64,000 nt of DNA from NCBI GenBank assembly GCA_011388275.1, contig DSAB01000119.1, forward strand, positions 41,285 through 105,284. Direction: 5' to 3'. A program made the translations under genes and the position numbers. The stretch comes from a bacterium. Its GTDB lineage: Bacteria; Zhuqueibacterota; QNDG01; DSAB01. Below the pieces are notes generated by a model. That model was not told the origin of the DNA, ran no database searches, and saw only the letters and a list, made by a program, of their open reading frames with translations. Of this stretch, positions 1-64,000 are shown in pieces. Positions within the stretch are counted from its first letter, which is position 1; every line of letters begins with the position of its first letter.

Positions 1-665
1 GCATCGGAATTGGAAACCAGTGTGAATCTGTCCAGGAATCGGCACATCCAGTGCATGGGAGGATCCGTGGAAAGGCCCGTTTCCACGGCGAATATATGGG
101 TCGACATGTCTCCATAACAGTCTTCGATGGAGTCAAATCCGGATTGACTTCCCAGAACCGAGAACCAGGGCGTCCAGATATGGGCCGGAATGAAACAGAT
201 GTGTTCTGAAATATCGAGGCATATTTCCAGGAGCCTCCTGGAATCCAGGCCGAGAATCGGCCGTCCATCGGATTTCAGATTTCCGATACGGTCAAGCACG
301 GCTGAAAGCCGCCGGACGCATTCAAAATCCGGGACAAGAATCACGTGGTGAACTTTTCGGACTTTTCCGTCACGCTTGTAGATCGTGCTGATCTCGGAGG
401 AAAGGATGAATCGCACGGTTTGATGCAGCCCCTGAGGCAGACCGGTTCGGTTTTGAAAATTCTGCCTCAATTTGTAAAGTCCGCCTCCCGCAGGTTCGAG
501 TTTCTCAGTCAATTCGGATAGCCAGCCCGGATGCGTAAAATCTCCGGTTCCGACAACCGTGATTCCCTTGAGTCGTGCCCATGCATCCAAATATTCAGGG
601 TAAAGCTGCCTGCTGGTGGCAATCGAATAATGTGAATGGATATGCAGATCAGCAAAAAACGCCAT
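1..665 (-). CDS. EndoQ/YqxK-family PHP-domain endonuclease (often fused to UvrD); N-terminal part only, runs off the window start
   Basis: Not in the ORF track; translated by hand from ATG at 665: MAFFADLHIHSHYSIATS...GTGDFTHPGW...SSEISTIYKRDGKVRKVHH...SDGRPILG...IPAHIWTPWFS...ETGLSTDP...LVSNSDA, the PHP/EndoQ motif series. Frame is open to base 1. Confidence 0.85.
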   Translation of the reverse strand, partial: MAFFADLHIHSHYSIATSRQLYPEYLDAWARLKGITVVGTGDFTHPGWLSELTEKLEPAGGGLYKLRQNFQNRTGLPQGLHQTVRFILSSEISTIYKRDGKVRKVHHVILVPDFECVRRLSAVLDRIGNLKSDGRPILGLDSRRLLEICLDISEHICFIPAHIWTPWFSVLGSQSGFDSIEDCYGDMSTHIFAVETGLSTDPPMHWMCRFLDRFTLVSNSD

Positions 666-713
666 TTGGGATCATCCGTTTTTCCATCATGCCGCACCCC
701 GGCGGAAGTCTTT

Positions 714-2954
714 TCAGCGTATCAGGAGCATCTTGCATTTCCCCACCCATTGACCCGCCTGTATTTCCGCGAAGTACACTCCTGAAGGAAGATTTTCGCC
801 TATTCCGTTCTTTCCGTCCCATATCCAGACATTTTCTCCGGGCTCCACCCGGGTTTTGATCTTTCGTACGAGCCGTCCCCGTACATCGAAAAAACGGATC
901 TGTACACGGCCGGGAGAAGGCATTTGATCAAATCGGGCTCTGATTGTTGTTTGCTGGTTGAAAGGATTGGGCGCATTTTGAAGCCGCTTAAAAGATTTGT
1001 TTTCGGATTCAACGCTTTTGACGTCCGTGAGTTGACGCATAACCGCAAAACCGTCAAGCTTTCCGTAACCCCACGCAGGATTCCATCCGCTGCCTGTCCA
1101 GGTATCCTGCTTCACGGATGTAGTAAGACGCCATTTGATCTCCGGAGTCGTTATTTGCGGTTCTGCTTCAAGCATCAGAGCGATCACTCCGGATACGTGG
1201 GGCGCGGCCATGCTGGTCCCTTTCCAGGCCCAATGCATGCTGTCCCGTGCGATGGAAGTCCATTCGGCGGGAGGATCCATGTCCCTCGACATCGCCGAAA
1301 GTATATAGGCTCCCGGAGCGCTGAGTTCCGGTTTCCATCGGGGTACCGGATCATGGCTGCTCGGTCTTGTCGGTCCAGGACTCGATGTTTTCAACCGGGA
1401 TCCGACTTCCAGGCCTGAGATATGAACGGAATCGAGACCCAGAGAGGACCAGGTATTGCGGGTGATAAAAGCCCCGACAGTCACGGCACGCCGGGCGTTG
1501 GCCGGTTCCGTGATTAGCGTCGTGGTATCCACCAGTGATGTAAATCGGGCCGGTATTGTTGTTTCGGTCATCCAGATGTCAAAACGGCCTTCACCACCGG
1601 TATACCGCTGCAGTTGAACGGTCCATGTGCCGGTCTCGATCGAGGCCTGTGCGGATGCCGTCCTGTCACTTAGGTGGATATAGAGCCTCCAGTCGCCGTT
1701 GACGTGCCTGTTTTCCGATCCATTATCCACATACAGATAGGCCCTGTCGTTCATGCTCCAGAATTCATAGGTACCGCGCATAACCGGCCCAAGAGTGAAG
1801 CCTGAAGGACTTGTCACTGTGATCATTACGGGCAGGGAATCGTGTATCCACCCTTCCAGGCTTATGCGATCCAGCGCAGATGAAGGATTGGAGTCCACAT
1901 TCATATTGAGTTCTTTGATATGAACGGGATCCTGTGAATTAAAAATGCCCATGGCGTGTATCGGTTTTTGACCGTCGTTTCCGGCTGCCGTCACAATTGC
2001 CCGACCCGGAACGGCTGTTCCATCCTGTTCCAGTGAGGCATCCAAAGCCGATTCGAAAGCGCTGCTTCCATCGCGTGGGCCCTGTTGTTTTCCCAGGCTT
2101 AAATTTATAATCGCGGGCAGACCCTCAGCGGCGGCTTTGCTGAAAATATACTGTATTCCATCGATCACCCACGTATCCGGGATCAAGCCGCGATCAGCAC
2201 CCTTGACCACAATCAGAAAAGCTTCAGGCGCCATGCCGATGTAAACACCGGCTGATTGATTGTTTCCGGCAGCCAGTCCGTTCCCTGCCGCGATTCCAGC
2301 TACATGGGTTCCGTGTCCCCAGAGATCGATTCCCGCTTTCTGGGTTCCGGATTCCAGCCATCCCTGAATATCCGCACTCGAATATTCACTTCCGTATCCC
2401 CAGGGTCCGGGAGGTGATCCGGAAGGATCGGTCTGATCCCAGCACCATAAAACACGCGTCTGTCCCGTAGAATCGATGAAGTCTCCATGGCGAAAATCGA
2501 GACCGTAATCGACGAAACCGATGATAACATTCTTTCCTTTTCTGGGTATATCCAGTGCTCCGGAATGGACGTGATGCACACCCACCGCGGGTCTGCTGAC
2601 ATCGAGCAAGGGACCGCATCCCCGAGATCCTTCCAGGTTGAACAGATTCGGGTTCCGCAGCAATTCGATCATTTGCGTTCTGTTCACCCTCGCTGTGGCC
2701 ACATTGCCCGCTATTGAACGGAGTTTCACACCGGATAATTCAAACCCGCTTCGGTTTCTGAATCGTATAAAAACTTCCTTCGATGTTTCTGCGAATTCCC
2801 GCTGAATACCCTTTTCGGTTCTCGCCAGCCATTCGCGCAGAACAGGATCCAGAACAATATCCCCATGCAGAGAAAATCCGCCAGGATCCGAATTGCCGCG
2901 CAACACTGAAGCAGCCGTCAGAAGTCCAACAAGGAACCAGGTTATCGGCTTCAT
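714..2954 (-). CDS. Secreted S8 subtilisin-like serine protease (CspA-like central insertion) with FlgD-Ig/T9SS type A C-terminal domain
   Basis: Signal peptide; triad motifs FVDYG, HGTHVAGIAAGNG, GTSMAAPHVSG; C-terminus NAPNPFN...FDVRGRLVR...WDGKN...SGVYF...KMLLIR. Confidence 0.9.
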   Translation of the reverse strand: MKPITWFLVGLLTAASVLRGNSDPGGFSLHGDIVLDPVLREWLARTEKGIQREFAETSKEVFIRFRNRSGFELSGVKLRSIAGNVATARVNRTQMIELLRNPNLFNLEGSRGCGPLLDVSRPAVGVHHVHSGALDIPRKGKNVIIGFVDYGLDFRHGDFIDSTGQTRVLWCWDQTDPSGSPPGPWGYGSEYSSADIQGWLESGTQKAGIDLWGHGTHVAGIAAGNGLAAGNNQSAGVYIGMAPEAFLIVVKGADRGLIPDTWVIDGIQYIFSKAAAEGLPAIINLSLGKQQGPRDGSSAFESALDASLEQDGTAVPGRAIVTAAGNDGQKPIHAMGIFNSQDPVHIKELNMNVDSNPSSALDRISLEGWIHDSLPVMITVTSPSGFTLGPVMRGTYEFWSMNDRAYLYVDNGSENRHVNGDWRLYIHLSDRTASAQASIETGTWTVQLQRYTGGEGRFDIWMTETTIPARFTSLVDTTTLITEPANARRAVTVGAFITRNTWSSLGLDSVHISGLEVGSRLKTSSPGPTRPSSHDPVPRWKPELSAPGAYILSAMSRDMDPPAEWTSIARDSMHWAWKGTSMAAPHVSGVIALMLEAEPQITTPEIKWRLTTSVKQDTWTGSGWNPAWGYGKLDGFAVMRQLTDVKSVESENKSFKRLQNAPNPFNQQTTIRARFDQMPSPGRVQIRFFDVRGRLVRKIKTRVEPGENVWIWDGKNGIGENLPSGVYFAEIQAGQWVGKCKMLLIR

Positions 2955-3865
2955 CGCATCTCCCGCGGATGAAAAGATTGAATGATCTCTCTCAGATAGT
3001 CCCGATCCAGATGGGTATAGATCTGGGTCGTGGTAATATCCGCGTGTCCCAGCATCTCCTGTACCGCGCGCAGATCGGCCCCTCCTTCCAGAAGATGCGT
3101 CGCGAAAGAATGGCGAATGGTATGGGGACTGATCGTCTTCTTAATACCGGCCCGCTCCGCGGTGTCTTTCAATAGTTTCCATACGGATACACGGCTGATA
3201 AAACCTCCCCTGTTGTTGAGAAACAGCCTGTCACCGCTGTGTCCCTTGCGCGAGAGCCGGGTACGCACTTCACGCTGATATCGCCTTATCCACTCCGCGG
3301 CTTCTTCACCGAGAGGAACAAACCGTTCTTTTTCTCCCTTGCCGATAATTCGGACGAATCTATGTTCTTCGAAAGAGGATTGAGTCAGAGAAACCAGCTC
3401 TGAAACCCGCGCACCCGTCGCGTACAGTGTTTCCAGTATGGCCCGGTCCCTGATTCCCAGGGGACGGCTGATATCTACGGCATTCAGCAGATCCTCTATC
3501 TCTCTGATCGATAATACGGACGGCAGGGACCTTCCTTTCTTGGGATGATCGATCGATCGGGCGGGATTTGTATCTGTCAGCCCCTCGCCAGTCAAATATC
3601 GGTGAAACATACGCAGTGATGTAATATTTCTGGCTACACTGCTTGAAGCCATCCCCGTCCGGACCAGGAGATCGATCAGCTCACGAATATGAGAAGTGTG
3701 TATTGCCTCCAAAGAACGAATATTTTGTTCCTGAAGGTATTGAAGGTAACGTTTCAGATCATTCCCATAAGCGGAAACCGTGTTTCCGGACAGTCCTTTA
3801 TCCAGCATCAGATAATTTAAAAATCGATCCAACAACGCCTGGAATGTGCTATCTAATTCCTTCAA
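2951..3865 (-). CDS. xerD: Tyrosine recombinase XerD
   Basis: RDRAILETLYATGARVSEL and HTIRHSFATHLLEGGADLRAVQEMLGHADITTTQIYTH. Start moved to TTG 3865 (GAGGAG upstream) from the ORF-track 3943. Confidence 0.92.
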   Translation of the reverse strand: MKELDSTFQALLDRFLNYLMLDKGLSGNTVSAYGNDLKRYLQYLQEQNIRSLEAIHTSHIRELIDLLVRTGMASSSVARNITSLRMFHRYLTGEGLTDTNPARSIDHPKKGRSLPSVLSIREIEDLLNAVDISRPLGIRDRAILETLYATGARVSELVSLTQSSFEEHRFVRIIGKGEKERFVPLGEEAAEWIRRYQREVRTRLSRKGHSGDRLFLNNRGGFISRVSVWKLLKDTAERAGIKKTISPHTIRHSFATHLLEGGADLRAVQEMLGHADITTTQIYTHLDRDYLREIIQSFHPREMR

Positions 3866-4484
3866 GAAACGGATTCTCCTCTTTTTCCCTTTGAATCGTG
3901 GTATCGGGTCCATGGCCGGGAAAGACACGAGTATCAGGATCAAGAATCATCAGCCGCTGATGAATACTTTCCAGCAATTGCGTCATGGAACCTCCGGGAA
4001 GATCGGTTCTTCCGACACTGTCGTAAAAGAGAGCGTCTCCAACCCACACACGATTGTGTGTAAGAAATCCGATGCTTCCCGGAGAATGTCCGGGTATTTC
4101 CAGTATTTTGATTACCGCGTTTCCAAGACGGATCTCTTCATTGTGACTGACTGAACGCGGTTTTGCAGAAACAGCCATGGGCTGATTCGTATAAGCTGAA
4201 AAATTTTTTGATGGGTCCCTGAGCATCGCAGTGTCACCCGGATGAATCAGCAGCGAAGCATTCCACCGGTCGATCAGTTTCTGCACGCCGCCGATATGAT
4301 CAAAGTGACCGTGGGTCAAACCGACGAACACAAGATTGAAATGGTTTTTCTGAATAAATGCATCAATGGGTTCACTTTCAGCCGGGTCAATACACATGGC
4401 TGACCCGTCTGAAGCCCATAAGAGATAGGTATTGGTTTGCAGATCTCCTAAAATCCACTTTTTGAAGTCTGAAATATCGGGCAT
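3849..4484 (-). CDS. MBL-fold metallo-hydrolase (glyoxalase II/YcbL-like)
   Basis: THGHFDHIGG, PGHSPGS, GDALF, PGHG motifs. Confidence 0.9.
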   Translation of the reverse strand: MPDISDFKKWILGDLQTNTYLLWASDGSAMCIDPAESEPIDAFIQKNHFNLVFVGLTHGHFDHIGGVQKLIDRWNASLLIHPGDTAMLRDPSKNFSAYTNQPMAVSAKPRSVSHNEEIRLGNAVIKILEIPGHSPGSIGFLTHNRVWVGDALFYDSVGRTDLPGGSMTQLLESIHQRLMILDPDTRVFPGHGPDTTIQREKEENPFLEGIR

Positions 4485-4532
4485 CGGGTTTTTTCTCCAA
4501 TTCCGTTTCGAACGGATCCTTTAGAAAACACC

Positions 4533-4567
4533 AACGAAAAAGCCCTTGAAATCCATGAAGGGCTTTT
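4533..4567 (-). terminator. Intrinsic terminator-like hairpin
   Basis: Perfect 10-bp stem AAAAGCCCTT/AAGGGCTTTT (4538-4547 / 4558-4567), 10-nt loop; on the minus strand GCCCTT..AAGGGC is followed by TTTTTCGTT. Confidence 0.7.
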
Positions 4568-4648
4568 GAACAGATTGGCGCATCATCGATCGGATCCGGT
4601 CTTTGGATAAAATAATTGGACGGCAGAAAAACAGCACGGATTCATCAC

Positions 4649-5083
4649 TCATTCGGACACGATGTGTTCGGCCAGTGACAAAGCGATACCTGACAGCATC
4701 ACCTCGGGGCCGAGTTTTGTAAAATCTCCCGAAAGAAGGGATGAATCCAGATTGGCATACAATGAACAAGCGGCTCCCCGTTCGATGATCAAACCGGACA
4801 TTCTACCCTTGTTTTCGCCGACAAAAGTGACTTCCCCCAGCATACTGCTGACCACGTATCCCGAACAGAAATGGAGCTGCAAGTGTGTTGCCGGTGTATA
4901 GACCGAGATCAAATTACCACGCTTCTCACCGATTCGTATTCCAGAATAGATTTCAAGCGAAAGTCTCCGTTTTTCCGTTTTATTATCAAGAATCATTCGA
5001 TAGCATTGATCTTCCTTTTGGAAAGAGGACTGAAGAACGTCTTCGATCTTTTTCAAATCTTCTTTCTTGAATTCAAACGACAT
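4649..5083 (-). CDS. Hypothetical protein (144 aa)
   Basis: ORF in the operon context; ATG 5083 with AAGGA upstream; no recognised motif. Confidence 0.7.
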   Translation of the reverse strand: MSFEFKKEDLKKIEDVLQSSFQKEDQCYRMILDNKTEKRRLSLEIYSGIRIGEKRGNLISVYTPATHLQLHFCSGYVVSSMLGEVTFVGENKGRMSGLIIERGAACSLYANLDSSLLSGDFTKLGPEVMLSGIALSLAEHIVSE

Positions 5084-5121
5084 GTTTGCTGTCCTTTTCA
5101 AGTTGGTTCATGTGAGAGGGT

Positions 5122-5697
5122 TCATGGAAAAAACCAAACAAAAGCTTCCATCACAATGCCGGAAACAACAGGAATGATAAGGTTATCATCAATATTTCTT
5201 CTCAGACCATCCAACACCAGTATAAATATAATCCCCATAATCCCCGCTATGAAGTTACTTCCCGGGATAATTAAAATAATAATTATTCCGGAAATGAAAA
5301 AAGTCAATGATCCGACAAGGGTCAGATTTCCGATCAAATGAATCTTTCCCCATTTTCTTCCAACCAAGCCTGCCAGGGCGTCGGAAACAATGACGAGCAG
5401 CAGAGCGGTCATGGCAACCCACTGCTGAAAGAAAAGAACGGCAACTAAGGAACCGATGAGCATGCAGGTCGCACCGGTCAGCCGATTCATTTCATGGGGC
5501 CTGATCAGGGGTCCCGTCATTTTATAAAACCACCTGGCAAATCGAACCGTATGGAATCGGGCCCATTCTACGATCAGAGCCGTTATCAATCCTGCGCAAA
5601 GCACAGCCACTATCCATGGTTTGGGCAAAATCCAGTAGCCCAGTGGAATAAGCAGCATGGACAGGTGAATAAACTTCCGAATAGACTCGTTTTTAAT
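5122..5697 (-). CDS. Dolichol/phytol kinase-like membrane protein (CTP-transferase/SEC59-like); probable non-AUG start
   Basis: Hydrophobic; SDALAGLVGRKWG and C-terminal DDNLIIP motifs. The family-typical ESIRKFIH lies upstream of the first ATG (5658), so the start is placed at ATT 5697, 6 nt after AAAGGA. Confidence 0.7.
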   Translation of the reverse strand: MKNESIRKFIHLSMLLIPLGYWILPKPWIVAVLCAGLITALIVEWARFHTVRFARWFYKMTGPLIRPHEMNRLTGATCMLIGSLVAVLFFQQWVAMTALLLVIVSDALAGLVGRKWGKIHLIGNLTLVGSLTFFISGIIIILIIPGSNFIAGIMGIIFILVLDGLRRNIDDNLIIPVVSGIVMEAFVWFFP

Positions 5698-5700
5698 ATC

Positions 5701-6384
5701 TTATCCTTTGCTTTTCACCAAAACATTCTGTCCGGCCTTTCGAATATTCTGAACAGCCGAAAACAGATCCTCGGCTCCGAATATGGCTGATCCAGCCACC
5801 AGGATTTCCGCTCCCGCTTCCACCACCGAAGGCGCTGTATGTTCATCGATTCCCCCGTCGACTTCAATTTGCAATTCAGCCCCGGTTGTGTCAACAGCCG
5901 ATTTCAATCTCCTGATTTTTTCCAGGGGCTCAGTCATAAATGCCTGACCGCCGAATCCGGGATGAACGGTCATGACAAGAACCCGCTCAAAAGAGTCGAT
6001 CCATAAAGGAAAATCCCCCAAAGGTGTTTCCGGATTGATCGCCAATCCGGCCTTCAAACCCAGACTATGAATTTGCCTGCACATTGCCCTCGGTTCTGAA
6101 TTGATTTCAAGATGTACAAAAATTCCCTGAACACCGCTTTTCTGAAAGGGTTCCAGATACGGTCCGGGATCATCCATCATAAGATGCGCCCAAAAAGGAA
6201 GGTCTGTACATTTTCGAATATGCCGTACAACAACCGGTCCGAATGTCAGATTCGGCACAAAATGGGCATCCATGACATCCAGATGTATTCCATCGACACC
6301 GGCCTTTTCAACCCTGCGGATTTCAGTACACAGGCATGAGAAATCCGCGGCCAGTATCGATGGATAAATTTGAATTATTGCCAT
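5701..6384 (-). CDS. rpe: Ribulose-phosphate 3-epimerase
   Basis: PSILAADF, HLDVMDAHFVPNLTFG, MTVHPGFGGQ, EVDGGI, LVAGSAIF. Confidence 0.96.
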   Translation of the reverse strand: MAIIQIYPSILAADFSCLCTEIRRVEKAGVDGIHLDVMDAHFVPNLTFGPVVVRHIRKCTDLPFWAHLMMDDPGPYLEPFQKSGVQGIFVHLEINSEPRAMCRQIHSLGLKAGLAINPETPLGDFPLWIDSFERVLVMTVHPGFGGQAFMTEPLEKIRRLKSAVDTTGAELQIEVDGGIDEHTAPSVVEAGAEILVAGSAIFGAEDLFSAVQNIRKAGQNVLVKSKG

Positions 6385-7142
6385 AGCATGGACTCCAGCC
6401 GGCTTACGACCAGATCGATGGCACTTCCCTGATTGACCTCCGAACCCGATTTTAACGACTGTTCGATGACGGTATCAGGAACATATTCGCGCTTCACGAC
6501 GAAAGATATCGATCCGATTTCCAATCCGGATTTCAGGATAATCTTTCGAGCATCTTCAAAACTTTTTCCGACTACGTCCGGAACCAGAAATCGATGCGGT
6601 TCACGGCCCAGGCTGACCGTTATGTCGATCGATGTATTTTCCGTCACTTCGAGAGATGCATGAATCGATTGATCGGAAACCACACCCCTGAGATGATAAT
6701 CATGGTATTCGTAATACACATCCCCCAGCAACAAGCCGGATTGTTTGAGTGTAAATTCAGCATCTCTCTCCGACTTTCCGATCACATGGGGAATCTGAAC
6801 CAGTTTTTCACCGGCACTGAGTGTGACATACACTCTTCTTCCATTCTTGACCCTGGAGTAAGCTGCCGGATTCTGCTGAACCACAGTGCTTTCCGGATAA
6901 GTGGCATCATAAACCGATTTTTCCACCACAATATCGAATCCATTATCAATCAGGAGACTTCTGGCTTCAGCCATCGACATCTCCGTGACATCAGGCAGTT
7001 CTCTCTCCCTTCCATGCTGTGTATAAAGCGGCATTATAAGCCAGTCCGCCAGAACCATCAAACCCATGAGTATGGCAATTGTGGCGAAAAGCCCCTTAAA
7101 CATGTTCTGATGTGTGACAATCCACTCTTTCAAGTAATGCAT
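6375..7142 (-). CDS. Membrane-anchored protein with three PASTA repeats and no kinase domain
   Basis: N-terminal TM helix, then repeats LPDVTEMS..., IPHVIGKS..., VPDVVGKS..., each ending VTLS/ITVS/LVVS. Confidence 0.85.
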   Translation of the reverse strand: MHYLKEWIVTHQNMFKGLFATIAILMGLMVLADWLIMPLYTQHGRERELPDVTEMSMAEARSLLIDNGFDIVVEKSVYDATYPESTVVQQNPAAYSRVKNGRRVYVTLSAGEKLVQIPHVIGKSERDAEFTLKQSGLLLGDVYYEYHDYHLRGVVSDQSIHASLEVTENTSIDITVSLGREPHRFLVPDVVGKSFEDARKIILKSGLEIGSISFVVKREYVPDTVIEQSLKSGSEVNQGSAIDLVVSRLESMLWQ

Positions 7143-7149
7143 GAAATCC

Positions 7150-8487
7150 TCATGAAATTTTTCTCATTCGCACGGCGAACGATCCGTCACAATCATGCAA
7201 ATCCGGCCAGGTTTCGATTCTTCCACTGTTCACCAGTGATGGATCCACAAACCGTGCGGCGTCTTCCTGAATGTAGCTTGGATGGCTTTTTAGGAAATCA
7301 TCGATCACATTTCCGTTTTCTTCAGGCAACACAGAACAGGTACTGTATATCAATATACCGCCTTTTCTCAATGCCTGATCCGCGGCATTCAACAGCTCAT
7401 GCTGGATTGCCGCAAGTTCCAATAGATGTTCGGGTCTCTTCCTCCACCGAAGTTCTCCTCTCCTCCTCAGAACACCACTCCCCGAACAGGGCGCGTCAAT
7501 AAGAACCTTGTCAACCGATTTAAAAGGCGCTTGACGCCCATCGGCCAATATAGGAACTAAATTTGTCAATCTCAATCGATTTTGATTCTCAACAATTTTT
7601 TCAAATCGGCTTCGTGATCTATCCGACGCGGCGATCAACGCATCCGGACACAACTCAGCCATATGCGCGGCCTTTCCTCCTGGAGCGGCCGTCATATCCC
7701 ACACGCTATCCCCTGGACGAACATCCATCAGGTGAGCCACCAAACCCGCGCTCACATCCTGAAATGAAAAAATCCCCTGTTTAAACTCGTCCGTATGGAA
7801 CCACGGACCGCTGTCAGCCCTGATGAATTCCTGCAAATACCCTGAAACAGTACCCTCAATACCCATCCGCACTATCAGATCCACGGCGGAATCTTTCCAG
7901 ATTCTCGAATTGATCCTGATGAACAGCGGCGGTCTCTGATTATTTGCCCGGCATATGGATTCGGCTCTTTGTATTCCGTATTGATCCGACCATCGTCGTA
8001 CCAGCCATTCCGGATGAGACTCTTTCAGGGCAAGCCTTTGAACAGGGCACTTGATGGTTTGCAATTCCGGCAGTCCGCGCCTAACAGCGGCCCGCATCAT
8101 GGCATTGACTCTTCCTCCCCAGCGACTTCCATGATGACGGGTTACCCATTTCACTGTTTCGTTGACCGCGGCATAAGCAGGTATGCGATCGAGATAAAAT
8201 ATCTGGTAAAGACCCGCTTCCAGGGCGATTCGAACTCCCTGGGGAATATTCCCCCATCGACCATGATACAGGGTTCGAATCGCGTGCTGCAAACGCGCCC
8301 TCCATCTCAGAACGCCATAAACCAGTTCCGTAGTCAGCGCTCTGTCCTGGGGAGGCCAGGGTTCTTTTCTAAAACAATTGTCCAGCAAAACATCCGCCCA
8401 TGCGTCACTTTCATCCACACGGATCAAAATAGAGACGGCTTTCTCCCTGGCATCAAAGCGGCTTTGGGTTTTCAATGGAGAATTCAT
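7150..8487 (-). CDS. rsmB: 16S rRNA m5C967 methyltransferase RsmB (NusB-like N-terminus)
   Basis: ELVYGVLRWR, FQDVSA, AAPGGKA, DAPCSGSG, YSTCS. ATG 8487 overlaps the fmt stop (ATGA). Confidence 0.93.
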   Translation of the reverse strand: MNSPLKTQSRFDAREKAVSILIRVDESDAWADVLLDNCFRKEPWPPQDRALTTELVYGVLRWRARLQHAIRTLYHGRWGNIPQGVRIALEAGLYQIFYLDRIPAYAAVNETVKWVTRHHGSRWGGRVNAMMRAAVRRGLPELQTIKCPVQRLALKESHPEWLVRRWSDQYGIQRAESICRANNQRPPLFIRINSRIWKDSAVDLIVRMGIEGTVSGYLQEFIRADSGPWFHTDEFKQGIFSFQDVSAGLVAHLMDVRPGDSVWDMTAAPGGKAAHMAELCPDALIAASDRSRSRFEKIVENQNRLRLTNLVPILADGRQAPFKSVDKVLIDAPCSGSGVLRRRGELRWRKRPEHLLELAAIQHELLNAADQALRKGGILIYSTCSVLPEENGNVIDDFLKSHPSYIQEDAARFVDPSLVNSGRIETWPDLHDCDGSFAVRMRKIS

Positions 8488-9410
8488 TCCAGTTTCAGGC
8501 CGGGTTCCATCGAACATCCGCATAAAAACGCCATCGCGGAAAGCCGGCGCTTGCCTTCCAGCTGACATTCACCGACTCGTAAAATCCCCCGGCCGGTTAC
8601 GATGTCAATACCCTCCTTTCCTGTCCAGTAAACCGTTCCCGGTCTTGATTCAGCGTCCGTATCCGTCAGTACCCGTGCTTTGTATAATTTAAGAGTCCGG
8701 TCACCCCATCGGCAAAATGCACCCGGATTCGGAGAGAGCCCCCGTATCAGATTGGTGATATTCCGCGCGCTCTGCGTCCAGTCTATACGGCAATGCGCAG
8801 GTCTTATCTTGGGTGCAGATGAGATCTCTCCTTTCTGGGGTTTGCTTTGAGCCGTTCCCTCAGCGATCGAATCGATTGTATTGACAAGGAGATCGGCACC
8901 TATAATGGATAATCGATCATGCAATTCACCGGCGGTTTCCATCGGCAGAATGGATACCTTTTTTTGCATAATCCAGTTTCCGGTATCCACTTTGCGGTCA
9001 ATAAAAAATGTGGTTAATCCGGTATTCTTCTCTCCACGAATCAGGGCCCATTGAACCGGTGCGGCTCCCCGGTATTTGGGCAGGAGTGAAGCATGAAGGT
9101 TGACCGTTCCTTTTTCCGGAATCTCAAAAACATCCGGAGGCAGAATACGGTACCCGACGACCACGAAGAGATCCGCCTTCCAAGATCTCAGGCTTCGAAT
9201 GAATTCAGAATCACTGACATCGTCCGGCTGCAGAAGAGGCAAATCATTCCGTTGCGCTTCTTCTTTGACAGGCGAGGGTGAAAGCCGGAGCCCCCTGCCT
9301 CTGGGCCGGTCCGGCTGTGTCACCACGCCTGCAATTTTATGGCTGCTCTCCATCAGCCGTCTTAATGAAGGAACGGCAAAACCGGGAGTCCCCATAAAGA
9401 CAATTCGCAT
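8484..9410 (-). CDS. fmt: Methionyl-tRNA formyltransferase
   Basis: MRIVFMGTPGFA, NLHASLLPKYRGAAPVQWA, DTG. Start set at ATG 9410. Confidence 0.96.
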   Translation of the reverse strand: MRIVFMGTPGFAVPSLRRLMESSHKIAGVVTQPDRPRGRGLRLSPSPVKEEAQRNDLPLLQPDDVSDSEFIRSLRSWKADLFVVVGYRILPPDVFEIPEKGTVNLHASLLPKYRGAAPVQWALIRGEKNTGLTTFFIDRKVDTGNWIMQKKVSILPMETAGELHDRLSIIGADLLVNTIDSIAEGTAQSKPQKGEISSAPKIRPAHCRIDWTQSARNITNLIRGLSPNPGAFCRWGDRTLKLYKARVLTDTDAESRPGTVYWTGKEGIDIVTGRGILRVGECQLEGKRRLSAMAFLCGCSMEPGLKLE

Positions 9411-9426
9411 GAACACACCTGAGAAT

Positions 9427-9750
9427 TTATGATTTTTGAATGACCTGTCCGATAGATCCCCGCGACAGTTCAACCTTGACATTCTCGGCGATTTTGACGA
9501 TCACAATGTTCTCATTTTCCTTGATACCCGCGATGGTACCGAAGATGCCTCCTGCGGTAACAACCCGATCACCCTTTTTTAAAGCCGCGAGCATCGCCTT
9601 GTGTTCTTTCTGTTTCTTCGCCTGGGGGCGAATCATCAGTAAATACATAATCAATATGATGGCGATCAGGGGAAGAAAACCTAAAATCGGATTTCCAGCG
9701 GTTCCTCCTCCAGCAGGGGCACCCCCCATAAGCATGACGATATGATTCAC
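9427..9750 (-). CDS. yajC: Preprotein translocase subunit YajC
   Basis: YLLMIRPQAKKQK...LKKGDRVVTAGGIFG. GTG 9750 follows an AGGAGG SD; the ORF-track extension to 10017 overlaps tgt. Confidence 0.93.
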   Translation of the reverse strand: MNHIVMLMGGAPAGGGTAGNPILGFLPLIAIILIMYLLMIRPQAKKQKEHKAMLAALKKGDRVVTAGGIFGTIAGIKENENIVIVKIAENVKVELSRGSIGQVIQKS

Positions 9751-9763
9751 GAGAACCTCCTTC

Positions 9764-10906
9764 CTATTCATTGGCTGATTTGTTGTTCGTTTGATAATCC
9801 GTAAAAAATTGCCGCATGAATGCATCGTATTTTTTACGCTGAATGGCCTGTCGGGCACGACCGACCAAATCCATATAAAAATAAAGATTATGCAATGTCG
9901 CCAACCGCATTGCCAGAATCTCTCCTGCCTGAAACAAATGACGCAAATAGGAGCGTGAGTAGTGCCGGCAGGCCGGGCAGGAACAGTTCCTGTCGATCGG
10001 ATCGAAATCACTTTCATATCTCCGATTCTTTAAAACCATTTTTCCTTCTGACGTATAGACCGTCCCGTTTCTTCCGTTTCTGGTGGGAATAACGCAATCG
10101 AACATATCGACACCCAGGCTGATGGCGGTTACCAGATCTTCCGGTCTTCCTACTCCCATCAGATAGCGGGGAAGCTCTTCAGGCAATTGTCTGGTGCACA
10201 ACTCGGTAATCTCCGCCATGATATCAGCCGGTTCTCCCACAGCCAGCCCTCCTATGGCATAACCGTCAAATTTCTTTTCCACAAGAGTCTGGAGATTTTC
10301 TGTTCTCAGATCATGGTAGATACTTCCCTGCACAATGGCATATAGCGCCTGTTCCTTTGAATGGACCGGCCGATTTCCACGGAAATGTTCCAGAGAACGC
10401 AGAGCCCATTTCACGGATCTTTCATGTGCTGTCCGGGCATTTTGATAATCACAGGGATACGGTGCGCACTCATCCAAAACCATACAGATGTCTGATCCCA
10501 GATTTCTCTGAATATCCACCACTTTTTCCGGTGTGAAAAAGTGATAAGATCCATCGAGATGAGACTGAAACCGGACTCCTTCGTCCGTTACTTTGCTCAA
10601 ACCTTGAAGACTGAAAACCTGATAGCCTCCGCTGTCAGTAAGAATTGATAAAGGCCAGGAAGCAAACCGGTGAAGACCGCCTGCTTCCGCTACCAGTTGA
10701 TCTCCTGGCCTTAAATACAGATGATAGGCATTACTCAGAATGATACGGGCTCCAAGGTCCACAAGTTCCTGAGAAGTCAGGGTTTTGACCGTACCCTGAG
10801 TCCCGACCGGCATGAAGACCGGTGTGGGAACCGTTCCATGAGGGCCGGAAAGCCGTCCGCATCGGCCCATGGTTTTGGCATCCCGGGTTTCGAGTGTGAA
10901 AACCAT
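9764..10906 (-). CDS. tgt: tRNA-guanine transglycosylase
   Basis: TPVFMPVGT, TDSGGYQV, YLMGVG, DMFDCVIPTRNGRNG, Zn motif CSCPAC...H. Confidence 0.97.
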   Translation of the reverse strand: MVFTLETRDAKTMGRCGRLSGPHGTVPTPVFMPVGTQGTVKTLTSQELVDLGARIILSNAYHLYLRPGDQLVAEAGGLHRFASWPLSILTDSGGYQVFSLQGLSKVTDEGVRFQSHLDGSYHFFTPEKVVDIQRNLGSDICMVLDECAPYPCDYQNARTAHERSVKWALRSLEHFRGNRPVHSKEQALYAIVQGSIYHDLRTENLQTLVEKKFDGYAIGGLAVGEPADIMAEITELCTRQLPEELPRYLMGVGRPEDLVTAISLGVDMFDCVIPTRNGRNGTVYTSEGKMVLKNRRYESDFDPIDRNCSCPACRHYSRSYLRHLFQAGEILAMRLATLHNLYFYMDLVGRARQAIQRKKYDAFMRQFFTDYQTNNKSANE

Positions 10907-10909
10907 CCT

Positions 10910-12268
10910 TCAATGTTCCTTGCCGGGCCACAATTTTCGAATATCACGTAAAGTTTCAACCGGCATAAGCCGAACCCCCTGATAGGACCGGGTTTTCCTG
11001 TTGAAAGCCGGTACGATCAAGGCATTAAATCCCAGTCTTCTTGCTTCCTGGACTCGAAGATCCAGATGAGGGACCGCCCTGACTTCACCCGACAGACCCA
11101 CTTCTCCCAAAACCGCTGTCTTCCCGCTTACCGCTTTATCCCGAATACTGGAAATCAGTGCCACGGCCACGGCCAAATCCACACCCGGTTCGGTTAATCG
11201 CAATCCTCCCGCCGCGTTGACGAATACGTCCATTGTTGAAAAGCGCTGTCCCATCCGCTTTTCCAGAACCGCAAGAAGCATGGCCAATCGCCTCTGATCA
11301 AAGCCGGTGGCTGTTCGCTGTGGAATGCCGTAACTCGTCGGCGTCACCAAAGCCTGAATCTCGACCAAGAGAGGACGGGACCCCTCCATGCTGACCGTTA
11401 CAACGGATCCGGAAGCATCCTCTCTCCTCTGAGCGATAAGATACTCGGAGGGATTTTGCACCTGAATCATGCCTTTTTCCGCCATCTCGAAAATGCCGAC
11501 TTCATTTGTCGGACCGAATCGATTCTTGACGGATCGGAACAAACGGAAAAGATGCTGCTGATCCCCTTCCAGAAAGAACATGCCGTCAACCAGATGTTCC
11601 AGAACGCGGGGTCCCGCAATGTGTCCATCCTTTGTTACATGACCCACCATCAACACCGGAATGGACATTTTTTTCGCCATCTGGGTCAACGCACCGGCAC
11701 AATAGCGAACCTGTCCGACATTTCCGGGCATGCTTTCCAAAAGAGAGGATTGGAGTGTTTGAACAGAATCGACAACTGCAGCGGAAGGCTGTATTTTCTC
11801 TATTGTGCCCAGGACGGTCTCCAGAGACGTCTCCGTAAGTACATGTATTGCAGATGAATCAATACCCAGCCGTTGTGCGCGCAGTTTGATCTGATGCAGC
11901 GATTCTTCCCCGGAAATGTACAAAACGGATTTTCCGTGATCAGCCAGCCGGTGGCAAACCTGGATTAATAAAGTGGACTTTCCCATTCCGGGAGCCCCCG
12001 CAACCAGCAAAACCGAACCGGGAACAATTCCTCCTCCTAATATCCGGTCAAATTCACCAATACCGGTGATCATTCGCGTCTGTTCGAATGCGTCGATTCG
12101 ATCCAAAGGAACCGGATCGACGGAAGGAGACCGGGTTGTGGTTCGGACAGGCTGACTGATCTCTTCTACAAACTGATTCCACGCTTCACACTCGGGACAC
12201 CGGCCCATCCACCGTGGAGATTCATGCCCGCAAGCCTGACAAACATATTTTGATTTAGACTTTTTCAT
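10910..12268 (-). CDS. radA: DNA repair protein RadA/Sms
   Basis: N-terminal CxxC-CxxC, GAPGMGKST, KNRFG, Lon-like C-terminus. Confidence 0.97.
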   Translation of the reverse strand: MKKSKSKYVCQACGHESPRWMGRCPECEAWNQFVEEISQPVRTTTRSPSVDPVPLDRIDAFEQTRMITGIGEFDRILGGGIVPGSVLLVAGAPGMGKSTLLIQVCHRLADHGKSVLYISGEESLHQIKLRAQRLGIDSSAIHVLTETSLETVLGTIEKIQPSAAVVDSVQTLQSSLLESMPGNVGQVRYCAGALTQMAKKMSIPVLMVGHVTKDGHIAGPRVLEHLVDGMFFLEGDQQHLFRLFRSVKNRFGPTNEVGIFEMAEKGMIQVQNPSEYLIAQRREDASGSVVTVSMEGSRPLLVEIQALVTPTSYGIPQRTATGFDQRRLAMLLAVLEKRMGQRFSTMDVFVNAAGGLRLTEPGVDLAVAVALISSIRDKAVSGKTAVLGEVGLSGEVRAVPHLDLRVQEARRLGFNALIVPAFNRKTRSYQGVRLMPVETLRDIRKLWPGKEH

Positions 12269-13038
12269 TTTAATTCTTTTCTTTTACCAGCGGATTTTTT
12301 TTGAATCGGCTGTTTCGAGAGAAATTCCCGAACATGAGGATGTGTACTGTGAAACAGTTCTTCCGGTGTTCCCTTGGCAATAAATGTCCCTTCGTACATC
12401 ATCGCGATACGATCCGCTATCCTGAACGCATGATACAAATCATGCGTTACCACCAGACTCGTGATACTGACTTCATGGCTGGTTCTGTTGATGAGGTTCG
12501 TAATGACATCGGCCATAAGAGGATCCAGACCGGTTGTCGGCTCATCATACAACAGAATTCTGGGTCTCATAATCATTGCCCTGGCCAAGCCCACGCGCTT
12601 TTTCATTCCCCCCGAGATCTCCGAAGGCCGTTTTGATCCGACACCCGGGAGGCCTACTCTTTCCAGCATTGCATGGACCCTTTTATCGATCTCTTCTCCG
12701 GGAAGGCTGGTATGTTCTTTCAGTGCTAAAGCGATATTCTCGGAACAGCTCATGGAATCAAACAAGGCGGCTCCCTGAAACAGCATTCCAAAATATTTTC
12801 TGAACGCAAACAGGCTCTTCTCATTCATTTTGGTCAAATCGTGTCCATCGATAATGACTCGTCCGGAATCGGGGCGAATCAACCCGATCACGGTCTTGAG
12901 AAGCACGGTTTTTCCGCAACCGCTGGCGCCAATTATAACAAGCGTTTCACCGGCGCGTACATGAAGGCTCACATCTTTCAGCACTTCATGCCCGTTAAAG
13001 GATTTACACAGTTTTTCCAGTCGTATCATATCAGACAT
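12265..13038 (-). CDS. mlaF: MlaF/Mkl-type ABC ATP-binding protein
   Basis: GASGCGKT, FQGAALFDS, ISGGMKKRVGLARA, YDEPTTGLDP. Confidence 0.88.
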   Translation of the reverse strand: MSDMIRLEKLCKSFNGHEVLKDVSLHVRAGETLVIIGASGCGKTVLLKTVIGLIRPDSGRVIIDGHDLTKMNEKSLFAFRKYFGMLFQGAALFDSMSCSENIALALKEHTSLPGEEIDKRVHAMLERVGLPGVGSKRPSEISGGMKKRVGLARAMIMRPRILLYDEPTTGLDPLMADVITNLINRTSHEVSITSLVVTHDLYHAFRIADRIAMMYEGTFIAKGTPEELFHSTHPHVREFLSKQPIQKKSAGKRKELK

Positions 13039-13042
13039 TGTT

Positions 13043-13819
13043 TTAAAAGAGAATCATGGCCAGTACATAATCCGAAATCAGAATGAATGCCGAAGAGTAT
13101 ACAAAAGCTTGAATAGTCGCTTTTCCCACACCTTCGGCACCTCCCCGTGTCCTGAATCCGATTGAACAACCGATCAAAGACGTTCCCGCGCCGAATACCA
13201 GCGCCTTGATCAGGCCTGCGACAGCGTTATAGACACTGAAATAATTCCTGACCGACCTGAAAAATATATTGGCATCAATATTCAGTAGCAAATTGGCCAC
13301 AAAGAAAGCACCCAGATGGGCGACCAGATACGAATAAATAACCAATATCGGCATCATAACCCATCCGGCTGTAAAACGGGGAAAAGCCAGATAGCGTACC
13401 GGAGAGATCGCGAGAGTTTCCAGAGCGTCGATCTGTTCGGTCACCATCATGGTGCCCAACTCAGCCGCAATCGAAGCACTCACCCTTCCGGCAATCACGA
13501 TTGCCGTTAAAACCGGTGCGAGTTCGATAAAAATCGCCGCGCTGACCGATGCTCCTAGAAAATCGAATGATATCAGACCCTGAAGCTGGTAAGCCGCTTG
13601 CCAGGAAGATACGGCACCCGTGAATATGCTGACGACCGAAACCAAAGGCAATGAATTGACACCCATTTTCAGCATCTGTTCGACAATTAAACCACGATCC
13701 TTGATCAGTCGGGGTGTATAGAGTATAATGCGATATAAAAGAATCGCCAGACGTCCTATTTCCATCAGGAAATGCAGCGTCCTGCGGCCAACTGCACTTA
13801 TTATAATTGCCCTTTTCAA
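13043..13819 (-). CDS. mlaE: MlaE-type ABC permease
   Basis: ELAPVLTAIVIAGRVSASIAAELGTM..TEQIDALE, GGAEGVGKAT. Confidence 0.92.
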   Translation of the reverse strand: MKRAIIISAVGRRTLHFLMEIGRLAILLYRIILYTPRLIKDRGLIVEQMLKMGVNSLPLVSVVSIFTGAVSSWQAAYQLQGLISFDFLGASVSAAIFIELAPVLTAIVIAGRVSASIAAELGTMMVTEQIDALETLAISPVRYLAFPRFTAGWVMMPILVIYSYLVAHLGAFFVANLLLNIDANIFFRSVRNYFSVYNAVAGLIKALVFGAGTSLIGCSIGFRTRGGAEGVGKATIQAFVYSSAFILISDYVLAMILF

Positions 13820-14397
13820 AGATACAGCCTCTTCTTCTGAATGTATTCACGAACAGCATCCGGCACCTGATAACGGATCGACTTGCCGCATTTCACTCTT
13901 TTTCTGATTTCAGAGGATGACAGCCCGATCGAAGGGCTTTCCACCCATTGCACCTTTGAAGTATATTTTTCTGGAATACCCTGCATGGCAATGCCGGGTC
14001 TTTGAACCACGACAACTTGAATTTTTGAAAGCAGCTTTTCCGGTGTTTTCCAGGAAGTCATTTCAGCCAGACTGTCCATCCCGACAATCCATACCGGATC
14101 CACTCCCGCAAGTTTCGTATCATCAAGAATTGTCTCGACCGTATCAATGCTATAAGCGGTCTGCTCAGATATCTCAATATCCAGAACAATAAAATATGGG
14201 TTGGTTTTAATGGCGAGACGAACCATATTCATACGAACGTGCGTCGGTGAGAGCTCTTTTGACGTTTTATGCGGCGGATTGGCCGTTGGAATAAAATAGA
14301 CCCGATCGAGCCGGCATTCACTGAGTACCGTTTCGGCCGCAATCAGATGACCGAAATGAATCGGATCGAATGTCCCTCCGAAAAAACCATGGCGCAT
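13816..14397 (-). CDS. nadD: Nicotinate-nucleotide adenylyltransferase
   Basis: FGGTFDPIHFGHL, PPHK, VGMDS, LSSSEIR. Confidence 0.95.
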   Translation of the reverse strand: MRHGFFGGTFDPIHFGHLIAAETVLSECRLDRVYFIPTANPPHKTSKELSPTHVRMNMVRLAIKTNPYFIVLDIEISEQTAYSIDTVETILDDTKLAGVDPVWIVGMDSLAEMTSWKTPEKLLSKIQVVVVQRPGIAMQGIPEKYTSKVQWVESPSIGLSSSEIRKRVKCGKSIRYQVPDAVREYIQKKRLYL

Positions 14398-14400
14398 GAA

Positions 14401-15189
14401 TTATTCAAAACTCCCTGTCTGAAATCCATCGTCCGTTTTGATTTTTAGATTTTTAAGCCTGTCTCTGACGCGACTGAAATATTCGCTGTCTTTATAAGTA
14501 CCTAGAAACTGATTAAACGCCATCTCAGCCTCTTCCCATTTTCGCATTGAATAGTAGCATTCGCCCTTCCAGAAAAGGGCGTCATCCGCCCAGGATGTAT
14601 CGTAAAAATGTTCAAGTACGCTGTCGAAGGAGATGATGGCTGACTCAAAATACCCCATCTTTCGATACAGTTCACCCTGTTTAAACTCTTTCTTACCCAG
14701 TTTGTCACGCAATTCCTGCATTTTCTCCTGGACCAATGGTCTTGAATCCGATTGGGGATACTCCTCTAGAAAATGCTGAAAATTGGACAATGCTTCATAA
14801 GTATACTGCTGATCCAGGGCATAACCGGGCGACAATTGATAATAGCACATTCCGATCTTAAACATCGCCTCCTCAACATATTCACTTTGAGGCATGCTCT
14901 GTATCAGCTTTGAATATTCTTCAATCGCCAGAATGTACTCTTTGGATAAATAGTTGGATTCCGCCAAATAGAATTGACTCGCTTCAGCCATTCTGTCTCC
15001 GGCATGACGTACAGCGATCAATCCAAAGTATTGTTTGGCCTTCTCGTAGTTCTTCCTGTTAAATGCGTTCATGGCGATTTTATATTGCTCATCCAGCGAG
15101 GCATCATAAAAATCCACCGCAGACTTTGTGCAAGAAATCAACAGGACTGTTATCAGCAAGCAATAAATTATCGAAAATCTCTTGTTCAT
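14401..15189 (-). CDS. bamD: Outer-membrane assembly lipoprotein BamD
   Basis: Lipobox LLISC, TPR repeats, DQQYT..A...F..FL..YP.S. Confidence 0.88.
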   Translation of the reverse strand: MNKRFSIIYCLLITVLLISCTKSAVDFYDASLDEQYKIAMNAFNRKNYEKAKQYFGLIAVRHAGDRMAEASQFYLAESNYLSKEYILAIEEYSKLIQSMPQSEYVEEAMFKIGMCYYQLSPGYALDQQYTYEALSNFQHFLEEYPQSDSRPLVQEKMQELRDKLGKKEFKQGELYRKMGYFESAIISFDSVLEHFYDTSWADDALFWKGECYYSMRKWEEAEMAFNQFLGTYKDSEYFSRVRDRLKNLKIKTDDGFQTGSFE

Positions 15190-15276
15190 GGAATCTCCCC
15201 GTGTCTCATCATTTGATTTCTGATTAATATGCCAATATAACCATTTTTTCCTGAGTTTGATTTTAATTGTAAAATT

Positions 15277-16275
15277 TTACCCGGATTGCCATCTGACGAT
15301 CAGACCGAGAGAAAACCAGTGTTTGGTTTCAGCGGTCTTTTCCAGGATATAGGCGGTTTCCAGGGAAAACGGCCGTATTTTATAACCCGTCTCACCTGCC
15401 TTCCAGTTCCAAAATCCCATTCCAACAGACAGTGTTGAATATCCTCCCTGGTTTTCACGTGAATAGCCCGACCTGAAAGCAATGTGTTTCCACGGAAAGA
15501 ATTCCAATCCAAGATGCGGTTCCAGAAACGGCCCCTTACCCTCATCACTGACATTCCGAATATCAAATGCCACTGTCATACGCCCACTGATAGAATAGGA
15601 AATACCCACATTCAATGTCTCATCAAAGAGTCTCTCGAGTGGATCACGGTCGTTTTTCCAGGGTTTTGGAAAATCGACAAAAAACAGGCCTACATGGATA
15701 TTGTGTCGGGTCGCCAAATAAAGCCCGTATCGATAACCCAGATGATAATCGGGATTCCCGTCTATTTCACGCATATACCAGTCACCGGTGATTCCAAGTG
15801 AGACATTGGGGGCCAGATGAATCGCGAATCCCATACTGGCATTGCGCATTGTTGATAGCCCGGAACTGTCAAATAGCTTCTTTCTTGATAATCTAGATTC
15901 ATCGCCTGTACTCTCTTCACCCCACAACAGACCCATATGCAATCTACCAATCTTGAATGCCGCGCCTCGTATCATCCAGGCCGTCATTCCATCGAGTCCG
16001 GTTATTCGGCTCCAATTCTGTATTGCCAATACCGGCGTCAATCCATTGATATAGACAATCCCTTGAATTCCACTCGATTCCCCCAGGTAAAAACACGCCG
16101 GATTAAAATCCAATGCAGCGAGTTCATCCTGAATGGATGTAAACGCCCCGCCCATTGCCAGAGACCGGGTTTTAACCGTGGCAATTGTCATCCGGTTTTG
16201 GGCAGAAATGGATAGTGACATACATGCCATACATAAAAGAAAAACCGATTTGAATACATGCCTGCGTAACATCAT
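15277..16275 (-). CDS. PorV/FadL-like outer-membrane beta-barrel
   Basis: Signal peptide; RSLAMGGAFTS..D..A..FNPA N-terminal motif; alternating aromatic beta-strands. Confidence 0.6.
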   Translation of the reverse strand: MMLRRHVFKSVFLLCMACMSLSISAQNRMTIATVKTRSLAMGGAFTSIQDELAALDFNPACFYLGESSGIQGIVYINGLTPVLAIQNWSRITGLDGMTAWMIRGAAFKIGRLHMGLLWGEESTGDESRLSRKKLFDSSGLSTMRNASMGFAIHLAPNVSLGITGDWYMREIDGNPDYHLGYRYGLYLATRHNIHVGLFFVDFPKPWKNDRDPLERLFDETLNVGISYSISGRMTVAFDIRNVSDEGKGPFLEPHLGLEFFPWKHIAFRSGYSRENQGGYSTLSVGMGFWNWKAGETGYKIRPFSLETAYILEKTAETKHWFSLGLIVRWQSG

Positions 16276-17825
16276 CGCTTTTCATTTCCGTTATCAGCTT
16301 TCATCGACCTTGTTTTTCTTTTTTTTAAACCAAAAGACTGAATGCAAAGCATCGTAATAATCAATCCATTTATGCTTAAAAAGAATCTCTCGATCCAGAT
16401 ACCGTAACGAGTATAGAATGATCTCTCATTGTTGACCGGAACGAAACCGGTTAAAACAATCTCTTCATTAAGTTTCGACCGCATGGTGACCCTGCCCCAT
16501 GGATCTATAATGGACGATATTCCTGTATTGGCACAGCGGGCGATACTTCTTCGATTTTCAATAGCCCTGAGCACCGCAATCTCATGATGCTGATAGGGTC
16601 CCGATGTATTGCCAAACCATCCGTCATTGGTAATAATCAGGAGAAACTCCGCACCCCGTTCAATAGACTGTCGAATCAGGCCGGGGAAAATGGACTCGAA
16701 ACAGATCGCAATTGAAAAAGCGACCTCCCTTTTGAGGGTGGCAGAATGTGCATGGAATACACAAATGGAATCACCGGATGTAAAATCTCCTATATCTGGA
16801 TGAATCCGATCCAGGATATTGTACAAAAAAGGCAATTGTTCGACAAAAGGAACTTTCTCTGAGAAAGGGACGAGCCTGATTTTATTGTATCTTTCGATTT
16901 TCATGCTGTTCGGACGAATGAGCAACGCCCCATTATAGGTATGAAAATTGCCTTCCTCATCCCAGTCATAATCCGGGGCTCCTGTAATGAGGGGAATATT
17001 GATGCTGTCTATCTGGGTCTTGATCCGTCGCAGATATGAGTATTTATGCCTTATATAGGCGGGTGTCGCTGTTTCTGGCCATACGATGAAATCGGGATTT
17101 TGCGTTGCACCCTGATTCGTCAGTCTGTGATATACCGAAAAACTTGTGTCAATAAATTCAGGAGTCCATTTCTTATATGGATCAATATTACCCTGAACCA
17201 GAGAAATTCTCAATTGTTCTTCTTCAAACCGGTCATTCATGGTCAACAATCCATGAAGCAGAGGAAGAATGCACAGTACAATAAATATGGATATATTTCT
17301 TCTACCGGCCTTTCCATGATTTCTCACGGCAGAGTAGATCAGAACATTGAGAATCATGATCCAGAAAGTGACACCATAAGCGCCTGTCCATGAAGCGAAT
17401 TGAATCATAGCCGGAATACGGGAAAAAGAATAGGCCAGTTTGTTCCAGGGGAAAGCCATGGCCCCCATGGAGTTTATGATCTCGATTCCCGTCCATAAAA
17501 ACGGTACGGCAAGAAAGGCGATGTTTCCCCACCGCTTGCGCACCAGGGTAAAAATGCCGCTGAAAAGTGCGGTGAATACCGGCAGCCAGAGCAATGCACC
17601 CAAAAGACCCGGCAATGTCGCCCATCCGATCCAATAGAGAGTTCCACCATTCCAGATCAATCCCAATACATAACCGGCTTTCAGGGAATCATAAAGATTA
17701 CGCGATTGGATATAAATAAGAAATGGCACCCAAACAAAAGGAGCCAGAAACCAAAACGATAATGGAGGTTGAATCAGAGCAAGGCCCAATCCGCTGATCA
17801 ATAGTGTTATCCAATCCCGCTTCAA
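16272..17825 (-). CDS. lnt: Apolipoprotein N-acyltransferase
   Basis: QGNID, WPETA (E), YNKIRLVPFSE (K), ICFESIF (C), TNDGWFG, RAIENRR. TTG start at 17825. Confidence 0.95.
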   Translation of the reverse strand: MKRDWITLLISGLGLALIQPPLSFWFLAPFVWVPFLIYIQSRNLYDSLKAGYVLGLIWNGGTLYWIGWATLPGLLGALLWLPVFTALFSGIFTLVRKRWGNIAFLAVPFLWTGIEIINSMGAMAFPWNKLAYSFSRIPAMIQFASWTGAYGVTFWIMILNVLIYSAVRNHGKAGRRNISIFIVLCILPLLHGLLTMNDRFEEEQLRISLVQGNIDPYKKWTPEFIDTSFSVYHRLTNQGATQNPDFIVWPETATPAYIRHKYSYLRRIKTQIDSINIPLITGAPDYDWDEEGNFHTYNGALLIRPNSMKIERYNKIRLVPFSEKVPFVEQLPFLYNILDRIHPDIGDFTSGDSICVFHAHSATLKREVAFSIAICFESIFPGLIRQSIERGAEFLLIITNDGWFGNTSGPYQHHEIAVLRAIENRRSIARCANTGISSIIDPWGRVTMRSKLNEEIVLTGFVPVNNERSFYTRYGIWIERFFLSINGLIITMLCIQSFGLKKRKTRSMKADNGNEKR

Positions 17826-18283
17826 GTTTGCTCCATCTCCTGATTGGTGCGACCGGAATGACAATCCAGATAACTTTGCAACAAGTATACCGCTGCCAAT
17901 TGATCTATCCTTTCCTTGTAATGACCTGTCTTTACACGAAGTTCTCTCAACGAACGTTTTGCCTGTATCGATGTCAGTCGTTCATCCCAAAGTATGACCG
18001 GACGGTTCAGTGCTGCCTGCAGTTTTTGAGCGAATCGCTCGACTTCACGGCTCATGCGGCTTTGATTCCCTTTCAGTGCCAGTGGAAGTCCCAGCACAAC
18101 CTCAGTGATTTGATAGGAATCCACCAAATCGGCCAGAGATTTCAGAAGTTCCGGCAAAGTTTTCCATGTCAGGGTTTCGAGCGGCTGAGCGGTTAAGCCC
18201 AGGGCGTCACTGACTGCAAGACCGATACGGCGTCGCCCGTAATCCAATGCCAGAAATCGGCCCACTTTTCGATTATTCGGCAA
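17822..18283 (-). CDS. ruvX: YqgF/RuvX pre-16S rRNA maturation nuclease
   Basis: LALDYGRRRIGLAVSD, GLPL, WDERLTS, IDQLAAVYLLQSYLD. Confidence 0.94.
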   Translation of the reverse strand: MPNNRKVGRFLALDYGRRRIGLAVSDALGLTAQPLETLTWKTLPELLKSLADLVDSYQITEVVLGLPLALKGNQSRMSREVERFAQKLQAALNRPVILWDERLTSIQAKRSLRELRVKTGHYKERIDQLAAVYLLQSYLDCHSGRTNQEMEQT

Positions 18284-18590
18284 GGGGTTTCTTTAACACT
18301 TCTTTCAGCAGCTTGCCTGCTTTGAAATGGGTCTTTCTCCGTGCCGGAACATAAATAATTTCACCGGTTTTTGGATTTCTTGCTTTGGGTTTTGGTTTGG
18401 TTTTTTTCACTTCAAAGACACCAAAATCCCGGATTTCGATTCGCACTTCCGGATTTGCCTCTGACATGAATTCCCTAAGAGCAGTAAACACTCCATCCAC
18501 AATCTTCTCCGTGATGTAGATCCGTTCATTCACTAATTTTGCCGTTCGCTTCGCGACGTCTTTTTTCGTGATCGTCTCCATCTTGCTCAT
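18273..18590 (-). CDS. HU/IHF-family nucleoid protein
   Basis: IEIRDFGVFEVK...ARNPKTGE...F.AGK.LKE. Confidence 0.92.
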   Translation of the reverse strand: MSKMETITKKDVAKRTAKLVNERIYITEKIVDGVFTALREFMSEANPEVRIEIRDFGVFEVKKTKPKPKARNPKTGEIIYVPARRKTHFKAGKLLKEVLKKPLAE

Positions 18591-18624
18591 TGATTTCTCC
18601 TCCCAAATTATTCAGTAGGATGAA

Positions 18625-20871
18625 TTAATTCTGAAAATCTGAATTGGTAAAGTCATTGACTCTTTCGACGGAAAGAATGCCTTTCAGACGATAGATTTTT
18701 CTGATAATCCGAGTCAGGTGAGTCAAGTCCTTGACTTCGATGATCATATAAGCGGTGATAACCGCGTTCTCGGTTTTAAGGTTGACTTTTAAAATATTGG
18801 CTTCTGTATTGGAAAGCGTTTCTCCTACGTCCTTTAAAAAGTCGCCCCGACTGACCGCCATGATTTGCAATTGAACCATAAAAGCCTCTTCGCCGTCCAC
18901 AGCCCACTCTACATCTACATTGCGCTCTGGTACTTCCATCAACTTCTTCACATTGGTACAGTCGCGCCTATGAACCACGATACCTTTTCCCTGTGTAAGG
19001 TATCCGACAATGGAATCACCTGGTACAGGATGGCAGCAGCGGGCGAAACGGATAAGCAGATTATCCATCCCCTGAACTCTGATTCCATGAGCGGCACCTC
19101 TTGCCTTGAAAACGAATCGTTCGAAAATATTCTGTCGGCCTTTTTCGATCGGTTGGCTGAAAACATCGGGTGCGAGTGATTTCAGTACCTTATGAAGTGA
19201 TAAATCTCCGGCTCCGAGCTCTGCCAGAAGTCTTTCCATTTTTATGCCGGTTGCTTTGGCATAATCGGCAATTTCCTTCTTGGTAATCTTCAGATTATAC
19301 CTTTTCAATCCCTTGTTTAGCATCTCTTCTCCAAGCTTGACCGCTTCCTGAAACTGGGCTTCTTTCAGCCATCGCCTGATCTTGCTTTTGGCCTTGGAGG
19401 TTTTGACAAATGTAATCCAATCCCTGTTGGGTTTCTGATTGGCTGAGGTGATAATTTCCACCGAGTCCCCACTTTTCAGCTCGGTATTCAAAGGAACGAT
19501 CGATCCGTTGACTTTGGCCCCGATACACTGGAAACCAATATCCGTATGTACCGCGAAAGCAAAATCAACCGGAGTGGATCCGATCGGCATCTTGAGCAGA
19601 TCTCCTTTGGGGGTGAACACAAAAACCTCAGAGATAAAGAGATCCGTTTTTAAAATATCCAAATACTCTTCCGGGTCCAGCATGTCTTTCTGCCAATCCA
19701 CCATTTCGCGAAGCCAGCCGCTGTACCGGTCCAGTTCATCATCGGAATGTCTTCCTTCTTTGTACTTCCAATGCGCCGCAATACCAATTTCAGCCACATG
19801 ATGCATCTCTTCGGTACGAACCTGTATCTCGACCATTTTCCCTTCGGGGCCGACAACCGTTGTATGCAAAGATTGATACATGTTCAGTTTTGGTGTCGCT
19901 ATATAATCCTTGAATCGGTCATGGACCGGCGTAAAAAGGGTATGCACCACACCCAGCACAAAATAACATTCATCGATTCGATTGACTATAATCCGGATGG
20001 CCAGAAGATCGTATATCTCTTCAAAAGGAACATTGCGCTTTTTCATCTTCTGATAGATTGAGTAAAAGTTTTTTGCGCGTCCAGCAACCTGGGCCTGAAT
20101 TCCATGTTTTTGAAGTTCTCTGTCAATGGGTTCCGTAACTTTCCGAATATATTCTTCCCGTTTCTCCCGGCGATCAAACACTTTTTTTACCAAATCAAGA
20201 TAAATTTCAGGTTCAAGAACGCTCAGGGCGGCGTCTTCCAGCTCCCATTTCACTCGCGCGATGCCGAATCGATGCGCTAAAGTGGCGTATACTTCCCGAG
20301 TCTCAAGCGCAATGCGGTGAGCTTTCTTTTCCGGAACAAATTTAATCGTACGCATGTTGTGCAGCCGATCAGCGAATTTAATCATAATGACCCTTAAATC
20401 TCTGGCCATCGAGAAGATCATCTTGCGAAAATTTTCCGCTTGTTTCTCTGCCTGGCTTTCAAATCGCAGTTCGCTGATCTTGGTAACTCCATCAACCAAA
20501 AGCGCAATCTCTTCACCAAACTGTTCTCTTACTTCATCAATGGTAATTCCTGTATCTTCAACGACATCGTGGAGAAGTCCTGCTGAAATGGTTATGGGAT
20601 CCAGCCGCAAATCAACCAGTATTTTTGCGGTTTCCAGACAATGCTCGATATAGGGTACTCCGGATAAGCGAAGTTTGTCCTTGTGTGCCTCATAAGCGAA
20701 TTGATAGGCCTTCTTCAAAGTCGGAATGTCGACATTTTGCGTGTAAGATGTAATGACACGAATCATCTTGTCGAATTGATACCGGTAACGCCGTCTCGAA
20801 GAAGAGTCGAAGCCTCTTGCCTGGTCACGGACATCTTTATTTTTTTTATTCGTTGTCTTTGTGTCAGTCAT
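18625..20871 (-). CDS. relA/spoT: Long RSH bifunctional (p)ppGpp synthetase/hydrolase
   Basis: HD motif LLHDVVEDT, KFADRLHNMRT, RFKDYIATPK.N.YQSLHT, TGS domain (VFTPKGD...DFAFAVHT), CC and ACT domains. Confidence 0.96.
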   Translation of the reverse strand: MTDTKTTNKKNKDVRDQARGFDSSSRRRYRYQFDKMIRVITSYTQNVDIPTLKKAYQFAYEAHKDKLRLSGVPYIEHCLETAKILVDLRLDPITISAGLLHDVVEDTGITIDEVREQFGEEIALLVDGVTKISELRFESQAEKQAENFRKMIFSMARDLRVIMIKFADRLHNMRTIKFVPEKKAHRIALETREVYATLAHRFGIARVKWELEDAALSVLEPEIYLDLVKKVFDRREKREEYIRKVTEPIDRELQKHGIQAQVAGRAKNFYSIYQKMKKRNVPFEEIYDLLAIRIIVNRIDECYFVLGVVHTLFTPVHDRFKDYIATPKLNMYQSLHTTVVGPEGKMVEIQVRTEEMHHVAEIGIAAHWKYKEGRHSDDELDRYSGWLREMVDWQKDMLDPEEYLDILKTDLFISEVFVFTPKGDLLKMPIGSTPVDFAFAVHTDIGFQCIGAKVNGSIVPLNTELKSGDSVEIITSANQKPNRDWITFVKTSKAKSKIRRWLKEAQFQEAVKLGEEMLNKGLKRYNLKITKKEIADYAKATGIKMERLLAELGAGDLSLHKVLKSLAPDVFSQPIEKGRQNIFERFVFKARGAAHGIRVQGMDNLLIRFARCCHPVPGDSIVGYLTQGKGIVVHRRDCTNVKKLMEVPERNVDVEWAVDGEEAFMVQLQIMAVSRGDFLKDVGETLSNTEANILKVNLKTENAVITAYMIIEVKDLTHLTRIIRKIYRLKGILSVERVNDFTNSDFQN

Positions 20872-20904
20872 AATATTGCTGCAGAATTGTCAATATACAG
20901 TCCA

Positions 20905-22311
20905 TTAATATGGAGGTTCTGTCACATCCTCTTCAAAAGCCGGATTCTCAAAACGGGCGTAATGTTTGATGAAATTCAGATGAACGGTTCCCACCGGTCC
21001 GTTCCGCTGTTTTCCGATAATGACTTCCGATCGGCCCTCCAGAGAGTTGCCTTTTTCATCGATTCTTTTTCCGTAGACTTCCTGCCTGTATATGAACAGG
21101 ACCACATCGGCATCCTGCTCAATGGCGCCTGATTCCCGTAGATCGGATAAAAGGGGACGCCTCTCACCCCCTCTCGCTTCCACAGCCCGTGAAAGCTGTG
21201 AAAGAGCGACAACGGGAATATCCAGTTCCTTGGCCAGCGCTTTTAAAGAGCGGGATATGACAGAGATTTCCTGCTGACGGCTTTCCGCATTTCGCGGTCC
21301 TTGCATCAGCTGGAGGTAATCGATTATAAGAATACCGATCTGTTTTTCTTTCTTCAAACGGCGTGCCTTGGCTCGAACCTCGAGAATGCCCACACCGGGT
21401 GAATCATCAATATAAATCGGCGCATTAACAAGATTTCCCACACAGATACTGAGCTTTGACCATTCGTTCTCCGCCAAACGGCCGGTACGGACACCATGAG
21501 CATCAACACGGGCTTCCGCGCAAAGTAACCGAAGAGCCAACTGCCTCTCGGACATTTCAAGACTGAAAAATCCGACCGGGACTTTGGATTCCACGGCGAT
21601 ATTTCGTGCTATATTCAGACTGAATGCAGTTTTACCCATCGACGGTCTGCCGGCGATAATAACCAGATCGGATTGTTGAAATCCCGATGTCAGTTCGTCC
21701 AGTTTGGTGAAACCCGTTGCGACTCCGGTAACAGTTCCTTTTCGTTGATGAAAACGGTCTATGGTTTCAAAGGCTTCATGCATGATTGGAGAAATGTGTG
21801 TAAAGCTTCTTCGAAGCCTATTTTCTGACAAATTGAATATTCTCTGCTCGGAACGGTCCAGAATGTCATAAACGCTTTCTCCCGAATCATAGCAATCTTT
21901 TGCGATATTGGCCGATTCTTCGATGAGTTTTCTCGTCAAATATTTTTCGAGAACGATTCGGGAATGGTATTCTACATTGGCCGCAGAAGGGATGCTTTCT
22001 GCCAGTTCGGTTAAATAAAATGAACCGCCGATATCATCCAATATTTTTTGATTCTTCATAAATTCAGACAGTGTGACCAAATCAACAGGCGTGTTCTTTT
22101 CATATAAAGCCAGTGCGGATTCGAAGATACGACGATGCGCCGTTTGATAAAAACATTCCGGATGCAAATATTCAATGACCTTTCCGATACTGTCGTTATC
22201 GATCATCATCGATCCCAGAACCGCTTTCTCTGCCTCTATGGCCTGAGGAGGAAGCCGGTCAAAGGCCGAGGCGGAAGAAGAAACCGGATTTATTTTTCGT
22301 GCGGTGACCAT
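20905..22311 (-). CDS. dnaB: Replicative DNA helicase
   Basis: PPQAIEAE, AGRPSMGKT, IDYLQL, LSQLSR, DLRESGAIEQDAD, KQRNGP. Confidence 0.97.
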   Translation of the reverse strand: MVTARKINPVSSSASAFDRLPPQAIEAEKAVLGSMMIDNDSIGKVIEYLHPECFYQTAHRRIFESALALYEKNTPVDLVTLSEFMKNQKILDDIGGSFYLTELAESIPSAANVEYHSRIVLEKYLTRKLIEESANIAKDCYDSGESVYDILDRSEQRIFNLSENRLRRSFTHISPIMHEAFETIDRFHQRKGTVTGVATGFTKLDELTSGFQQSDLVIIAGRPSMGKTAFSLNIARNIAVESKVPVGFFSLEMSERQLALRLLCAEARVDAHGVRTGRLAENEWSKLSICVGNLVNAPIYIDDSPGVGILEVRAKARRLKKEKQIGILIIDYLQLMQGPRNAESRQQEISVISRSLKALAKELDIPVVALSQLSRAVEARGGERRPLLSDLRESGAIEQDADVVLFIYRQEVYGKRIDEKGNSLEGRSEVIIGKQRNGPVGTVHLNFIKHYARFENPAFEEDVTEPPY

Positions 22312-23000
22312 GGCGGCTTGTCTCCCACGATTTGATCATAAAGTATGCGCAATGCCTGTACATCCTCCCAGACAGGACGTTTCCATTGTGGATTCCTCAA
22401 CAATGCGGCCGGATGGTACGTGACTCTGCAAGGTATCCCGCCTCTGTCATGGAATTTCCCTCTCAGGCGATTCAGCGGATCTGCGGTCATCAATAAGGTC
22501 TGACCCGCGTATCTCCCCAGTGTGAGAATAACTTTCGGCCCTATGCGAAGTATTTGATCCTCAAGAATCGGCAAACAGCTTTTAATCTCATCCGGCAGTG
22601 GATCCCGATTCTCCGGAGGCCGGCATTTCAGAATATTTGTGATATATACTTCCTTTCTCTCAAAACCGATGGCTTTGAGTATATTATTCAACAGTCGGCC
22701 GGCCTGACCGACAAAAGGCTTTCCCTGTAAATCCTCTTCTCTTCCGGGCGCTTCTCCAACAAGCATCAATGACGCATTGCGATTGCCCTCTCCCCAGACA
22801 ATATGCTTTCGTGTCTGGGCTAACCGGCATCGCCGGCAGATCAAACTCTCTTCCCAAAAGCAAACATCTTGTTGAGATGAAAAAGATCCTTTCAGTGAGC
22901 GATTCGCGTTTTGGAAAAAAAACTCACTGCCTCCGAGTTCAGCCTGTTGCGTGATATACCGTCGAGACAATTCAATCACATCATGTCGATCATCATCCAT
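22290..23000 (-). CDS. udg: Family 4 [4Fe-4S] uracil-DNA glycosylase
   Basis: CRRCRL, GEAPGREED..GKPFVG, NILKCRPP.NR.P, TYHPAALLR. Confidence 0.93.
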   Translation of the reverse strand: MDDDRHDVIELSRRYITQQAELGGSEFFFQNANRSLKGSFSSQQDVCFWEESLICRRCRLAQTRKHIVWGEGNRNASLMLVGEAPGREEDLQGKPFVGQAGRLLNNILKAIGFERKEVYITNILKCRPPENRDPLPDEIKSCLPILEDQILRIGPKVILTLGRYAGQTLLMTADPLNRLRGKFHDRGGIPCRVTYHPAALLRNPQWKRPVWEDVQALRILYDQIVGDKPPWSPHEK

Positions 23001-24246
23001 GAATCGTGCCTTCCCTGAGTCTTGATTCTATTTTGTTCAGGATAAATTCTGCAACTTCAAATTTTGACATAACCGGCAGGGATTCTCTATTCCCCTGTGA
23101 ATCAAAAAATACGATCCGGTTGGTATCTGTTGCAAATCCGGAACTTGGTTCCATGGGATTGTTGAGGCAGATAAAATCCAATCCCTTGTCTTTCAATTTT
23201 TCTTGCGCCCTGTTTTCTCCATCCTCTGTTTCCAGCGCAAACCCTACGACTATGCCCTTTGATCGCTGCTTCTTGACAGTCGATAATATGTCATCGGTTT
23301 TTTCCAGCTCCAGGAGCATAGGTTTTTGGTCCTTCTTGATCTTTTGCTTCGATATATGCCTCGGCCGGTAATCCGCTACCGCGGCCGCCATGACAAGAAT
23401 GTTATGCGAAGGCCAATTTTCCAAAACCGCTTTCTTCATTTCGTCTGCACTTTCAACAGAAATCAGCTTCATCGAACCGGTTTGAGGAATATCGATTCCC
23501 AGCGGGCCCGCAATCAGAGTCACTTCCGCTCCCCGCCATTCGGCCGCTATGGCGCACGCCGCTCCCATTTTTCCCGTAGAACGGTTGGACAGATAACGGA
23601 CCGGATCAAGAGCTTCCCGTGTCGGCCCTGCTGTGACCAAAATCCGTTGTCCTCTCAGGCTACTGCTGGAGACAAGCCCGCACGTGAGCCGGTAGAAGAT
23701 GCTCTCAGGAGACGCCAACCGGCCAGGTCCAACAGCTCCACTCGCAAGTTCTCCCTGCTCAAAATCGATAAATTGAACTCCTCGATTCTTTAGAATATCG
23801 ACGTTAGCCAGATAAGCCGGATTGACCGCCATTTGATAATCCATGGCCGGAGCTATCCAAATTGGGGAACGTGCCGCAAGCAGCAGTGTGCTTAAAAAAT
23901 CATCCGCAATACCCCGGGCCGCTTTCGCGATAATGTTCGCCGTAGCCGGACATATGAGTAGGCCGTCCGCCCACTCGGCCAGATGTACATGACGTGTTTT
24001 AACGGTTTTGTGAGCCGGAAAAAGTTCGGTGATCACTTCCCTGCCGGAAAGTGTCTCTAAAGTCAATGGTCCGACAAAGTGTCTTGCCGATTCAGTCATA
24101 ACCACCTGAACTTCGGCACCAGCCTTGACAAAGTGCCTCAGCACCTCGCAGGCTTTGTATGCTGCGATACTGCCTGTCACTCCCAAAACCAGGTGACGGG
24201 ATTTCAAAGAGGGGATCATTCCCTTTTCAAACATTTTTTCCTGCAT
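22993..24246 (-). CDS. coaBC: Bifunctional phosphopantothenoylcysteine decarboxylase/ligase
   Basis: GVTGSIAAYK, PATANIIAK, TAGPTRE.LDPVRYLSNRSTGKMG, AAVADY, GFALET. Confidence 0.97.
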   Translation of the reverse strand: MQEKMFEKGMIPSLKSRHLVLGVTGSIAAYKACEVLRHFVKAGAEVQVVMTESARHFVGPLTLETLSGREVITELFPAHKTVKTRHVHLAEWADGLLICPATANIIAKAARGIADDFLSTLLLAARSPIWIAPAMDYQMAVNPAYLANVDILKNRGVQFIDFEQGELASGAVGPGRLASPESIFYRLTCGLVSSSSLRGQRILVTAGPTREALDPVRYLSNRSTGKMGAACAIAAEWRGAEVTLIAGPLGIDIPQTGSMKLISVESADEMKKAVLENWPSHNILVMAAAVADYRPRHISKQKIKKDQKPMLLELEKTDDILSTVKKQRSKGIVVGFALETEDGENRAQEKLKDKGLDFICLNNPMEPSSGFATDTNRIVFFDSQGNRESLPVMSKFEVAEFILNKIESRLREGTIHG

Positions 24247-24581
24247 CAGGACGGCCTTTCGCCTTCCGTTGAATCCGAATTTTCCTGAGAATCGGTGTCT
24301 TTATATCGAAACTCAAGATCTCCTTTGGCCATCTCGATGATTGCTACCTGAGAAGGTTTGGGATACTTTTTATATTCTCTCATCAAGGCTTCACGGTCTA
24401 TTTCAACTTCATCAAAATCTTCGCTTTCCCGGTTATCGACGGGAGCCGAGACTCCGATTTCATTCTCGATCTCCTGTTTCTGCTCGTTGGTAATCTGTCT
24501 GGCTCTTTTAAATATGGCCACAACGGACTCATAGATATTATTCGAATGCTGTAAAATTCGATCCAGTAGAATTTCACTCAT
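24246..24581 (-). CDS. rpoZ: RNA polymerase omega subunit (Bacteroidetes/FCB-type)
   Basis: NIYESVVAIFKRARQI...PKPS.VAI.E; sits between gmk and coaBC. Confidence 0.85.
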   Translation of the reverse strand: MSEILLDRILQHSNNIYESVVAIFKRARQITNEQKQEIENEIGVSAPVDNRESEDFDEVEIDREALMREYKKYPKPSQVAIIEMAKGDLEFRYKDTDSQENSDSTEGERPS

Positions 24582-24599
24582 AAACAGTACCTCCTGAAA

Positions 24600-25163
24600 C
24601 TATGGATTGGATACAATTGTCTCAATAACTTCCTGAATGGTCCGGTCAAGATCATCATTAATGATTTTCTTGTCATAATCAACAGCCAAATCGATCTCAT
24701 GACGCGCATTGCGCAATCTCGTTTTCAGTGACTCCTGGTTTTCTGTTCCTCTGTTCTTCAGCCTCTCTCTGAGCACATCGAGACCGGGAGGCACGAGAAA
24801 GATCAGCAAAGCGCCTGGATGGGATCTTTTTATTTGAATGCCTCCCTGAACATCAATATCGAGCAGCACGGTCAGCCCGTTTTGAAGAAACGATAAAATC
24901 GGCTGCTTCGGTGTTCCGTAAAAATGATCATGAACTCTGGCCCATTCAAGAAATTCATTTTGTTTGCATTTTTGCAGAAAATTCTTTCTGCTCAGAAAAT
25001 AATAATCCCGGCCATTTACCTCATCTGTTCTCGGCGGTCTGGTGGTCGCTGAAACAGAGTATTTGAAATCAGGGAAACGCTTTAGGATGGATTGTATAAT
25101 CGTGGTTTTCCCTCCACCGGAAGGCGAAGATAAAACCACCAATCTTCCAGATTGCTTCAGCAC
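24600..25163 (-). CDS. gmk: Guanylate kinase
   Basis: SSPSGGGKTT, SATTRPPR..EVNGRDYYF, YGTP, DIDVQG. Confidence 0.97.
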   Translation of the reverse strand: MLKQSGRLVVLSSPSGGGKTTIIQSILKRFPDFKYSVSATTRPPRTDEVNGRDYYFLSRKNFLQKCKQNEFLEWARVHDHFYGTPKQPILSFLQNGLTVLLDIDVQGGIQIKRSHPGALLIFLVPPGLDVLRERLKNRGTENQESLKTRLRNARHEIDLAVDYDKKIINDDLDRTIQEVIETIVSNP

Positions 25164-25166
25164 AAG

Positions 25167-26045
25167 TCACTCCAGGTTTTGAACCTGTTCTCTGATCTGT
25201 TCAATTTGATCCTTCATCCCAACAATCAAATGACTGATTTCCGCATTGGTGGCTTTTGAGGCAATGGTATTTGCTTCCCGGTTGATCTCCTGTAATAAGA
25301 AAGTGAGTTTTTTCCCCGCCTGGTCATTTTGTTTCAGAAAATCTTTGAAAAGGGAATGATGGCTCCTGAGCCGAACAATTTCTTCGCTGATATCAAGCCG
25401 ATCGGCCATGAGAACAGCCTCTGTGTTCAGCCGTTCAGAATCCAGGTTCGCATCCAGGGCCATAGTCTTGATTCGTTGAATCAATTTTGCATAAGCATCT
25501 TGAACATGATCCCGAGCGATTGATTCGATTCGATGGAGCAGATCATCCAACGTATTGATTCGATTAATTATGTCCTCCGCCAGCGTCTGACCTTCACGAA
25601 GCCGCATCTCCTTTAAATCTTTCAAGGCCAGTGTCAATGCCTCTTTTATTAATGCCCAGTGGTTATCCGCCGATTCTGGCCCATCAGCAGATTCGAACAA
25701 TTCGGGAAAATGTAACAAATGGTCGAGGCTTGGGGATTCATCCAAATTGGCCGCATTCAACAGCGTTTCGAGCAGAGACCTGATCTGTTTAGTCAATGGA
25801 ATATTCACTTTATAGGGAACCTGCGGCTGATTTTCATCATGAATGGATATTGTAATGTAAATTTTCCCTCGAGTAATCTCCTGTCTGACAATCCGGCGCA
25901 CTTCAGGCTCGTACTGTGTCAGGTTTTGAGGCAAACGGCATGAAATATCAAGAAATCGATTATTGACCGAACGTATTTCAACATTGACGCCGACTCCATC
26001 TTTCTTGGCCTCTGCCAGACCCAATCCGGTCATGCTGTATACCAT
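25167..26045 (-). CDS. yicC: YicC/YloC-family endoribonuclease
   Basis: SMTG.G, SVNNRFLD, DISEEIVRL, GKKLTFLLQEINREANTIASK, EQIREQVQNLE. Confidence 0.95.
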   Translation of the reverse strand: MVYSMTGLGLAEAKKDGVGVNVEIRSVNNRFLDISCRLPQNLTQYEPEVRRIVRQEITRGKIYITISIHDENQPQVPYKVNIPLTKQIRSLLETLLNAANLDESPSLDHLLHFPELFESADGPESADNHWALIKEALTLALKDLKEMRLREGQTLAEDIINRINTLDDLLHRIESIARDHVQDAYAKLIQRIKTMALDANLDSERLNTEAVLMADRLDISEEIVRLRSHHSLFKDFLKQNDQAGKKLTFLLQEINREANTIASKATNAEISHLIVGMKDQIEQIREQVQNLE

Positions 26046-26094
26046 TTCATGCCTTTCTTAAAGCTTTTTAAGTTTAAATAAATTGTGAAGTTAT

Positions 26095-26123
26095 AACTTA
26101 CGAAAATAAATTTCTACTGTCAA
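26095..26123 (-). promoter_or_regulatory. Sigma70-type promoter for the yicC-gmk-rpoZ-coaBC run
   Basis: TTGACA (26123-26118), 17-nt spacer, TAAGTT (26100-26095), about 50 nt upstream of the yicC ATG in an AT-rich gap. Confidence 0.7.
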
Positions 26124-26183
26124 TATGAAAAATGATTTTTTATCTGTTTTTATTGCCCTTTATCCTGAGTGTAATTCAGAGAA

Positions 26184-27203
26184 TCACCAGCTTAAAAGCA
26201 TCTTTTTATTCCAATTGATGCTCAGCGATACATAATGGGAGTTTCCCAAATCGATATGGCGGGCGAAGCAGTAGTCAACGGCAAATGCGGATATAATCAA
26301 TCCCGCACCGGTTGCAAAATGCCCCCGATCTATTCCCGCGCGGAGTGCGATTCGATTATGCACCAACAGTTCAAGTCCGGCATGCAGATCAAAACCGGCC
26401 CGACCCCACGACAGCTGGGCGGCACTTCCCATATTCTCAAAATTGGCACCGATGTCAAGCACCGGTCTGAACTGGAATACCGATATTTGAAACGGATAGG
26501 CAGCACCTATTTTCATGTTCGGCAATATTTTTTCCTTTCTTCCCGGATTCCAGACGATCCATGTGGTTGTGGCATCCCATAATACAAAGGCACATTGCAG
26601 GTTTGAAACAGGATTCCACCATATACCGGCGTCGAATCCGAGACCCCAGGCTGTGTAATCGCCGACATGTTTATGGATAATTCGAACCGTAGATCCATAA
26701 TGGAATCTTTCATGAACACGCTTTGCGTAAGTCATCATAAAAGCCCATTCGGCGTTGCCGACCGTTTTATAGATATAGGGAAGGTTTTGTATCAAATTAC
26801 CCTCCTCATCAGTAAAGAGTTCTCCCAGACTGTATTCAGGGTTGATCAATCGTGTATACGGTATATTGTCTACGCCAAGACGATAGATACTGATCCCCAA
26901 CGACGAACCATTGGAAATAACGGGTATTCCGATTCCGACAAAATCACGATTGACGATTCCGGCAAACCGTTCCGCATGCATTCCCTGAACCTGAACATGG
27001 TCGAGAAAGGCGAAACCGGCCGGATTCCAGAATGCGCTTGAAGCGTCTCTGACCAAAACGGAGAAGGCTCCTCCCATGGCCAGACCTCGGGCACCGACTC
27101 CGGATCCCATAAACTCTCCGGCGTATTTGGCTGTTTTCCACTCTCCGCCTCTCAGGCCGCCGGCCAGTAAAAAAAACAGCACCAATATGCTTTTCGGCTT
27201 CAT
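26184..27203 (-). CDS. PorV/PorQ-family outer-membrane beta-barrel
   Basis: Signal peptide MKPKSILVLFFLLAGG; GVGARGLAMGGAF...DASSAFWNPAG; GFDAG; LRAG. ATG 27203 follows GGAG. Confidence 0.75.
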   Translation of the reverse strand: MKPKSILVLFFLLAGGLRGGEWKTAKYAGEFMGSGVGARGLAMGGAFSVLVRDASSAFWNPAGFAFLDHVQVQGMHAERFAGIVNRDFVGIGIPVISNGSSLGISIYRLGVDNIPYTRLINPEYSLGELFTDEEGNLIQNLPYIYKTVGNAEWAFMMTYAKRVHERFHYGSTVRIIHKHVGDYTAWGLGFDAGIWWNPVSNLQCAFVLWDATTTWIVWNPGRKEKILPNMKIGAAYPFQISVFQFRPVLDIGANFENMGSAAQLSWGRAGFDLHAGLELLVHNRIALRAGIDRGHFATGAGLIISAFAVDYCFARHIDLGNSHYVSLSINWNKKMLLSW

Positions 27204-27229
27204 TTGATTCTCCGGTCTCAACTCTTTAA

Positions 27230-27258
27230 AACATAATAAAATGGAGAATAAAAATCAA
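27230..27258 (-). promoter_or_regulatory. Putative sigma70-type promoter for the PorV-like gene
   Basis: TTGATT (27258-27253), 17 nt, TATGTT (27235-27230). Confidence 0.45.
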
Positions 27259-27370
27259 CTGGTATTTTGCTGTTTCATACTGTTTTTGTATCTTTTACGG
27301 CCGTTTTGGTTCCGCGATATGGAGAACGGGAAATGGACTGCCCGAATCATTTCGGTTTTCAGTAAATTGT

Positions 27371-28333
27371 TTAGGAGTCGACCGGTTTAAAGAGTACAAT
27401 AAATACAACACGTGGCAGCAGAATGAAACGAAAAAGGAATGACAGGCTTTTTTTCAGGAGATCTGTGGGGCAGAATCGTATAATCGATTCTAAAAGTAAA
27501 AGATAACTTGTATAGATCCTGAAAGATCTCGTTTTGATTTTTATGGGAATAATTCTTTTCAACGGATTGGGCAGCAGAAACACGGTTTCAAGACGTTCGA
27601 ATCCGGCGGGTCCGGCCGCTTTCCGTAAATCGGTGATGCAATACTCCTTTAAATGGAGACCCACATGGCAGCGAACACCCAGGAGGGACTCTATTCCATT
27701 CGGTCCGAATAATGCATGAGGCGTCTTCAAAATGTACCGGCCGCCCTTTTTCAAAATACGTGTCACAGATCGCAGATGGGGCATCAGGTCGTCCGGATGC
27801 AGATGTTCCAGTACATTGCTGGAAATCACCACGTCATATTGATTTTCTTTTTCAAATCGATGCAAATGAACTCCGTCACAAGTGCCGTAATTTAAACGCG
27901 GATGTTTTCGGCTTTGGCTTTCCCCCCTTTCAGCCGTTATATCACATCCCCTGCAATCATGGCCTGTCTCGGCCAATCGAAAAAGAAGATCACCCGTTCC
28001 CGATCCGATTTCATAGATTTTCATCGGAGAAGGCCCGACAAGTTCGATAAATTTATTCTCACGTTCTTTCGAGTCACGCGGACAGGATGTCGCCTCATTG
28101 AGCCAGGGAAGTTCTCGATAAAATCGGGTATAAACGGATCGGGACGTTTCCCAGCGTGTTTCCGGAGAGGATTTTATCAGACGGCGGGCCAGTTCGACCT
28201 CGAGATTCCAGTGTTTTTGGATCATATCGGGATCGATGTGGACATTATCCGGAATATGAAGCAGCTTCCTGTATTTTCTTATGATTTCCCGGCCGGAGAG
28301 ATTATTCAGATATCCTTTTTGATCCATGTTCAT
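27371..28333 (-). CDS. Class I SAM-dependent methyltransferase (last gene of the EPS locus)
   Basis: IYEIGSGTG motif I; YDVVISSNVLEHL; LKKGG.Y. Confidence 0.85.
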   Translation of the reverse strand: MNMDQKGYLNNLSGREIIRKYRKLLHIPDNVHIDPDMIQKHWNLEVELARRLIKSSPETRWETSRSVYTRFYRELPWLNEATSCPRDSKERENKFIELVGPSPMKIYEIGSGTGDLLFRLAETGHDCRGCDITAERGESQSRKHPRLNYGTCDGVHLHRFEKENQYDVVISSNVLEHLHPDDLMPHLRSVTRILKKGGRYILKTPHALFGPNGIESLLGVRCHVGLHLKEYCITDLRKAAGPAGFERLETVFLLPNPLKRIIPIKIKTRSFRIYTSYLLLLESIIRFCPTDLLKKSLSFLFRFILLPRVVFIVLFKPVDS

Positions 28334-28348
28334 CGAATCTTTTCCGTT

Positions 28349-29446
28349 CTAGTTTTCAAACCGATGACCGCAGGACTGAAGGATGAGTCTTTCGTAATTG
28401 AGAGTAATCGAATCCCAGTTGAAAACCTTTTCTGCGAGTCGCCGTCCTCTTCTTCCCATTGCCTGAAGTTCCATATCACTCATTTTCACCATGCGCATCA
28501 GGACCTCACCCAGAGCAGACGGTTGGTGATAAACCATTCCGCATTGATATCGCGTTACAAAATCGGCTGTCTCATCCACATCGGATACCAGCACCGGTTT
28601 TCCCAATGCGATAAACTCCGCGAATTTGGTGGGAAATGCGATCCGCGTGACTCTTGAAGACCTTCGGGGGATTACCAGAATATCCGATTCTTTGAGTCTT
28701 TTCACGAGATCAGCCTGACTCATCCTGTCCGTCAAACACACCCCGTTTCCCAGATCTTTTCGGATTGATGTTTTTGCGGCTGTTTCTTCTTGAGAAAACC
28801 CGATAAATGTGAAAACAACGGACGGTCCCTTCCACATTCTTGCTGCTGCTACCAGATCATTAACCGCTTGATAGGATTGGAATTGTCCTGCATACGTGAT
28901 TTTTCGAACCCGATTAAATCTGTCCGGCCCGGCATTGAATACCGAAAGATTCACTCCGTTTCGGATTATTGATATCCGCTCTTCTTTGATTCCACGGCTC
29001 ATGGTCATATGCTTTAGAGGGCCTGAAACCGCTAAAAAATGATTCGAAAATCCCATGGCTCCCAACTCCTGTGTGAATGCCTTGAGTACCGGCAACGGCC
29101 CCACCTCTTTTCCAAGTCGGCTTTCAGTCTGAATCTCTGCTATTCGGTCGCCATGCATATCATAGAAGACTCGGGCCTGAAAAGGCTTGCATAAATTTGC
29201 CGCGAAAGCGGCTGGCGTACCTCCCGCATGAATAATATGATATCGGTTAAACAGCTGTCTCAAGCGGGATCTGTAAAGAGGCAGCATGGTATGGCTTGTA
29301 TCCGTAAAATCCGACATATAAAAAAAATCACAACGGAATCCCCGGTCCGTCAGCCCCCGGGCAAGAGATTTAAGCCGATGGGTATAAGCGGAATTGTCAT
29401 CCGAAGCGTTTCTTGAAAGAAACAGAATCTTAATTGAACAATTCAT
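28349..29446 (-). CDS. GT4 glycosyltransferase
   Basis: IRNGVNL, SDILVIPR, FPTKFAEFIALGKPVLVSDV. Start set at ATG 29446. Confidence 0.88.
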   Translation of the reverse strand: MNCSIKILFLSRNASDDNSAYTHRLKSLARGLTDRGFRCDFFYMSDFTDTSHTMLPLYRSRLRQLFNRYHIIHAGGTPAAFAANLCKPFQARVFYDMHGDRIAEIQTESRLGKEVGPLPVLKAFTQELGAMGFSNHFLAVSGPLKHMTMSRGIKEERISIIRNGVNLSVFNAGPDRFNRVRKITYAGQFQSYQAVNDLVAAARMWKGPSVVFTFIGFSQEETAAKTSIRKDLGNGVCLTDRMSQADLVKRLKESDILVIPRRSSRVTRIAFPTKFAEFIALGKPVLVSDVDETADFVTRYQCGMVYHQPSALGEVLMRMVKMSDMELQAMGRRGRRLAEKVFNWDSITLNYERLILQSCGHRFEN

Positions 29447-30539
29447 CGGACAGAACCTTTCGTATGATGATCTCGCTGCTGTTCCCGTCGCCAAACGGAT
29501 TTTCCCACTGTCCGTCGCGATCCCACATGATCGAAGACTGTTCAAGTATGTGTTCGGGTTCCGCTCCGGCCAGGGCATTGCTGCCGACCCGAAGGGTCTC
29601 CGGCCTTTCCGTGTTGTCTCTTAAGGTGACGCAAGGACGTTTCAGAATACAAGCCTCTTCCTGAATTCCTCCTGAATCGGTAAGAATCAGACGGCTTTCA
29701 CTCATGAGAAACAGAAAATCCAGATACCCGACAGGCTCAATCAGCCGAATACCCTTCGGACAGTGGATATCAAACGCTTTCAGGCGTTTTCGTGTCCGCG
29801 GATGGACAGGATAAATCACTTCGATCTTCCTGTCTTGAGATACCTTATCAACGCCATTCAGTATGTTCCTGAGTCTGAGAGGGTTATCGACGTTCTCCTG
29901 GCGATGCAATGTCAGGATCATATATCGCCCCGACTCCAGGTTCATCTTCTTGAGATCGCCTCTTTTCCGTGCGATAGGCAGGTTCTGATAAACCGAGTCC
30001 ACGATGGTATTTCCCGTTATGTGGATACGGGAGGGGTCAATACCTTCTTTCCGCAAAATAATCTGAGCTTCCTCAGTGGGTGTAAAAAGCCAGTGACTGA
30101 GATGATCCACGAGAATCCGGTTAATCTCTTCCGGCATGGTTCGGTCATAACTTCGTAATCCGGCCTCTACATGCCCGACCGGAATCATCAACTTTACGGC
30201 TGCCAGACCCCCGGCAAGAACTGTGTTTGTATCGCCCTCTACCAGGACGGCTCCGGGTTTTTTATGTATCAACACAGATTCGATACCTGTGAGTAATCTT
30301 CCGGTCTGGTCACCGTGGTAGCCTGAACCCACATCCAGCTTGACATCAGGATCAGGCAGTTCCAGATCCCTGAAAAAAATTCGATCCATCTCAAACGAAT
30401 AATGCTGTCCGGTATGGACAATACTATATGGTACTTCGTGTTCCATACAGAAGCGAACAATCGGTGCCATCTTGATGATTTCAGGACGGGTACCCACGAC
30501 AACAGCCAGGGGCCGTTCCGGCAAGAGAGTTTTCGTCAT
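29430..30539 (-). CDS. wecB: UDP-N-acetylglucosamine 2-epimerase (non-hydrolysing)
   Basis: GTRPEIIKMAP, HTGQHY, GDTNT, HVEAGLRS, TDSGGIQEEA, TERPE. Confidence 0.96.
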   Translation of the reverse strand: MTKTLLPERPLAVVVGTRPEIIKMAPIVRFCMEHEVPYSIVHTGQHYSFEMDRIFFRDLELPDPDVKLDVGSGYHGDQTGRLLTGIESVLIHKKPGAVLVEGDTNTVLAGGLAAVKLMIPVGHVEAGLRSYDRTMPEEINRILVDHLSHWLFTPTEEAQIILRKEGIDPSRIHITGNTIVDSVYQNLPIARKRGDLKKMNLESGRYMILTLHRQENVDNPLRLRNILNGVDKVSQDRKIEVIYPVHPRTRKRLKAFDIHCPKGIRLIEPVGYLDFLFLMSESRLILTDSGGIQEEACILKRPCVTLRDNTERPETLRVGSNALAGAEPEHILEQSSIMWDRDGQWENPFGDGNSSEIIIRKVLSDELFN

Positions 30540-31702
30540 TACAGGTCCTCTCCCTCGAATATAATGTATGGTTCAGCCAGCATCAGAAAGTCGGCAAAGA
30601 ATTTGGCCGCCCAGTTCGGATACACATAGGGAAGATAATTGCCGTCAATCGGGAATGAGCCGGATATGGCCCCGGATATGAACGGAAAGAGACGACTTTT
30701 TTCCTGAACCTCAATAAGAAATCGGTACAGTCTTCGTATGCTTTTCAGATACCGGTAATCGCCGGTTTGTTCAAATATTTTCAGCCATAATATTCCAATT
30801 TGCGCGTTTCCGGTCAGACAGGTTGATTCTGCGGTTGTATTCCATGCCGAATCCAGGCTTCCCGGAAAAGCTCCGTCTTTTCGCTGGATCAGCATCAGGG
30901 CTTCCGCGGTTTTCAATGCGGCTTCCATCATTCTTTCGTTTTTCAAATGCATGCCCGATTCCCATACCCCCCGTGCCGCGTAAGCGATGGTGTGCGTATA
31001 GACCGACCGTCCTTCCTGGAACGCGTTTTGATGAAACCATCCATCGGGTGACTGCCGGTTCAGAGCCCACTCGATATTTCTGCGCGCACATCGTCTGTAA
31101 ACCGGTTTTGGATGGATGGTATGCAGCTCCAACAGAGACCACGCGACCCGTGTGTGGTAAGAATGTGCCTGATTATTGAATGTATATCGAGTCCATGCAC
31201 CATCCGAATCCTGGATCGAGACGAGCCAGTCGCCGGACCGAATGGCCGCGTCTCTGTATCGTGGATCTCCTGTGACTGAAAAACCCCGAACCCAACCGAA
31301 AATAACCTGGCCCGTATCAAAAACAACCGGATGTCGAGCTCCTTCCATGATTCCGGAAATGGCACCTTCGTCACCTTGTCGGGTCAAAAGCCAGTCAAGC
31401 ATCTGAATGGCCCGGTTCGCATATTGTTCATCGGATACAAAATGTGCATAATCAAAAAATGTGGGCGCGATATATCCCGTAGTTTCAGGAAAGGGAGGCC
31501 TCCATCCGCTGCGCAGGTCATATCCTTCCGACACACCCGATCCATGTATTGCCTGCGCTCTGCACAGCCACAACATGGCCTGTTTCAGAGCTTCATGAAG
31601 ACGAGGCTGTTTCCTGTGCGCGGAACGATGCCGAAATCGTTCCCTTGTCCTCCAAAAAAATAAAGTATTGCGTTTAATCGCACGTTTAAATCGAGCGATC
31701 AT
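30539..31702 (-). CDS. QW-repeat (prenyltransferase/squalene-cyclase-like) alpha/alpha toroid protein, function unknown
   Basis: Repeats RQGDEGAI, IQDSDGAW, RQSPDGWF, IQRKDGAF; PETTGYI motif; coupled to wecB by TAATG. Confidence 0.65.
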   Translation of the reverse strand: MIARFKRAIKRNTLFFWRTRERFRHRSAHRKQPRLHEALKQAMLWLCRAQAIHGSGVSEGYDLRSGWRPPFPETTGYIAPTFFDYAHFVSDEQYANRAIQMLDWLLTRQGDEGAISGIMEGARHPVVFDTGQVIFGWVRGFSVTGDPRYRDAAIRSGDWLVSIQDSDGAWTRYTFNNQAHSYHTRVAWSLLELHTIHPKPVYRRCARRNIEWALNRQSPDGWFHQNAFQEGRSVYTHTIAYAARGVWESGMHLKNERMMEAALKTAEALMLIQRKDGAFPGSLDSAWNTTAESTCLTGNAQIGILWLKIFEQTGDYRYLKSIRRLYRFLIEVQEKSRLFPFISGAISGSFPIDGNYLPYVYPNWAAKFFADFLMLAEPYIIFEGEDL

Positions 31703-32704
31703 TTATCCTCCCTGTTTCATGTCAGCCATCATCCATTTCTCGTTGACGGACTGCACTTTTTTCTCCCAATCACGGGAATGTGCTTCTCTCATGGTCTCCA
31801 TCTGCCGGCTTAATTTTTTCCTGTGTTTCAGGGCTTCCAGTAATTTCTCCGCGATGTCCTCCGCTTCAGGAACCGCATAAAGGGTCCCCTGATAAAAATG
31901 ACTCATCAGATAAGGAAACCGGCTTGTGACCAAAGGTTTCCCCATATACATGGCTTCCATTCCTCCTGACTGCAAAGTAAAGTCTCTGTTGGTCAAAGCC
32001 AGCACCACATCCACACTTTTCAACATAGAGACATATTCTTCATACGGGATAAAATCTGTAAAATACACATTGTCCGGTGCGTTACGGACTCTTCTGCCCT
32101 GGGCCCCGTCGACTCGTCCGGTCACATAAAAGTGGACTTCAGGGAGATTGGAGGCCGCAAGCAGGATTTCATCAAGTGGTTCATCCATAGCGAACGTATT
32201 CACCACCAGAATGGAATTTGATTTTAATCTTTTTTTGCCGGCTTCGGGAAAATCAATCGGAGGGTTCATAATGATGGTTTCTCCTCCCCATGATTCGACC
32301 AAACGAACCAGGTGGTCATTGGTTACAATGGTCAATAATGCCCTTTTACACAGGAATTTATGAAGAAAACGGAACATTGTCCAGGGAAAAGAGATCAATG
32401 ATCCGGTATGTGCGTCTATAACCAGCTTGCAACCGTATAAAGCGCAAAATAAATGGGCTATCCAGGCGCAGAAAAGCGGAGGCGACATGGCCATGACAAG
32501 TCCCGGCCTTTTCTTTCGAAGCACGGCCAGTGTCTTCGCGGCCATCAGCGGATATTTGAACAGAGCCCATTCAGGGCTGCGGTATTTAAAATAGTGAACC
32601 AGGCAAAGTTCCGCATTGAAATGAGACGCGAAACTGTCGGCCCTTCTGTTAAATGGAGCCCATGCCAGGTAAACAGGACGACCATAACGAGATTTCATTT
32701 TCAA
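31703..32704 (-). CDS. GT-B glycosyltransferase (GT4/Alg1-like)
   Basis: NTFAMDEP, FTDFIP..EY, GGMEAMYMGKPLVTS. Confidence 0.8.
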   Translation of the reverse strand: MKMKSRYGRPVYLAWAPFNRRADSFASHFNAELCLVHYFKYRSPEWALFKYPLMAAKTLAVLRKKRPGLVMAMSPPLFCAWIAHLFCALYGCKLVIDAHTGSLISFPWTMFRFLHKFLCKRALLTIVTNDHLVRLVESWGGETIIMNPPIDFPEAGKKRLKSNSILVVNTFAMDEPLDEILLAASNLPEVHFYVTGRVDGAQGRRVRNAPDNVYFTDFIPYEEYVSMLKSVDVVLALTNRDFTLQSGGMEAMYMGKPLVTSRFPYLMSHFYQGTLYAVPEAEDIAEKLLEALKHRKKLSRQMETMREAHSRDWEKKVQSVNEKWMMADMKQGG

Positions 32705-33813
32705 GCCTCCAGTAAAGATTTATAAACTTCCAATACTCGAGAGGCGCAACGTTGCTCCGAATAGAGCCTGCTGATTTTTTTAGCTTCCAGGCCCAATCGA
32801 TGCCGCAGCGTCAAGTTGTTCATGATTTCAATAATGGCTCGACTCAGCGATTTACTGTCTTCGGGTTCCGTCAGGAGGCCGGAGCTACCATGATGAAGCA
32901 TAAAGGGAATATCGCCGACACGTGTGGCCGCGATGGGCAGTCCGGCGGCCATGGCTTCGAGCAGTGTCACAGGCCATCCCTCCCTTCGTGAAGGAAGAAC
33001 GAAAACATCAAAGATCGAATACCAGCCGCTTACCGCATGCTGATATCCCATGAACCGAACGCTCTGATCCAATCCTCTTTTTCTGCAAGTCTTCTCCAGA
33101 TTCTGACGCAGCGGACCGTCTCCGAGAATCACGCAGCGGGAATCCGGAAACACACTTTGCACGAAACCAAAAGCTTCGATCAGTATGTCGTGGCCTTTTT
33201 CCGGACTGAGTCTGCCTACTGTTCCGACAAGTCTCCCCCGTCCCCACTTTCTTATCTCCTTCTGAACAGCAGTTAGAGGTGTTTCTTCATGAGGCTTGAC
33301 GCCATTGGGTATCCAGGTCAGTCGATCCGGCCGCATGCCAGTGCGCTGCAACGAACGGACAATAGGGCGAGAGACCCCGATAACATGGTGCAATTTTCTC
33401 AACGCAAGCAGATCCAGTGCTTCCCAGATGATTACCGGAATTCCGGCATGGGTCCACCCATGTTTTGTCGCCACCACCGGTATGCCGGTTTTTTTCGATA
33501 CGGCCAGTCCGTACAGATCCGCTTTGAATCCATGCGTATGCAGAATTTGAATCTTTTCATGAACCAGGGTTTGGGACAGCGATTGAATGGTTCGGGAATC
33601 CCATCTTCTTGAACAGGGAAAATTGATGAAAGGAATATTGATTCCCCGAGCCGCCTCACTGAATTCCGAAGACGGGGATCGCCGATCATCGATATTGCCG
33701 ATGATGATCTCATTCCCAAATGCATGCAATTGTCGAGTCAGAGACAGAATCACGTGTTCGGCACCGTAATATCCGGAACTCTTTCTCAACATCATAACCC
33801 GAACCGGTTTCAT
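32701..33813 (-). CDS. GT4 glycosyltransferase
   Basis: YGAE, HTHGFKAD, VGRLSPEKG, PSRREGWPVTLLEAMAAGLP. Confidence 0.92.
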   Translation of the reverse strand: MKPVRVMMLRKSSGYYGAEHVILSLTRQLHAFGNEIIIGNIDDRRSPSSEFSEAARGINIPFINFPCSRRWDSRTIQSLSQTLVHEKIQILHTHGFKADLYGLAVSKKTGIPVVATKHGWTHAGIPVIIWEALDLLALRKLHHVIGVSRPIVRSLQRTGMRPDRLTWIPNGVKPHEETPLTAVQKEIRKWGRGRLVGTVGRLSPEKGHDILIEAFGFVQSVFPDSRCVILGDGPLRQNLEKTCRKRGLDQSVRFMGYQHAVSGWYSIFDVFVLPSRREGWPVTLLEAMAAGLPIAATRVGDIPFMLHHGSSGLLTEPEDSKSLSRAIIEIMNNLTLRHRLGLEAKKISRLYSEQRCASRVLEVYKSLLEA

Positions 33814-33817
33814 GACC

Positions 33818-35269
33818 TCAGGAATTCCTCCATTGAAATATTTGATTTCTTTGGCGCCATAAGATACGAATCATCTCGATCTCTTCAGAGCTGAAAGACC
33901 TGAGCAGCCACAGACAAAGACCGTAGACGATCAAGCCCGAAGGCACAACAATAAACAGTGAGACCGGCAAACAGATCACCAGACCCATAACTACCGCCGA
34001 TAATGCGGGACGAAAAAATACATCCCAAAAAGGAATTCTGAAAAGGACACGGGATACATAAAAGTTCTGAACCAGTAGAAAAAATACAATAGAGAGCAGG
34101 GTTGCCACGCCGGCTCCAAACGGTCCAAAACGGGGAATCAGCACCAAATTCAAACAAACATTGAAAACCGCACCCATCGTGTTGACCCACAGATCGATGC
34201 GCTGACGATGGCTGGCGATTAATCCGTTACCCAGAATGTTGGCAATCGGAAAGAAAACCATTGTCCAGATCAGCACCTGAAGGGTGGATTCCCCGCCGGA
34301 AAATTCGGCCTGGCCGTAAAGAAGAAGGAGTATTTCCCGTGCGCGCAGCGTGACAGCTACGGCCACGGGCAAAGAAAATATCAACAGATATTTTATCGAC
34401 CGAATACAGCTGATTTGAAAAGATTCCCGAGACTGAAGATAAAAATGGGAAATAACCGGGAATATAGCAACGATGTAACTGTTGGCCAGTTCCTTTCCGA
34501 TGCTCAGAAGACGATAGGCAGCCGAATACAGACCCACTGAAACGGTTCCCTGCATTTTTGACAGCATAAGGATGTCCGTATTCCAATAGACCATCACCAC
34601 AATCGACAGAGCGAAAAAAGTGGGAATCTGACGAAACAGATCGAAAAAAGATTCTCGGTTCAGTTCCCAGCGTATAGGCCCGGCCCCCCTGTGCACTAAA
34701 ATTAATCCCAGAATCATGGATATCAAATGAGACACAGCCACCGCTCCGATTACGGCAATGATCGGTCCACGAAGCACCAGAACGGTGATCCCCAGAATGA
34801 CCTTGATCAGAGTTTCGGAAATAAGAATAACAGCCGTATACTCCATGCGTTCAACACCCTGAAGCAAAGCCTGTGTGATCAGACTGATGGTATAACAGAT
34901 CAAAGCCGGCGCCAGAATCATCACGCCGTACAGAATGGCGGATTCATATTTCAGAAGTACGGCCGTGCCCGCCATAATCATGGAAAAGATCAAAGCCGAA
35001 ATTCCTCCCAGCAGATATCCGCCAGACAAGATTCTCCCCACCGAAGAGGGCCTGGCCGCAACATCACGAACAATGGGTCCATGCAGTCCCAGAGCCGAAA
35101 ATGTGGTAAAAAATGAAAACAATGTCAGAACCGTCGTATATTCGCCCAGACCCTGCGCGCCTGTCTGCCGCGATAGTACCAATACCAGCACCATCGCCAG
35201 AAAGGGGTTGGTGACCCGGGCCACTGAAAGGAAGTAGGTATTTCGAATCAATCTGACCGACCGCCTCAT
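33818..35269 (-). CDS. wzx: Wzx oligosaccharide flippase
   Basis: Many TM helices; D.LML......SVGLYSAAYRL; LIPRFG..GA..AT. Confidence 0.9.
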   Translation of the reverse strand: MRRSVRLIRNTYFLSVARVTNPFLAMVLVLVLSRQTGAQGLGEYTTVLTLFSFFTTFSALGLHGPIVRDVAARPSSVGRILSGGYLLGGISALIFSMIMAGTAVLLKYESAILYGVMILAPALICYTISLITQALLQGVERMEYTAVILISETLIKVILGITVLVLRGPIIAVIGAVAVSHLISMILGLILVHRGAGPIRWELNRESFFDLFRQIPTFFALSIVVMVYWNTDILMLSKMQGTVSVGLYSAAYRLLSIGKELANSYIVAIFPVISHFYLQSRESFQISCIRSIKYLLIFSLPVAVAVTLRAREILLLLYGQAEFSGGESTLQVLIWTMVFFPIANILGNGLIASHRQRIDLWVNTMGAVFNVCLNLVLIPRFGPFGAGVATLLSIVFFLLVQNFYVSRVLFRIPFWDVFFRPALSAVVMGLVICLPVSLFIVVPSGLIVYGLCLWLLRSFSSEEIEMIRILWRQRNQIFQWRNS

Positions 35270-36705
35270 GAATCCTCCTCAACGGGTGGATGCTCTTTCT
35301 GAAACCTGTTATCACCCAATCCAGCCGCCATGCCGGCCACAAGCCAAAGATGGTAATCCGAAATGCGTCCATCAAGTGACTCAAAAAACATTTGCAGGCA
35401 AAATACCAGCAATCCAATGGCCAGAGCTCTGGCCAATAAAGCAATGTTTTTATTCAACGAACGGGAAGCGCATATCAAACTTCTGAAAACAGCGGCAAGA
35501 AATACAAGAAAAGTGACAATGCCTGTGATTCCAAGTTCCGCCATTACCAGCAGATAGCGGTTATGCACAATCCATCGTTCCTGTGTCAGGAAAAAAGGTA
35601 CATAATCGGACATGATCAACGCATACACATTGGTTCCGGCACCAAAAACAGGATAAAAACGAAATATTTCCCAGGCCGACCGTATAAGCTGGAGCCGGTA
35701 CACCAGTGTCTCTGTTCCCTGGCCGAAGCGTGACCACAAAACATGCCCGAATACCAGTAATCCGGCGACTGCCGCGATTCCTGCTGCGGCAATCAATTTC
35801 CAGATTCCCCGATTCCGAAAATGAATACTAAAAAGGATCATCATGCCGATCGAGAAAGTCAGCCACGCTCCTCTCGTTTGGGTCAGAATCAAACCAATAA
35901 TTCCCATAGTCAGAGAAACAATCGGAAGCAAACGTTTGCCGGAACGGTTCATCAGTAAAAGCGTCAGCGGAAGCGGCAGCAGCGAGGCCATGTAACTGGC
36001 GGATACATTGGGCGATCCCGTGGTGCCGGCGGACCGGAATAACACTTCACCATAATTCTCGACGACTTCCAGTGCCGCTGTGGTAAAATTGGATTGCGCA
36101 ATGAACTGAACGATGCAAACGCCGCTCATAATAATCAGACAGCCCATCAACAGATTGCAAAACAACCTGTATCGACCTTCATAAGCGATGTGATTGGCCA
36201 CCAGAAAATACAGAAGAAAGACTTTGCCGTTTTGGACAACAGCAAACAAACTTAAACTCATATCCGGAGTGTTTAAAATGGAAAGCAGATGGGCGGCCAG
36301 AAACAATAACGCAGGCACTGACACCGAAGCATAGAACTGCATACGCTGCCTGCCCGAAGACATATGAAAAATCCAGATAAATATCAGAATGAAGACTGCG
36401 GCATCCGTAATGGTCAGCATGATACCATTGAACGTCCCCACATATTCACGGTATATCAAATGGATATTAAACTCCAGGGGTACGGCCAGCACAAGCATGG
36501 CCCATAACAGATCCCATGGCCTGCCTGTCAATTGAACGACGACCGGCCAAATTAACAGGCATGTCATCAAAACAAACATGGCAACGATCCATCGCTGGCT
36601 CAGGCCTCCCATTTTGAGACTTATCAGAGACATCATCAAAACCATAAGAACCATAAGAGCGAAAACAGCATGGCGTTCCAGCATTTTCTGCCCGTGCAGA
36701 TTCAC
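35266..36705 (-). CDS. Wzy polymerase / O-antigen ligase-family membrane protein
   Basis: Multi-TM; LTQTRGAWL; periplasmic loop ending P.FGAG.N...HN.YL....ELGITG. Confidence 0.82.
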   Translation of the reverse strand: MNLHGQKMLERHAVFALMVLMVLMMSLISLKMGGLSQRWIVAMFVLMTCLLIWPVVVQLTGRPWDLLWAMLVLAVPLEFNIHLIYREYVGTFNGIMLTITDAAVFILIFIWIFHMSSGRQRMQFYASVSVPALLFLAAHLLSILNTPDMSLSLFAVVQNGKVFLLYFLVANHIAYEGRYRLFCNLLMGCLIIMSGVCIVQFIAQSNFTTAALEVVENYGEVLFRSAGTTGSPNVSASYMASLLPLPLTLLLMNRSGKRLLPIVSLTMGIIGLILTQTRGAWLTFSIGMMILFSIHFRNRGIWKLIAAAGIAAVAGLLVFGHVLWSRFGQGTETLVYRLQLIRSAWEIFRFYPVFGAGTNVYALIMSDYVPFFLTQERWIVHNRYLLVMAELGITGIVTFLVFLAAVFRSLICASRSLNKNIALLARALAIGLLVFCLQMFFESLDGRISDYHLWLVAGMAAGLGDNRFQKEHPPVEEDS

Positions 36706-37595
36706 CTTCTGCCTCCCTTCTCATGGTTTTTCAGCAAATCGAATCGGCGCAATATTTTCTGAAGTTTACCCAGCCAATTCAGTGCGCCCCGAATCTTTGA
36801 CTTGAACATAAAATTCCCGTCATCCTTGAAAATCTGTATTCTGCGCAAATGATAGGGGCATGTCCTGTGTCTATTGAAACCCATATCCGTGGTACAGGCC
36901 GCTTGATAGTGATATTGAATAAAAAGCCGGCGAATAACGGATTCGCGTTTGCTATCCACTCGTCCTCCGCGAAGGGAATAGGGATAGGCGAAGTAACGGA
37001 CGACGCGTTTGAGTTTCTCCTCCAGGATTATTTTGGATCCGCCTATCTCTTTTTCCAAATCCTGAACCGGAATCAGCCCCAGCCGCGGATGAGTCATGGT
37101 ATGCGATCCTACGGTCACGACTGTTTCATCGATATTGCCGATCTGTTCCCAGGACATAACCTTTCGATTTGCTTGATGCTTCGAACACATTCTTTTTAGT
37201 GATCCCGATTCCTCTCCTCTGTTTTTGACGAAATCAACGGGAATAAAGAGGTGGGCGTGAAAACCGTATTTTATCAGCACGGGAACCACATGACGCTCGA
37301 AAGATTCGTATCCGTCGTCGAACGTCAAGACGACATTTCTTTTACGGTCCGATAGACGCCCGGAACCTTCCAGCCAGTCATCCAGAGTGATAACCTGACA
37401 ATGTTTATGTATGTATTCCATCTGATATTTGAATCGATCAAGACTTACGTCATACGACGTGCAGGGATCCTCGGCAATATGATGATAGGCCAGAATGATG
37501 CATCGCCTCCGTTCCTTTCGTTTCCATAAAAGTCCGTAAGCCGGCCAGAAAAGGATGCTGATTCCGGCCATGCCATACGTGTTCATTTTCCTCAT
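36702..37595 (-). CDS. CE4 polysaccharide deacetylase (IcaB/PgaB-like)
   Basis: ILAYHHI, LTFDDGY, GSHTMTHP, FAYPY. Confidence 0.9.
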   Translation of the reverse strand: MRKMNTYGMAGISILFWPAYGLLWKRKERRRCIILAYHHIAEDPCTSYDVSLDRFKYQMEYIHKHCQVITLDDWLEGSGRLSDRKRNVVLTFDDGYESFERHVVPVLIKYGFHAHLFIPVDFVKNRGEESGSLKRMCSKHQANRKVMSWEQIGNIDETVVTVGSHTMTHPRLGLIPVQDLEKEIGGSKIILEEKLKRVVRYFAYPYSLRGGRVDSKRESVIRRLFIQYHYQAACTTDMGFNRHRTCPYHLRRIQIFKDDGNFMFKSKIRGALNWLGKLQKILRRFDLLKNHEKGGRR

Positions 37596-38791
37596 CGGGT
37601 GACCTGCCTCCCCCTTCCGACCAGTGTATCAATGAGACGGAGATAATTCGACTTGTATCTTTCCCATCGATGAAAACGGAAAAACTGCTTTGCGTTCCGG
37701 ATCTGCGCCCGCCGAAGCGAAGGCGACCGGTACAGTTCGTAGATCGCACGGGCCATATCATCAGGGTCTTCAGGCCGGAAGAACCGAACCATTTGATCAT
37801 CGAAGTACCGTTTCGATGCGGTTGTTTCTGAAACCACGACAGGAAGCTCCATCGCCGCAAATTCCATAAGTTTGGTTGAAAGAGCCTCATCGGCAAACAT
37901 GCCTCCCTTTTTAGGAACCAGTCCGACATCGGCGTTTCTCATCCACTGCGGGACACTCTCCAGCGGTATGGAATGACCGGTAAAGCGAACATGTGAATTC
38001 AGGGCAAGTTCTTCGGCTTTCTGGCGCAGATACGACAGTTGGCTTCCATCGCCGACAATCTGAAACAAAATAGAAGGAATTTTTTCCTTGAGCATTGCCA
38101 CGGCTTCCAAGGCGATATCCACTCCGAAATGTTCAGCCAAATTTCCCGGATAAACAAGCGTAAACCTTCCTGACCTGATGGGTTTGAAACGTTCCGGGTT
38201 GAAAAGGGTGGTGTCCGGCACGTTCATCATGACCATACACCGATGGGCCGGTACGGAACGTTCGAGTTTTTTCTTCCAAATATCGGTCACAGTAATGACA
38301 TGGTGTGCAAAACAACAGGAGGCTTTTTCCACTTTCAGGAGGCCTCTGACGATGATGTGGTCCATCGTGACATTGAATTTTCTCGCATAAAATTCCGGAA
38401 CCAGATCATGAATATCCAGTATGAGTTTCGAACCGGTCATTCGCGGCAGCCAGGCAGCGAATATTTGGAAATCGGGGACGGAATGAACATGAACCACGTG
38501 ATATCGGTTTCGAACGTGAATACGGTTGAGAATCACCATGGAATGGAAAAAGAAACGAAACAGCCGCCATAAATAATCGAATGGATTCATCTCATTGTAT
38601 GCGCGTCCCATTATCTTGACCAGGCGGACTCCGTTCAGCTGTTTTTGATCGCCTAAAGGACCATCCTGCTTCAGACAAATGACATCCACTCTGTGTCCCG
38701 CACGGACCAGCGCTTCGGCATCCCGCCGGACACGGGTGTCCGATTCATAAAATGAATAGACCATCATGGCTATGCGCAAAGACGACTGCAT
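37592..38791 (-). CDS. GT4 glycosyltransferase
   Basis: DTRVRRDAEAL, LDIHDLVPEF, YPGNL...FG, STKLMEFAAMELPVV. Confidence 0.9.
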   Translation of the reverse strand: MQSSLRIAMMVYSFYESDTRVRRDAEALVRAGHRVDVICLKQDGPLGDQKQLNGVRLVKIMGRAYNEMNPFDYLWRLFRFFFHSMVILNRIHVRNRYHVVHVHSVPDFQIFAAWLPRMTGSKLILDIHDLVPEFYARKFNVTMDHIIVRGLLKVEKASCCFAHHVITVTDIWKKKLERSVPAHRCMVMMNVPDTTLFNPERFKPIRSGRFTLVYPGNLAEHFGVDIALEAVAMLKEKIPSILFQIVGDGSQLSYLRQKAEELALNSHVRFTGHSIPLESVPQWMRNADVGLVPKKGGMFADEALSTKLMEFAAMELPVVVSETTASKRYFDDQMVRFFRPEDPDDMARAIYELYRSPSLRRAQIRNAKQFFRFHRWERYKSNYLRLIDTLVGRGRQVTR

Positions 38792-38794
38792 GTT

Positions 38795-40246
38795 TCATCC
38801 TTCACGGTAAACAACGCGGGAATCCATCATTCGATGATGCCGTAGAGACTCCATGCACCGACGAAAGATCATATTCTGAAAAAACAATCTCTGGCCCCAT
38901 GAACTGGCGAACAGGCTGCCTGCCAACCGGCTCAGGAATCCCGTTTCCCCGATTATAAGCTGGACAGCCCTTCTCGTGACATCCTTTTCAATTCTTCTGG
39001 CCATTTTGAGCAATCTCTTTCTTTGCTCTCTGTTCAGTTCCGGGGTCTCGAATACGGGTTCGTTCTCATTCTCCGTGACACTGTTCAGATAAATTTCCGG
39101 AGACTTGATAAACGCATCCCGCTCCTGTATTATGTCATACAGTTCGGTACCCGGATAGGGAATCGGGTTATTCAAAATGACGCGGCGAACCGGATACTTC
39201 TGAACCAGCCGGAAACTGTCCATCACGTCATCCCAGGTCTCGAAGGGCATACCAAAAATACAGAACAGTTTGACATCGTATCCAAGATCGCAGGCTGTCC
39301 TGATCGCACGTTCGATCTGTTCGATGGATTCTCCCTTTTTATTGGCACGCAGCATACGGTCGTTGCCCCCATCCACACCAAATGCGATATAGTGAAATCC
39401 CACATCTTTCATGCGTTTAAGCAGCTTCCGATCCACCCGGTCCGCCCTCAGTCCGTTGGAACACCGGAATTCCGCATCGGTCAGTCCCCTTTTTTTAATT
39501 TCGTCACACAACTTCAGGACGCGATCTCTCGATAAAGTGAAGTTGTCGTCGTCAAAATTAAAAACACGATAGGATCTTCGGTGCCAATACTCGATCTCAT
39601 CGGCGACATGCGCGGGACTGCGCGGGCGAAATTTTTGAGTAATCATCCGGTTTGGACAAAATATACATTGCAGAGGGCACCCCCGGCTCGAATTGATGGG
39701 TATTTCTTTGATATAGCGATCCAGTTCGAATCCCTGATAGGTGGGAAACGGAATCGCATCAAGATCCGTTTGGGGTGCACGGTTTCCGTTGAACACAATC
39801 CCTTCCGGTTTCCGGTGAATAAGACCCCCGATCCGGTTGAAATGTTCTCCGCGGCAAAGTTCCACCAGCGTTTCTTCTCCTTCGTGAACCACACCGAAAT
39901 CAATCGACGGGCATCCTTCGAGCACCCGTTCCCGGCACACCGTCACATGTGGCCCTCCGGCCACAATCCCAACATGAGGGTAATGATCCTTGATCACCCG
40001 GATCATCTCATAGGTCTTCCTGTATTCCAGAGATACCATGCTGATGCCGATCAGGTCGGGCTGAAACCATTCGATCTTTCTGATCAGCCTCTTGAGGCTT
40101 CCTCCGAACCGCATATCCAGTACATCATAATGAATGTTATTCGCCAAAAGGGATTCCGCCAGATAACCCAGGTTTTGCGGCGGTCGGGCGGCTCCCAGAT
40201 AGCTGGAAGAAGGAGGGCTGATTAACAGAATCCGGTTATAGCGCAT
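38795..40246 (-). CDS. Cobalamin-binding radical SAM enzyme (class B methyltransferase-like)
   Basis: N-terminal B12-binding domain (PPQNLGYLA, GGPHVT, GEGE-like HEGEET); SRGCPLQCIFC; FDDDNFT. Confidence 0.9.
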   Translation of the reverse strand: MRYNRILLISPPSSSYLGAARPPQNLGYLAESLLANNIHYDVLDMRFGGSLKRLIRKIEWFQPDLIGISMVSLEYRKTYEMIRVIKDHYPHVGIVAGGPHVTVCRERVLEGCPSIDFGVVHEGEETLVELCRGEHFNRIGGLIHRKPEGIVFNGNRAPQTDLDAIPFPTYQGFELDRYIKEIPINSSRGCPLQCIFCPNRMITQKFRPRSPAHVADEIEYWHRRSYRVFNFDDDNFTLSRDRVLKLCDEIKKRGLTDAEFRCSNGLRADRVDRKLLKRMKDVGFHYIAFGVDGGNDRMLRANKKGESIEQIERAIRTACDLGYDVKLFCIFGMPFETWDDVMDSFRLVQKYPVRRVILNNPIPYPGTELYDIIQERDAFIKSPEIYLNSVTENENEPVFETPELNREQRKRLLKMARRIEKDVTRRAVQLIIGETGFLSRLAGSLFASSWGQRLFFQNMIFRRCMESLRHHRMMDSRVVYREG

Positions 40247-41006
40247 CAGGCACGCCTCCCTTTTTCAACCGATTATTGAGTTTTCGAACCTCATGAAACG
40301 GCATCGTCTTATAATGTTTCCCTTTTGTCCGAGACTTTATCGTGACAATTTGATGATCACGGACCTTCAAGACAGCGTCGGCCAGCAATTCAGCGCCACG
40401 AACAACGGCCCGGTCATTGATAGAATCCACGGTATCTCCGGGTCGAACAGTCAGCTTCTCGCGTATCACAACAGGGCCGGTATCTATTCCCGCGTCGACG
40501 AAATGCACACTCACGCCCGGACAATCTCCTTTCAGCAGCGCATAGGCGTTTGCACCCAGGCCCCGATATTCCGGAAGCCATCCGGGATGCGCGTTCAGGC
40601 AGCCCAATCGGGCTGTCTGGAATATTTCCGGCTTGAGAATAGGCGCCGACGCAATGACCAGCAAATCGGGCTTCAAGGAATTCAGCAGACGAATGCATTC
40701 CATTGAATTAAACAGCCCCACAGGAATCGACGGGATGCCCGCCCGCGAAGCAAGATCAAGAATCGTTTCGGATGATCTTCGCAGCCGCAGAGTCTGCCGG
40801 ACACGCCAGCAGGCGGACATTAAACCATCTTTCACGACTTTCCGCTTGAATCGATTCCACTTCTTCCGTCGGCTCTGTGCTTCATAGACCACAGCCTTGA
40901 CAGGTATCTTTCTTTCAAGAAAGGTTTTCATGACAATCCATCCGGCAGGATTATCCGGATAAGCCAATATAACCGTTGAGAATTCCTCAGAAATCGATGA
41001 CATCAT
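40236..41006 (-). CDS. N10-formyl-THF-dependent formyltransferase (Fmt-like)
   Basis: CLNAHPGWLPEYRG and HFVDAGIDTGP retain the N/H/D triad. ATG 41006 overlaps the psd-like stop. Confidence 0.85.
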   Translation of the reverse strand: MMSSISEEFSTVILAYPDNPAGWIVMKTFLERKIPVKAVVYEAQSRRKKWNRFKRKVVKDGLMSACWRVRQTLRLRRSSETILDLASRAGIPSIPVGLFNSMECIRLLNSLKPDLLVIASAPILKPEIFQTARLGCLNAHPGWLPEYRGLGANAYALLKGDCPGVSVHFVDAGIDTGPVVIREKLTVRPGDTVDSINDRAVVRGAELLADAVLKVRDHQIVTIKSRTKGKHYKTMPFHEVRKLNNRLKKGGVPDAL

Positions 41007-41821
41007 GAATCTCCGGACAGTGAAAATTGTGCCAGAATGGTTTCTCCCGCCCGGACCTTTTGACCTTTTTCCACTGTTAAAGTCAGATGCGGAAAAACCG
41101 GAATGACGATATCCACCTGTGATCCGAATACAATCCTGCCGGTACGCTGTCCTCTGTCGACCGATTCCCCGGCCCGGACATATGATCGGATACGGCGAAC
41201 CAGGCGTGAAGCAATCTGAACAACAGCCACCTGCCATTCTTTATGCTGAATAATTGTTGTGACCCGTTCGTTAAGAAAGACCGATTCCGTTCTTCTCAGA
41301 GACAGAAACGCGCCTGGAATATATTTGACCATGGTCACTCTCCCTGAAAGAGGCGCACGGTTGACATGAACATCCAATATTCTCATCTCAATGCCTATCA
41401 GCCAACCATCCTTTTGGCTGACAGGAGTGTGGACGAGTTCTTCCAGAATATGTTTATCCTTTTTCTTGGTTGCAATCGGGATTTGCCCCTTTCCGATGCG
41501 AACCACATACCGAACGATTCCATCCGCCGGAGAAACAATGATATCGGGTTCACGCGGTGTGGTTCGATTCGGATCCCTATAGAATCGAAACAGGATCACA
41601 GCGCCTATCCAAAAACACTGTAAAACGACGCTCAGTGCCACTATCCCCGTCAAAGTTATATTTGAAATCAGCGGAGAGCACAGATAAACCGTTCCTCCGC
41701 CGAGAAGACCGATCAACATACCGCCTGACGCTCCGATTTTCCAGCCCAAATTGAGTTTAAGAGCCAGTCCTGTGCAGATTACAATCCCTGTTATCAGATT
41801 CCATATCCATGGATTCGACAT
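41003..41821 (-). CDS. psd: Phosphatidylserine decarboxylase-like pyruvoyl enzyme with N-terminal TM helices
   Basis: FYRDPNR, IVSPADG, DVHVNRAP, NER, QIAS..VRRI, FGSQVD self-cleavage site. Start set at ATG 41821. Confidence 0.8.
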   Translation of the reverse strand: MSNPWIWNLITGIVICTGLALKLNLGWKIGASGGMLIGLLGGGTVYLCSPLISNITLTGIVALSVVLQCFWIGAVILFRFYRDPNRTTPREPDIIVSPADGIVRYVVRIGKGQIPIATKKKDKHILEELVHTPVSQKDGWLIGIEMRILDVHVNRAPLSGRVTMVKYIPGAFLSLRRTESVFLNERVTTIIQHKEWQVAVVQIASRLVRRIRSYVRAGESVDRGQRTGRIVFGSQVDIVIPVFPHLTLTVEKGQKVRAGETILAQFSLSGDS

Positions 41822-41822
41822 T

Positions 41823-43085
41823 TTAAAAACCTCTCTTTTTCCATAACGCGGCCAAAAGCAGCCATTCTCCGAAGAATGGAAGCGGATCCCGGAGCGACCA
41901 TACAGCAAACTCCTTTTTCCCCTTCATGGACTGTATGTATTGATTAATCCGCATGCGTCCCCGAAGTATTTCCAGAGCTGCTGTGGGAACATCCGTTGTC
42001 AGTCGTACCCACTTTTCAGCCGGCCTGAAACGAGTTTTGACATGCAATGCCTGACGGCCTGTATTCGGGCGAGAGTCGATAACCAGATCATGATAGACCA
42101 TCCAGGGAAGGTTCACGCCGGCTCCGACAGCCAAACTGTGCCAACCCCAGATTCTGGGGTTGATCTCAAGCATTTTGAATTGCTCATCACGCGGATCCCG
42201 TATGAATTCCACTTCGGCCAGTCCATAATAGTCAATGGACCTTAAAAATTTTTCTGATATTTTCTTCAGAAGGGGAATGTTGACGATCTCGACATAGGTG
42301 CTGGCCTGACCGAAATCCATGGGATGCTGGCGCAGCCTCTGTGCCGTGATACCAGCCACACTTTTTGTGTTCTTGAAAAATGGACAAAAAGAAAACAGAT
42401 TGGCCGCGACATCCGGTATCAACTCTTGAACAATGATTTCACTCGATGGAATAACTGCCGCCGCGGATGCATAGGCCCTTCGAAGTTCATCGCGACTATA
42501 CGCTGGAAAGACTTTCTTTCCCGTTTTCCGGAAAAACGGTCTCATGACCGCCGGCTTGACAACAGCCGGAAACGGTATGTTTGAATCTTCCAAATCATCG
42601 AACGATCCCGGAAAAAAAGTCTGTGGAATCGGGATACCGAGCTTGGCAGCCTGTTTATACGTTTCTCTTTTATCATAAACAAACGCAATGGATGACCAGT
42701 CCGGCGTCATAAGTCGAAAACAGCGGCTCAAAAGCTTGTGATTCCTAGATAAAAAATGAACGCTTTCATCATCCGTCGGATAAATAACAGCACCACGAAG
42801 AAGCGGTTTGTTTCCCCATTCAAGAAAACATTGAAGCGCCTGGGCCTCCATTCGAATATCGGGCATCTTCAGACTGCCGCTTAGGAATCTGGAAAATCGG
42901 GAGAGATTGGGTTCATGATCCGCCACGTAGACCCGAACTCCTTTGCATGCCAAAGCACGAACAGTTCCCAAACCCTGAAAATGTCCGCCAATCACAATGG
43001 CAGGCGCTTTTTCTTGCCGGTTTTTCACAGTATCACTCCCTCTGCGCTCATGCAAAACGGAATCAAAATACGTTCCAGCCGTCAT
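41823..43085 (-). CDS. ATP-grasp carboxylate-amine ligase (D-aspartate ligase-like)
   Basis: LGTVRALA..G, PTDDES, DKRETY, P.VVKP, IVQELIP, EVEFIRD.RD...KMLEINPR.WG. Confidence 0.85.
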   Translation of the reverse strand: MTAGTYFDSVLHERRGSDTVKNRQEKAPAIVIGGHFQGLGTVRALACKGVRVYVADHEPNLSRFSRFLSGSLKMPDIRMEAQALQCFLEWGNKPLLRGAVIYPTDDESVHFLSRNHKLLSRCFRLMTPDWSSIAFVYDKRETYKQAAKLGIPIPQTFFPGSFDDLEDSNIPFPAVVKPAVMRPFFRKTGKKVFPAYSRDELRRAYASAAAVIPSSEIIVQELIPDVAANLFSFCPFFKNTKSVAGITAQRLRQHPMDFGQASTYVEIVNIPLLKKISEKFLRSIDYYGLAEVEFIRDPRDEQFKMLEINPRIWGWHSLAVGAGVNLPWMVYHDLVIDSRPNTGRQALHVKTRFRPAEKWVRLTTDVPTAALEILRGRMRINQYIQSMKGKKEFAVWSLRDPLPFFGEWLLLAALWKKRGF

Positions 43086-45361
43086 TTCCCGGCTTCGATT
43101 TCATCGGAATAGGTCATATAATAGGAGTGATACCCATAGTAAGACTTCGGGTCCATGCCGTTCAGTACGGCCCCCAAAATAGTGGCGTCGACACTGTTCA
43201 GGAGTTCCAGTGAACGTCGAATGAACTGTTTCTTCGTTTCATTGACCCGCACAACCAGGACAACTCCATCCACAAAGGAAGCCAACACGGTTGCATCCGT
43301 TACCGGCAGAAGCGGAGGACTGTCCAGAATGACTATTCCGAAATGTTTTCGGGCTTCGTGTATGAATAACTGCATCTCCCTGGAACAAAGCAGTTCAGAG
43401 GCATTTTTCACCAGGGCTCCGGCCGGCATCAGAAACAGGTTTTTTACCGAAGTTTCGCGTATAACCTCTTTCCAATGCAATGCATGTCCCAGATGATGGG
43501 TCAACCCGTTTTTGCTCTGTGTTCCCAGAAACAGCATGTCGAGTACCGGCCTGCGCAGATCGCTGTCAACCAGCAAAGTTCGTACTCCTTTGTTGGCAAA
43601 AGTAATCGCCAGATTGGCGGATGTTGTGGATTTGCCTTCTGACGCTCCTGCACTGGTGATGAGAATCGCCCGGTTTTTCAATTTATTGTTTGTAAAATAG
43701 ATGGAGGTTCTTATCACCCGATAAGCCTCCGCAATGGATGAATATCCCTGACGATGCGTGAGCAGATGAGAAAAAATATCACGGGCCCGATTCACTTTGG
43801 ATTTCTCGGATCTTTTTGTTTTACCCCGTTTTTTCTCCGAGACGGTTGGAACCGTTCCGATGACACGAATTCCGAATTGGAACAAATCGCTTTCATCGTA
43901 TACCGTGTCCCGTAAATATTCCTGCCCATAGGCGTACCCGAATGCCAGAAGCACGCCGAAAAAACCGGCCAGCAGCAAAGTCAGTTTCTTTTTTGGAAAC
44001 ATCGCTTCACCCGGAGGAGCAGCCAGATCCACAACACGGATGATGTTCATCTGACCCGCCTCCCGGATTCGAGCTTCTTCATATTTTTCACGCAGCATGA
44101 TATACAATTTATTGTTTACCTGAACATCCCGTTCCAGTTTGGCCAGTTCACGGTCTTTATCCGGGATCGATTCCATTCTTTGAGTATATTCCGCCAGAAC
44201 CAGACGCAATTCGTTACGCCTGGCGAGATGGGATTTTTGCAATGTTTCCAGTTCCAGTATCTGTTCCATTAGAGTTTCAGATCGGCTCAGCGGGTTTATA
44301 CCTGCCATTCCTGAATTCACCAGCTTCCGGGTCTCTTCGATCACTCTTTGGTTAATTCCATTGAGACGGTCATCCATCTCTTTCAGCTTAACGTTTTGGC
44401 GTGTATCCAAACCCGCCCCGATGAGCTGAGATTCAAAAGCCGCCCTTCTGTTCATCAGTTCCGCACGTTCGTTTCTCAATCTGGACAATTCCGGTGTAGA
44501 CAATCGGCTCACATTCTCCACCAATGACCTTTGATTCTCGTCCAATTGAGCCTTTAAAAACGCGAGCTGTGTATCAACGGCTTCCAGATCGGTTTTCGTC
44601 TGTTTATAGACAGTTTCAAATTCGCTGATACGTTGAACAAGCTGTTCTGTTTCACTGTTCAGGGATACCACGCCATGAAATTTCTTGAAATTGGTCAATC
44701 GGGCTTCCGCTTCGGCGAGTTGGTGTTCCATTTCCATGAGTTTCTCTTCCAGAAACATCCTGGTTTTATTGACCTGGCCTTGCGTATCCGAGCGATGATA
44801 ATCCTGATAAGCCTGGATCCAGGCATTTACAATGACCGCCGCTTCCCAGGGTCTGGAAGCGACAGCACGCAATTCAACGATATCCGTATCGCGGCCGTAA
44901 ATGACTTTGGTTTGTGACTGAAAATCAGCACCCGCTTCCTGAAGTGTCAAAGGGCCTGAAGGTTGTTTTTCTTTTTTTCTGATACCCAGCCGGTTTCCAA
45001 TGCCTTCAGTCTTCTCCTGATCATTGCCCGCCCCCAAAATCACCAGCGAGTCCGCATAGGGGGATTCCTGCAAACGGTGAATGACATCCAGCGCCAGACT
45101 GTGACTCTGCAAAATAGCGACTTGATTCTTGATGAGATTTTTCTGAAAAAAAACATTTGGAAAATCAAAAATTTGTCCATGGAGGTCACCCTCCTGAATA
45201 GAAAGAGATGCCGAAGCCTGATAGACGGGCTTTGCGACTGTCAGAAAGATCACGGTAAGTGTAATAACCGCGATAAAAGTAATGATCGCCCCTTTCCCGT
45301 GTATTTTGAGAGGGCGAAACACTTCACCCAGGTCAGCCGTTTGTCTTTGTTTTTCATTCAT
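43082..45361 (-). CDS. wzc: Wzc polysaccharide co-polymerase / tyrosine autokinase
   Basis: Two TM helices flanking a coiled-coil periplasmic region; EAYRVIRT, TSAGASEGKST, VDSDLRRP, DSPP; C-terminal Tyr cluster YYGYHSYYMTY. Confidence 0.93.
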   Translation of the reverse strand: MNEKQRQTADLGEVFRPLKIHGKGAIITFIAVITLTVIFLTVAKPVYQASASLSIQEGDLHGQIFDFPNVFFQKNLIKNQVAILQSHSLALDVIHRLQESPYADSLVILGAGNDQEKTEGIGNRLGIRKKEKQPSGPLTLQEAGADFQSQTKVIYGRDTDIVELRAVASRPWEAAVIVNAWIQAYQDYHRSDTQGQVNKTRMFLEEKLMEMEHQLAEAEARLTNFKKFHGVVSLNSETEQLVQRISEFETVYKQTKTDLEAVDTQLAFLKAQLDENQRSLVENVSRLSTPELSRLRNERAELMNRRAAFESQLIGAGLDTRQNVKLKEMDDRLNGINQRVIEETRKLVNSGMAGINPLSRSETLMEQILELETLQKSHLARRNELRLVLAEYTQRMESIPDKDRELAKLERDVQVNNKLYIMLREKYEEARIREAGQMNIIRVVDLAAPPGEAMFPKKKLTLLLAGFFGVLLAFGYAYGQEYLRDTVYDESDLFQFGIRVIGTVPTVSEKKRGKTKRSEKSKVNRARDIFSHLLTHRQGYSSIAEAYRVIRTSIYFTNNKLKNRAILITSAGASEGKSTTSANLAITFANKGVRTLLVDSDLRRPVLDMLFLGTQSKNGLTHHLGHALHWKEVIRETSVKNLFLMPAGALVKNASELLCSREMQLFIHEARKHFGIVILDSPPLLPVTDATVLASFVDGVVLVVRVNETKKQFIRRSLELLNSVDATILGAVLNGMDPKSYYGYHSYYMTYSDEIEAGK

Positions 45362-46628
45362 GATAACGCCTTATAAAATCCCAAATTGTAACACCATCAA
45401 TGTCTCCGGTAACTGCCAGACAGCATTTTCGATTCTCAGGCCATCGCCAAATTCTCATCAGCGGACCTTGAACCGGCAAAGAGTAATCACCTGATAAGTC
45501 CCTTTTCAGTTTCATCTCGTCGGAAGGAAGCAGTACTGTGCTGTACTGCCGATGATTCATTAATTCATATGGATACCCTTCCTGCCTCATCCATGCTGTT
45601 ATATCCTGAGAGCAACCTGGATCGATTCCAACGATCGGATGCTCCTTTCCCGAGAATTTCCATGGAGTTCCTTGAACCGTAAAGTTTCCAGGCCCATCAC
45701 ATGTGTAACCTTTCGTTCCTTTGACCAGAAGAGTGGCCCGGCTGCTTCCCTCCAGGCAAATCTCCTTTATCCCCGAATCACTCTCTCTGATAATGAATTG
45801 AACGGAATCCCGTTCAATCCACCATTCTGCGATTTCCTGAAGAGATGCGATCCAGACATTTTCACTTTGAGCTTTTCGCAAAATCGTTTCCAAAGCGCGG
45901 TTGAATTGAAAATACCGTTCGGGATGCAGCTGCAGCACAAGACATTCTCCTGTCTGACAGGCCCGTTCCAGCATTCGGCTCCATACAGCTGCCAGTACTT
46001 CCTGTTTTCGTATTCCCAACCTTTCGATCAGAATATCGTCATCGGGCATAGCAACCGGTATTTCCACCATCTCCCCGATGAACCGAGGCAGGGATGCCGA
46101 ACCCGAATCCATCGGTTGATATGTTTCCAGAATGGTTTGAAAATTTTTCCAGCGGCTGCGTGAACATTTTCTTGAGGACAGGTTTTCCCAAAGAATGACT
46201 TCACTGCTGTCCCATCGGAAGCCCGCTTCCGCCAGCCATTCAATTCTGTGTTTGTCACGTCTCAAATAAGGGAATCTAAATCCTTCACACGGATAACCGG
46301 CTTTATTGAAAAGGGCCATCGCTTCCTGAAAATGCGACGCGTTCTGAGTACGATCCATCATTGTATAATCCACGTGCCGTAACCCATGGATCGCCAAAAC
46401 AGCCCCCTGCTTCATCAACCTTTGAAAAAGGGACGGATTTTTATCCAGCACAACGGCTGTGGTCGGAAATGTCGGTTTGGCCTGATAGCGTTCCATTAGA
46501 TCCATAAATTGAATGACCGATCGGCTGAATCGTCTTTTTCCCAATCCGTATCGGTACAATATGGAAAAAACACGCCCCAGGTTATTTGCAAACGATCTCG
46601 TACTCAGGCGTTTGACCAATTGCTCCAT
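45354..46628 (-). CDS. CE4/NodB-fold polysaccharide deacetylase-like protein, apparently circularly permuted
   Basis: PTFPTTA, LAIHGLRH, GFRFPYL, EIPV, LHPE near the N-terminus; the motif-1-like WPENRKCCLAVTGDID is at the extreme C-terminus. Confidence 0.72.
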   Translation of the reverse strand: MEQLVKRLSTRSFANNLGRVFSILYRYGLGKRRFSRSVIQFMDLMERYQAKPTFPTTAVVLDKNPSLFQRLMKQGAVLAIHGLRHVDYTMMDRTQNASHFQEAMALFNKAGYPCEGFRFPYLRRDKHRIEWLAEAGFRWDSSEVILWENLSSRKCSRSRWKNFQTILETYQPMDSGSASLPRFIGEMVEIPVAMPDDDILIERLGIRKQEVLAAVWSRMLERACQTGECLVLQLHPERYFQFNRALETILRKAQSENVWIASLQEIAEWWIERDSVQFIIRESDSGIKEICLEGSSRATLLVKGTKGYTCDGPGNFTVQGTPWKFSGKEHPIVGIDPGCSQDITAWMRQEGYPYELMNHRQYSTVLLPSDEMKLKRDLSGDYSLPVQGPLMRIWRWPENRKCCLAVTGDIDGVTIWDFIRRYHE

Positions 46629-46653
46629 CGATCCGGTCCTTCCTTCTTTGGGT

Positions 46654-47640
46654 TTATATGGAATGGTATCCCATCGCCAATGCCCTGACTTTCTTGCCGT
46701 TTATACCTCTCAGCCAATCATGCGTCATGACCAGTCCTTTCTGCATATTGGTCGTTGGAGCCCATCGCAGCATGCGTCTTATCTTTTCAATGTTCAGAAC
46801 TCTTCTACGGATATTATCAATATCCCGCTTATCGACATACACGGGATCGGCCTTATATTGAGCAATTTTCATCATAGTTGAAGACAAATCATAGATACTC
46901 GTCTCTTTTCCCGAACTGACATTAAAAACCTCTCCGACCGCTTTGGGACTTAATGCGGCCAGCAAGGTGGCTTCCACCACATCGGAAACGTAGGTGAAAT
47001 CCCGAGTCTGATCACCGTCGCCGTGAATATGCGGCGGCTGGCCTTGCAAAATCCAGTCGAAAAATTTTGAAATGACCCCGCAATATGGGTTTTGAGGAGA
47101 TTGATTGATTCCATAAACATTTGAAAACCGCATGACAACCGTGGGCACTCCATATGATTCATAAAATGCCGAACAAAAATTTTCTCCCGAAAGCTTGCTG
47201 GCCGCATATGGGCTGAGTGTACTGATACGATCATCTTCATTGATGGGCAAGTATTTCGGATTTCCATACACCGAAGCGGAAGAGGAATACACAACGCGCT
47301 CGACACCGTATTTTTTCGCGGCCAGAAGCACTGTAAACGTTCCGCCTGAATTGACCTTGAAATCCAGCAAAGGCGATACGGTTGACACAATGATATTTCG
47401 GACCGCCAGATGAAAAACAATATCGGCCCTTTTCACCAGTCGATCGACCAATTGCGCGTTGGTTACAGTACCCTCTATAAAATTGATGTACTTCAGGCAG
47501 TCGATATTCTCTTTTTGTCCTGTAAGCAAATCGTCGAGGACGGTCACATCCGCCCCTTCTTTGACCAGCGCGGACACCAGGTTTGATCCGATGAATCCAG
47601 CCCCCCCGGTCACCAGGATTCTCTTATTACGAAAACGCAT
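46654..47640 (-). CDS. NAD-dependent nucleotide-sugar epimerase/dehydratase (extended SDR)
   Basis: TGGAGFIGS, SSASVYG, YAASK, RFSNVYG, RDFTYV.D. Confidence 0.93.
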   Translation of the reverse strand: MRFRNKRILVTGGAGFIGSNLVSALVKEGADVTVLDDLLTGQKENIDCLKYINFIEGTVTNAQLVDRLVKRADIVFHLAVRNIIVSTVSPLLDFKVNSGGTFTVLLAAKKYGVERVVYSSSASVYGNPKYLPINEDDRISTLSPYAASKLSGENFCSAFYESYGVPTVVMRFSNVYGINQSPQNPYCGVISKFFDWILQGQPPHIHGDGDQTRDFTYVSDVVEATLLAALSPKAVGEVFNVSSGKETSIYDLSSTMMKIAQYKADPVYVDKRDIDNIRRRVLNIEKIRRMLRWAPTTNMQKGLVMTHDWLRGINGKKVRALAMGYHSI

Positions 47641-47680
47641 CAGACAACCTCTTCATTTAATGAATTGTTTGATCTCATTC

Positions 47681-48454
47681 TCAATACACATCCCTCATGG
47701 ACAAGACATAAGGAATGGTCATTAAAATAATTTTTAAATCCAGCAGCAAATTCCAATGGTCAACATACCAGAGATCATAAAGGATGGATTCTTCGTAATT
47801 CTCCGGTGTCAGTCTGAGATTGATTTTGGACCAACCGGTCAGCCCCGGCTTGACTTCAAGTCTGCGGAAATACCAGGGCTTATAGGCCTGTACCTCATAT
47901 ACCGGATGAGGTCTGGGTCCTACAAGACTCATCCGTCCGCTTAAAATATTGATCATCTGCGGCAATTCATCCAAACTGGTTGCACGCAAAAGCGCACCAA
48001 CAGGGGTCACGTATGATTGTACATGGTTGATGTACCGTTCCAATAAATCCGGCTTCGATTCCGCTCCGATTCCTTCATGCAATAGATACCGAATATAGGC
48101 TTTGTGGTCTTTCTGCGAATCTGTATGAAACATGGTGCGGAACTTATAAATTAAAAAAGATCTTCCTCTGAGTCCAACCCGCTCCTGTCGAAAGAATACC
48201 GGGCCCGGTGAACTCAACTTGACAGTGGTTGAAACCAGAAGCAGCAAAGGCCATGCTGCCAGCAAAAAAAACATTGAGAAAGAAAAATCCATCAAACGTT
48301 TGACTCCCAATAGAAAACCGGCAAAACTCTTTTCCTGTAAGCTATCGGCAGAATGAGGTGTTTCATCCATGATCTGGCTGAATGAAATCCCCCGTGTATA
48401 ATCCATTGCCGGCAATGATTCAGTTCGCATAGCGTAAAACCGTTCTCCATTCAA
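47681..48454 (-). CDS. Initiating polyprenyl-phosphate sugar-1-phosphate transferase (monotopic PGT)
   Basis: KRLMD, FFRQERVG..G..F.IYKFRTM, LDELPQ..N..G.MSLVGPRP, KPGLTGW, DLWYV. Confidence 0.93.
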   Translation of the reverse strand: MNGERFYAMRTESLPAMDYTRGISFSQIMDETPHSADSLQEKSFAGFLLGVKRLMDFSFSMFFLLAAWPLLLLVSTTVKLSSPGPVFFRQERVGLRGRSFLIYKFRTMFHTDSQKDHKAYIRYLLHEGIGAESKPDLLERYINHVQSYVTPVGALLRATSLDELPQMINILSGRMSLVGPRPHPVYEVQAYKPWYFRRLEVKPGLTGWSKINLRLTPENYEESILYDLWYVDHWNLLLDLKIILMTIPYVLSMRDVY

Positions 48455-48467
48455 TCAAAGGTTGAGT

Positions 48468-49154
48468 TTATGCAAAACGATATCCCAACCCATGAATGGT
48501 TTGTATGTATTGTGAGTTGTTGCCGTCTCCACCCAATTTCTCACGCAGCCTTTTTACATGAACATCAACGGTTCGGTCCGTCACAAAGGCGCTCTTTCCC
48601 CACACTTTCTCCAATATCTCTTCTCTTGAAAAAACATAATCCCTTTTCGAGGCCAGCAAATACAAAAGTTTGAACTGTGTATAGGTAAGATCCAGATACT
48701 GCTGATTTTTATGGACGGCCTGACTGTCCAGATTAATCTCAATATCCTTAATTTTCAGTATCTTTGGCGTGTTGCCGACCATATCGATCCTGCGGACAAT
48801 GGCCTTTACCTTGGCCACTAATTCATCCGCTTCAGATATATCGTGAAAACAATCATCGGCTCCCCCATTTTCCATTGCCACAATACGCTCATCGGTTTTT
48901 TTATTCTCTGTGATCAAAATCAGAGCGGTTTGACTGCACTCATTTTGTATAACCGAAGTCAATTTTTTCATCTTCTCTCCAACAAAATCCCAGTCGACAA
49001 TCATGGCCTGATAGAATATTAATCTGAGATTATTGATGGCCGTTCTGACATCCATTGTGCAGAAAACCTCAAAACCGGATCGAATGAATGCGTGTTCGAT
49101 GGACTTGGTTTTGGCATTTCGATCCATCAGCAGAAGGATATTTTTCTTTTCCAT
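48468..49154 (-). CDS. OmpR/PhoB-family response regulator with an atypical receiver
   Basis: wHTH: LTYTQFKLL, FSREEIL..VWG, RTVDVHVKRLREKL, IQTIHGLGYRF. The receiver keeps the phospho-Asp (IVDW) but lacks the KP motif. ATG 49154 follows GGGGTGA. Confidence 0.88.
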   Translation of the reverse strand: MEKKNILLLMDRNAKTKSIEHAFIRSGFEVFCTMDVRTAINNLRLIFYQAMIVDWDFVGEKMKKLTSVIQNECSQTALILITENKKTDERIVAMENGGADDCFHDISEADELVAKVKAIVRRIDMVGNTPKILKIKDIEINLDSQAVHKNQQYLDLTYTQFKLLYLLASKRDYVFSREEILEKVWGKSAFVTDRTVDVHVKRLREKLGGDGNNSQYIQTIHGLGYRFA

Positions 49155-49547
49155 GGACAATCACCCCTTTGTATCTTTGAACAGAATGTTCTCTTCATGA
49201 TGCACAGGCAAACTCCATACCAAAGAATGTGTGTCCATTTTATGCTATTATTTATTTATCACTTAGCCTTGTTTAACCTTGTTCCTATCGGTCAATAATT
49301 ATGACAATAAGGAAAAATATTCCCCGGCAAATAAGAATATATTGCATTCGTGTCATAATCGCTGCAAGCCAGAATCGTTCGGTTGTAAAAGCGGGAATAC
49401 ATGATGCATTACGGACTCGTGGAAGGCACAAACGACTCAATGCGAACGGATCGAGTCATCAATAGACGCCTGAATCAGCGAAATGCGTGTGCAGGCATCC
49501 GTAAAAGTAATTTTATTCGGGATTGTTATACGAATGATTCAGACTAA

Positions 49548-49640
49548 CCCGAATAATTCACGGAACTGTTGAGAGTCAAATAAAATCATATAAAACAATG
49601 ATTTTATTTGACTCATAATTCTATTTGTGAATTATTCAGG
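49548..49640. repeat. Nested inverted repeat (perfect 17-bp inner arms, 13/14 outer arms)
   Basis: GAGTCAAATAAAATCAT 49573-49589 / ATGATTTTATTTGACTC 49598-49614; CCCGAATAATTCAC 49548-49561 / GTGAATTATTCAGG 49627-49640; abuts the cdsA stop codon. Confidence 0.9.
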
Positions 49641-50471
49641 CTAAATACCAAAAAATATCAGATAGGCATAAAAACTGGGGGCCGCGAATATTGTACTGTC
49701 AAAACGGTCAAGTATTCCTCCGTGACCGGGCAAAAGCCGGGAAGAGTCTTTGATCAGTGCTTCTCTCTTGAACAGAGATTCAACCAGATCACCCAGCTGG
49801 CCGGTAATACCCACAGTCAGGGCCAGACCCAGAGTATGAACCAGCGGCAGGCTGTTTAAAAAGAGAGTCCGGAAAATGAAAGCGGTTAGTGTGGAGAAAA
49901 TCAACCCCATAATCGAACCCTCCCAGGATTTTCCTGGACTGATTCTGGAAAACAGGGGATGTTTACCCATTGCGGAACCGAATACATAGGCTGATATATC
50001 GAAGGACCACAGAACTGTGAACAGCAGAAGAACCAACAGACCTCCTGCCATGGAGCCGTTGATCTCCAAGAAAGGATGATTCCGTATGAGAAGGAGGGAA
50101 TTTAACAATCCAATATAAACAACTCCGCCTAAAGTGATGAGGCTGTTTATAAAAACACGTCTGCGATTGAGGAACAGCTCCAGAGTCAGAGCCAGTCCGA
50201 TCAACAGAAAGATGCCCGCAACCGCCTGATAAATCTGCATCACGGTAAACGCCATTGACACAGTGATGGAAATCAAGGCGCCTCCGATCATCAATGGTGA
50301 ATAATCCATTTGACGCAGCATATTAAAAAGCTCGTAAAGCGCAAGAAGTATAATGCCGATGACAAGAAAGGAAAATACCCATCCCCCCTGCAGCGCACAC
50401 AATACGATGACCGGAATGCCGATTACGGCTGTTCCCGCCCTGTCGATCAGATTCCTGATATATAAAGCCAT
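49641..50471 (-). CDS. cdsA: Phosphatidate cytidylyltransferase
   Basis: DISAYVFG...GKH.L...ISPGKSWEG, GDLVESLFKR...KDS..LLPGHGGILDRFDS. Confidence 0.96.
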   Translation of the reverse strand: MALYIRNLIDRAGTAVIGIPVIVLCALQGGWVFSFLVIGIILLALYELFNMLRQMDYSPLMIGGALISITVSMAFTVMQIYQAVAGIFLLIGLALTLELFLNRRRVFINSLITLGGVVYIGLLNSLLLIRNHPFLEINGSMAGGLLVLLLFTVLWSFDISAYVFGSAMGKHPLFSRISPGKSWEGSIMGLIFSTLTAFIFRTLFLNSLPLVHTLGLALTVGITGQLGDLVESLFKREALIKDSSRLLPGHGGILDRFDSTIFAAPSFYAYLIFFGI

Positions 50472-50483
50472 TGTCTGTCTTGA

Positions 50484-50510
50484 TAAAAGAGGGGCATGAA
50501 ACGCGCCCCT
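50484..50510 (-). terminator. Intrinsic terminator after the OMP gene
   Basis: Minus strand AGGGGC-GCGTTTCAT-GCCCCT followed by CTTTTAT. Confidence 0.6.
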
Positions 50511-50548
50511 GATTCATACCCCTGTTTAATTCATTATATCTATGTCTT

Positions 50549-51124
50549 TTAGATGAGAAATCCGAAAAGAACCTGTGTCACCCTGTGATAAGCGCCCTTT
50601 TCGGCGTTCTCATAAATGGAATCGAGTCCCATTTTGTATCTGCCTTCTGCATGGACTCCTTTGCCAAAAATTGAGAATTCGATTCCGCCTCCTATCAGAA
50701 CACACATATCCTGCCTGACAATGTCATCCTTGATATTTTCATCACCATATTTAGCGCTGAGAAGATAATTAAATTCAAGGCCGGCCAGCAAATAGGGGTG
50801 AATCCCCAGCGGCAGAAACTTTTTTTTCATTACCACAGGAAGAGAGAAATAGTTCAGACGCCACTCTTCACCATTAATAATCTTCAGACCCTGTGGTGAA
50901 TACAGAAGGTCCATCTCAATATGTAAAAGAGTCAGAATGTTGATTTCAATGGCAATACCGCCGGTTAGAGCCGTACGATGTTCGATGTTGGAAGGCAGAT
51001 CTGACCCTGAAAGCATCGCCAGATTTTGCCCAACCTTGATACCCTTGACGAGTCTACCCTGACCCATCGCGGCTGCTGACAGCAGCATTACCAGACATCC
51101 AATGATCAATGCCTTTCTTCTCAT
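50549..51124 (-). CDS. Small outer-membrane beta-barrel (porin-family/PorT-like)
   Basis: Signal MRRKALIIGCLVMLLSAAAMG; GIKVGQN, LLYSPQG, YFSLPV, EGRY..GL; terminal GFLI. GGAGG SD before ATG 51124. Confidence 0.75.
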   Translation of the reverse strand: MRRKALIIGCLVMLLSAAAMGQGRLVKGIKVGQNLAMLSGSDLPSNIEHRTALTGGIAIEINILTLLHIEMDLLYSPQGLKIINGEEWRLNYFSLPVVMKKKFLPLGIHPYLLAGLEFNYLLSAKYGDENIKDDIVRQDMCVLIGGGIEFSIFGKGVHAEGRYKMGLDSIYENAEKGAYHRVTQVLFGFLI

Positions 51125-51173
51125 ACGCTTCCTCCATGGAATTATTTCCGAATAGTCGAACGTGTGATGTATG

Positions 51174-52685
51174 CTAATAGCGCATCTCATCCGCGTGGGT
51201 CAAATATATTCCTCGATGACCTTCCAGGGGACATCGGTTGACACAGATTCCACATCCAATGCAGATATTTTCTTTGACAAAAGGAAGAAATACGGTTGCA
51301 TTTCGTCCATCGATGGTGACCACTTCACTCTCACGAAACTGAATGGCTTTTTCCGGTAAAGGACAATGCTCCTCACACACCATGCAATCTTCACCATAAT
51401 ACCAGGGTATGCATCGTGTTTTATCGAAATGAGCCGTCCCGATCTTCCTTTCCTGTCTTTCTTTAAGCGGAAGAGGGCGTATAGCGCCTGTGGGACAGAC
51501 CTGTCCGCACAAGTTGCAAGTATATTCACAGTAACCGGTTGTCGGAATCAGTACGGGTGATAAAAAGCCCTCCCATCCCGTTTCGAGCATGGCATGCTGC
51601 AATCCCGCCCCAACCGAGGAGCATACTCGAATGCATTTTCCGCATCGGACACATCGGTCGAGAAACTCGCCTTCTTCAATCGCCCCTGGAGGACGAACAG
51701 CGTATCCTTTTCGAGTAACCTGCGTGTATCCGGTTTTTATCAATCCAATTGACAAAAGGCCCGCAACACCTCCGGTCAACAAACGTCGCCGATTAAAATC
51801 AACAGGAGAAGGTTGAATTTTCTTCTGAAATCCAAATGAGATGGCTTGAACGGGGCATATAACCTGACAATCCATGCATGAGATACACTCTCCATGATCA
51901 GTAATCTTGTAATCCTCTCCAATCGCGTCCATGCGGCAATATTGTCTGCACAGTCCGCAGGATGTGCATGCATCCGATACTTTTCTCCTGTAAAGGCGCC
52001 ATCGTGAGAAAAGACTCAGAAAAGCTCCGAGAGGGCAGATATTTTGACACCAGAATCGGCTCTGAATAAAGCCCAGTGCGAGAATCGCCAGGAAAAAAAG
52101 GCCCAGGATAACGGATCCCTGAAAAGTGACGGTTTGTATGGGCAGCACAAAACCCCTTAAAAAATCATACACTACATAACCGCCTCTTTCCAAAAAACCG
52201 ACGGATAGAAATATCCCCATCAAACCATCCATGAAGAGAACGAAAACCGGATAGATCACGGCATTGACCGTTCTCGTATATAAGGAGATTGGATCCACCC
52301 AGCCGGCAAGCTGTACGGACCCCACCGCCCCAACAAAGACCGCAATCAGAATGAACAGCTTTACTCCTTTGAGGGGTAAATGTTTCATCTTTTTTTTATG
52401 ATTGCCTGCCGCTCCGTCAAATCCATCGATCGTGGACCCGAGAGGACATATCCAGCCACAGAAAAAACGTCCCAGAACCAGGGTAAATAAAAGAAGCAGT
52501 ATCGCGGGAAGGGTTACGACCGCCAATGTTCGTGCGGAAACAGCTGCGGACAGCCCGACCAAAGGATCGAGCCTTAGAAAAAATTGAGCCGGCACCTTCG
52601 AAGCCATGGGATAGGAAGTCAGAAGAAACAGAAGATAAAAGATCACGATAAAGAGTATTTGAAAAATTCTTCGAAGCGATCTCAT
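51174..52685 (-). CDS. Membrane polyferredoxin: NapH/MauN-like domain fused to a NapG/MauM-like domain
   Basis: GRFFCGWICPLG, RFWCQNICPLG, CTSCGLCRQYC, CISCMDCQVICP, RPPGA...F...CVRCGKC, several further CxxCxxC motifs. Confidence 0.88.
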   Translation of the reverse strand: MRSLRRIFQILFIVIFYLLFLLTSYPMASKVPAQFFLRLDPLVGLSAAVSARTLAVVTLPAILLLLFTLVLGRFFCGWICPLGSTIDGFDGAAGNHKKKMKHLPLKGVKLFILIAVFVGAVGSVQLAGWVDPISLYTRTVNAVIYPVFVLFMDGLMGIFLSVGFLERGGYVVYDFLRGFVLPIQTVTFQGSVILGLFFLAILALGFIQSRFWCQNICPLGAFLSLFSRWRLYRRKVSDACTSCGLCRQYCRMDAIGEDYKITDHGECISCMDCQVICPVQAISFGFQKKIQPSPVDFNRRRLLTGGVAGLLSIGLIKTGYTQVTRKGYAVRPPGAIEEGEFLDRCVRCGKCIRVCSSVGAGLQHAMLETGWEGFLSPVLIPTTGYCEYTCNLCGQVCPTGAIRPLPLKERQERKIGTAHFDKTRCIPWYYGEDCMVCEEHCPLPEKAIQFRESEVVTIDGRNATVFLPFVKENICIGCGICVNRCPLEGHRGIYLTHADEMRY

Positions 52686-52696
52686 TCCGGCTCCTT

Positions 52697-53596
52697 TCAG
52701 CTGAGGGTGAGCTTTCGGATATTCAGTTTCTTCAAATCCAGTTCACCCAGGCCACGTTCTCTGGCAATCGACAGGAACCGGACCCGTTCTGGAATCAGAT
52801 CAAGAAGTGCGGCCCCATAGCTGTCAACAGCAACCGGATCGGTTCCGGCTATGACGGTTTTTCTCAACGCCACATCGGCCAGATTGCCGCCGCTGGGTCC
52901 GTTGCGGAACATGACCCGGTAGGCATCCAGAATGGTTAAATCCGCTCTGATACGTGCATTTAAATCGTTGATTTTAATCTCGAAATCTCTGTGGAATTTG
53001 CCTCTGTTGCCACCCAGGAATCCCATAAAATTCTTCATTCCCATGGACATTCCCGATATGCTGTGATGTTTGGCGATCGGAAGGTTGATAATTTTATCGG
53101 CATCCAGGACCTCTGAATAGATCTCCCAACTTTGAATCAATTCTCCTTCAGGAAAACGAGTCATCTTGAATTTGCGCTCATAAACAAATTCAACATCCGC
53201 GCCCGCGTCCCTCGCGGCCTGTTCGATACCGCTTCGTTTGTAACATCTTCGCGCCTCATTGAGCGTGTTGTCAAATATCTTGACATTTCGGGCCCCGGCT
53301 TCCAAACAGAGCTTTACCACTTCAGCGACGATCTCCGGATTAGTCGTTGCCGCCTGTTCGGGAACCCTGTCCCACGAAATATTGGGCTTTACCACAACCC
53401 GGTCGCCTTTTGCGATGAACTTCGACATGCCTCCGAGACCGGCGACGGCCTTTTGCACAAGACTGGCGGGACTTTCACCTTCAACGACAATCAGATCCGG
53501 TATCGATTCAGCGGCCGACAAAGATAAACGACCCAGAATCGGACTCCCAACAGCCGCGACACCCAGGGTTCGCATCAGGAAATCTCTTCGCTTCAT
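52697..53596 (-). CDS. Tat-exported DUF362-family protein
   Basis: MKRRDFL twin-Arg signal; VVVKPN, TTNPEIV, NLPIAKHH, GMKNFMG, DPVAVD. Confidence 0.85.
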   Translation of the reverse strand: MKRRDFLMRTLGVAAVGSPILGRLSLSAAESIPDLIVVEGESPASLVQKAVAGLGGMSKFIAKGDRVVVKPNISWDRVPEQAATTNPEIVAEVVKLCLEAGARNVKIFDNTLNEARRCYKRSGIEQAARDAGADVEFVYERKFKMTRFPEGELIQSWEIYSEVLDADKIINLPIAKHHSISGMSMGMKNFMGFLGGNRGKFHRDFEIKINDLNARIRADLTILDAYRVMFRNGPSGGNLADVALRKTVIAGTDPVAVDSYGAALLDLIPERVRFLSIARERGLGELDLKKLNIRKLTLS

Positions 53597-53616
53597 ACCG
53601 ATTACCCCCTTTTTAT

Positions 53617-56103
53617 TTATGAGTTTTCCGTTTTGACCCCTTCTTTTTTTGAATCCAGTTTTTTTGATGCCGCCGGCTGAGGTTCTTCATACTCGACAAA
53701 TTCCAAAGAACCTTTATTTTCCCGAACAAGAATATGACTCCCTTCACCGAAACGTCCCTTCAGAATCTCTTCGGCGATCGGATCTTCCACATATTTTCTG
53801 AGTGTCCGTTTGATTTGCCTGGCTCCATAAAGCGGATCATACCCCTGGTCAGCCAGATATTCCTTGGCATCGTCGGATAAAGAGACTTTCAGATTTTGAT
53901 CTTTCATGTTTCTCAAAAGCTCGTCCATGGCTATATCCATAATGCTGATGATGTGTTTTCGCTGAAGAGGGTGAAAAACGATGATTTCATCCAGACGATT
54001 GACAAATTCGGGCGTAAACAGCTTTTTCGTTTCTTCCATCATGGTCGATTTCATCGCTTCGTAATCAACGTTGTCATCCTTCTGTCCGAATCCAAACCCT
54101 CCTTTTTGCACCGACCTTGTGCCGAGGTTGGACGTCATAATCAAAATGGTATTTCTGAAATCGACCTTTCGGCCGAGTCCGTCGGTCAATTGCCCCTCAT
54201 CAAATATCTGCAGAAGAATATTGAATATGTCCGGATGAGCTTTTTCAATTTCATCGAGCAAAACCACCGAATAGGGATGTCTTCGAACCTTTTCGGTCAA
54301 CTGGCCGCCCTCTTCATAACCTACATACCCGGGAGGCGCTCCGGTCATCCGTGACACGGAAAACTTTTCCATGAATTCCGACATATCGACTCGTATCAGA
54401 GCGGATTCATCTTCAAACAGGTACGTCGCCAAAACTCTGGCGAGATAGGTCTTTCCCACACCCGTTGGACCCAGAAAGACAAAAGACCCGATTGGTCGCT
54501 GTGGATCTTTCAATCCGGCGCGTGTGCGGCGAATGGCCCTGCTGAGAGTCTCGATCGGCTCATCCTGACCCACGACCTTTTCTTTTAATACATCCGCCAT
54601 CTTTAATAGTTTTTCCGATTCAGACTGAGCCACTCGTGAGACCGGAATGCCCGTCATCATGGAAACCACTTCCGAAACATCTTCTTCCGTAACGTCTGCC
54701 AGGACTTCACCCACGGCCTCTTCCCAGCGTTTCTTGGCTGTTTCGAGCTCCCTCTTTAATTTCTTTTCGCGGTCACGGAGTACTGCTGCTTTCTCAAATT
54801 CCTGATTTCGAATAACGCTGTCTTTTTCATTCTTGATCACACGCATGCGTTCTTCAAGAATGGTAATGTCTCTCGGAACCGTGATGTTGGCAAGATGCAC
54901 CTTGGATCCGGCCTCATCCATGACATCAATCGCCTTATCAGGAAGGAACTTGTCCATAATGTAACGGTCCGACAAGCGTACACAACCGACAATGGCCTCA
55001 TCAGTGTATTTTACACGGTGATGTTTCTCATACCTTTCCTTGAGTCCGTAAAGGATATCCAGCGTGTCATTTGCAGAGGGAGGATCCACCATCACTTTTT
55101 GAAATCGTCTTTCCAGGGCTCCGTCTTTTTCTATATATTGACGGTATTCATCGAGAGTGGTCGCGCCGATGCACTGCAATTCTCCCCTCGCCAAAGCCGG
55201 TTTGAAAAGATTGGAGGCATCCAGTGAGCCGGATGCTCCACCGGCTCCAACGATAGTATGCAGTTCATCGATGAACAGAATGACACTCTTTGATTTAACC
55301 AGTTCATTCATTATTGCTTTCATTCGCTCTTCGAACTGGCCTCGATACTTGGTGCCGGCAACAATGGCTCCCAGATCCATGGTCACAACCCGCTTATTGT
55401 GAAGGACCCTGGATACTTTCTTCTCAACGATACGCATGGCGAGCCCTTCGGCAATAGCGGTCTTCCCCACTCCCGGTTCGCCAATCAACACCGGATTATT
55501 CTTTTTTCTTCTAGACAGAATCTGTGCGACTCTCTGAATTTCGTTATCACGTCCAATGACCGGATCCAGTTCATCGTTGACCGCCATCTCCGTCAAATCC
55601 CTTCCAAAGTGATCCAGCGCGGGTGTCTGAGATTTTTCCTTGCTCTCTTTGGGATTACCCACCGTTCCTTTCAATACATTTTCCAGCTCTTCGTAAATAC
55701 TTTCATAGGTCACATCAAAACTGTACAGGACCTGAGCGGCCACGCCTTCGGAATCCTTTAACAGGGCCAAGAGGAGATGTTCGGTCCCGATCACATTGGA
55801 TTTGAATTTCTCGGCTTCACTGGCCGCAATTCGAAGTACCCGCTCTGCTCTTTTGGTAAAGGGAATATTACCCATGGTCAGTATTCCACCCGTAGATCGA
55901 ACGGCATCCTCGATGGCTTTCTTCAGTTCATCGATATCCAAATCCATATTCTGCAAAATTTCGATAGCGATACCGCCTCCCTCCTTTATGATACCCAGAA
56001 GGAGATGCTCCGTCCCGATGTAGTCATGACTCAAACGCAATGCTTCTTCACGGGACAGCTGTATGACGGTTTGAACACGCTGAGAAAAATTATTTCTTAG
56101 CAT
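53617..56103 (-). CDS. clpC: ATP-dependent Clp protease ATP-binding subunit ClpC
   Basis: Double Clp-N repeats (GTEHLLLG/A), [11 protein letters not shown] coiled coil, [17 protein letters not shown]. Confidence 0.96.
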
Positions 56104-56115
56104 AGGTTTCCTTTT

Positions 56116-56400
56116 CTAATTTAACAGCTCTCGATAAAACGGTGTGCTATCAGTGATGAGCCCTGTCATCTTTCTCATGTCTGAACAGATTGCACAGGAC
56201 TCCCGATTCGATTGAGCCTCTTTCAGGAGTTTTCTATAAAATGTTTTCCTCAGAGACCTTAACTTTCTCGTATCGACGCCTTTTCGAAGAAATACGGATA
56301 CGATATCGACAAACTCCATGGTCGATAGAATTCGGGATTGAGAGAATAGTTCAAAAGTCCGAAAGAAACTTTGTCTATCAAGTGTCGAATTGTGACTCAT
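56116..56400 (-). CDS. Small basic hypothetical protein (94 aa) immediately upstream of clpC
   Basis: ATG 56400 after a purine-rich stretch; ends 12 nt before the clpC ATG; contains CAIC; no recognised family. Confidence 0.6.
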   Translation of the reverse strand: MSHNSTLDRQSFFRTFELFSQSRILSTMEFVDIVSVFLRKGVDTRKLRSLRKTFYRKLLKEAQSNRESCAICSDMRKMTGLITDSTPFYRELLN

Positions 56401-56535
56401 TTTTCTATGCCCTTTAAACCGCAATCGATTTACAGTCAACATGAATGATTGCACGCAATATTCCCACGGCCGACATCTATAAAACCACTGAACCCCGGTA
56501 TTCGGTTCCAGAAATGTACGGAAACAGATTGAATA

Positions 56536-56566
56536 TTGCAAACTTTCATTAGCATTAACTTTGCAA
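56536..56566. promoter_or_regulatory. Imperfect 10-N11-10 inverted repeat, possible operator upstream of the clpC operon
   Basis: TTGCAAACTT (56536-56545) and AACTTTGCAA (56557-56566), 9/10 complementary. Confidence 0.3.
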
Positions 56567-56617
56567 ATTTCACGCCAATCGAAAAGAGATATCCAATATC
56601 GGAATGATATACGGTCA

Positions 56618-57301
56618 TTATTTGATCACTCCGTCTCTCAATGTAATGACACGATCGCCCTGTTCGGCGAGTTCCGGATTATGAGTAACAACGATCAGCG
56701 TCTTGCCCTTCTTTCGCACCATCTCCCACATCAGCCTATGCAGCAACCGGCTGCTTTTTAGATCCAGATTACCTGAAGGCTCATCAGCCAGTATGAGAAG
56801 CGGGTCATTGACCAGCGAACGGGCAAAAGCGACTCTCTGCTGTTCACCACCCGATAATTCTCGCGGCCTGTGGGTTAAACGATGATGCATTTCAACTGAT
56901 TCCAGCAGTCTTTCGGCTCTTTCCATGGCCTCTTTTCTGGGCAATCGGGCGATGAGTCCGGGCATCGCCACATTCTCGAGTGCCGTAAATTCAGGCAGTA
57001 AATGATGAAACTGGAAGACGAATCCAACCGTTTGATTTCGAAAATGGGCCAAATTTTGATCCCGCTGGGAAAAAACATCCATACCGGAGATCCATACACT
57101 CCCCCGATCGGGCCGGTCCAGCGCGCCCAGAATATGCAACAATGTGCTTTTTCCGGCTCCGGATCGACCCATGACAATAACGATTTCACCGGTCCGAACT
57201 TCCAGATCGATATCCTTCAGCACTTTCAGTTCATTGCCACCCATATAAAAAGAGCGTTGAATGGCCTGGGTCCGGAGAATGATCGCCTCGGTTTCTTTCA
57301 A
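56618..57301 (-). CDS. lolD: Lipoprotein-releasing ABC ATP-binding protein
   Basis: GRSGAGKST, GFVFQFHHLLPEFTALEN, LSGGEQQRVA, ADEPSGNLD. Confidence 0.92.
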   Translation of the reverse strand: MKETEAIILRTQAIQRSFYMGGNELKVLKDIDLEVRTGEIVIVMGRSGAGKSTLLHILGALDRPDRGSVWISGMDVFSQRDQNLAHFRNQTVGFVFQFHHLLPEFTALENVAMPGLIARLPRKEAMERAERLLESVEMHHRLTHRPRELSGGEQQRVAFARSLVNDPLLILADEPSGNLDLKSSRLLHRLMWEMVRKKGKTLIVVTHNPELAEQGDRVITLRDGVIK

Positions 57302-57314
57302 TGTTTAGTATCTC

Positions 57315-58553
57315 CTATTCATATCGAATCGCATTAACCGGATCCAGTCTGGCAGCCCATCGGGCCGGATAAACGGAGGAAATCAAACAGATGATTACAG
57401 CCGCGGTTCCAATCAGCAAAAAATCCATGGATTGCATCTTCACCGGAAGGAAGTTGATAAAATAGACGTCTCCCGGGATGGATAGAAACCGGTATTTCAA
57501 CTGGGCCCAGCAAACCGAATAGCCGATACCGAGACCCAAAGAAGAGCCGATGAGGCCTACGACCAGTCCTTCATATATAAAGATTCGCATAATTTCCGCA
57601 GAACCCGCTCCCATGGATTTCAATATCCCGATCTCCCTGGTTTTCTCCATGACAACCATGATCAGTGTACTGATTATATTAAAGGCGGCCACCAGAATGA
57701 TCAGGCACAAAATAATAAACATGGCCCATTTTTCGAGCTGAATCCAGGAAAAGAGGGTCTTTCTCATTTCAAACCAGGTATTTGGGAAATAAGGGAAACC
57801 GAGGCGCTTGTCTATCATTTTAGATACACTCTCCGCACGATACAGATCGTCCAGACGGATCTCGATTCCTGAAACCCGATTCCCTTTCTGAAAAAGTTCC
57901 TGGGCGGATTCAATGGAGATGTAGGCATAGGCGTTGTCGTATTCAAACATTCCCGTTTCGAAAAATCCGGTGACAATGAATTGCTTGACCGGCGGCATCT
58001 GGAACATGGATCGAACGCCTGTCAGACTGACGAGGATGACTTCATCACCCAGATCCAAATAGAGACGATCGGCCAGATATCTTCCCACGACAATCCCGGG
58101 AAGATCTTTCATCCCAGGCCGATGCACCGGTTCGAGGTGCAAATCACCATAGATGATGTTTTTCGGCAGATCGGATACTCGATGCAGCGTGGATGGTTCC
58201 GCTCCTCTTATCAAGACGCCATCACTCTCACGACCCGAACGCAGCATCGCTTTTTCATCAATATAGGGGGACATACCGATAATATGGGGAATATCGCTGA
58301 TGGAATCCATAACCGCTTGCGCATTTTCAATGCCCTGATCATGAAAAGTGCGTAATCGAATATGTGTGTCGAAACCGACGATTCTTGTTCTGACCTCATT
58401 CTCAAACCCATTCATCACGGAAAGCACAATGATCAGCGCTGCGACACCGATCGTCACACCCAGAATGGAAATATAGGAAATCAGATTGATGAAGCCGGTT
58501 TTTTGCCGGGCTTTCAAATAACGCTGCGCGATAAACATTTCATAGGGAACCAT
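57315..58553 (-). CDS. lolC/lolE: Lipoprotein-releasing ABC permease LolC/E
   Basis: FIAQRYL, ALIIVLSVMNGFE, VAAFNIISTLIM.V.EK..EIGILKSMG, YPARWAA..DP. Start set at ATG 58553. Confidence 0.93.
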   Translation of the reverse strand: MVPYEMFIAQRYLKARQKTGFINLISYISILGVTIGVAALIIVLSVMNGFENEVRTRIVGFDTHIRLRTFHDQGIENAQAVMDSISDIPHIIGMSPYIDEKAMLRSGRESDGVLIRGAEPSTLHRVSDLPKNIIYGDLHLEPVHRPGMKDLPGIVVGRYLADRLYLDLGDEVILVSLTGVRSMFQMPPVKQFIVTGFFETGMFEYDNAYAYISIESAQELFQKGNRVSGIEIRLDDLYRAESVSKMIDKRLGFPYFPNTWFEMRKTLFSWIQLEKWAMFIILCLIILVAAFNIISTLIMVVMEKTREIGILKSMGAGSAEIMRIFIYEGLVVGLIGSSLGLGIGYSVCWAQLKYRFLSIPGDVYFINFLPVKMQSMDFLLIGTAAVIICLISSVYPARWAARLDPVNAIRYE

Positions 58554-58554
58554 C

Positions 58555-60087
58555 TCAGTGTTTCTCCGAAGCGGATGAATCGATCTCCGGCCGCATTTGT
58601 GGAAAAAGAATGACATCCCGGATTGAAGCGGAATCGGTTAAAAGCATCACGAGCCGGTCGATTCCGATACCCAACCCCCCCATGGGCGGCATACCGTATT
58701 CCATGGCGCCCAGATAATCTTCATCGATGACCATGGCCTCTTCATCTCCACGGTCACGCAGCTTTGCCTGATTCTCAAATCGTTCACGCTGGTCAAGGGG
58801 GTCGTTCAGCTCGCTGAATGCGTTGCAGATCTCCCTGCCCATGATATATCCCTCAAAACGCTCCACCACCCCCGAAAGATTCCGGTGTTTCCTGGCAAGG
58901 GGAGAAATTTCGACAGGATAATCCATGATAAAAGTCGGCTGCAGAAGATGGGGTTCGACACACTGACTGAAAATGGCGTCCAGTATGGCCCCTTCGGTGA
59001 ACATTTTTTCTTTTTGAATTCCTTTTTCTGCAGCCGCTTTCTTCAGTGTATTCAAGTCATCGCCCGAAAGGTCCATGCCGGTATGTTTTTTAATGGCTTC
59101 GAAATAGGAAAGCCGCTTCCATGGAGGTGTGAAATCGATATGAGAATTGCCATAAGGGATTCTCAGGTCTCCATGAACATCACGGCAAATGGATGCCAGC
59201 ATATCCTCGACCAGATTCATCATGAAATGATAATCCTCAAAAGCGACATAGAGTTCCATCATGGTAAATTCGGGATTGTGATCACGATCCATCCCTTCGT
59301 TTCTGAAATCCTTGGAAATTTCATATACCCCTTCAAATCCTCCAACGATCAACCGCTTCAGATACAGCTCATCGGCGATACGCAGATACAGAGTCATGTC
59401 CAGACGGTGATGATGTGTGGTAAATGGACGGGCAAAAGCGCCTCCATACAGGGGTTGAAGAATGGGTGTTTCGACTTCGAGATATCCTTTACCTTCCAGA
59501 TACCGGCGCATGGATGAAACAATTTTCGAACGTTTCCGAAATACCTCCATGACATCGGGGTTGACCAATAAATCGACGTATCTTTTTCGATATCGCGATT
59601 CCTTGTCCGCAAACTGATCATAGATGATTTTTTCATCATCCTGTATTTTCTCTTTGACGATCGGAAGCGGCCGCAGTGATTTAGCCAAAACGGTCAGTGA
59701 TTCGATAGAAATGGTGATTTCACCGGTTCTGGTGGTAAATACCGTGCCTTCAACACCGATAATATCTCCAAGATCCAACAGTTTAAAAATATCGAATGTT
59801 TTCTCATCGACCTGATCTTTTCTTGAATAAATCTGAATTCGCCCGCTGTCATCCTGCAAATGCGCGAACCCGGCTCCACCCATGCGACGAAGAGACATGA
59901 TTCTTCCGGCCGCCGAAACCCGCGGCTTCTCCTCACCCTCTGACAAATCCAGAGAAAGAATATCGGCGGCTTTATGCGTTCGGTCGAACCGGCAGCCATA
60001 TGGGTTGACGCCCATGGATTCCATTTTCTTCAGCTTTTCAAGTCGTGTATTTCTCAGTTCATCAAAGAGATCCAACCGTTCCTCCAT
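58555..60087 (-). CDS. lysS: Lysine-tRNA ligase (class II)
   Basis: OB-fold (AGRIMS.R.MG), YLRIADELYLKRL, FRNEG.D..HNPEFT, GLGIGIDRL. Confidence 0.97.
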   Translation of the reverse strand: MEERLDLFDELRNTRLEKLKKMESMGVNPYGCRFDRTHKAADILSLDLSEGEEKPRVSAAGRIMSLRRMGGAGFAHLQDDSGRIQIYSRKDQVDEKTFDIFKLLDLGDIIGVEGTVFTTRTGEITISIESLTVLAKSLRPLPIVKEKIQDDEKIIYDQFADKESRYRKRYVDLLVNPDVMEVFRKRSKIVSSMRRYLEGKGYLEVETPILQPLYGGAFARPFTTHHHRLDMTLYLRIADELYLKRLIVGGFEGVYEISKDFRNEGMDRDHNPEFTMMELYVAFEDYHFMMNLVEDMLASICRDVHGDLRIPYGNSHIDFTPPWKRLSYFEAIKKHTGMDLSGDDLNTLKKAAAEKGIQKEKMFTEGAILDAIFSQCVEPHLLQPTFIMDYPVEISPLARKHRNLSGVVERFEGYIMGREICNAFSELNDPLDQRERFENQAKLRDRGDEEAMVIDEDYLGAMEYGMPPMGGLGIGIDRLVMLLTDSASIRDVILFPQMRPEIDSSASEKH

Positions 60088-60095
60088 GTCTCATT

Positions 60096-61191
60096 TTATG
60101 AATACTCAAGCAGATAACCCTTTACAAATGGATCCAGAAAACCGTCCATGACTTTCTGAATATCCGATGTTTCGACATTGGTACGATGATCTTTTACCAG
60201 AGTATAGGGCTGAAATACATATGAACGGATCTGGCTCCCCCAGGCGATCTCTTTTTTATTTTTTTCAATCGCCTCCAGGCGTTTTGACTCTTCTTCCTTC
60301 TTCTTCTGTTATAGACGGGACAGGAGAATTTTCATCGCGTTTGCTTTATTCTGATGCTGTGACCGTTCACTTTGACATTGTACAACCAGACCCGTTGGAA
60401 TGTGGGTTATTCGAACCGCTGAACTGGTCTTGTTGACATGCTGTCCTCCGGCACCCGAGGCTCGATACGTATCAATACGCAGATCGGAAGGATTGATATT
60501 GACTTCAATATTCTCTTCCACTTCCGGATAGACGAAAACCGATGCAAAAGAGGTGTGACGCCGTTTGTTGGAATCAAAGGGTGATATTCGCACTAAACGA
60601 TGCACACCGGCTTCGGCCTTCAGATATCCATAGGCATATTCGCCGGAGACCTCCAGGGTGACGCTTTTCAATCCCGCTTCTTCTCCGGACTGCAAATCAA
60701 GCACGTCAAAAGAAAAACCTTTTTGCTGAAAGAAGCGGGTATACATGCGGAAAAGCATTTCGGCCCAATCCTGGGATTCGGTACCACCCGCCCCGGGATG
60801 AATCGTCACGATCGCGTCAGAAGAATCATCCTCACCCCCAAGCATCCTCCTCAATTCCAGATTGTCCAGATCTTTTTCGATTTGATCCGCATCCCTGGAA
60901 AGATCCGCAAGAGCCGCCTCATCTTCCTCTTCTTCGACCATACCGAACATAAGAAGGGACTCCTCGATTTTTTCATGAAGGGAGTCCCAGGCATCGGTCC
61001 AGTCTTTTAAATTGTTTATCTCTTTAAGAACCGCCTGAGCTTCTTCCTGATTATTCCAGAAATCGGATAAAGCGCTTTGAGCCTGTAGTTTCTCGAGACG
61101 ATTTTTTCGGGCATCGATGTCAAAGATGCCTCCGTAATTTTTCCAGCCGGTCCAGCGATTCCTCAAGTCGTTCTCGCAACTCTGCAGCCAT
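60096..61191 (-). CDS. prfB: Peptide chain release factor 2, with programmed +1 frameshift and an extra in-frame TAA at 60311-60309
   Basis: Frame 0: ATG 61191, [23 protein letters not shown], then CTT TGA C. +1 frame carries SPF (ISPFDS) and GGQ. After SRL-TAA the frame continues QKKKEEE...[23 protein letters not shown]...MDG.LD.F to TAA at 60098-60096. Confidence 0.93.
61119..61133 (-). other. prfB programmed +1 ribosomal frameshift signal
   Basis: CGGAGG CAT CTT TGA C: internal SD-like GGAGG (61133-61129) and slippery CTTTGAC (61125-61119), matching the canonical RF2 signal. Confidence 0.95.
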
Positions 61192-61242
61192 GGTTTCCCC
61201 TTGTCAGACCTGAAGCGGATATCCCTTCAGAACATGTTTTGA

Positions 61243-62832
61243 TTATTGATAAATCTGATGCATCTTGCCGCCCTTGAAATAATGATTCAGAATATTCAAA
61301 TAGGATTGCCCCTCATGAGCCATTACTGTTGCGCCGGTCTGGCACAAACCGGCGCCATGTCCCAATCCGGCGCCTATGAATCGAAATGAAAGCGGTATTC
61401 CGTCAACACCCAGCTCTGACTCGATGATAAAACAGCTGCTTTGAAGTATATCCCTGTCCAGAGTCTGTCGAATATTAATATCTTTGGTAATATAAAGATT
61501 CTTTCGGCTGCCGATTATTTCGATTTCCTTTAAACGGCCCGAATTCCCGCGTTTTACGGGAACAATATCAAAAAGAGTGCCTATATCTTCTCCGGTTTTC
61601 TCAATGATGATTTCTTCAAGTTTTTTCCGGGAATGGGTAACTTCCCATCGAAAAGCCTCTCCTGCGTTTTCCAGAAGGGGGTACCATTCGTGTATTTGCG
61701 GATTGCAATAGACTTTCGGATTGGACTTGATCCAATCGTCAACATGTCCTTCTTTATTGAGGTTCTTGCGTCTGTGATTGGATTTTCCGTCATAGACGGA
61801 TTGTAATCCCGGCGCGTACGGCTTCGAATGAATCGGATGATTGTCAGAAGTATGCCCCCCGCAGAGCCTGCTGTACAGAGTCTCGCATATTTGGCGATTG
61901 GAATACAACACTTCACCGCGTGTAGCGTGAATGGCTTTCAAGACGGTTTCATGAACTTTGGTATTATCGATAAACAGCTGGCAGTGATGGTCGCTGCAGA
62001 AATCAAAAGGCTCATTGGGATGGAATAAACCGAGATTGGCCAAAGCCAGGCCCCGGGACGCTACCGCCTGACTCTTCAAGGCTTCTATGGGATCTTTGGG
62101 ATCCATGACAGCGGATAGAACCCCTTCCAGATATTTTTCCAATGGAATTTCACAGATCGCCATAATATTTCCATGATCTCCGATCCGGAAAGTAATAGGG
62201 CCCTGAAACCTTTTCTTTATTTTCTTTTCAAATGGGAAAGATTTAGAGACCATCACGTCGAACAATTCCGTTTCGGTGTCATTGACCAATGGTCGTAACG
62301 TCAGTTGATTCTGAAGTTTGGATGAACGCTCATATTGAGCGTCAAATATTTCGAGCACACCTCTCGATTCGCGGATTTTCTCATGGATAACTTCAACTTC
62401 GTACTCAGACTTTCCAGACCATTGAAAATGATAGGCCTCTGTCGATGAATTGAACTCCCCGACCAGAACCTGAAGCTGCCGATTGTCTGTAAGATGTTTT
62501 TCGTTTAGAAGAATGACACCTCCCAGTTCCCGAATTCGGACATTCAACCCCTGCTTATTGAGCTGATCGGCAATCTCTCCGGCCTCAACCTCATCCTGAG
62601 TGGTATGAACCAGAATGGAATAGATAAACTGAGCCGGCTCATAGGATTCCATCTTGACACGCCAATGCAGACCGGACCTGAGAGGGCCGATGATGGTTTC
62701 ACCACTGTTATTCTCAATACTGAACTCATCGGTAACCTGAAAATCCAGTGAATGATTGCCGCCTGCAACATTGACACGCAAAACAGGCTCATTTGTAAAA
62801 TGCCGCAATATGCGTCTTGATTTTTCGCCCAT
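61243..62832 (-). CDS. SpoIID/LytB-domain protein (catalytic Glu apparently replaced)
   Basis: PLEKYLEGVLSAVM, EALKSQAVASR, FCSDHHCQ, T.GEVL, YS..CGG, GLGHGAGLCQTGA..MA..G......L.HYF. Confidence 0.85.
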   Translation of the reverse strand: MGEKSRRILRHFTNEPVLRVNVAGGNHSLDFQVTDEFSIENNSGETIIGPLRSGLHWRVKMESYEPAQFIYSILVHTTQDEVEAGEIADQLNKQGLNVRIRELGGVILLNEKHLTDNRQLQVLVGEFNSSTEAYHFQWSGKSEYEVEVIHEKIRESRGVLEIFDAQYERSSKLQNQLTLRPLVNDTETELFDVMVSKSFPFEKKIKKRFQGPITFRIGDHGNIMAICEIPLEKYLEGVLSAVMDPKDPIEALKSQAVASRGLALANLGLFHPNEPFDFCSDHHCQLFIDNTKVHETVLKAIHATRGEVLYSNRQICETLYSRLCGGHTSDNHPIHSKPYAPGLQSVYDGKSNHRRKNLNKEGHVDDWIKSNPKVYCNPQIHEWYPLLENAGEAFRWEVTHSRKKLEEIIIEKTGEDIGTLFDIVPVKRGNSGRLKEIEIIGSRKNLYITKDINIRQTLDRDILQSSCFIIESELGVDGIPLSFRFIGAGLGHGAGLCQTGATVMAHEGQSYLNILNHYFKGGKMHQIYQ

Positions 62833-63004
62833 TCGGTTTAGATCGGATCCTTTCGGTTTTCATATTGCTGCGATCAATTGATCACAGGAAAATAGCGGCA
62901 AGCCACAGAGCTCGCTGAAAAAATAATAAAATTTTGGAATTTTTCTCCCCGTTTTCCGATCGCTGCTGTTTGCCTAAAAAAGGAAACCACGTAAAGGCTT
63001 ATTA

Positions 63005-63033
63005 AATATACGGAAAATAGATATTAATGTCAA
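63005..63033 (-). promoter_or_regulatory. Sigma70-type promoter for the SpoIID-like-prfB-lysS-lol run
   Basis: TTGACA (63033-63028), 17 nt, TATATT (63010-63005). Confidence 0.75.
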
Positions 63034-63107
63034 GACATCCAAATTTCCATTATCCAGCCTTTTTTTTCATATAAGAAAGTCTCTGTAAACAGATCTAACT
63101 CGTTCTT

Positions 63108-63929
63108 TCAGCGTAAAAAGCTTTCCAGTTCGATCTGTGCCTTTGTTTTGTCGTCTTTGTATTTAATGATGATCGGTGTCAAGACAGACAATCCCCATTC
63201 CCTGCCCGCGGAAGAAAGAACAGGTCGGGTTCCGGGTATAACAACGGCACGCGGCGGTATCTGCAGCGGGGACTCTTCCGTTTTCTTATAGATTTTACCC
63301 AATACAAGATCATACACAGGTGTCGATCCCGTAATCACGGTTCCCGCTCCAATGACGGCTCCCTTTCTGACAACCGTTCCTTCATAGATACCGCAATTGC
63401 CGCCGATAAGCACATCGTCTTCAATAATGACCGGAAGAGACCCAATGGGCTCCAGAACACCGCCTATCTGTGAACCGGCACTGATATGAACCCTTTTCCC
63501 GATCTGGGCACAGGAGCCAATCAGTGCATGAGAATCAACCATGGTCTGATCATCGACATACGCACCGACATTGATATACATGGGCGGCATGCAGGTAACC
63601 TGTTTACCGATATAGCATCCGTTCCGGATTGAAGAACCGCCTGGAACGATTCTGAGCCCATGTTTCATGGATAGTGTTTTAAGTGGAAAAGTGGATTTGT
63701 CATAAAAAGAAAAAGACTCGAAAGAATAATCCGATATTTCGCCAAGGCGGAAACCGAGCAGGATCCCTTTTTTAACCCATCCATTGACTGTCCATCGGTC
63801 ATCTTTTTTCTCGGCAGCCCGAACAGAACCGTCATTCAGGGCTTGCATAAACTCTTCAAACGTCTTCAGGGCTTCCGCTTCATCCAGGGTCCCTTCGAAA
63901 GCCGCTTCAATCCGGTTTATCAGGCTCAA
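63108..63929 (-). CDS. dapD: Tetrahydrodipicolinate N-succinyltransferase
   Basis: W.VNGWVKKGILLGF, FYDK, RIVPG, MPPMYINVGAYVD..TMVD, CAQIG..VH.S.G..IGGVLEP. Confidence 0.95.
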   Translation of the reverse strand: MSLINRIEAAFEGTLDEAEALKTFEEFMQALNDGSVRAAEKKDDRWTVNGWVKKGILLGFRLGEISDYSFESFSFYDKSTFPLKTLSMKHGLRIVPGGSSIRNGCYIGKQVTCMPPMYINVGAYVDDQTMVDSHALIGSCAQIGKRVHISAGSQIGGVLEPIGSLPVIIEDDVLIGGNCGIYEGTVVRKGAVIGAGTVITGSTPVYDLVLGKIYKKTEESPLQIPPRAVVIPGTRPVLSSAGREWGLSVLTPIIIKYKDDKTKAQIELESFLR

Positions 63930-63951
63930 AATAGTTCCTCATTTTTTTCAG

Positions 63952-64000
63952 TCACTGTATCAACGACAGGTCCTTTAAACATTGATATAATTTCTCTCTG
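63952..64000 (-). CDS. 3' end of an upstream CDS, possibly DapA
   Basis: ...REKLYQCLKDLSLIQ* resembles DapA C-terminal helices and precedes dapD; only 15 codons are visible. Confidence 0.35.
   Translation of the reverse strand, partial: REKLYQCLKDLSLIQ

Follow-up and report, generated by a model that had tools for sequence, protein, structure and literature searches.

In the Arn pathway, ArnA carries a formyltransferase domain and ArnD is a CE4 deformylase that acts on a lipid-linked amino sugar. In the D-Asp cross-bridge of peptidoglycan, AslA ligates beta-aspartyl-phosphate to an amine on an intracellular glycan precursor, after which AsnH modifies the alpha-carboxyl left free (PMC4155827). 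In the HS:2 capsule of Campylobacter jejuni, the decarboxylase Cj1436 and the C-terminal ATP-grasp amidoligase of Cj1438 provide the capsule with an amide-linked amino-alcohol or amine (PMC11800379).

The locus compared here with these systems lies in a window of 64,000 nucleotides (the whole stretch of DNA that was analysed) on the chromosome of an uncultured KSB1-like bacterium. As a Wzx/Wzy/Wzc operon for a secreted polysaccharide it is unusually rich in tailoring genes; among their products, an ATP-grasp ligase is paired with a phosphatidylserine decarboxylase (PSD)-family protein (Psd-like). The likeness to the D-Asp cross-bridge (AslA/Aslfm, AsnH) lies in the ATP-grasp enzyme and, in the pathway proposed here, in attachment through a side-chain carboxyl followed by modification of the alpha-carboxyl; in addition, related loci with the pair carry FemAB-like genes, the alternative route of that system, and asparagine-synthase genes. 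However, the cross-bridge enzymes target the stem peptide and amidate the alpha-carboxyl, whereas here the target would be an exopolysaccharide unit and a PSD-family enzyme would remove the alpha-carboxyl. The HS:2 system also decorates a surface polysaccharide by means of a decarboxylase and an ATP-grasp ligase, but its ligase is a TupA-like ATP-grasp fused to GT2 and acts on a GlcA carboxylate. The HS:2 decarboxylase is PLP-dependent and uses a substrate in solution, and export of the capsule depends on an ABC transporter; the window system differs in fold subfamily, cofactor type, membrane anchoring and export route.

E. coli Psd (6L06/7CNW) and PsiD share with Psd-like the fold and the Asp/His/Gly-Ser self-processing pyruvoyl machinery. 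The identity is 18-20%, however, and Psd-like has three true TM helices and, unlike both, is paired and sometimes fused with ATP-grasp in polysaccharide loci. With the Arn pathway, the locus has in common the presence of formyltransferase and CE4 enzymes within one amino-sugar pathway, but no ArnB, ArnC or ArnT homologues occur here, and the ArnA model scores 42 bits against a cutoff of 777. The gene set of XrtA/PEP-CTERM loci (TIGR03006 deacetylase, TIGR03019 FemAB, EpsI asparagine synthase) is found in many loci with the pair, and these families are the best NCBIfam matches of the long CE4-like protein and the GT4s of the window, all under the cutoffs.

Organization of the operon

Eighteen co-directional ORFs on the minus strand, to which all operon coordinates below refer, run from 48454 to 27371, and an ORF check found every one of them. 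With corrected starts, 14 of the 17 junctions overlap or span no more than 4 nt, and the largest gap is 40 nt. This bears out the tightly packed 18-gene operon of the initial annotation, whose gene-by-gene domain list agrees with the Pfam assignments throughout. The Psd-like start was corrected to 41821 (272 aa), the same start as called in an independent assembly, and that of the formyltransferase to 41003/41006 (255-256 aa). The start of the last GT4 gene was moved from 29578 to 29446, probably its true position; from the ATG there, the protein has a typical GT4 N-terminus and the gene overlaps wecB by 17 nt.

Thirteen nucleotides upstream of the first of these genes lies a gene for an atypical OmpR-family response regulator (48468..49160, minus strand; Trans_reg_C, E 3.7e-27), whose receiver domain scores 23.6 bits, under the Pfam cutoff of 30.2. 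Because this gene is syntenic in relatives (loci L007-L011 and L061, 52-57% identity), it is probably the 19th, leading gene of the operon, which accordingly counts 18–19 genes. Farther upstream, across a 480-nt non-coding gap, lies cdsA. At the other end, the class I methyltransferase gene is the last of the operon and is separated from the next gene by 149 nt.

Polysaccharide machinery

The small polyprenyl-phosphate glycosyl-1-phosphate transferase (initiating PGT; 47681..48454; Bac_transf, E 5e-59) scores 250 bits against EPS_sugtrans TIGR03025, under the cutoff, and is 61-69% identical in sister loci. It is followed by an SDR nucleotide-sugar epimerase/dehydratase (46654..47640; Epimerase PF01370, E 1.8e-57), for which no NCBIfam equivalog was matched at cutoff and whose identity in sister loci is 63-76%. 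The Wzc-type co-polymerase with BY-kinase (43082..45361; Wzz, GNVR and AAA_31 domains) scores 182.8 bits against TIGR01007, over the cutoff of 108, and carries the C-terminal Tyr cluster SYYGYHSYYMTY. The Wzy-type polymerase (35266..36705; Wzy_C, E 8e-17) and the Wzx flippase (33818..35269; Polysacc_synt, E 3.5e-34) are encoded side by side. Glycosyl transfer is represented by a GT4 enzyme at 37592..38791 (Glycos_transf_1, Glyco_trans_4_4), with homologues in 31 loci at 34-44% identity, by two further GT4 enzymes at 32701..33813 (Glycos_transf_1, E 6e-38) and 28349..29446 (Glycos_transf_1, E 1.3e-13), and by a divergent GT4-like enzyme at 31703..32704 (Glycos_transf_1, E 3e-10). WecB, a non-hydrolysing UDP-GlcNAc 2-epimerase (29430..30539), matches TIGR00236 with 412.6 bits against a cutoff of 210. 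With PGT, GTs, Wzx, Wzy and Wzc identified, the earlier assignment to a Wzx/Wzy operon with a large tailoring cassette is upheld. No Wza/OPX exporter was found in any part of the window, and the window has no exosortase gene.

Tailoring genes

The genes for ATP-grasp, Psd-like, formyltransferase and radical SAM enzyme are contiguous (43085-38795), and none of the tailoring genes matches a curated NCBIfam model at its cutoff. The ATP-grasp ligase (41823..43085) belongs to a large uncharacterised family with a core of about 389 aa and approximately 2,900 clusters (50% identity) at E<=1e-30; it gives weak ATPgrasp_Ter and CPSase_L_D2 matches, and no NCBIfam model was matched at cutoff. Its AF2 model (pLDDT 85.8) has the generic ATP-grasp fold and resembles solved structures only generically. 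The residues K177, E291/E293 and E307-x-N309-x-R311 are invariant, and judged by the ATP/Mg residues, which are kept, the enzyme looks active. The JGI label 'D-aspartate ligase' hints at a possible kinship to AslA/Aslfm. Elsewhere the family is fused to Psd-like, CE4 (P0445, P0498), FemAB-like (in both orders) and GT4 domains. GNAT and formyltransferase are further neighbours or fusion partners that act on amines, and one Lys/Orn N-monooxygenase fusion also occurs in this group.

Psd-like is a membrane-anchored PSD-family pyruvoyl decarboxylase (41003..41821; PS_Dcarbxylase, E 7e-44) that falls under the cutoff of every NCBIfam PSD equivalog. Its AF2 model combines three N-terminal TM helices with the PSD fold; among PDB entries, the model matches E. 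coli PSD (6l06/7cnw) best and PsiD (8x4q) next, and PsiD is also a weak match in sequence. D100 is nearly invariant, and H152 and G233-S234 are invariant; with the Asp/His/Gly-Ser autoprocessing set and the modelled PSD fold kept, the enzyme looks active. The order of the PSD and ATP-grasp domains in the single-chain fusions P0387 and P0436 implies a decarboxylase domain on the cytoplasmic side, where ATP is available.

The stand-alone formyltransferase domain protein (40236..41006; Formyl_trans_N, E 1.8e-20) keeps the catalytic Asn-His (NAHPGWLP) and Asp (DAGIDTG) residues, by which it looks active. It lacks the Fmt C-terminal domain, and a genuine Fmt is encoded separately at 8484-9482. The B12-binding radical SAM enzyme (38795..40246; B12-binding, E 4e-18; Radical_SAM, E 2e-25) contains the cluster motif CPLQCIFC, and its best NCBIfam match is HpnJ (157 bits, cutoff 577); it is present in 40 of 80 loci, with 47-63% identity across phyla.

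Two CE4-type proteins are encoded outside this block. The long CE4-like deacetylase (CE4L; 45354..46628), predicted to be cytoplasmic, matches Polysacc_deac_1 (E 1.7e-9) over residues 40-138 only; the motifs HGLRH and RFPY are conserved in 32 homologues, and PDDD and the C-terminal TGDIDG are conserved, while the canonical N-terminal DD is missing. In 26 of 58 loci the ATP-grasp gene directly follows a homologue of CE4L; about half of the loci lack CE4L. The canonical, PgaB/IcaB-like CE4 deacetylase (36702..37595; Polysacc_deac_1, E 4e-18) has an N-terminal hydrophobic segment and all of the motifs TFDDG, HTMTH and RYFAYPY. The (alpha/alpha)6-toroid protein (30539..31702; weak Pec_lyase, SQHop_cyclase_C and GH88 matches) has no homologue in the 80 loci, several of which contain a different GH88-like toroid family; earlier counted as a tailoring enzyme, it is possibly, and equally likely, a glycanase or lyase. 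The class I SAM methyltransferase (27371..28333; Methyltransf_11/12/25 matches) lacks a homologue in related loci.

Recurrence in other genomes

Related MAGs share the order CdsA-RR-PGT-SDR-CE4-Wzc-ATPgrasp-Psd-FT-rSAM-GT4. The four-gene block, which the initial annotation had singled out, thus recurs there in equal order as a real unit, and in most other genomes sampled its core sits with polysaccharide genes, so this check of co-occurrence does not count against the initial proposal. As a conserved unit, however, only part of the block stands: the ATP-grasp/Psd-like pair holds, often with CE4L just upstream and B12-rSAM downstream, whereas the formyltransferase is lineage-restricted, with homologues in 10 of 58 loci, mainly in the sister clade. 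The operon also varies in its 3' half.

Of the 80 loci with the ATP-grasp anchor, 69 also have a Psd-like gene, and in 57 of 75 testable GTDB species-level genomes from >12 phyla such a gene lies directly downstream of ATP-grasp, mostly in polysaccharide loci. In the reverse check, ATP-grasp was directly upstream in three of four independent Psd-like matches, all four of which sit among glycosyltransferase genes. This reciprocal adjacency holds with or without cdsA, and the two genes behave as one unit. Among the 35 fully flanked loci, 28 contain GT/PGT/Wzc/Wza/Wzx/Wzy genes, 26 contain CE4 or DegT genes, 13 contain the GFO/DegT/hexapeptide trio, and only 6 contain UGDH. FemAB-like aminoacyl transferase genes neighbour the pair in 22 loci, and asparagine-synthase genes accompany it in 10. 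The CE4L adjacency, the ATP-grasp-CE4 fusions and the excess of CE4/DegT over UGDH link the pair to sugar amines.

Proposed pathway and alternatives

The domains and their catalytic residues, the order of the genes, their co-occurrence across phyla and the fused proteins are direct observations. The full explanation that fits them best, with a probability of roughly 0.4, is ligase–decarboxylase tailoring of a lipid-linked repeat unit inside the Wzx/Wzy operon. A heteropolysaccharide would be made by the Wzx/Wzy route with the small PGT, four GT4s, WecB (ManNAc), SDR, Wzx, Wzy and Wzc, and the tailoring module would modify the repeat unit while this is still lipid-linked, on the cytoplasmic side of the membrane. 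Once CE4L has stripped an N-acetyl group and exposed a sugar amine, the ATP-grasp ligase would acylate this amine, using the side-chain carboxyl of an acidic amino acid; the closest precedent, that of the peptidoglycan D-Asp ligase AslA/Aslfm, is aspartate via beta-aspartyl-phosphate. Both alpha groups, the amino and the carboxyl, would stay free, resulting in a group shaped like the phosphoserine head group. The three-TM pyruvoyl enzyme would then remove the alpha-carboxyl, leaving a 3-aminopropanoyl (beta-alanyl-type) side arm with a terminal primary amine. Finally, the formyltransferase would N-formylate this amine, and the B12-rSAM enzyme would make a further change, most likely a C-methylation, while the canonical CE4 and the class I methyltransferase would act elsewhere on the polymer. 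By analogy with the Arn pathway, it is a possibility that the formyl group is transient protection and that the second CE4 takes it off afterwards.

What we infer is which substrates and which amino acid are used, in what order the steps follow and what chemistry the radical SAM enzyme carries out. Since pyruvoyl decarboxylases, by their established mechanism, require both the alpha-amine and the alpha-carboxyl to be free, ligation before decarboxylation fits side-chain attachment only. The original proposal of aminoacylation followed by decarboxylation therefore survives in this form, but an amide at the alpha-amine or alpha-carboxyl would block the decarboxylase. The zwitterionic polymer proposed alongside it is unsupported: there is no gene for an acidic sugar, and a formylated amine would be neutral. 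Counting against the pathway are the generic nature of the likeness between the ATP-grasp ligase and solved structures, the lack of any PSD-family enzyme known to use a glycan-bound substrate, the missing N-terminal Asp-Asp of CE4L and its absence from about half of the loci, the lack in the operon of an aspartate racemase or other amino-acid supply gene, and the fact that the formyltransferase and rSAM are not universal partners.

An alternative that we consider doubtful places decarboxylation first: Psd-like would make an amine from a free or phosphorylated amino acid, and ATP-grasp would join it to a uronic-acid carboxylate, following the logic of the ethanolamine/serinol amide of glucuronic acid in the C. 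jejuni HS:2 capsule. The GFO/DegT/hexapeptide trio usually works on uronic-acid sugars, and its presence in many loci, with UGDH in a few, points to such sugars in some of them, so a carboxylate acceptor is still conceivable. PSD-family enzymes can use free amino acids, as PsiD, an L-Trp decarboxylase and the next-best structural match, illustrates, and Cj1438C is a documented case of an ATP-grasp amidoligase whose target is the C6 carboxylate of GlcA (PMC11800379). However, a decarboxylase of soluble substrates would need neither three TM helices nor fusion to a ligase, no sugar 6-dehydrogenase turned up across the window, the window ligase has no TupA-like ATP-grasp Pfam match, and the ATP-grasp-CE4 fusions and CE4 adjacency indicate an amine rather than a carboxylate acceptor. 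The same fusions and adjacency are left unexplained if ATP-grasp esterifies a sugar carboxylate with the hydroxyl of serine, so that Psd-like decarboxylates an acyl analogue of phosphatidylserine; the aminoethyl ester would rearrange to an ethanolamine amide or stay a cationic ester. This is quite improbable, as the window lacks a uronic-acid gene and no precedent is known from glycan chemistry, although some ATP-grasp enzymes (microviridin-type ligases) do form esters, O-acyl-serine comes chemically closest to what PSD acts on in nature, and the membrane anchor and fusions fit equally well as in the side-chain amide pathway.

It is very unlikely that the product of the block is a small molecule or modified lipid of its own and that co-transcription is the block's only tie to the polysaccharide genes. 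Seven of the 35 fully flanked loci, mostly from Chloroflexota, have no recognised core polysaccharide gene among the labelled families, and in Entotheonella and some Pirellulales the pair has PKS genes at its flanks. These seven, however, carry CE4L, FemAB-like or UGDH genes amid many unannotated ORFs, the other 28 carry polysaccharide genes, an ATP-grasp-GT4 fusion exists, and in the window the block lies between wzc and a GT4 gene with overlapping stop and start codons. The least probable reading takes Psd-like as an ordinary phosphatidylserine decarboxylase, supplying phosphatidylethanolamine for the membrane or as phosphoethanolamine donor, with an independent ATP-grasp. It draws on the full PSD catalytic set and fold and on cdsA (CDP-diacylglycerol for phosphatidylserine) just upstream, here and in the sister clade; yet Psd-like misses all the PSD equivalog cutoffs, its adjacency to ATP-grasp across phyla is independent of cdsA, covalent fusions to ATP-grasp exist, and neither a phosphatidylserine synthase nor an EptA-type phosphoethanolamine transferase is present in the operon or window.

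Paper searches found no description of the ATP-grasp/Psd-like pairing. The combination that had not been recognised at the outset is indeed uncharacterised, but it is not rare in nature. The system as such is of a known kind, whereas its tailoring module is widespread and undescribed; for the ATP-grasp/Psd-like pair, common among environmental bacteria, no description was found in the papers and curated family models searched.

Organization and genomic setting of the operon

Between positions 48454 and 27371, 18 open reading frames follow one another, every one on the minus strand, and Pfam scans of these frames reproduced the gene-by-gene domain list of the initial annotation. In transcription order, they encode a small polyprenyl-phosphate glycosyl-1-phosphate transferase (PGT, 47681-48454; Bac_transf, E = 5e-59), an SDR epimerase/dehydratase, a long CE4-like protein (CE4L, 45354-46628), Wzc (Wzz, GNVR and AAA_31 domains), an ATP-grasp protein (41823-43085), a PS_Dcarbxylase-family protein (Psd-like, 41003-41821; E = 7e-44), a Formyl_trans_N protein, a B12-binding radical SAM protein (rSAM), a GT4 glycosyltransferase, a canonical CE4 protein (36702-37595), the Wzy polymerase (Wzy_C, E = 8e-17), the Wzx flippase (Polysacc_synt, E = 3.5e-34), a second GT4 glycosyltransferase, a GT4-like protein, an (alpha/alpha)6-toroid protein, WecB, a last GT4 and a class I methyltransferase. 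The start of the Psd-like gene was corrected to 41821 (272 aa), which is the gene call of an independent assembly, and that of the formyltransferase to 41003/41006; the true start of the last GT4 is probably 29446. With these starts, 14 of the 17 junctions overlap or span at most 4 nt, and the widest gap is 40 nt. The 18 frames, their matching domains and the tight junctions thus confirm the operon as it was first described.

Overall, this is a Wzx/Wzy/Wzc heteropolysaccharide locus of the ordinary kind: its 5' half is conserved, whereas the glycosyltransferase half varies. Wzc, a PCP-2a co-polymerase with a BY-kinase, scores 182.8 bits against TIGR01007 (cutoff 108) and carries a tyrosine cluster at its C-terminus. 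No match to the Wza/OPX exporter (Poly_export) was found among the frames scanned across the window, and Wza, which is present in 12 related loci (12/80; 10/35 among loci flanked by 5 kb or more on each side), may be encoded elsewhere in the genome. The scanned frames likewise contain no exosortase, and the matches to TIGR03006, TIGR03088 and TIGR04063 all lie far under their cutoffs; these are the marks by which the XrtA/PEP-CTERM exopolysaccharide system would be recognised.

An OmpR-family regulator (48468-49160, minus strand) lies 13 nt upstream of PGT and is conserved beside it in the sister clade. A 480-nt non-coding stretch precedes the regulator, and its synteny is kept in relatives; the operon probably begins with this gene. 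Its receiver domain is degenerate, falling under the Pfam cutoff, with 'DR' at the usual position of the acidic pair. The regulator may control the operon independently of phosphorylation.

The flanks on both sides consist of housekeeping genes. Upstream are cdsA, an outer-membrane protein, Fe-S and DUF362 proteins, ClpC, a MacB-type ABC pair, LysS and prfB; downstream are a PorV/PorQ-family barrel, YicC, Gmk, RpoZ, CoaBC, UDG, DnaB, SpoT and Lnt, followed by RuvX, BamD, Mla, RadA, Tgt, a genuine Fmt and RsmB. The cdsA gene (phosphatidate cytidylyltransferase, 49641-50471, minus strand) stands just upstream of the operon and occupies the same position in the related loci L001, L008-L011 and L061. 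The closest named relatives of LysS belong to candidate division KSB1 (62-63% identity), the others being unclassified 'bacterium' MAGs, and the window is accordingly assigned to an uncultured lineage close to KSB1. A horizontal transfer island was considered and rejected: GC content is even across the region (0.46-0.50, compared with 0.42-0.49 in the immediately flanking genes), the flanks are housekeeping genes, and relatives share the synteny between cdsA and the 5' half of the operon. The operon is chromosomal and does not stand out as an island. A tRNA scan of the window found no tRNA genes, an Rfam search over 26000-50600 returned no riboswitch or other RNA (the sole match was at chance level), and promoter and terminator scans at both ends of the operon did not rise above shuffled sequence.

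Two of the flanking genes deserve a separate description. Directly 3' of the operon, a minus-strand gene (26184-27221) encodes a 345-aa PorV/PorQ-family outer-membrane barrel with a signal peptide. It scores 92.8 bits against NCBIfam NF033709 (cutoff 90), which suggests a type IX secretion system in the lineage, and no homologue was found in the related polysaccharide loci. The prfB gene (release factor 2, 60088-61240, minus strand) has the canonical N-terminal +1 frameshift site, and a further in-frame TAA at 60311-60309 replaces the expected Tyr codon (…KILLSRL*QKKKEEE…), the frame being intact to the normal C-terminus. Readthrough, a recent mutation or an error of sequencing could each account for this TAA.

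The ATP-grasp ligase and the Psd-like decarboxylase

The predicted AF2 structure of the ATP-grasp protein (pLDDT 85.8) has the ATP-grasp fold, and the ATP/Mg residues K177, E291/E293, E307, N309 and R311 are invariant. Foldseek matched the model to CPS, biotin carboxylase, PylC and Ddl at E values of about 1e-15, and also to PurK. These neighbours are generic only (TM 0.5-0.6, at most 17% identity) and therefore give no clue to the substrate; a profile search of the PDB likewise returned only distant carboxylases and CPS. The family has a core of about 389 aa that is 45-56% identical across phyla, and it comprises about 2,900 clusters (50% identity) at E<=1e-30 among 1.84 billion representatives.

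The Psd-like protein scores 150.3 bits against PF02666 (cutoff 22). Its model (pLDDT 85.5) consists of three N-terminal transmembrane helices followed by the PSD fold, and Foldseek gives a probability of 1.0 to 6l06/7cnw; the top structural matches are E. coli PSD and then the tryptophan decarboxylase PsiD. The single sequence found no match in the PDB, and a profile retrieved E. coli PSD at 2e-5. Among 27 and 70 homologues, the residues of self-cleavage are retained: D100 (PADG) is nearly invariant, H152 (DVHVNR) and G233-S234 are invariant, and all align with the motifs of E. coli PSD. Given this conserved Asp/His/Gly-Ser set, self-processing to a pyruvoyl enzyme is expected.

The formyltransferase, radical SAM and CE4 proteins

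The formyltransferase (Formyl_trans_N, 73.9 bits against a cutoff of 26.1) keeps the catalytic Asn, His and Asp, as read from its sequence (NAHPGWLP, DAGIDTG). It falls under the cutoffs of all named subfamilies, namely Fmt (69 vs 201), PurN (66 vs 150), dTDP-sugar formyltransferase (48.7 vs 238) and ArnA, and it lacks the Formyl_trans_C domain found at the C-terminus of Fmt; the genuine Fmt of the window is at 8484-9482. In the rSAM protein, the B12-binding and Radical_SAM domains both exceed their Pfam cutoffs, and the CxxxCxxC motif reads CPLQCIFC. It can be assigned to no characterised subfamily (HpnJ, BchE, P- or C-methyltransferases), the best match, to HpnJ, scoring 157 bits (cutoff 577).

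The two CE4 proteins differ in their motifs. The short one has the full canonical set (TFDDG, HTMTH, RYFAYPY). In CE4L and 32 homologues (L001-L082), HGLRH and RFPY are conserved and the N-terminal Asp-Asp is absent; PDDD is conserved in the middle of the protein, and an invariant TGDIDG-like motif lies at the extreme C-terminus. Judging from these motifs, PDDD and the C-terminal TGDIDG may replace the missing Asp-Asp, a pattern that would fit a circularly permuted CE4 barrel.

Conservation of the gene pair and its neighbourhood

A scan in which each GTDB species was represented by a single genome yielded 80 loci, every one of them from a MAG. They span Chloroflexota/Dehalococcoidia, Planctomycetota, Geobacteraceae, Syntrophales, Ignavibacteria, Kiritimatiellia, Actinomycetota, Entotheonella, KSB1, Aminicenantes, Zhuqueibacterota and further groups. 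Their neighbourhoods were compared by tblastn with the window proteins and, separately, by independent clustering of all open reading frames of the loci; clustering counts are given over the 80 loci with an ATP-grasp anchor and over the 35 flanked by 5 kb or more on each side.

Among 75 testable species genomes, tblastn showed the pair of ATP-grasp ligase and Psd-like decarboxylase in 57, with the Psd-like gene directly downstream of the ATP-grasp gene; the pair spans more than 12 phyla, mostly uncultured. By clustering, a Psd-like gene is present in 69/80 and 28/35 loci. By tblastn, the rSAM gene, 47-63% identical, lies within 5 kb downstream in 24 of 51 cases and upstream in 4 of 53 (40/80; 20/35), CE4L within 3.5 kb upstream in 26 of 58 (32/80; 16/35), and the formyltransferase within 4 kb downstream in 10 of 58 (12/80; 6/35). 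Clustering further recovered GT4 (38/80; 18/35), Wzc-like (27/80; 14/35), PGT (26/80; 14/35), hexapeptide acyltransferase (25/80; 13/35), FemAB-like (Acetyltransf_6; 22/80; 15/35), GFO/WbpB-like (21/80; 13/35), DegT aminotransferase (19/80; 10/35) and asparagine synthase genes (10/80; 6/35). The FemAB-like gene usually sits directly 5' of the ligase gene.

In the sister clade (L001, L005, L007-L011, L061), the gene order of the window is kept from cdsA through the regulator, PGT, SDR, CE4L, Wzc, ATP-grasp, Psd-like, formyltransferase and rSAM to GT4; the 3' half of the operon is not shared, and tblastn found no homologue of the toroid protein or the methyltransferase in any of the related loci.

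Several partners of the pair are absent from the window and recur elsewhere (L002, L014-L018, L021, L031, L041, L046, L063-L066, L072-L074, L081, L083 and others). They include a 323-aa family of unassigned function in 26 loci, whose CE4-like match is very weak; a 377-aa WbuX-like N-acetyl-sugar amidotransferase (182 bits, cutoff 203); in Dehalococcoidia, an uncharacterised 239-aa protein encoded between CE4L and the ligase; and, in some loci, GNAT genes directly 3' of the decarboxylase. In locus L087, the Psd-like gene has no called ligase gene upstream and is surrounded by fragmentary GT4 genes, possibly reflecting a decayed locus or an error-rich assembly.

Domain fusions of the ligase family

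Fusions were sought among representatives of the ATP-grasp family. Single chains join ATP-grasp to PSD (P0387, P0436), to CE4 (P0445, P0498), to a FemAB-like domain in either order (P0466, P0471), to GT4 (P0481) and to a Lys/Orn-type flavin N-monooxygenase (P0398), and tandem ATP-grasp domains also occur (P0394, P0456). These fusions tie the ligase functionally to a decarboxylase, a deacetylase, an aminoacyl transferase and a glycosyltransferase. Where PSD comes first in the fused chain, the order implies a decarboxylase domain that faces the ATP side of the membrane. Two further representatives, P0379 and P0467, are very long (1589 and 1699 aa), with the ligase domain internal.

Proposed mechanism and alternatives

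In the substrate of a pyruvoyl decarboxylase, both the alpha-carboxyl and the alpha-amine, which forms the Schiff base, have to be free. This excludes any amino acid held in an amide through either group; therefore, if ligation precedes decarboxylation, the amino acid must be attached by its side chain. In a beta-linked aspartyl amide, the spacing equals that of the phosphoserine head group. The chemistry implied by the initial annotation, a seryl amide that is then decarboxylated, was rejected on grounds of mechanism, because an amide at the alpha-amine or alpha-carboxyl consumes a group needed by the pyruvoyl enzyme.

Based on the results presented here, the following pathway is proposed, with a probability of roughly 0.4 and with substrates and order that we infer. 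CE4L would bare a sugar amine on the lipid-linked unit, to which the ATP-grasp ligase would attach Asp (or Glu) through the side chain. The membrane-anchored Psd-like protein would strip the alpha-carboxyl, leaving a beta-alanyl-type arm; the formyltransferase would cap the new amine, and the rSAM protein would probably C-methylate. This model draws on the adjacency of CE4 genes and the CE4 fusions, on the excess of amine-supplying genes over UGDH (26/35 vs 6/35 loci), on the amine-acting neighbours (GNAT, FemAB-like) at the formyltransferase position in other loci, and on the membrane anchor of the Psd-like protein. Peptidoglycan synthesis offers the best precedent for side-chain attachment in its D-aspartate ligase AslA/Aslfm, an ATP-grasp enzyme whose beta-aspartyl-phosphate acylates the amine of an intracellular glycan precursor, after which the asparagine synthase AsnH modifies the free alpha-carboxyl that remains (PMC4155827). 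At the sequence level, the pointer to AslA/Aslfm is the JGI automatic label 'D-aspartate ligase' on homologues.

The reverse order, in which decarboxylation comes first and the product is then joined as an amide to a uronic acid, has a model in the C. jejuni HS:2 capsule (PMC11800379). The Campylobacter ligase (Cj1438C) is of the TupA type, whereas the window ligase is not: Pfam (E<=0.01) detected no TupA-like domain in it and matched only ATPgrasp_Ter, CPSase_L_D2 and ATP-grasp_3. Scans of the open reading frames found no sugar 6-dehydrogenase in the window, and we judge this order unlikely. An ester-forming variant using serine appears quite improbable.

Two alternatives remain. That the Psd-like protein is an ordinary phosphatidylserine decarboxylase would suit its fold and self-cleavage motifs; it falls under every NCBIfam PSD equivalog cutoff (163.9 vs 183, 158.9 vs 230 and 154.5 vs 225), as well as that of the archaeosortase-linked NF038088 (127.5 vs 240), and this reading is highly implausible. 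That the product of the four-gene block (43085-38795) is unrelated to polysaccharide is only marginally easier to accept. At least one recognised core polysaccharide gene is present in 28 of the 35 loci that extend 5 kb or more each way, and in a reverse test with four Psd-like homologues on independent long contigs, all four sit among glycosyltransferase genes, three with ATP-grasp directly upstream. The initial annotation would have been refuted had the four-gene block not co-occurred with polysaccharide genes in other genomes; this is therefore not the case, since the pair at the core of the block does recur with them. The 'zwitterionic' polymer that the same annotation proposed is unsupported.

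Implications

None of the tailoring genes, among them those for the ligase, decarboxylase, formyltransferase and rSAM protein, reaches the cutoff of a curated NCBIfam model, and literature searches turned up no account of ATP-grasp and PSD enzymes paired in glycan synthesis. The tailoring module thus differs from the rest of the operon in being out of the ordinary. The cassette had been called unusual; this holds in that the module is uncharacterised and fails in that it is not rare, and since the pair is common in environmental genomes, the word should be read as 'uncharacterised'.

More tentatively than the five-step pathway, we consider it possible that a pyruvoyl decarboxylase of the PSD family was taken over from lipid head groups for use on glycans and, together with a dedicated ATP-grasp ligase, creates a terminal amine arm, a new and widespread class of decoration. 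A side-chain-linked amino acid on a lipid-linked sugar would become, for example, an N-(3-aminopropanoyl) group, here N-formylated and C-methylated, by a logic that may resemble that of peptidoglycan cross-bridges. Surface polysaccharides govern bacterial adhesion, flocs and biofilms, phage resistance and host interaction, and most of their unknown enzymology concerns their chemical decorations. If the proposal is true, the PSD family would gain a third substrate class, glycan-bound amino acids, besides lipids and tryptophan; a new amine-bearing glycan substituent would be defined; and an annotation rule would follow for thousands of 'phosphatidylserine decarboxylase' genes that probably do not act on lipids.

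Follow-up and report, generated by a model that had tools for sequence, protein, structure and literature searches.

In the synthesis of mycothiol and bacillithiol, a deacetylase (MshB or BshB) acts first, an amino acid is ligated to GlcN, and N-capping follows. These pathways resemble the one proposed below in the cytoplasmic de-N-acetylation of a GlcNAc derivative, the ATP-dependent ligation of an amino acid to the amine so freed and the capping of the amino acid's own amine, but they differ in their LmbE-type deacetylase, their aaRS-class Cys ligase and the lack of a decarboxylation, and they yield a small-molecule thiol, not a polymer. The ATP-grasp D-aspartate ligases Aslfm and AslA of Enterococcus and Lactococcus peptidoglycan, reportedly described by Bellais and by Veiga in 2006, link Asp through its side-chain carboxyl to an amine, so that the alpha-amino-acid end stays free, a type of product that is exactly what a pyruvoyl decarboxylase would need. 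Their acceptor is the Lys of a peptidoglycan precursor, whereas the acceptor proposed here is a sugar amine; the cassette described below has no racemase partner, and the likeness is drawn from the described chemistry. The short-type phosphatidylserine decarboxylases (PSDs) of bacteria and archaea (PF02666; TIGR00164; E. coli structures 6L06 and 7CNW-7CNZ) share with our decarboxylase the fold, the Asp, His and Ser self-cleavage residues, the G-S site and an N-terminal membrane anchor. One PSD family member with a non-lipid substrate is PsiD, the L-tryptophan decarboxylase of psilocybin synthesis (PDB 8X4Q and 8ZIA; PMC11929908); there too the PSD fold is recruited for a substrate other than phosphatidylserine, but PsiD is soluble and fungal, acts on a free amino acid, and is 13-14% identical to our protein. 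In the HS:2 capsule of Campylobacter jejuni, the C-terminal ATP-grasp domain of Cj1438 uses ethanolamine-P or serinol-P (PMC11800379). The likeness lies in the use of an ATP-grasp amide ligase to attach an amino-acid- or triose-derived amine to a polysaccharide, and in a tailoring step that is required before the next glycosyltransferase acts; in that capsule, however, it is the carboxyl of the sugar that becomes activated, and soluble enzymes prepare the amine in advance.

Here we analysed a 64,000-nucleotide stretch of bacterial DNA (the window), in which three minus-strand genes, read from the sequence as a translationally coupled cassette, encode an ATP-grasp carboxylate-amine ligase (420 aa; 41823..43085), a membrane-anchored Psd-like pyruvoyl decarboxylase (272 aa; 41003..41821) and a formyltransferase (256 aa; 40236..41006). 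The ligase stop TAA (41825-41823) is followed, after a 1-base gap, by the Psd-like ATG at 41821, and the Psd-like TGA (41005-41003) forms an ATGA overlap with the formyltransferase ATG at 41006, which bears out the three adjacent genes and their junctions as described in an earlier note on this DNA. On the upstream side the stop of a Wzc gene overlaps the ligase ATG (43085-43082), and on the downstream side the gene of a B12-binding radical SAM enzyme (483 aa; 38795..40246, minus strand; PF02310 and PF04055) overlaps the formyltransferase gene by 11 nt. The program-made ORF list allows longer frames for the Psd-like gene (from TTG 41908) and the formyltransferase gene (from ATG 41237); homologue alignments favour the shorter starts, which are those of the earlier note. 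The true ligase start may lie about 20-28 codons further downstream, as the usual homologue length of 389 aa suggests.

The cassette lies within a Wzx/Wzy/Wzc polysaccharide operon (26184..49160, minus strand), which encodes, in order, a response regulator, a phosphoglycosyl transferase, an epimerase, the CE4-type polysaccharide deacetylase PDA1, Wzc, the cassette, a GT4 glycosyltransferase, a second CE4 protein, Wzy, Wzx, two GT4 enzymes, an alpha/alpha-toroid protein, WecB, a further GT4, a methyltransferase and a protein of unknown type. The Wzc-type chain-length determinant and tyrosine autokinase (43082..45361, minus strand) carries Wzz, GNVR and AAA_31 domains and scores 182.8 bits against TIGR01007, above the cut-off. 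The first GT4 gene occupies 37592..38791 (minus strand), and in 12 of 21 loci a GT4 gene comes after the cassette. Neither an aminotransferase nor a UDP-sugar dehydrogenase was found among the domain matches of the operon; UDP-sugar dehydrogenases are encoded elsewhere in the same genome.

The ligase gives weak Pfam ATP-grasp matches, and its fold was confirmed at the level of an AF2 model (pLDDT 87.4) and Foldseek, which matched biotin carboxylase, PylC, 2pn1 and L-amino-acid ligases at E ~1e-15; with 13-16% identity this match is generic and thus carries no information on substrates. Among its 938 relatives at E<=1e-10, some bear the name 'D-aspartate ligase', a further likeness to Aslfm and AslA that comes from automated JGI naming only. 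The Psd-like protein (PF02666, E 5.4e-44) retains the motifs SPADG (D100), LDVHVNR (H152) and FGSQVD (S234; cleavage FGS-QVD), and its D100, D150, H152 and S234 align with D90, D142, H144 and S254 of E. coli PSD (PMC7952604). Its AF2 model (pLDDT 87.2) has three N-terminal helices (residues 4-22, 27-51 and 57-81), and the best PDB match in Foldseek is E. coli PSD (7CNZ, E 8e-7), with PsiD second. The HVNR histidine, the G-S site and the extra TM helices claimed earlier were thus all recovered, in a protein 42 aa longer than the other Psd of the same genome. The three helices, followed by an Arg-rich segment, would place the catalytic domain in the cytoplasm with the ATP-dependent ligase.

That other Psd (230 aa, FGSRVD) is encoded on contig 18 with pssA directly after it, is 26% identical to the window protein, and has counterparts in nine other module-carrying genomes that also hold a psd-pssA pair. 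The absence of pssA and of a pEtN transferase from the window, as noted earlier, agrees with the genome at large, where all five PF01066 (CDP-alcohol phosphatidyltransferase) matches fall on contigs other than that of the window and PF00884 (sulfatase / pEtN-transferase fold) has zero matches. In a tree, 17 ATP-grasp-linked Psd-like proteins form one clade (100/100 support) on a long stem (1.91 substitutions per site), and they have in common an invariant GSQ, an insert of about 20 residues, an IASRLVRRI motif and the three helices; of the 125 best representatives, about 103 carry GSQ. Compared with short-type PSDs, the window protein differs in GSQ rather than GSR, the insert, a third helix and a length greater by about 45 residues, and its type is set apart by its separate clade and its glycan clusters, with no pssA-type gene beside the module in any locus examined. 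The contig 18 pair and the tree rule out that the window gene is the sole psd of its genome or that its product clusters with housekeeping Psd proteins. Two sampled genomes (G045, 94% complete; G059, 80% complete) showed a module-type Psd only, so some residual PS decarboxylase activity is possible.

Of 77 ATP-grasp loci with room around the gene, drawn from more than 15 phyla, 63 have a Psd-like gene <=3 kb away. The two are adjacent in all 13 loci first collected and in about 19 of the 19 carriers among 151 sampled genomes, and the pair also occurs on archaeal-labelled contigs. The loci examined are glycan gene clusters, many of them in uncultured microbes. Metagenomic fused proteins can be assembly or gene-calling artefacts; those recovered join Psd to ATP-grasp (P0148, P0158), to a formyltransferase (P0142; 44% identity over 249 aa to the window formyltransferase) and to a SAM methyltransferase (P0146). 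The last two partners are amine-modifying enzymes, which suggests that the step after decarboxylation acts on the new amine. In fourteen loci no Psd-like gene accompanies the ATP-grasp gene, and eight of these retain a CE4 gene, so decarboxylation looks like an add-on after ligation.

The formyltransferase (PF00551, E 1.2e-20; minus strand) has an intact Asn-His-Asp catalytic motif and keeps LGCLNAH and IDTGP in alignment to Fmt structures. Thirteen matches in the 151-genome sample stood apart from housekeeping fmt (E<=1e-29), 12 being orthologues with 46-54% identity and the remaining one sharing 30%; each adjoins a module Psd-like gene. The radical SAM protein falls under all NCBIfam cut-offs, its gene is present in 34 of 80 loci, and its orthologues (>=49% identity) are confined in the same sample to module loci or short fragments. 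PDA1 (424 aa; 45354..46628, minus strand; PF01522, E 1.7e-9) has no signal peptide and no TM segment, and its N-terminus, which lacks a hydrophobic stretch, indicates a cytoplasmic enzyme. It is homologous (hhalign 96.5%) to the 'F316' family found after the Psd-like gene in other phyla, with the PDB deacetylase 3rxz as a further match. Of 80 loci, 53 have a CE4 member <=3 kb from the ATP-grasp gene, making it the third commonest partner, and so do 18 of 21 in a smaller set; about a third of loci have none within 3 kb.

We consider it somewhat probable (roughly 55%) that the cassette serves glycan tailoring rather than phospholipid synthesis, by deacetylating an amino sugar and then ligating to it, decarboxylating and formylating an amino acid; we infer every chemical step, their order, the amino acid and the acceptor. 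The whole sequence would take place at the cytoplasmic face of the membrane. The signal-peptide-less CE4 enzyme would strip the N-acetyl from a HexNAc of a lipid-linked (or nucleotide-linked) repeat unit, and the ligase would turn the side-chain carboxyl of Asp (or Glu) into an acyl phosphate for coupling to the freed sugar amine, leaving the alpha-amino-acid end free. The Psd-like enzyme, self-cleaved at G233-S234 to yield its pyruvoyl group, would form a Schiff base with the alpha-amine and remove the alpha-carboxyl, giving a beta-alanyl (or gamma-aminobutyryl) arm with a terminal primary amine. The dedicated formyltransferase would cap this amine, and the radical SAM enzyme would add a further modification, probably C-methylation. 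No sugar aminotransferase is encoded in the window cluster that could provide a different amine for the formyltransferase. The ligate-decarboxylate-formylate line of the earlier note is thus supported at the level of comparative genomics (linkage, fusions and the formyltransferase subfamily); its version with an acidic amino acid side-chain-linked to a deacetylated amino sugar fits best, strengthened by the recurrent cytoplasmic CE4 enzyme. Its version in which Ser forms an amide with a carboxyl before losing its own is chemically disfavoured, since the pyruvoyl mechanism requires a free alpha-amine for the Schiff base (PMC7952604), which amidation through that amine uses up, and the cluster has no UDP-sugar 6-dehydrogenase.

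A different order, as in Campylobacter, is unlikely: the Psd-like enzyme would first turn an amino acid, free or lipid-bound, into a small amine, and the ligase would then amidate an activated uronic-acid carboxyl. The HS:2 domain amidates GlcA with ethanolamine-P or serinol-P (PMC11800379), PsiD illustrates that a free amino acid can serve as substrate for a PSD-family enzyme, and some module loci in other phyla carry WbpB/D/E-like genes and a UDP-sugar dehydrogenase, so that activation there could be of a uronic-acid carboxyl. The clusters of the window and its close relatives, however, contain no UDP-sugar dehydrogenase, and the partner that recurs is a deacetylase, an enzyme that produces amines rather than carboxyls. 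Three TM helices are hard to account for with a soluble amino-acid substrate, and the amide bond would consume the new amine, leaving the exclusively linked, sometimes fused formyltransferase and methyltransferase without one unless a diamine were used. ATP-grasp and CE4 genes also occur without the decarboxylase in eight loci, and, with the HS:2 domain being TupA-like, a Pfam search of the window proteins gave no TupA-type (PF14305) match.

A role on the lipid side, in which the pair would alter or draw on the head group of a phospholipid (e.g. PS to PE, with the PE amine then ATP-dependently amide-linked to a polymer carboxyl to give a lipid-anchored polysaccharide or a new aminolipid), appears quite improbable. 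The PSD fold and membrane anchor speak for it, as do an archaeal 'protein sorting system archaetidylserine decarboxylase' among the next-best NCBIfam matches (128 bits, cut-off 240) and a cdsA gene just upstream in the window and in three related loci; yet this cdsA neighbourhood is limited to close relatives, the module has no pssA-type companion in the loci examined, the context is glycan synthesis throughout, and the formyltransferase, methyltransferase and CE4 linkage would be left unexplained. An ordinary phosphatidylserine decarboxylase supplying PE, present in the operon by chance, is very hard to credit despite the full set of catalytic residues in its PF02666 domain and the two genomes with a module-type Psd only, given the separate psd-pssA pair, the different clade and long stem, a score under every NCBIfam equivalog cut-off, the tight and sometimes fused ligase linkage across phyla, and the lack of a pEtN-transferase-type gene in the genome. 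If instead the glycan-tailoring reading is true, the PSD family, for which the literature we searched holds no description of such a job, would gain the trimming of sugar-linked amino acids.

Every gene in this region of the window lies on the minus strand, and the adjacency of the three genes proposed to act in one ligate-decarboxylate-formylate line was confirmed. The ATP-grasp gene (43085-41823) ends in TAA and is followed after 1 base by the ATG of the 272-codon Psd-like gene (41821-41003), whose TGA overlaps the ATG of the 256-codon formyltransferase gene (41006-40236) in the ATGA junction described in the earlier note. The upstream Wzc gene overlaps the ATP-grasp start by another ATGA, and the formyltransferase gene shares an 11-nt overlap with the downstream B12 radical-SAM gene. 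All three genes are housed in one long polysaccharide operon (~49160-26184), which encodes, in order, a response regulator, a small phosphoglycosyl transferase, an NAD-dependent epimerase, the CE4-type deacetylase PDA1 (45354-46628), Wzc, the ATP-grasp, Psd-like and formyltransferase proteins, the B12 radical-SAM protein, a GT4 glycosyltransferase, a second CE4 protein, Wzy, Wzx, two GT4 proteins, an alpha/alpha-toroid protein, WecB, a further GT4, a methyltransferase and one unknown protein. Neither a sugar aminotransferase (DegT-type) nor a UDP-sugar 6-dehydrogenase was found in the operon, the genome's two dehydrogenases being located on other contigs; with no sugar aminotransferase in the operon, the only sources of free amines within the cluster are therefore de-N-acetylation and an attached amino acid. 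The operon is headed by the response regulator gene, and cdsA (phosphatidate cytidylyltransferase; 49641-50471, minus strand) lies immediately upstream of that gene, a placement kept in three related genomes (loci L045:903-1727, L049 and L050) and not in distant phyla. On the upstream side of the operon, a few kb away, the window has a DUF362 gene and a gene for a multi-4Fe-4S protein (52697-53596 and 51174-52685). In one relative, the formyltransferase slot, flanked by the Psd-like gene and the radical-SAM gene, is filled by a DUF362-like protein of 446 aa (locus L047:10187-11527).

The Psd-like protein belongs to PF02666 (Pfam, E 5.4e-44), and its structural model (pLDDT 87.2) has a beta-rich catalytic domain after three N-terminal helices, in keeping with the extra helices noted before; the SPADG, HVNR and FGSQVD motifs quoted at that time are likewise all present. 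In a Foldseek search the top PDB match of the model was E. coli PSD (7CNZ; E 8e-7, 190 columns, rmsd 3.4), followed by the tryptophan decarboxylase PsiD. Residues D100, D150, H152 and G233-S234 are invariant across 18 aligned sequences and are putative self-cleavage and pyruvoyl-forming residues, with D100, D150 and H152 aligning to D90, D142 and H144 of E. coli PSD (PMC7952604). We considered whether the clade-specific change from Arg to Gln after the pyruvoyl Ser marks a lost phosphate ligand, and rejected this idea, as the equivalent E. coli residue, T255, belongs to an LGST motif that has been tied to cleavage rate (PMC7952604), and the phosphate ligands of the E. coli enzyme, Y137, S166 and V167 (PMC7952604), do not map onto conserved differences. 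GSQ is retained solely as a signature of the clade. That clade was recovered in a maximum-likelihood tree of 17 module-linked (i.e. beside an ATP-grasp ligase of this type), 16 pssA-linked and 3 other short Psd proteins, in which all 17 module-linked proteins formed one group (support 100/100; stem 1.91 substitutions per site) independent of host phylum. In its members Gln invariably follows the pyruvoyl Ser (GSQ, not GSR), and they also share an insert of ~20 residues (GEIPFxEKKG...), an IASRLVRRI motif and a lengthened N-terminal membrane region. The clade comprises ~120 clusters at 50% identity. When 1.84 billion representatives were searched exhaustively, 123 clusters were returned at E<=1e-30, with GSQ in ~103 of the 125 best representatives and GSR appearing only as scores drop toward ordinary Psd.

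Linkage to the ATP-grasp gene is tight. Using the ATP-grasp protein as query against one genome per species, we obtained 14 loci, and the Psd-like gene adjoined the ATP-grasp gene in 13/13 loci with room for it; the pair was also found inside glycan clusters of three more contigs, of which NCBI labels two as archaeal. When the window's phylum was sampled evenly, ~19 of 151 genomes were seen to carry an orthologous ATP-grasp gene (at least 44% identity), every one with a Psd-like gene beside it. A profile-based scan of the species collection yielded 241 relatives, and among the best 80 of these a Psd-like gene lies within 3 kb of the ATP-grasp gene in 63 of 77 loci with room, usually <270 nt downstream. 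Hosts of these best 80 loci include KSB1, Chloroflexota, Kiritimatiellia, Planctomycetota, Acidobacteriota, Nitrospirota, Calditrichota, Ignavibacteria, Actinomycetota, Desulfobacterota lineages, Entotheonella, Saccharibacteria, Spirochaetota, WOR-3 and others; all are metagenome-assembled or uncultured, with no cultured isolate among them.

The ligase itself shows only weak ATP-grasp matches in Pfam and PRK12767-like matches far under cut-off in NCBIfam, and a PDB sequence search gave weak matches to acetyl-CoA and carbamoyl-phosphate enzymes only. Its ATP-grasp fold is clear from the AF2 model (pLDDT 87.4; Foldseek E ~1e-15 to many ATP-grasp enzymes); the fold match is generic and the nearest enzyme uninformative, the substrate not being readable from structure. 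Likeness to the D-aspartate ligase Aslfm is name-based, several of its orthologues carrying D-aspartate ligase names from automated JGI annotation. Unlike Aslfm-type enzymes, which are found with a racemase partner and in a peptidoglycan context, this ligase is encoded in a Wzx/Wzy polysaccharide operon; no aspartate racemase is present in the cluster, and no racemase or amino-acid-specific partner recurs among the neighbors of the 80 loci. Most homologues have 389 aa, which the ATP-grasp ORF (41823-43085, minus strand) exceeds by ~30 codons, and residues 1-23 of its product are modeled at pLDDT <50; translation may or may not begin at the ATG overlapping the Wzc stop, the alternative being a GTG at codon 20.

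Protein clustering over 21 loci gave a consistent set of partners: Psd-like (21), ATP-grasp (21), GT4 (12), B12 radical SAM (12), Wzc (12), formyltransferase (9) and PDA1 (9). In 7 of the 21, from other phyla, the Psd-like gene is followed by a 316-aa family without a Pfam match (e.g. L016:7990-8940), which is homologous to PDA1 (hhalign 96.5%, E 8.6e-10) and to the solved polysaccharide deacetylase 3rxz. Counting partial matches, 18 of the 21 loci contain a CE4-type gene, as do 53 of the best 80 of the 241 relatives within 3 kb, making this type the third commonest module member. PDA1 has neither a signal peptide nor a membrane segment and is therefore expected to act in the cytoplasm; the 316-aa family also lacks signal peptides. 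A FemAB-like GNAT (PF13480) recurs in 6 of the 21 loci and one locus carries three tandem ATP-grasp paralogues; such additions beside the pair (L018:2174-7185, L013:11940-13013, L020:3861-4892 and 7159-8220) hint at longer, peptide-like side arms.

The formyltransferase (PF00551, E 1.2e-20) keeps the Asn-His-Asp catalytic motif, its LNAH and IDTGP segments aligning to the Fmt motifs, and scores below the NCBIfam cut-offs for fmt, PurN, ArnA and dTDP-Qui4N formyltransferase. It differs from sugar N-formyltransferases in that these use an NDP-amino sugar supplied by a cluster aminotransferase, for which the window's cluster holds no DegT-type gene. Across the 151 genomes, 13 matches (E<=1e-29), of which 12 are orthologues at 46-54% identity and the other is at 30%, are distinct from housekeeping fmt, and 13/13 adjoin the module's Psd-like gene, the weaker matches all being housekeeping fmt of 300-350 aa. 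In the same sample, orthologues of the radical-SAM protein (at least 49% identity) are confined to module loci and short fragments; the formyltransferase gene and the radical-SAM gene are both tied to the module. The window also contains the housekeeping methionyl-tRNA formyltransferase gene fmt (8484-9482, minus strand), whose product is 32% identical to the cassette enzyme over the catalytic core. Gene fusions were also found among the representatives: P0148 and P0158, representatives of two clusters, are 695-aa proteins with an N-terminal Psd-like and a C-terminal ATP-grasp part (35% identical to the window ligase), P0142 (474 aa) joins Psd-like to formyltransferase (44% identical to the window enzyme over 249 residues), and P0146 (521 aa) joins Psd-like to a SAM methyltransferase; two of the three kinds of fusion partner are amine-modifying enzymes.

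Pyruvoyl decarboxylases remove the alpha-carboxyl of a substrate whose free alpha-amine they must bind as a Schiff base (PMC7952604). The substrate should therefore be an amino acid attached by its side chain, in the manner of serine in phosphatidylserine. ATP-grasp ligases convert a carboxylate to an acyl phosphate, which is passed to an amine, and in enterococcal peptidoglycan the D-aspartate ligase joins a side-chain carboxyl to an amine by such chemistry. The sole tether that would fit both enzymes and the means of the cluster is an acidic amino acid whose side-chain carboxyl is linked to an amino sugar that has lost its N-acetyl group; a beta-aspartyl amide is near a serine phosphodiester in length and shape. 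In the scheme that we infer at every step, the cytoplasmic CE4 deacetylase would free a sugar amine by de-N-acetylation, the ATP-grasp ligase would link the side-chain carboxyl of Asp or Glu to it, and decarboxylation would leave a beta-alanyl arm (from Glu, gamma-aminobutyryl) whose terminal amine would be the evident substrate for the dedicated formyltransferase or, at other loci, for a fused methyltransferase or Fem-like transferases. At 14 loci the ATP-grasp gene occurs with no Psd-like gene, and 8 of these 14 still have a CE4 gene, which fits an order in which ligation comes first and decarboxylation may or may not follow. An Arg-rich segment after helix 3 would place the catalytic domain of the Psd-like protein in the cytoplasm, alongside the ATP-dependent enzyme, and the membrane anchor suggests a polyprenyl-linked substrate. 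We give about even odds (roughly 0.5) to the full proposal, in which PSD-family pyruvoyl decarboxylases have a second and widespread role. Set in the membrane beside a dedicated ATP-grasp ligase and a CE4 deacetylase of the cytoplasm, they would turn the N-acetyl groups on lipid-linked sugars into omega-aminoacyl arms (of beta-alanyl or GABA type) that end in an amine. Formylation, methylation or extension of these arms would follow, yielding a new class of surface-glycan decoration in >15 bacterial phyla and some archaea.

The reverse order, in which the amine is made first and then ligated to a uronic acid, as in the uronic-acid amidation of C. jejuni HS:2 (PMC11800379), is possible, mainly for uronic-acid-containing versions of the module; versions in other phyla carry a UDP-sugar dehydrogenase and WbpB/D/E-like genes. 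This order leaves the deacetylase, the membrane anchor and the amine-modifying partners unexplained. The HS:2-type system combines a TupA-like ATP-grasp enzyme, a uronic acid in the repeat and a soluble PLP decarboxylase, whereas the window protein has no Pfam match to TupA-type ATP-grasp, its cluster has no UDP-sugar dehydrogenase and its decarboxylase is of a membrane pyruvoyl type. The suggestion that Ser is amidated onto a carboxyl and then decarboxylated is disfavored on chemical grounds. A lipid-anchoring or aminolipid role for the pair is improbable, as it has no pssA-type partner. As the earlier note had observed, the window holds no pssA (0 PF01066 matches anywhere on its contig) and no pEtN transferase (0 sulfatase-fold, pEtN-transferase-type genes genome-wide).

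That the enzyme here is an ordinary Psd is very unlikely. The genome (96% complete) carries two PF02666 genes, whose products are 26% identical, and the second is the separate pssA-linked psd that had been sought: on contig 18, after purB-purC, it encodes a 230-aa protein with FGSRVD and is directly followed by a 252-aa CDP-alcohol phosphatidyltransferase (pssA). The window protein reaches none of the NCBIfam equivalog cut-offs (best NF003685, 164.3 bits vs 183; TIGR00164, 159.4 vs 230) and, rather than clustering with housekeeping Psd proteins, falls in the module clade, apart from the pssA-linked ones; it is not the genome's housekeeping Psd. A short psd followed by pssA was also found in 9/9 checked module-carrying genomes (of ~19 in the phylum sample). 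The contig-18 Psd (L002:1444-2136, minus strand) has a terminal branch of 3.35 substitutions per site in the Psd tree (median 0.48) and still has SPADG, HVIR and FGSRVD. For two genomes of the phylum sample, G045 (contig position C40:5167-5730; 94% complete) and G059 (C36:1491-2054), the PF02666 search returned a module-type Psd only; either a housekeeping psd lies in the unassembled part, or PE synthesis is covered by the module enzyme or another route.

The enzyme families involved are known, the combination and the implied substrate are not, and the chemistry is what we infer; the full-text literature searched yielded no account of PSD-family enzymes and ATP-grasp ligases working as a pair in the making of polysaccharides. 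If the deacetylation-ligation-decarboxylation model is true, a textbook phospholipid enzyme family would have a second function in glycan tailoring, and the automated annotation 'phosphatidylserine decarboxylase' would be wrong for an entire clade. For glycoengineering, the module would likewise offer a new pair of enzymes that form an amide and decarboxylate; in metagenomes it would be a predictable marker of glycan chemistry, and it would represent a new route to cationic or N-formyl-aminoacyl exopolysaccharide decorations in abundant uncultured lineages of sediment, soil and groundwater.

Follow-up and report, generated by a model that had tools for sequence, protein, structure and literature searches.

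Does the in-frame stop codon inside the release-factor gene prfB of this bacterium reflect something that the organism does, such as recoding or the loss of an essential factor, or does it belong to one assembly of its genome? In the window, by which we mean the whole 64,000-nt stretch of DNA that was analyzed, prfB lies on the minus strand at 61191..60096. The first-pass annotation had described an in-frame TAA within this gene followed by 70 sense codons, and the window does contain exactly this: the stop is found at 60311..60309 on the minus strand in the context ...TCC CGT CTA TAA CAG AAG AAG AAG GAA..., it constitutes codon 294 of a 364-residue protein, and it aligns to the Tyr of the 'KLYQRR' motif in solved RF2 chains.

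The architecture of the gene was established from its translation and from similarity searches. Translation in frame 0 meets a TGA after 23 codons, and RF2 resumes in the +1 frame, which spans 61121 to 60099. At this junction we find the autoregulatory +1 frameshift cassette of prfB, GGAGGCATCTTTGAC, at 61133..61119, in which the TGA (61122..61120) is an RF2-specific stop with C at +4. An SD-like element together with CTT TGA C in prfB is known as an autoregulatory +1 frameshift element (PMC12421855), and the identical cassette is present in the prfB of the sister species described below. The features of the locus are as follows.

61123..61191, minus strand: frame-0 segment of prfB, ATG plus 22 codons, closing on the slippery CTT (translation; tblastn of residues 1-23)
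61119..61133, minus strand: +1 frameshift cassette, made up of the SD-like element GGAGG, the 3-nt spacer CAT, CTT, TGA and a final C
60312..61121, minus strand: +1-frame body of prfB, residues 24-293, with the PCRF (PF03462) and RF-1 (PF00472) domains
60099..60308, minus strand: 70 intact RF2 codons, residues 295-364, base-for-base equal to the intact alleles
60096..60098, minus strand: true prfB stop, TAA with A at +4, 8 nt 5' of the lysS ATG (60087)
58555..60087, minus strand: lysS, 510 aa, with a TGA stop, directly 3' of prfB and apparently in one operon with it

Both functional motifs of the factor, the SPF stop-codon recognition tripeptide at residue 203 (60584..60576) and the catalytic GGQ at residue 248 (60449..60441), are encoded 5' of the internal TAA. 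Read through the stop, the gene yields a full-length RF2 of 364 residues that matches solved RF2 chains with E = 4.6e-120, the best of them (9fy1_8) aligning over residues 3-360 and RF2 chains scoring above RF1 chains; the intact product matches both Pfam families. Leaving the internal stop aside, the gene is an ordinary prfB whose +1 frameshift is of the classic RF2-sensing kind. Two details of its 3' end differ from their earlier description. The second TAA, which closes the same frame at 60098..60096, had been placed 9 nt before lysS and is separated from it by a spacer that measures 8 nt, and of the two stops that were both said to carry C at +4, only the internal one does (TAA-C), the terminal one being TAA-A. 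As a side observation on the downstream gene, the JGI call for lysS starts at 60087 (510 aa), and the ENA gene caller begins it 4 codons later, at 60075, giving 506 aa.

To place the stop in the context of the species, we compared the window with three independent public assemblies of the same genome, which were found via exact-protein matches and flanking genes: the JGI metagenome 3300022547 (contig Ga0212126_1000003, 264,690 bp), ENA ERZ1742330 (NODE_5, 181,484 bp), and Logan SRR7787789_16 (90,856 bp). Over the 63,230 of the 64,000 window bases compared with JGI, ENA and Logan, we observe zero gaps and five differing sites. Among these three assemblies, prfB is covered by JGI and ENA only, and both encode an intact 356-aa RF2, with CTT TAC (Leu-Tyr) in place of the CTA TAA of the window. 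The five sites, with bases given on the gene strand, are listed here.

60312: A in the window, T in JGI and ENA; CTA versus CTT, synonymous at Leu293
60309: A in the window, C in JGI and ENA; TAA versus TAC, turning Tyr294 into a stop
31385: G in the window, T in JGI, ENA and Logan; TTG versus TTT, F106L in an unrelated 387-aa gene
5444: T in the window, C in Logan alone and thus private to Logan; Ala versus Val in a 132-aa hypothetical protein
6560: T in the window, C in JGI alone and thus private to JGI; Leu versus Phe in a PASTA-domain protein

Only 60312, 60309 and 31385 are private to the window over the compared bases, and the other assemblies carry zero or one private SNP each (5444 in Logan, 6560 in JGI). 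With so few differences in total and two of them just 3 nt apart, 60312 and 60309 cannot be independent and amount to one local event, which leaves two events over 64 kb that set the window apart from its siblings. The earlier notion of a single-base error needs amending, two clustered bases having turned CTT TAC into CTA TAA. Transversions account for all three changes private to the window, C/T transitions for the one SNP private to Logan and the one private to JGI; in so small a sample, the transversion-only pattern leans, if slightly, towards an artefact over natural variation. Positions 5444 and 6560 themselves have the appearance of natural micro-diversity among the other assemblies. The gene that carries 31385 (30539..31702, minus strand) encodes a product with only faint Pec_lyase/SQHop_cyclase matches, and an exact public protein lookup returned no record of the window's 387-aa product with Leu106.

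The surroundings were annotated along with the locus. All ORFs of at least 180 aa that match a public gene call are on the minus strand (51 genes), giving a uniform orientation over 64 kb. A large surface-polysaccharide biosynthesis cluster extends over ~27,000..48,500 on the same strand, with the following among its members.

43082..45361, minus strand: Wzc-like tyrosine-kinase/co-polymerase
38795..40246, minus strand: B12-binding radical SAM enzyme
35266..36705, minus strand: Wzy_C polymerase
33818..35269, minus strand: flippase

The cluster also holds several GT4 glycosyltransferases, an ATP-grasp protein, a PS-decarboxylase-like protein, a formyltransferase, two polysaccharide deacetylases, a UDP-GlcNAc 2-epimerase and a methyltransferase. 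Gene calls diverge at two places where the DNA does not: in the clpB-lolD interval (56104..56617), JGI calls a 141-aa protein with no Pfam match and ENA a 60-aa protein on identical DNA, and for the ORF at 7150-8568 the public calls start later (445 aa) with no sequence difference.

Outside this genome, the closest distinct relative is a sister species represented by Logan SRR7615342_390717, whose RF2 is 90% identical and in which the spoIID-prfB-lysS order is kept. At the site in question it reads CTT TAC CAG. Since the sister and the other assemblies agree on CTT TAC, this is the ancestral sequence, from which CTA TAA is derived by two changes. The first-pass annotation had held that a Tyr codon in close relatives would speak against recoding, and with the comparison now made, the sister species, JGI and ENA all carry TAC. 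The description of the position as a conserved Tyr stands for the closest RF2 homologues, of which 122 of 122 have Tyr and one sequence alone, the truncated JGI product P0121, ends there; it weakens with distance, the residue being Tyr in 66 of 81 distant loci and another sense residue in 15. Of these genomic loci, one is that of the sister and 80 come from GTDB species at 51-59% identity; at position 294 they use TAC (46), TAT (20) or other sense codons (15), with no stop among them. Named relatives come no closer than ~60-65% identity, the nearest being Calditrichota and KSB1-type bacteria. Judged from these alignments, Tyr294 is strongly, if not universally, conserved.

The sequence behind the stop retains the marks of a working gene. 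Compared with the sister, the tail shows 22 synonymous and 9 nonsynonymous codon differences, a ratio that matches the 67 synonymous and 24 nonsynonymous differences in the 253 compared codons before the stop; historically, the tail has experienced normal purifying selection, no different from that on the remainder of prfB. Relative to the intact alleles, no secondary damage is found in the tail (60308..60099). The sequence 3' of the TAA shows neither the further lesions nor the relaxed selection of a decaying pseudogene (an identical tail; 22:9 versus 67:24). As the tail carries no added change, a real mutation, if there was one, must be very recent. In sum, the allele is private, TAC is ancestral, and no other damage accompanies it.

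How costly the loss of these residues would be depends on the need for RF2, the sole reader of UGA. Among the 51 genes of the window, 24 end in TGA (lysS included), 20 in TAA (prfB included) and 7 in TAG, and the earlier remark that RF2 is needed here for many genes ending in TGA is borne out by these 24 of 51. By tblastn, there is no second release-factor homologue in the 64-kb window.

Against this background, we weighed whether the TAA could be read as sense. The more far-reaching proposal, put forward as an option in the first-pass annotation, is programmed UAA readthrough by a near-cognate tRNA-Tyr or a suppressor tRNA, serving as a second release-factor-sensing checkpoint in RF2 synthesis; if real, it would extend a textbook autoregulatory circuit by a further layer, prfB then undergoing two recoding events. 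It can draw on the frame being intact 3' of the stop, on the single third-position change that separates a Tyr codon from TAA and makes tRNA-Tyr near-cognate, and on the C at +4, a context shared by only 1 of the 20 genuine TAA stops in the window. The rarity of TAA-C, however, is equally expected from a random change of TAC-CAG to TAA-CAG. Moreover, the stop is not conserved within the species, the codon being a sense codon in JGI, ENA, the sister, the 122 close homologues and the 81 genomic loci, and the sequence downstream of it is identical in the alleles that carry TAC. A 141-nt segment spanning the stop and its 3' flank shows no stimulatory RNA structure (z = 0.05 versus shuffles), and the whole 64-kb window contains no tRNA gene and no Rfam element. 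At its basal level, UAA readthrough in bacteria falls short by orders of magnitude of what the supply of an abundant essential factor would take. The checkpoint logic itself is undermined by the identity of the codon: UAA is recognized by both RF1 and RF2, TGA alone being specific to RF2 (PMC12421855), so that an internal TAA could not report the level of RF2 and RF1 would terminate there regardless. In-frame stops have been accepted as real, as opposed to sequencing errors, when present in at least two independent genomes (PMC7918605), and the internal TAA does not recur in this way. We accordingly abandon the checkpoint, regarding programmed readthrough as very unlikely. An altered genetic code, with UAA as a sense codon for Tyr, is less probable still, to the point of being negligible: nothing but the placement of the TAA at a Tyr position speaks for it, whereas near-identical genomes carry TAC at codon 294, no other gene is interrupted, all other ORFs match gene calls on the other assemblies, and reassignment of UAA is ruled out by the 20 window genes, prfB itself among them, that use TAA as their terminal stop.

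The stop allele can be traced beyond the window. At 90% identity, this RF2 falls into a protein cluster of three: an intact 356-aa form (Logan and ENA), an intact 356-aa form (JGI), and a 285-aa form ending in ...LSRL (P0121), which is encoded on one JGI/IMG contig of 181,527 bp, presumably the one from which the window was taken. Exact scans for the surrounding sequence with both variable bases left open gave no further carrier of either allele in genome_contigs or metagenome_contigs, collections that evidently lack these samples. An edit of the window text alone is ruled out by the presence of this truncated product in a public protein collection; the stop thus belongs to a deposited assembly and is not peculiar to the text of the window. 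The contig bearing TAA (JGI/IMG, 181,527 bp) forms a near-identical pair with the contig of ENA ERZ1742330 (181,484 bp), which bears TAC, and a second such pair is formed by the JGI 3300022547 contig (264,690 bp) and a Logan/ENA contig of 264,847 bp. This pairing suggests shared read sets, which two pipelines assembled separately and with discordant results at codon 294. If the same read set does stand behind both paired contigs, the discrepancy arose either within one sample or from the pipeline.

The decision between an artefact and a real allele is made on indirect arguments, namely that RF2 is essential, that JGI and ENA lack the stop although they cover prfB, that the spectrum consists of transversions only and that the contigs are paired in length. 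Taking these together, we infer that the TAA probably arose when the consensus of one assembly took a path through erroneous or minority reads, in keeping with the earlier judgment that an assembly error or minor allele was the most parsimonious option, JGI, ENA and the sister all reading TAC. Codon 294 in the organism would then be TAC (Tyr) and prfB would be functional; in the one metagenome assembly that has CTA TAA instead of CTT TAC, the consensus would have taken the erroneous or minority path through a single small bubble. The dominant living population would have a genotype without the stop, and no readthrough, recoding or extra autoregulatory layer would be involved. The k-mer coverage of the ENA assembly, ~65x, complicates this picture, as at such a depth a random error should not reach the consensus and the TAA-bearing reads may therefore be real molecules; the two-base change also fits a genuine multi-nucleotide mutation. 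Hence the possibility, which we hold to be doubtful though worth serious consideration, that the TAA is a real and very recent prfB null allele, created by one multi-nucleotide mutation and common in the population of one sample. Its carriers would be without functional RF2 from this copy, forming a dead-end lineage or relic DNA, or they would survive because of another prfB in the genome or because polyploid cells retain wild-type copies. Since the truncated product P0121 is among the gene calls of the deposited assembly, the TAA has the backing of at least one read set's consensus, and there is genuine micro-diversity among the assemblies (5444, 6560, 31385). However, with RF2 the only reader of a stop codon that ends 24 of 51 window genes, and with 70 conserved residues lost, strong selection against such an allele is to be expected; JGI, ENA and the sister species lack it, the window offers no second release-factor gene, and every change private to the window is a transversion. 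A variant of the same idea, in which CTA-TAA is a genuine haplotype, abundant in one natural sample, whose carriers survive either on enough full-length RF2 from near-cognate tRNA-Tyr reading of the weak TAA-C or by polyploid wild-type copies, seems to us improbable in the extreme; if true, it would constitute a natural tolerated nonsense allele in an essential translation factor.

Two further ideas about the change were dropped. An origin by quasi-palindrome or template switching, examined by eye, would rely on the C-to-A change extending CTG...CAG to CTGT...ACAG, a gain of one base pair that is too weak to carry the proposal. Selection of the new TATAAC hexamer as a -10 box for lysS is unsupported and implausible given the cost of RF2 loss.

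Returning to the consensus-path explanation, the alignments at hand indicate that the stop is unlikely to be a property of the organism. The lesson is rather one of data quality, in that a clustered two-base discrepancy makes an essential gene look like a pseudogene, as in the 285-aa JGI/IMG call, and stops seen in a single assembly should be checked against sibling assemblies before a biological reading is attempted. For annotation, we recommend an intact prfB entry with a programmed +1 frameshift in which residue 294 is Tyr.

Several known systems provide a frame for this locus. In plants, eRF1 is autoregulated by stop-codon readthrough combined with NMD (PMC5397192), which resembles the proposed checkpoint in making the synthesis of a release factor dependent on readthrough of a stop that the factor recognizes. 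The plant system differs in being eukaryotic, in having a conserved site and in relying on a single omnipotent release factor; bacterial UAA is also read by RF1, and the plant logic therefore does not carry over. With the conserved prokaryotic in-frame stops (PMC7918605), the prfB stop shares its position inside an otherwise intact coding sequence under purifying selection, but it occurs in one of the three same-genome assemblies covering the site and in none of the relatives. A closer parallel is offered by 34 prfA 'pseudogene' cases, isolated stops in single genomes for which sequencing error and true pseudogene were inseparable without more genomes (PMC12421855). Like them, the present case is a disabling lesion in an essential release-factor gene, confined to one assembly, at an unshared position and lacking conserved recoding elements; unlike them, it has two further assemblies of the same genome over the site, which settle the matter in favor of the intact codon. 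Finally, the canonical prfB of the E. coli type (PMC12421855) is matched in the GGAGG element, the 3-nt spacer and the CTT TGA C after a 23-codon leader, as well as in the PCRF and RF-1 domains, the SPF and GGQ motifs, and lysS directly downstream. The extra internal TAA is no part of that canonical system and is common to no relative, and when codon 294 is TAC, as in the other assemblies, the prfB described here differs from the canonical gene in nothing of substance.
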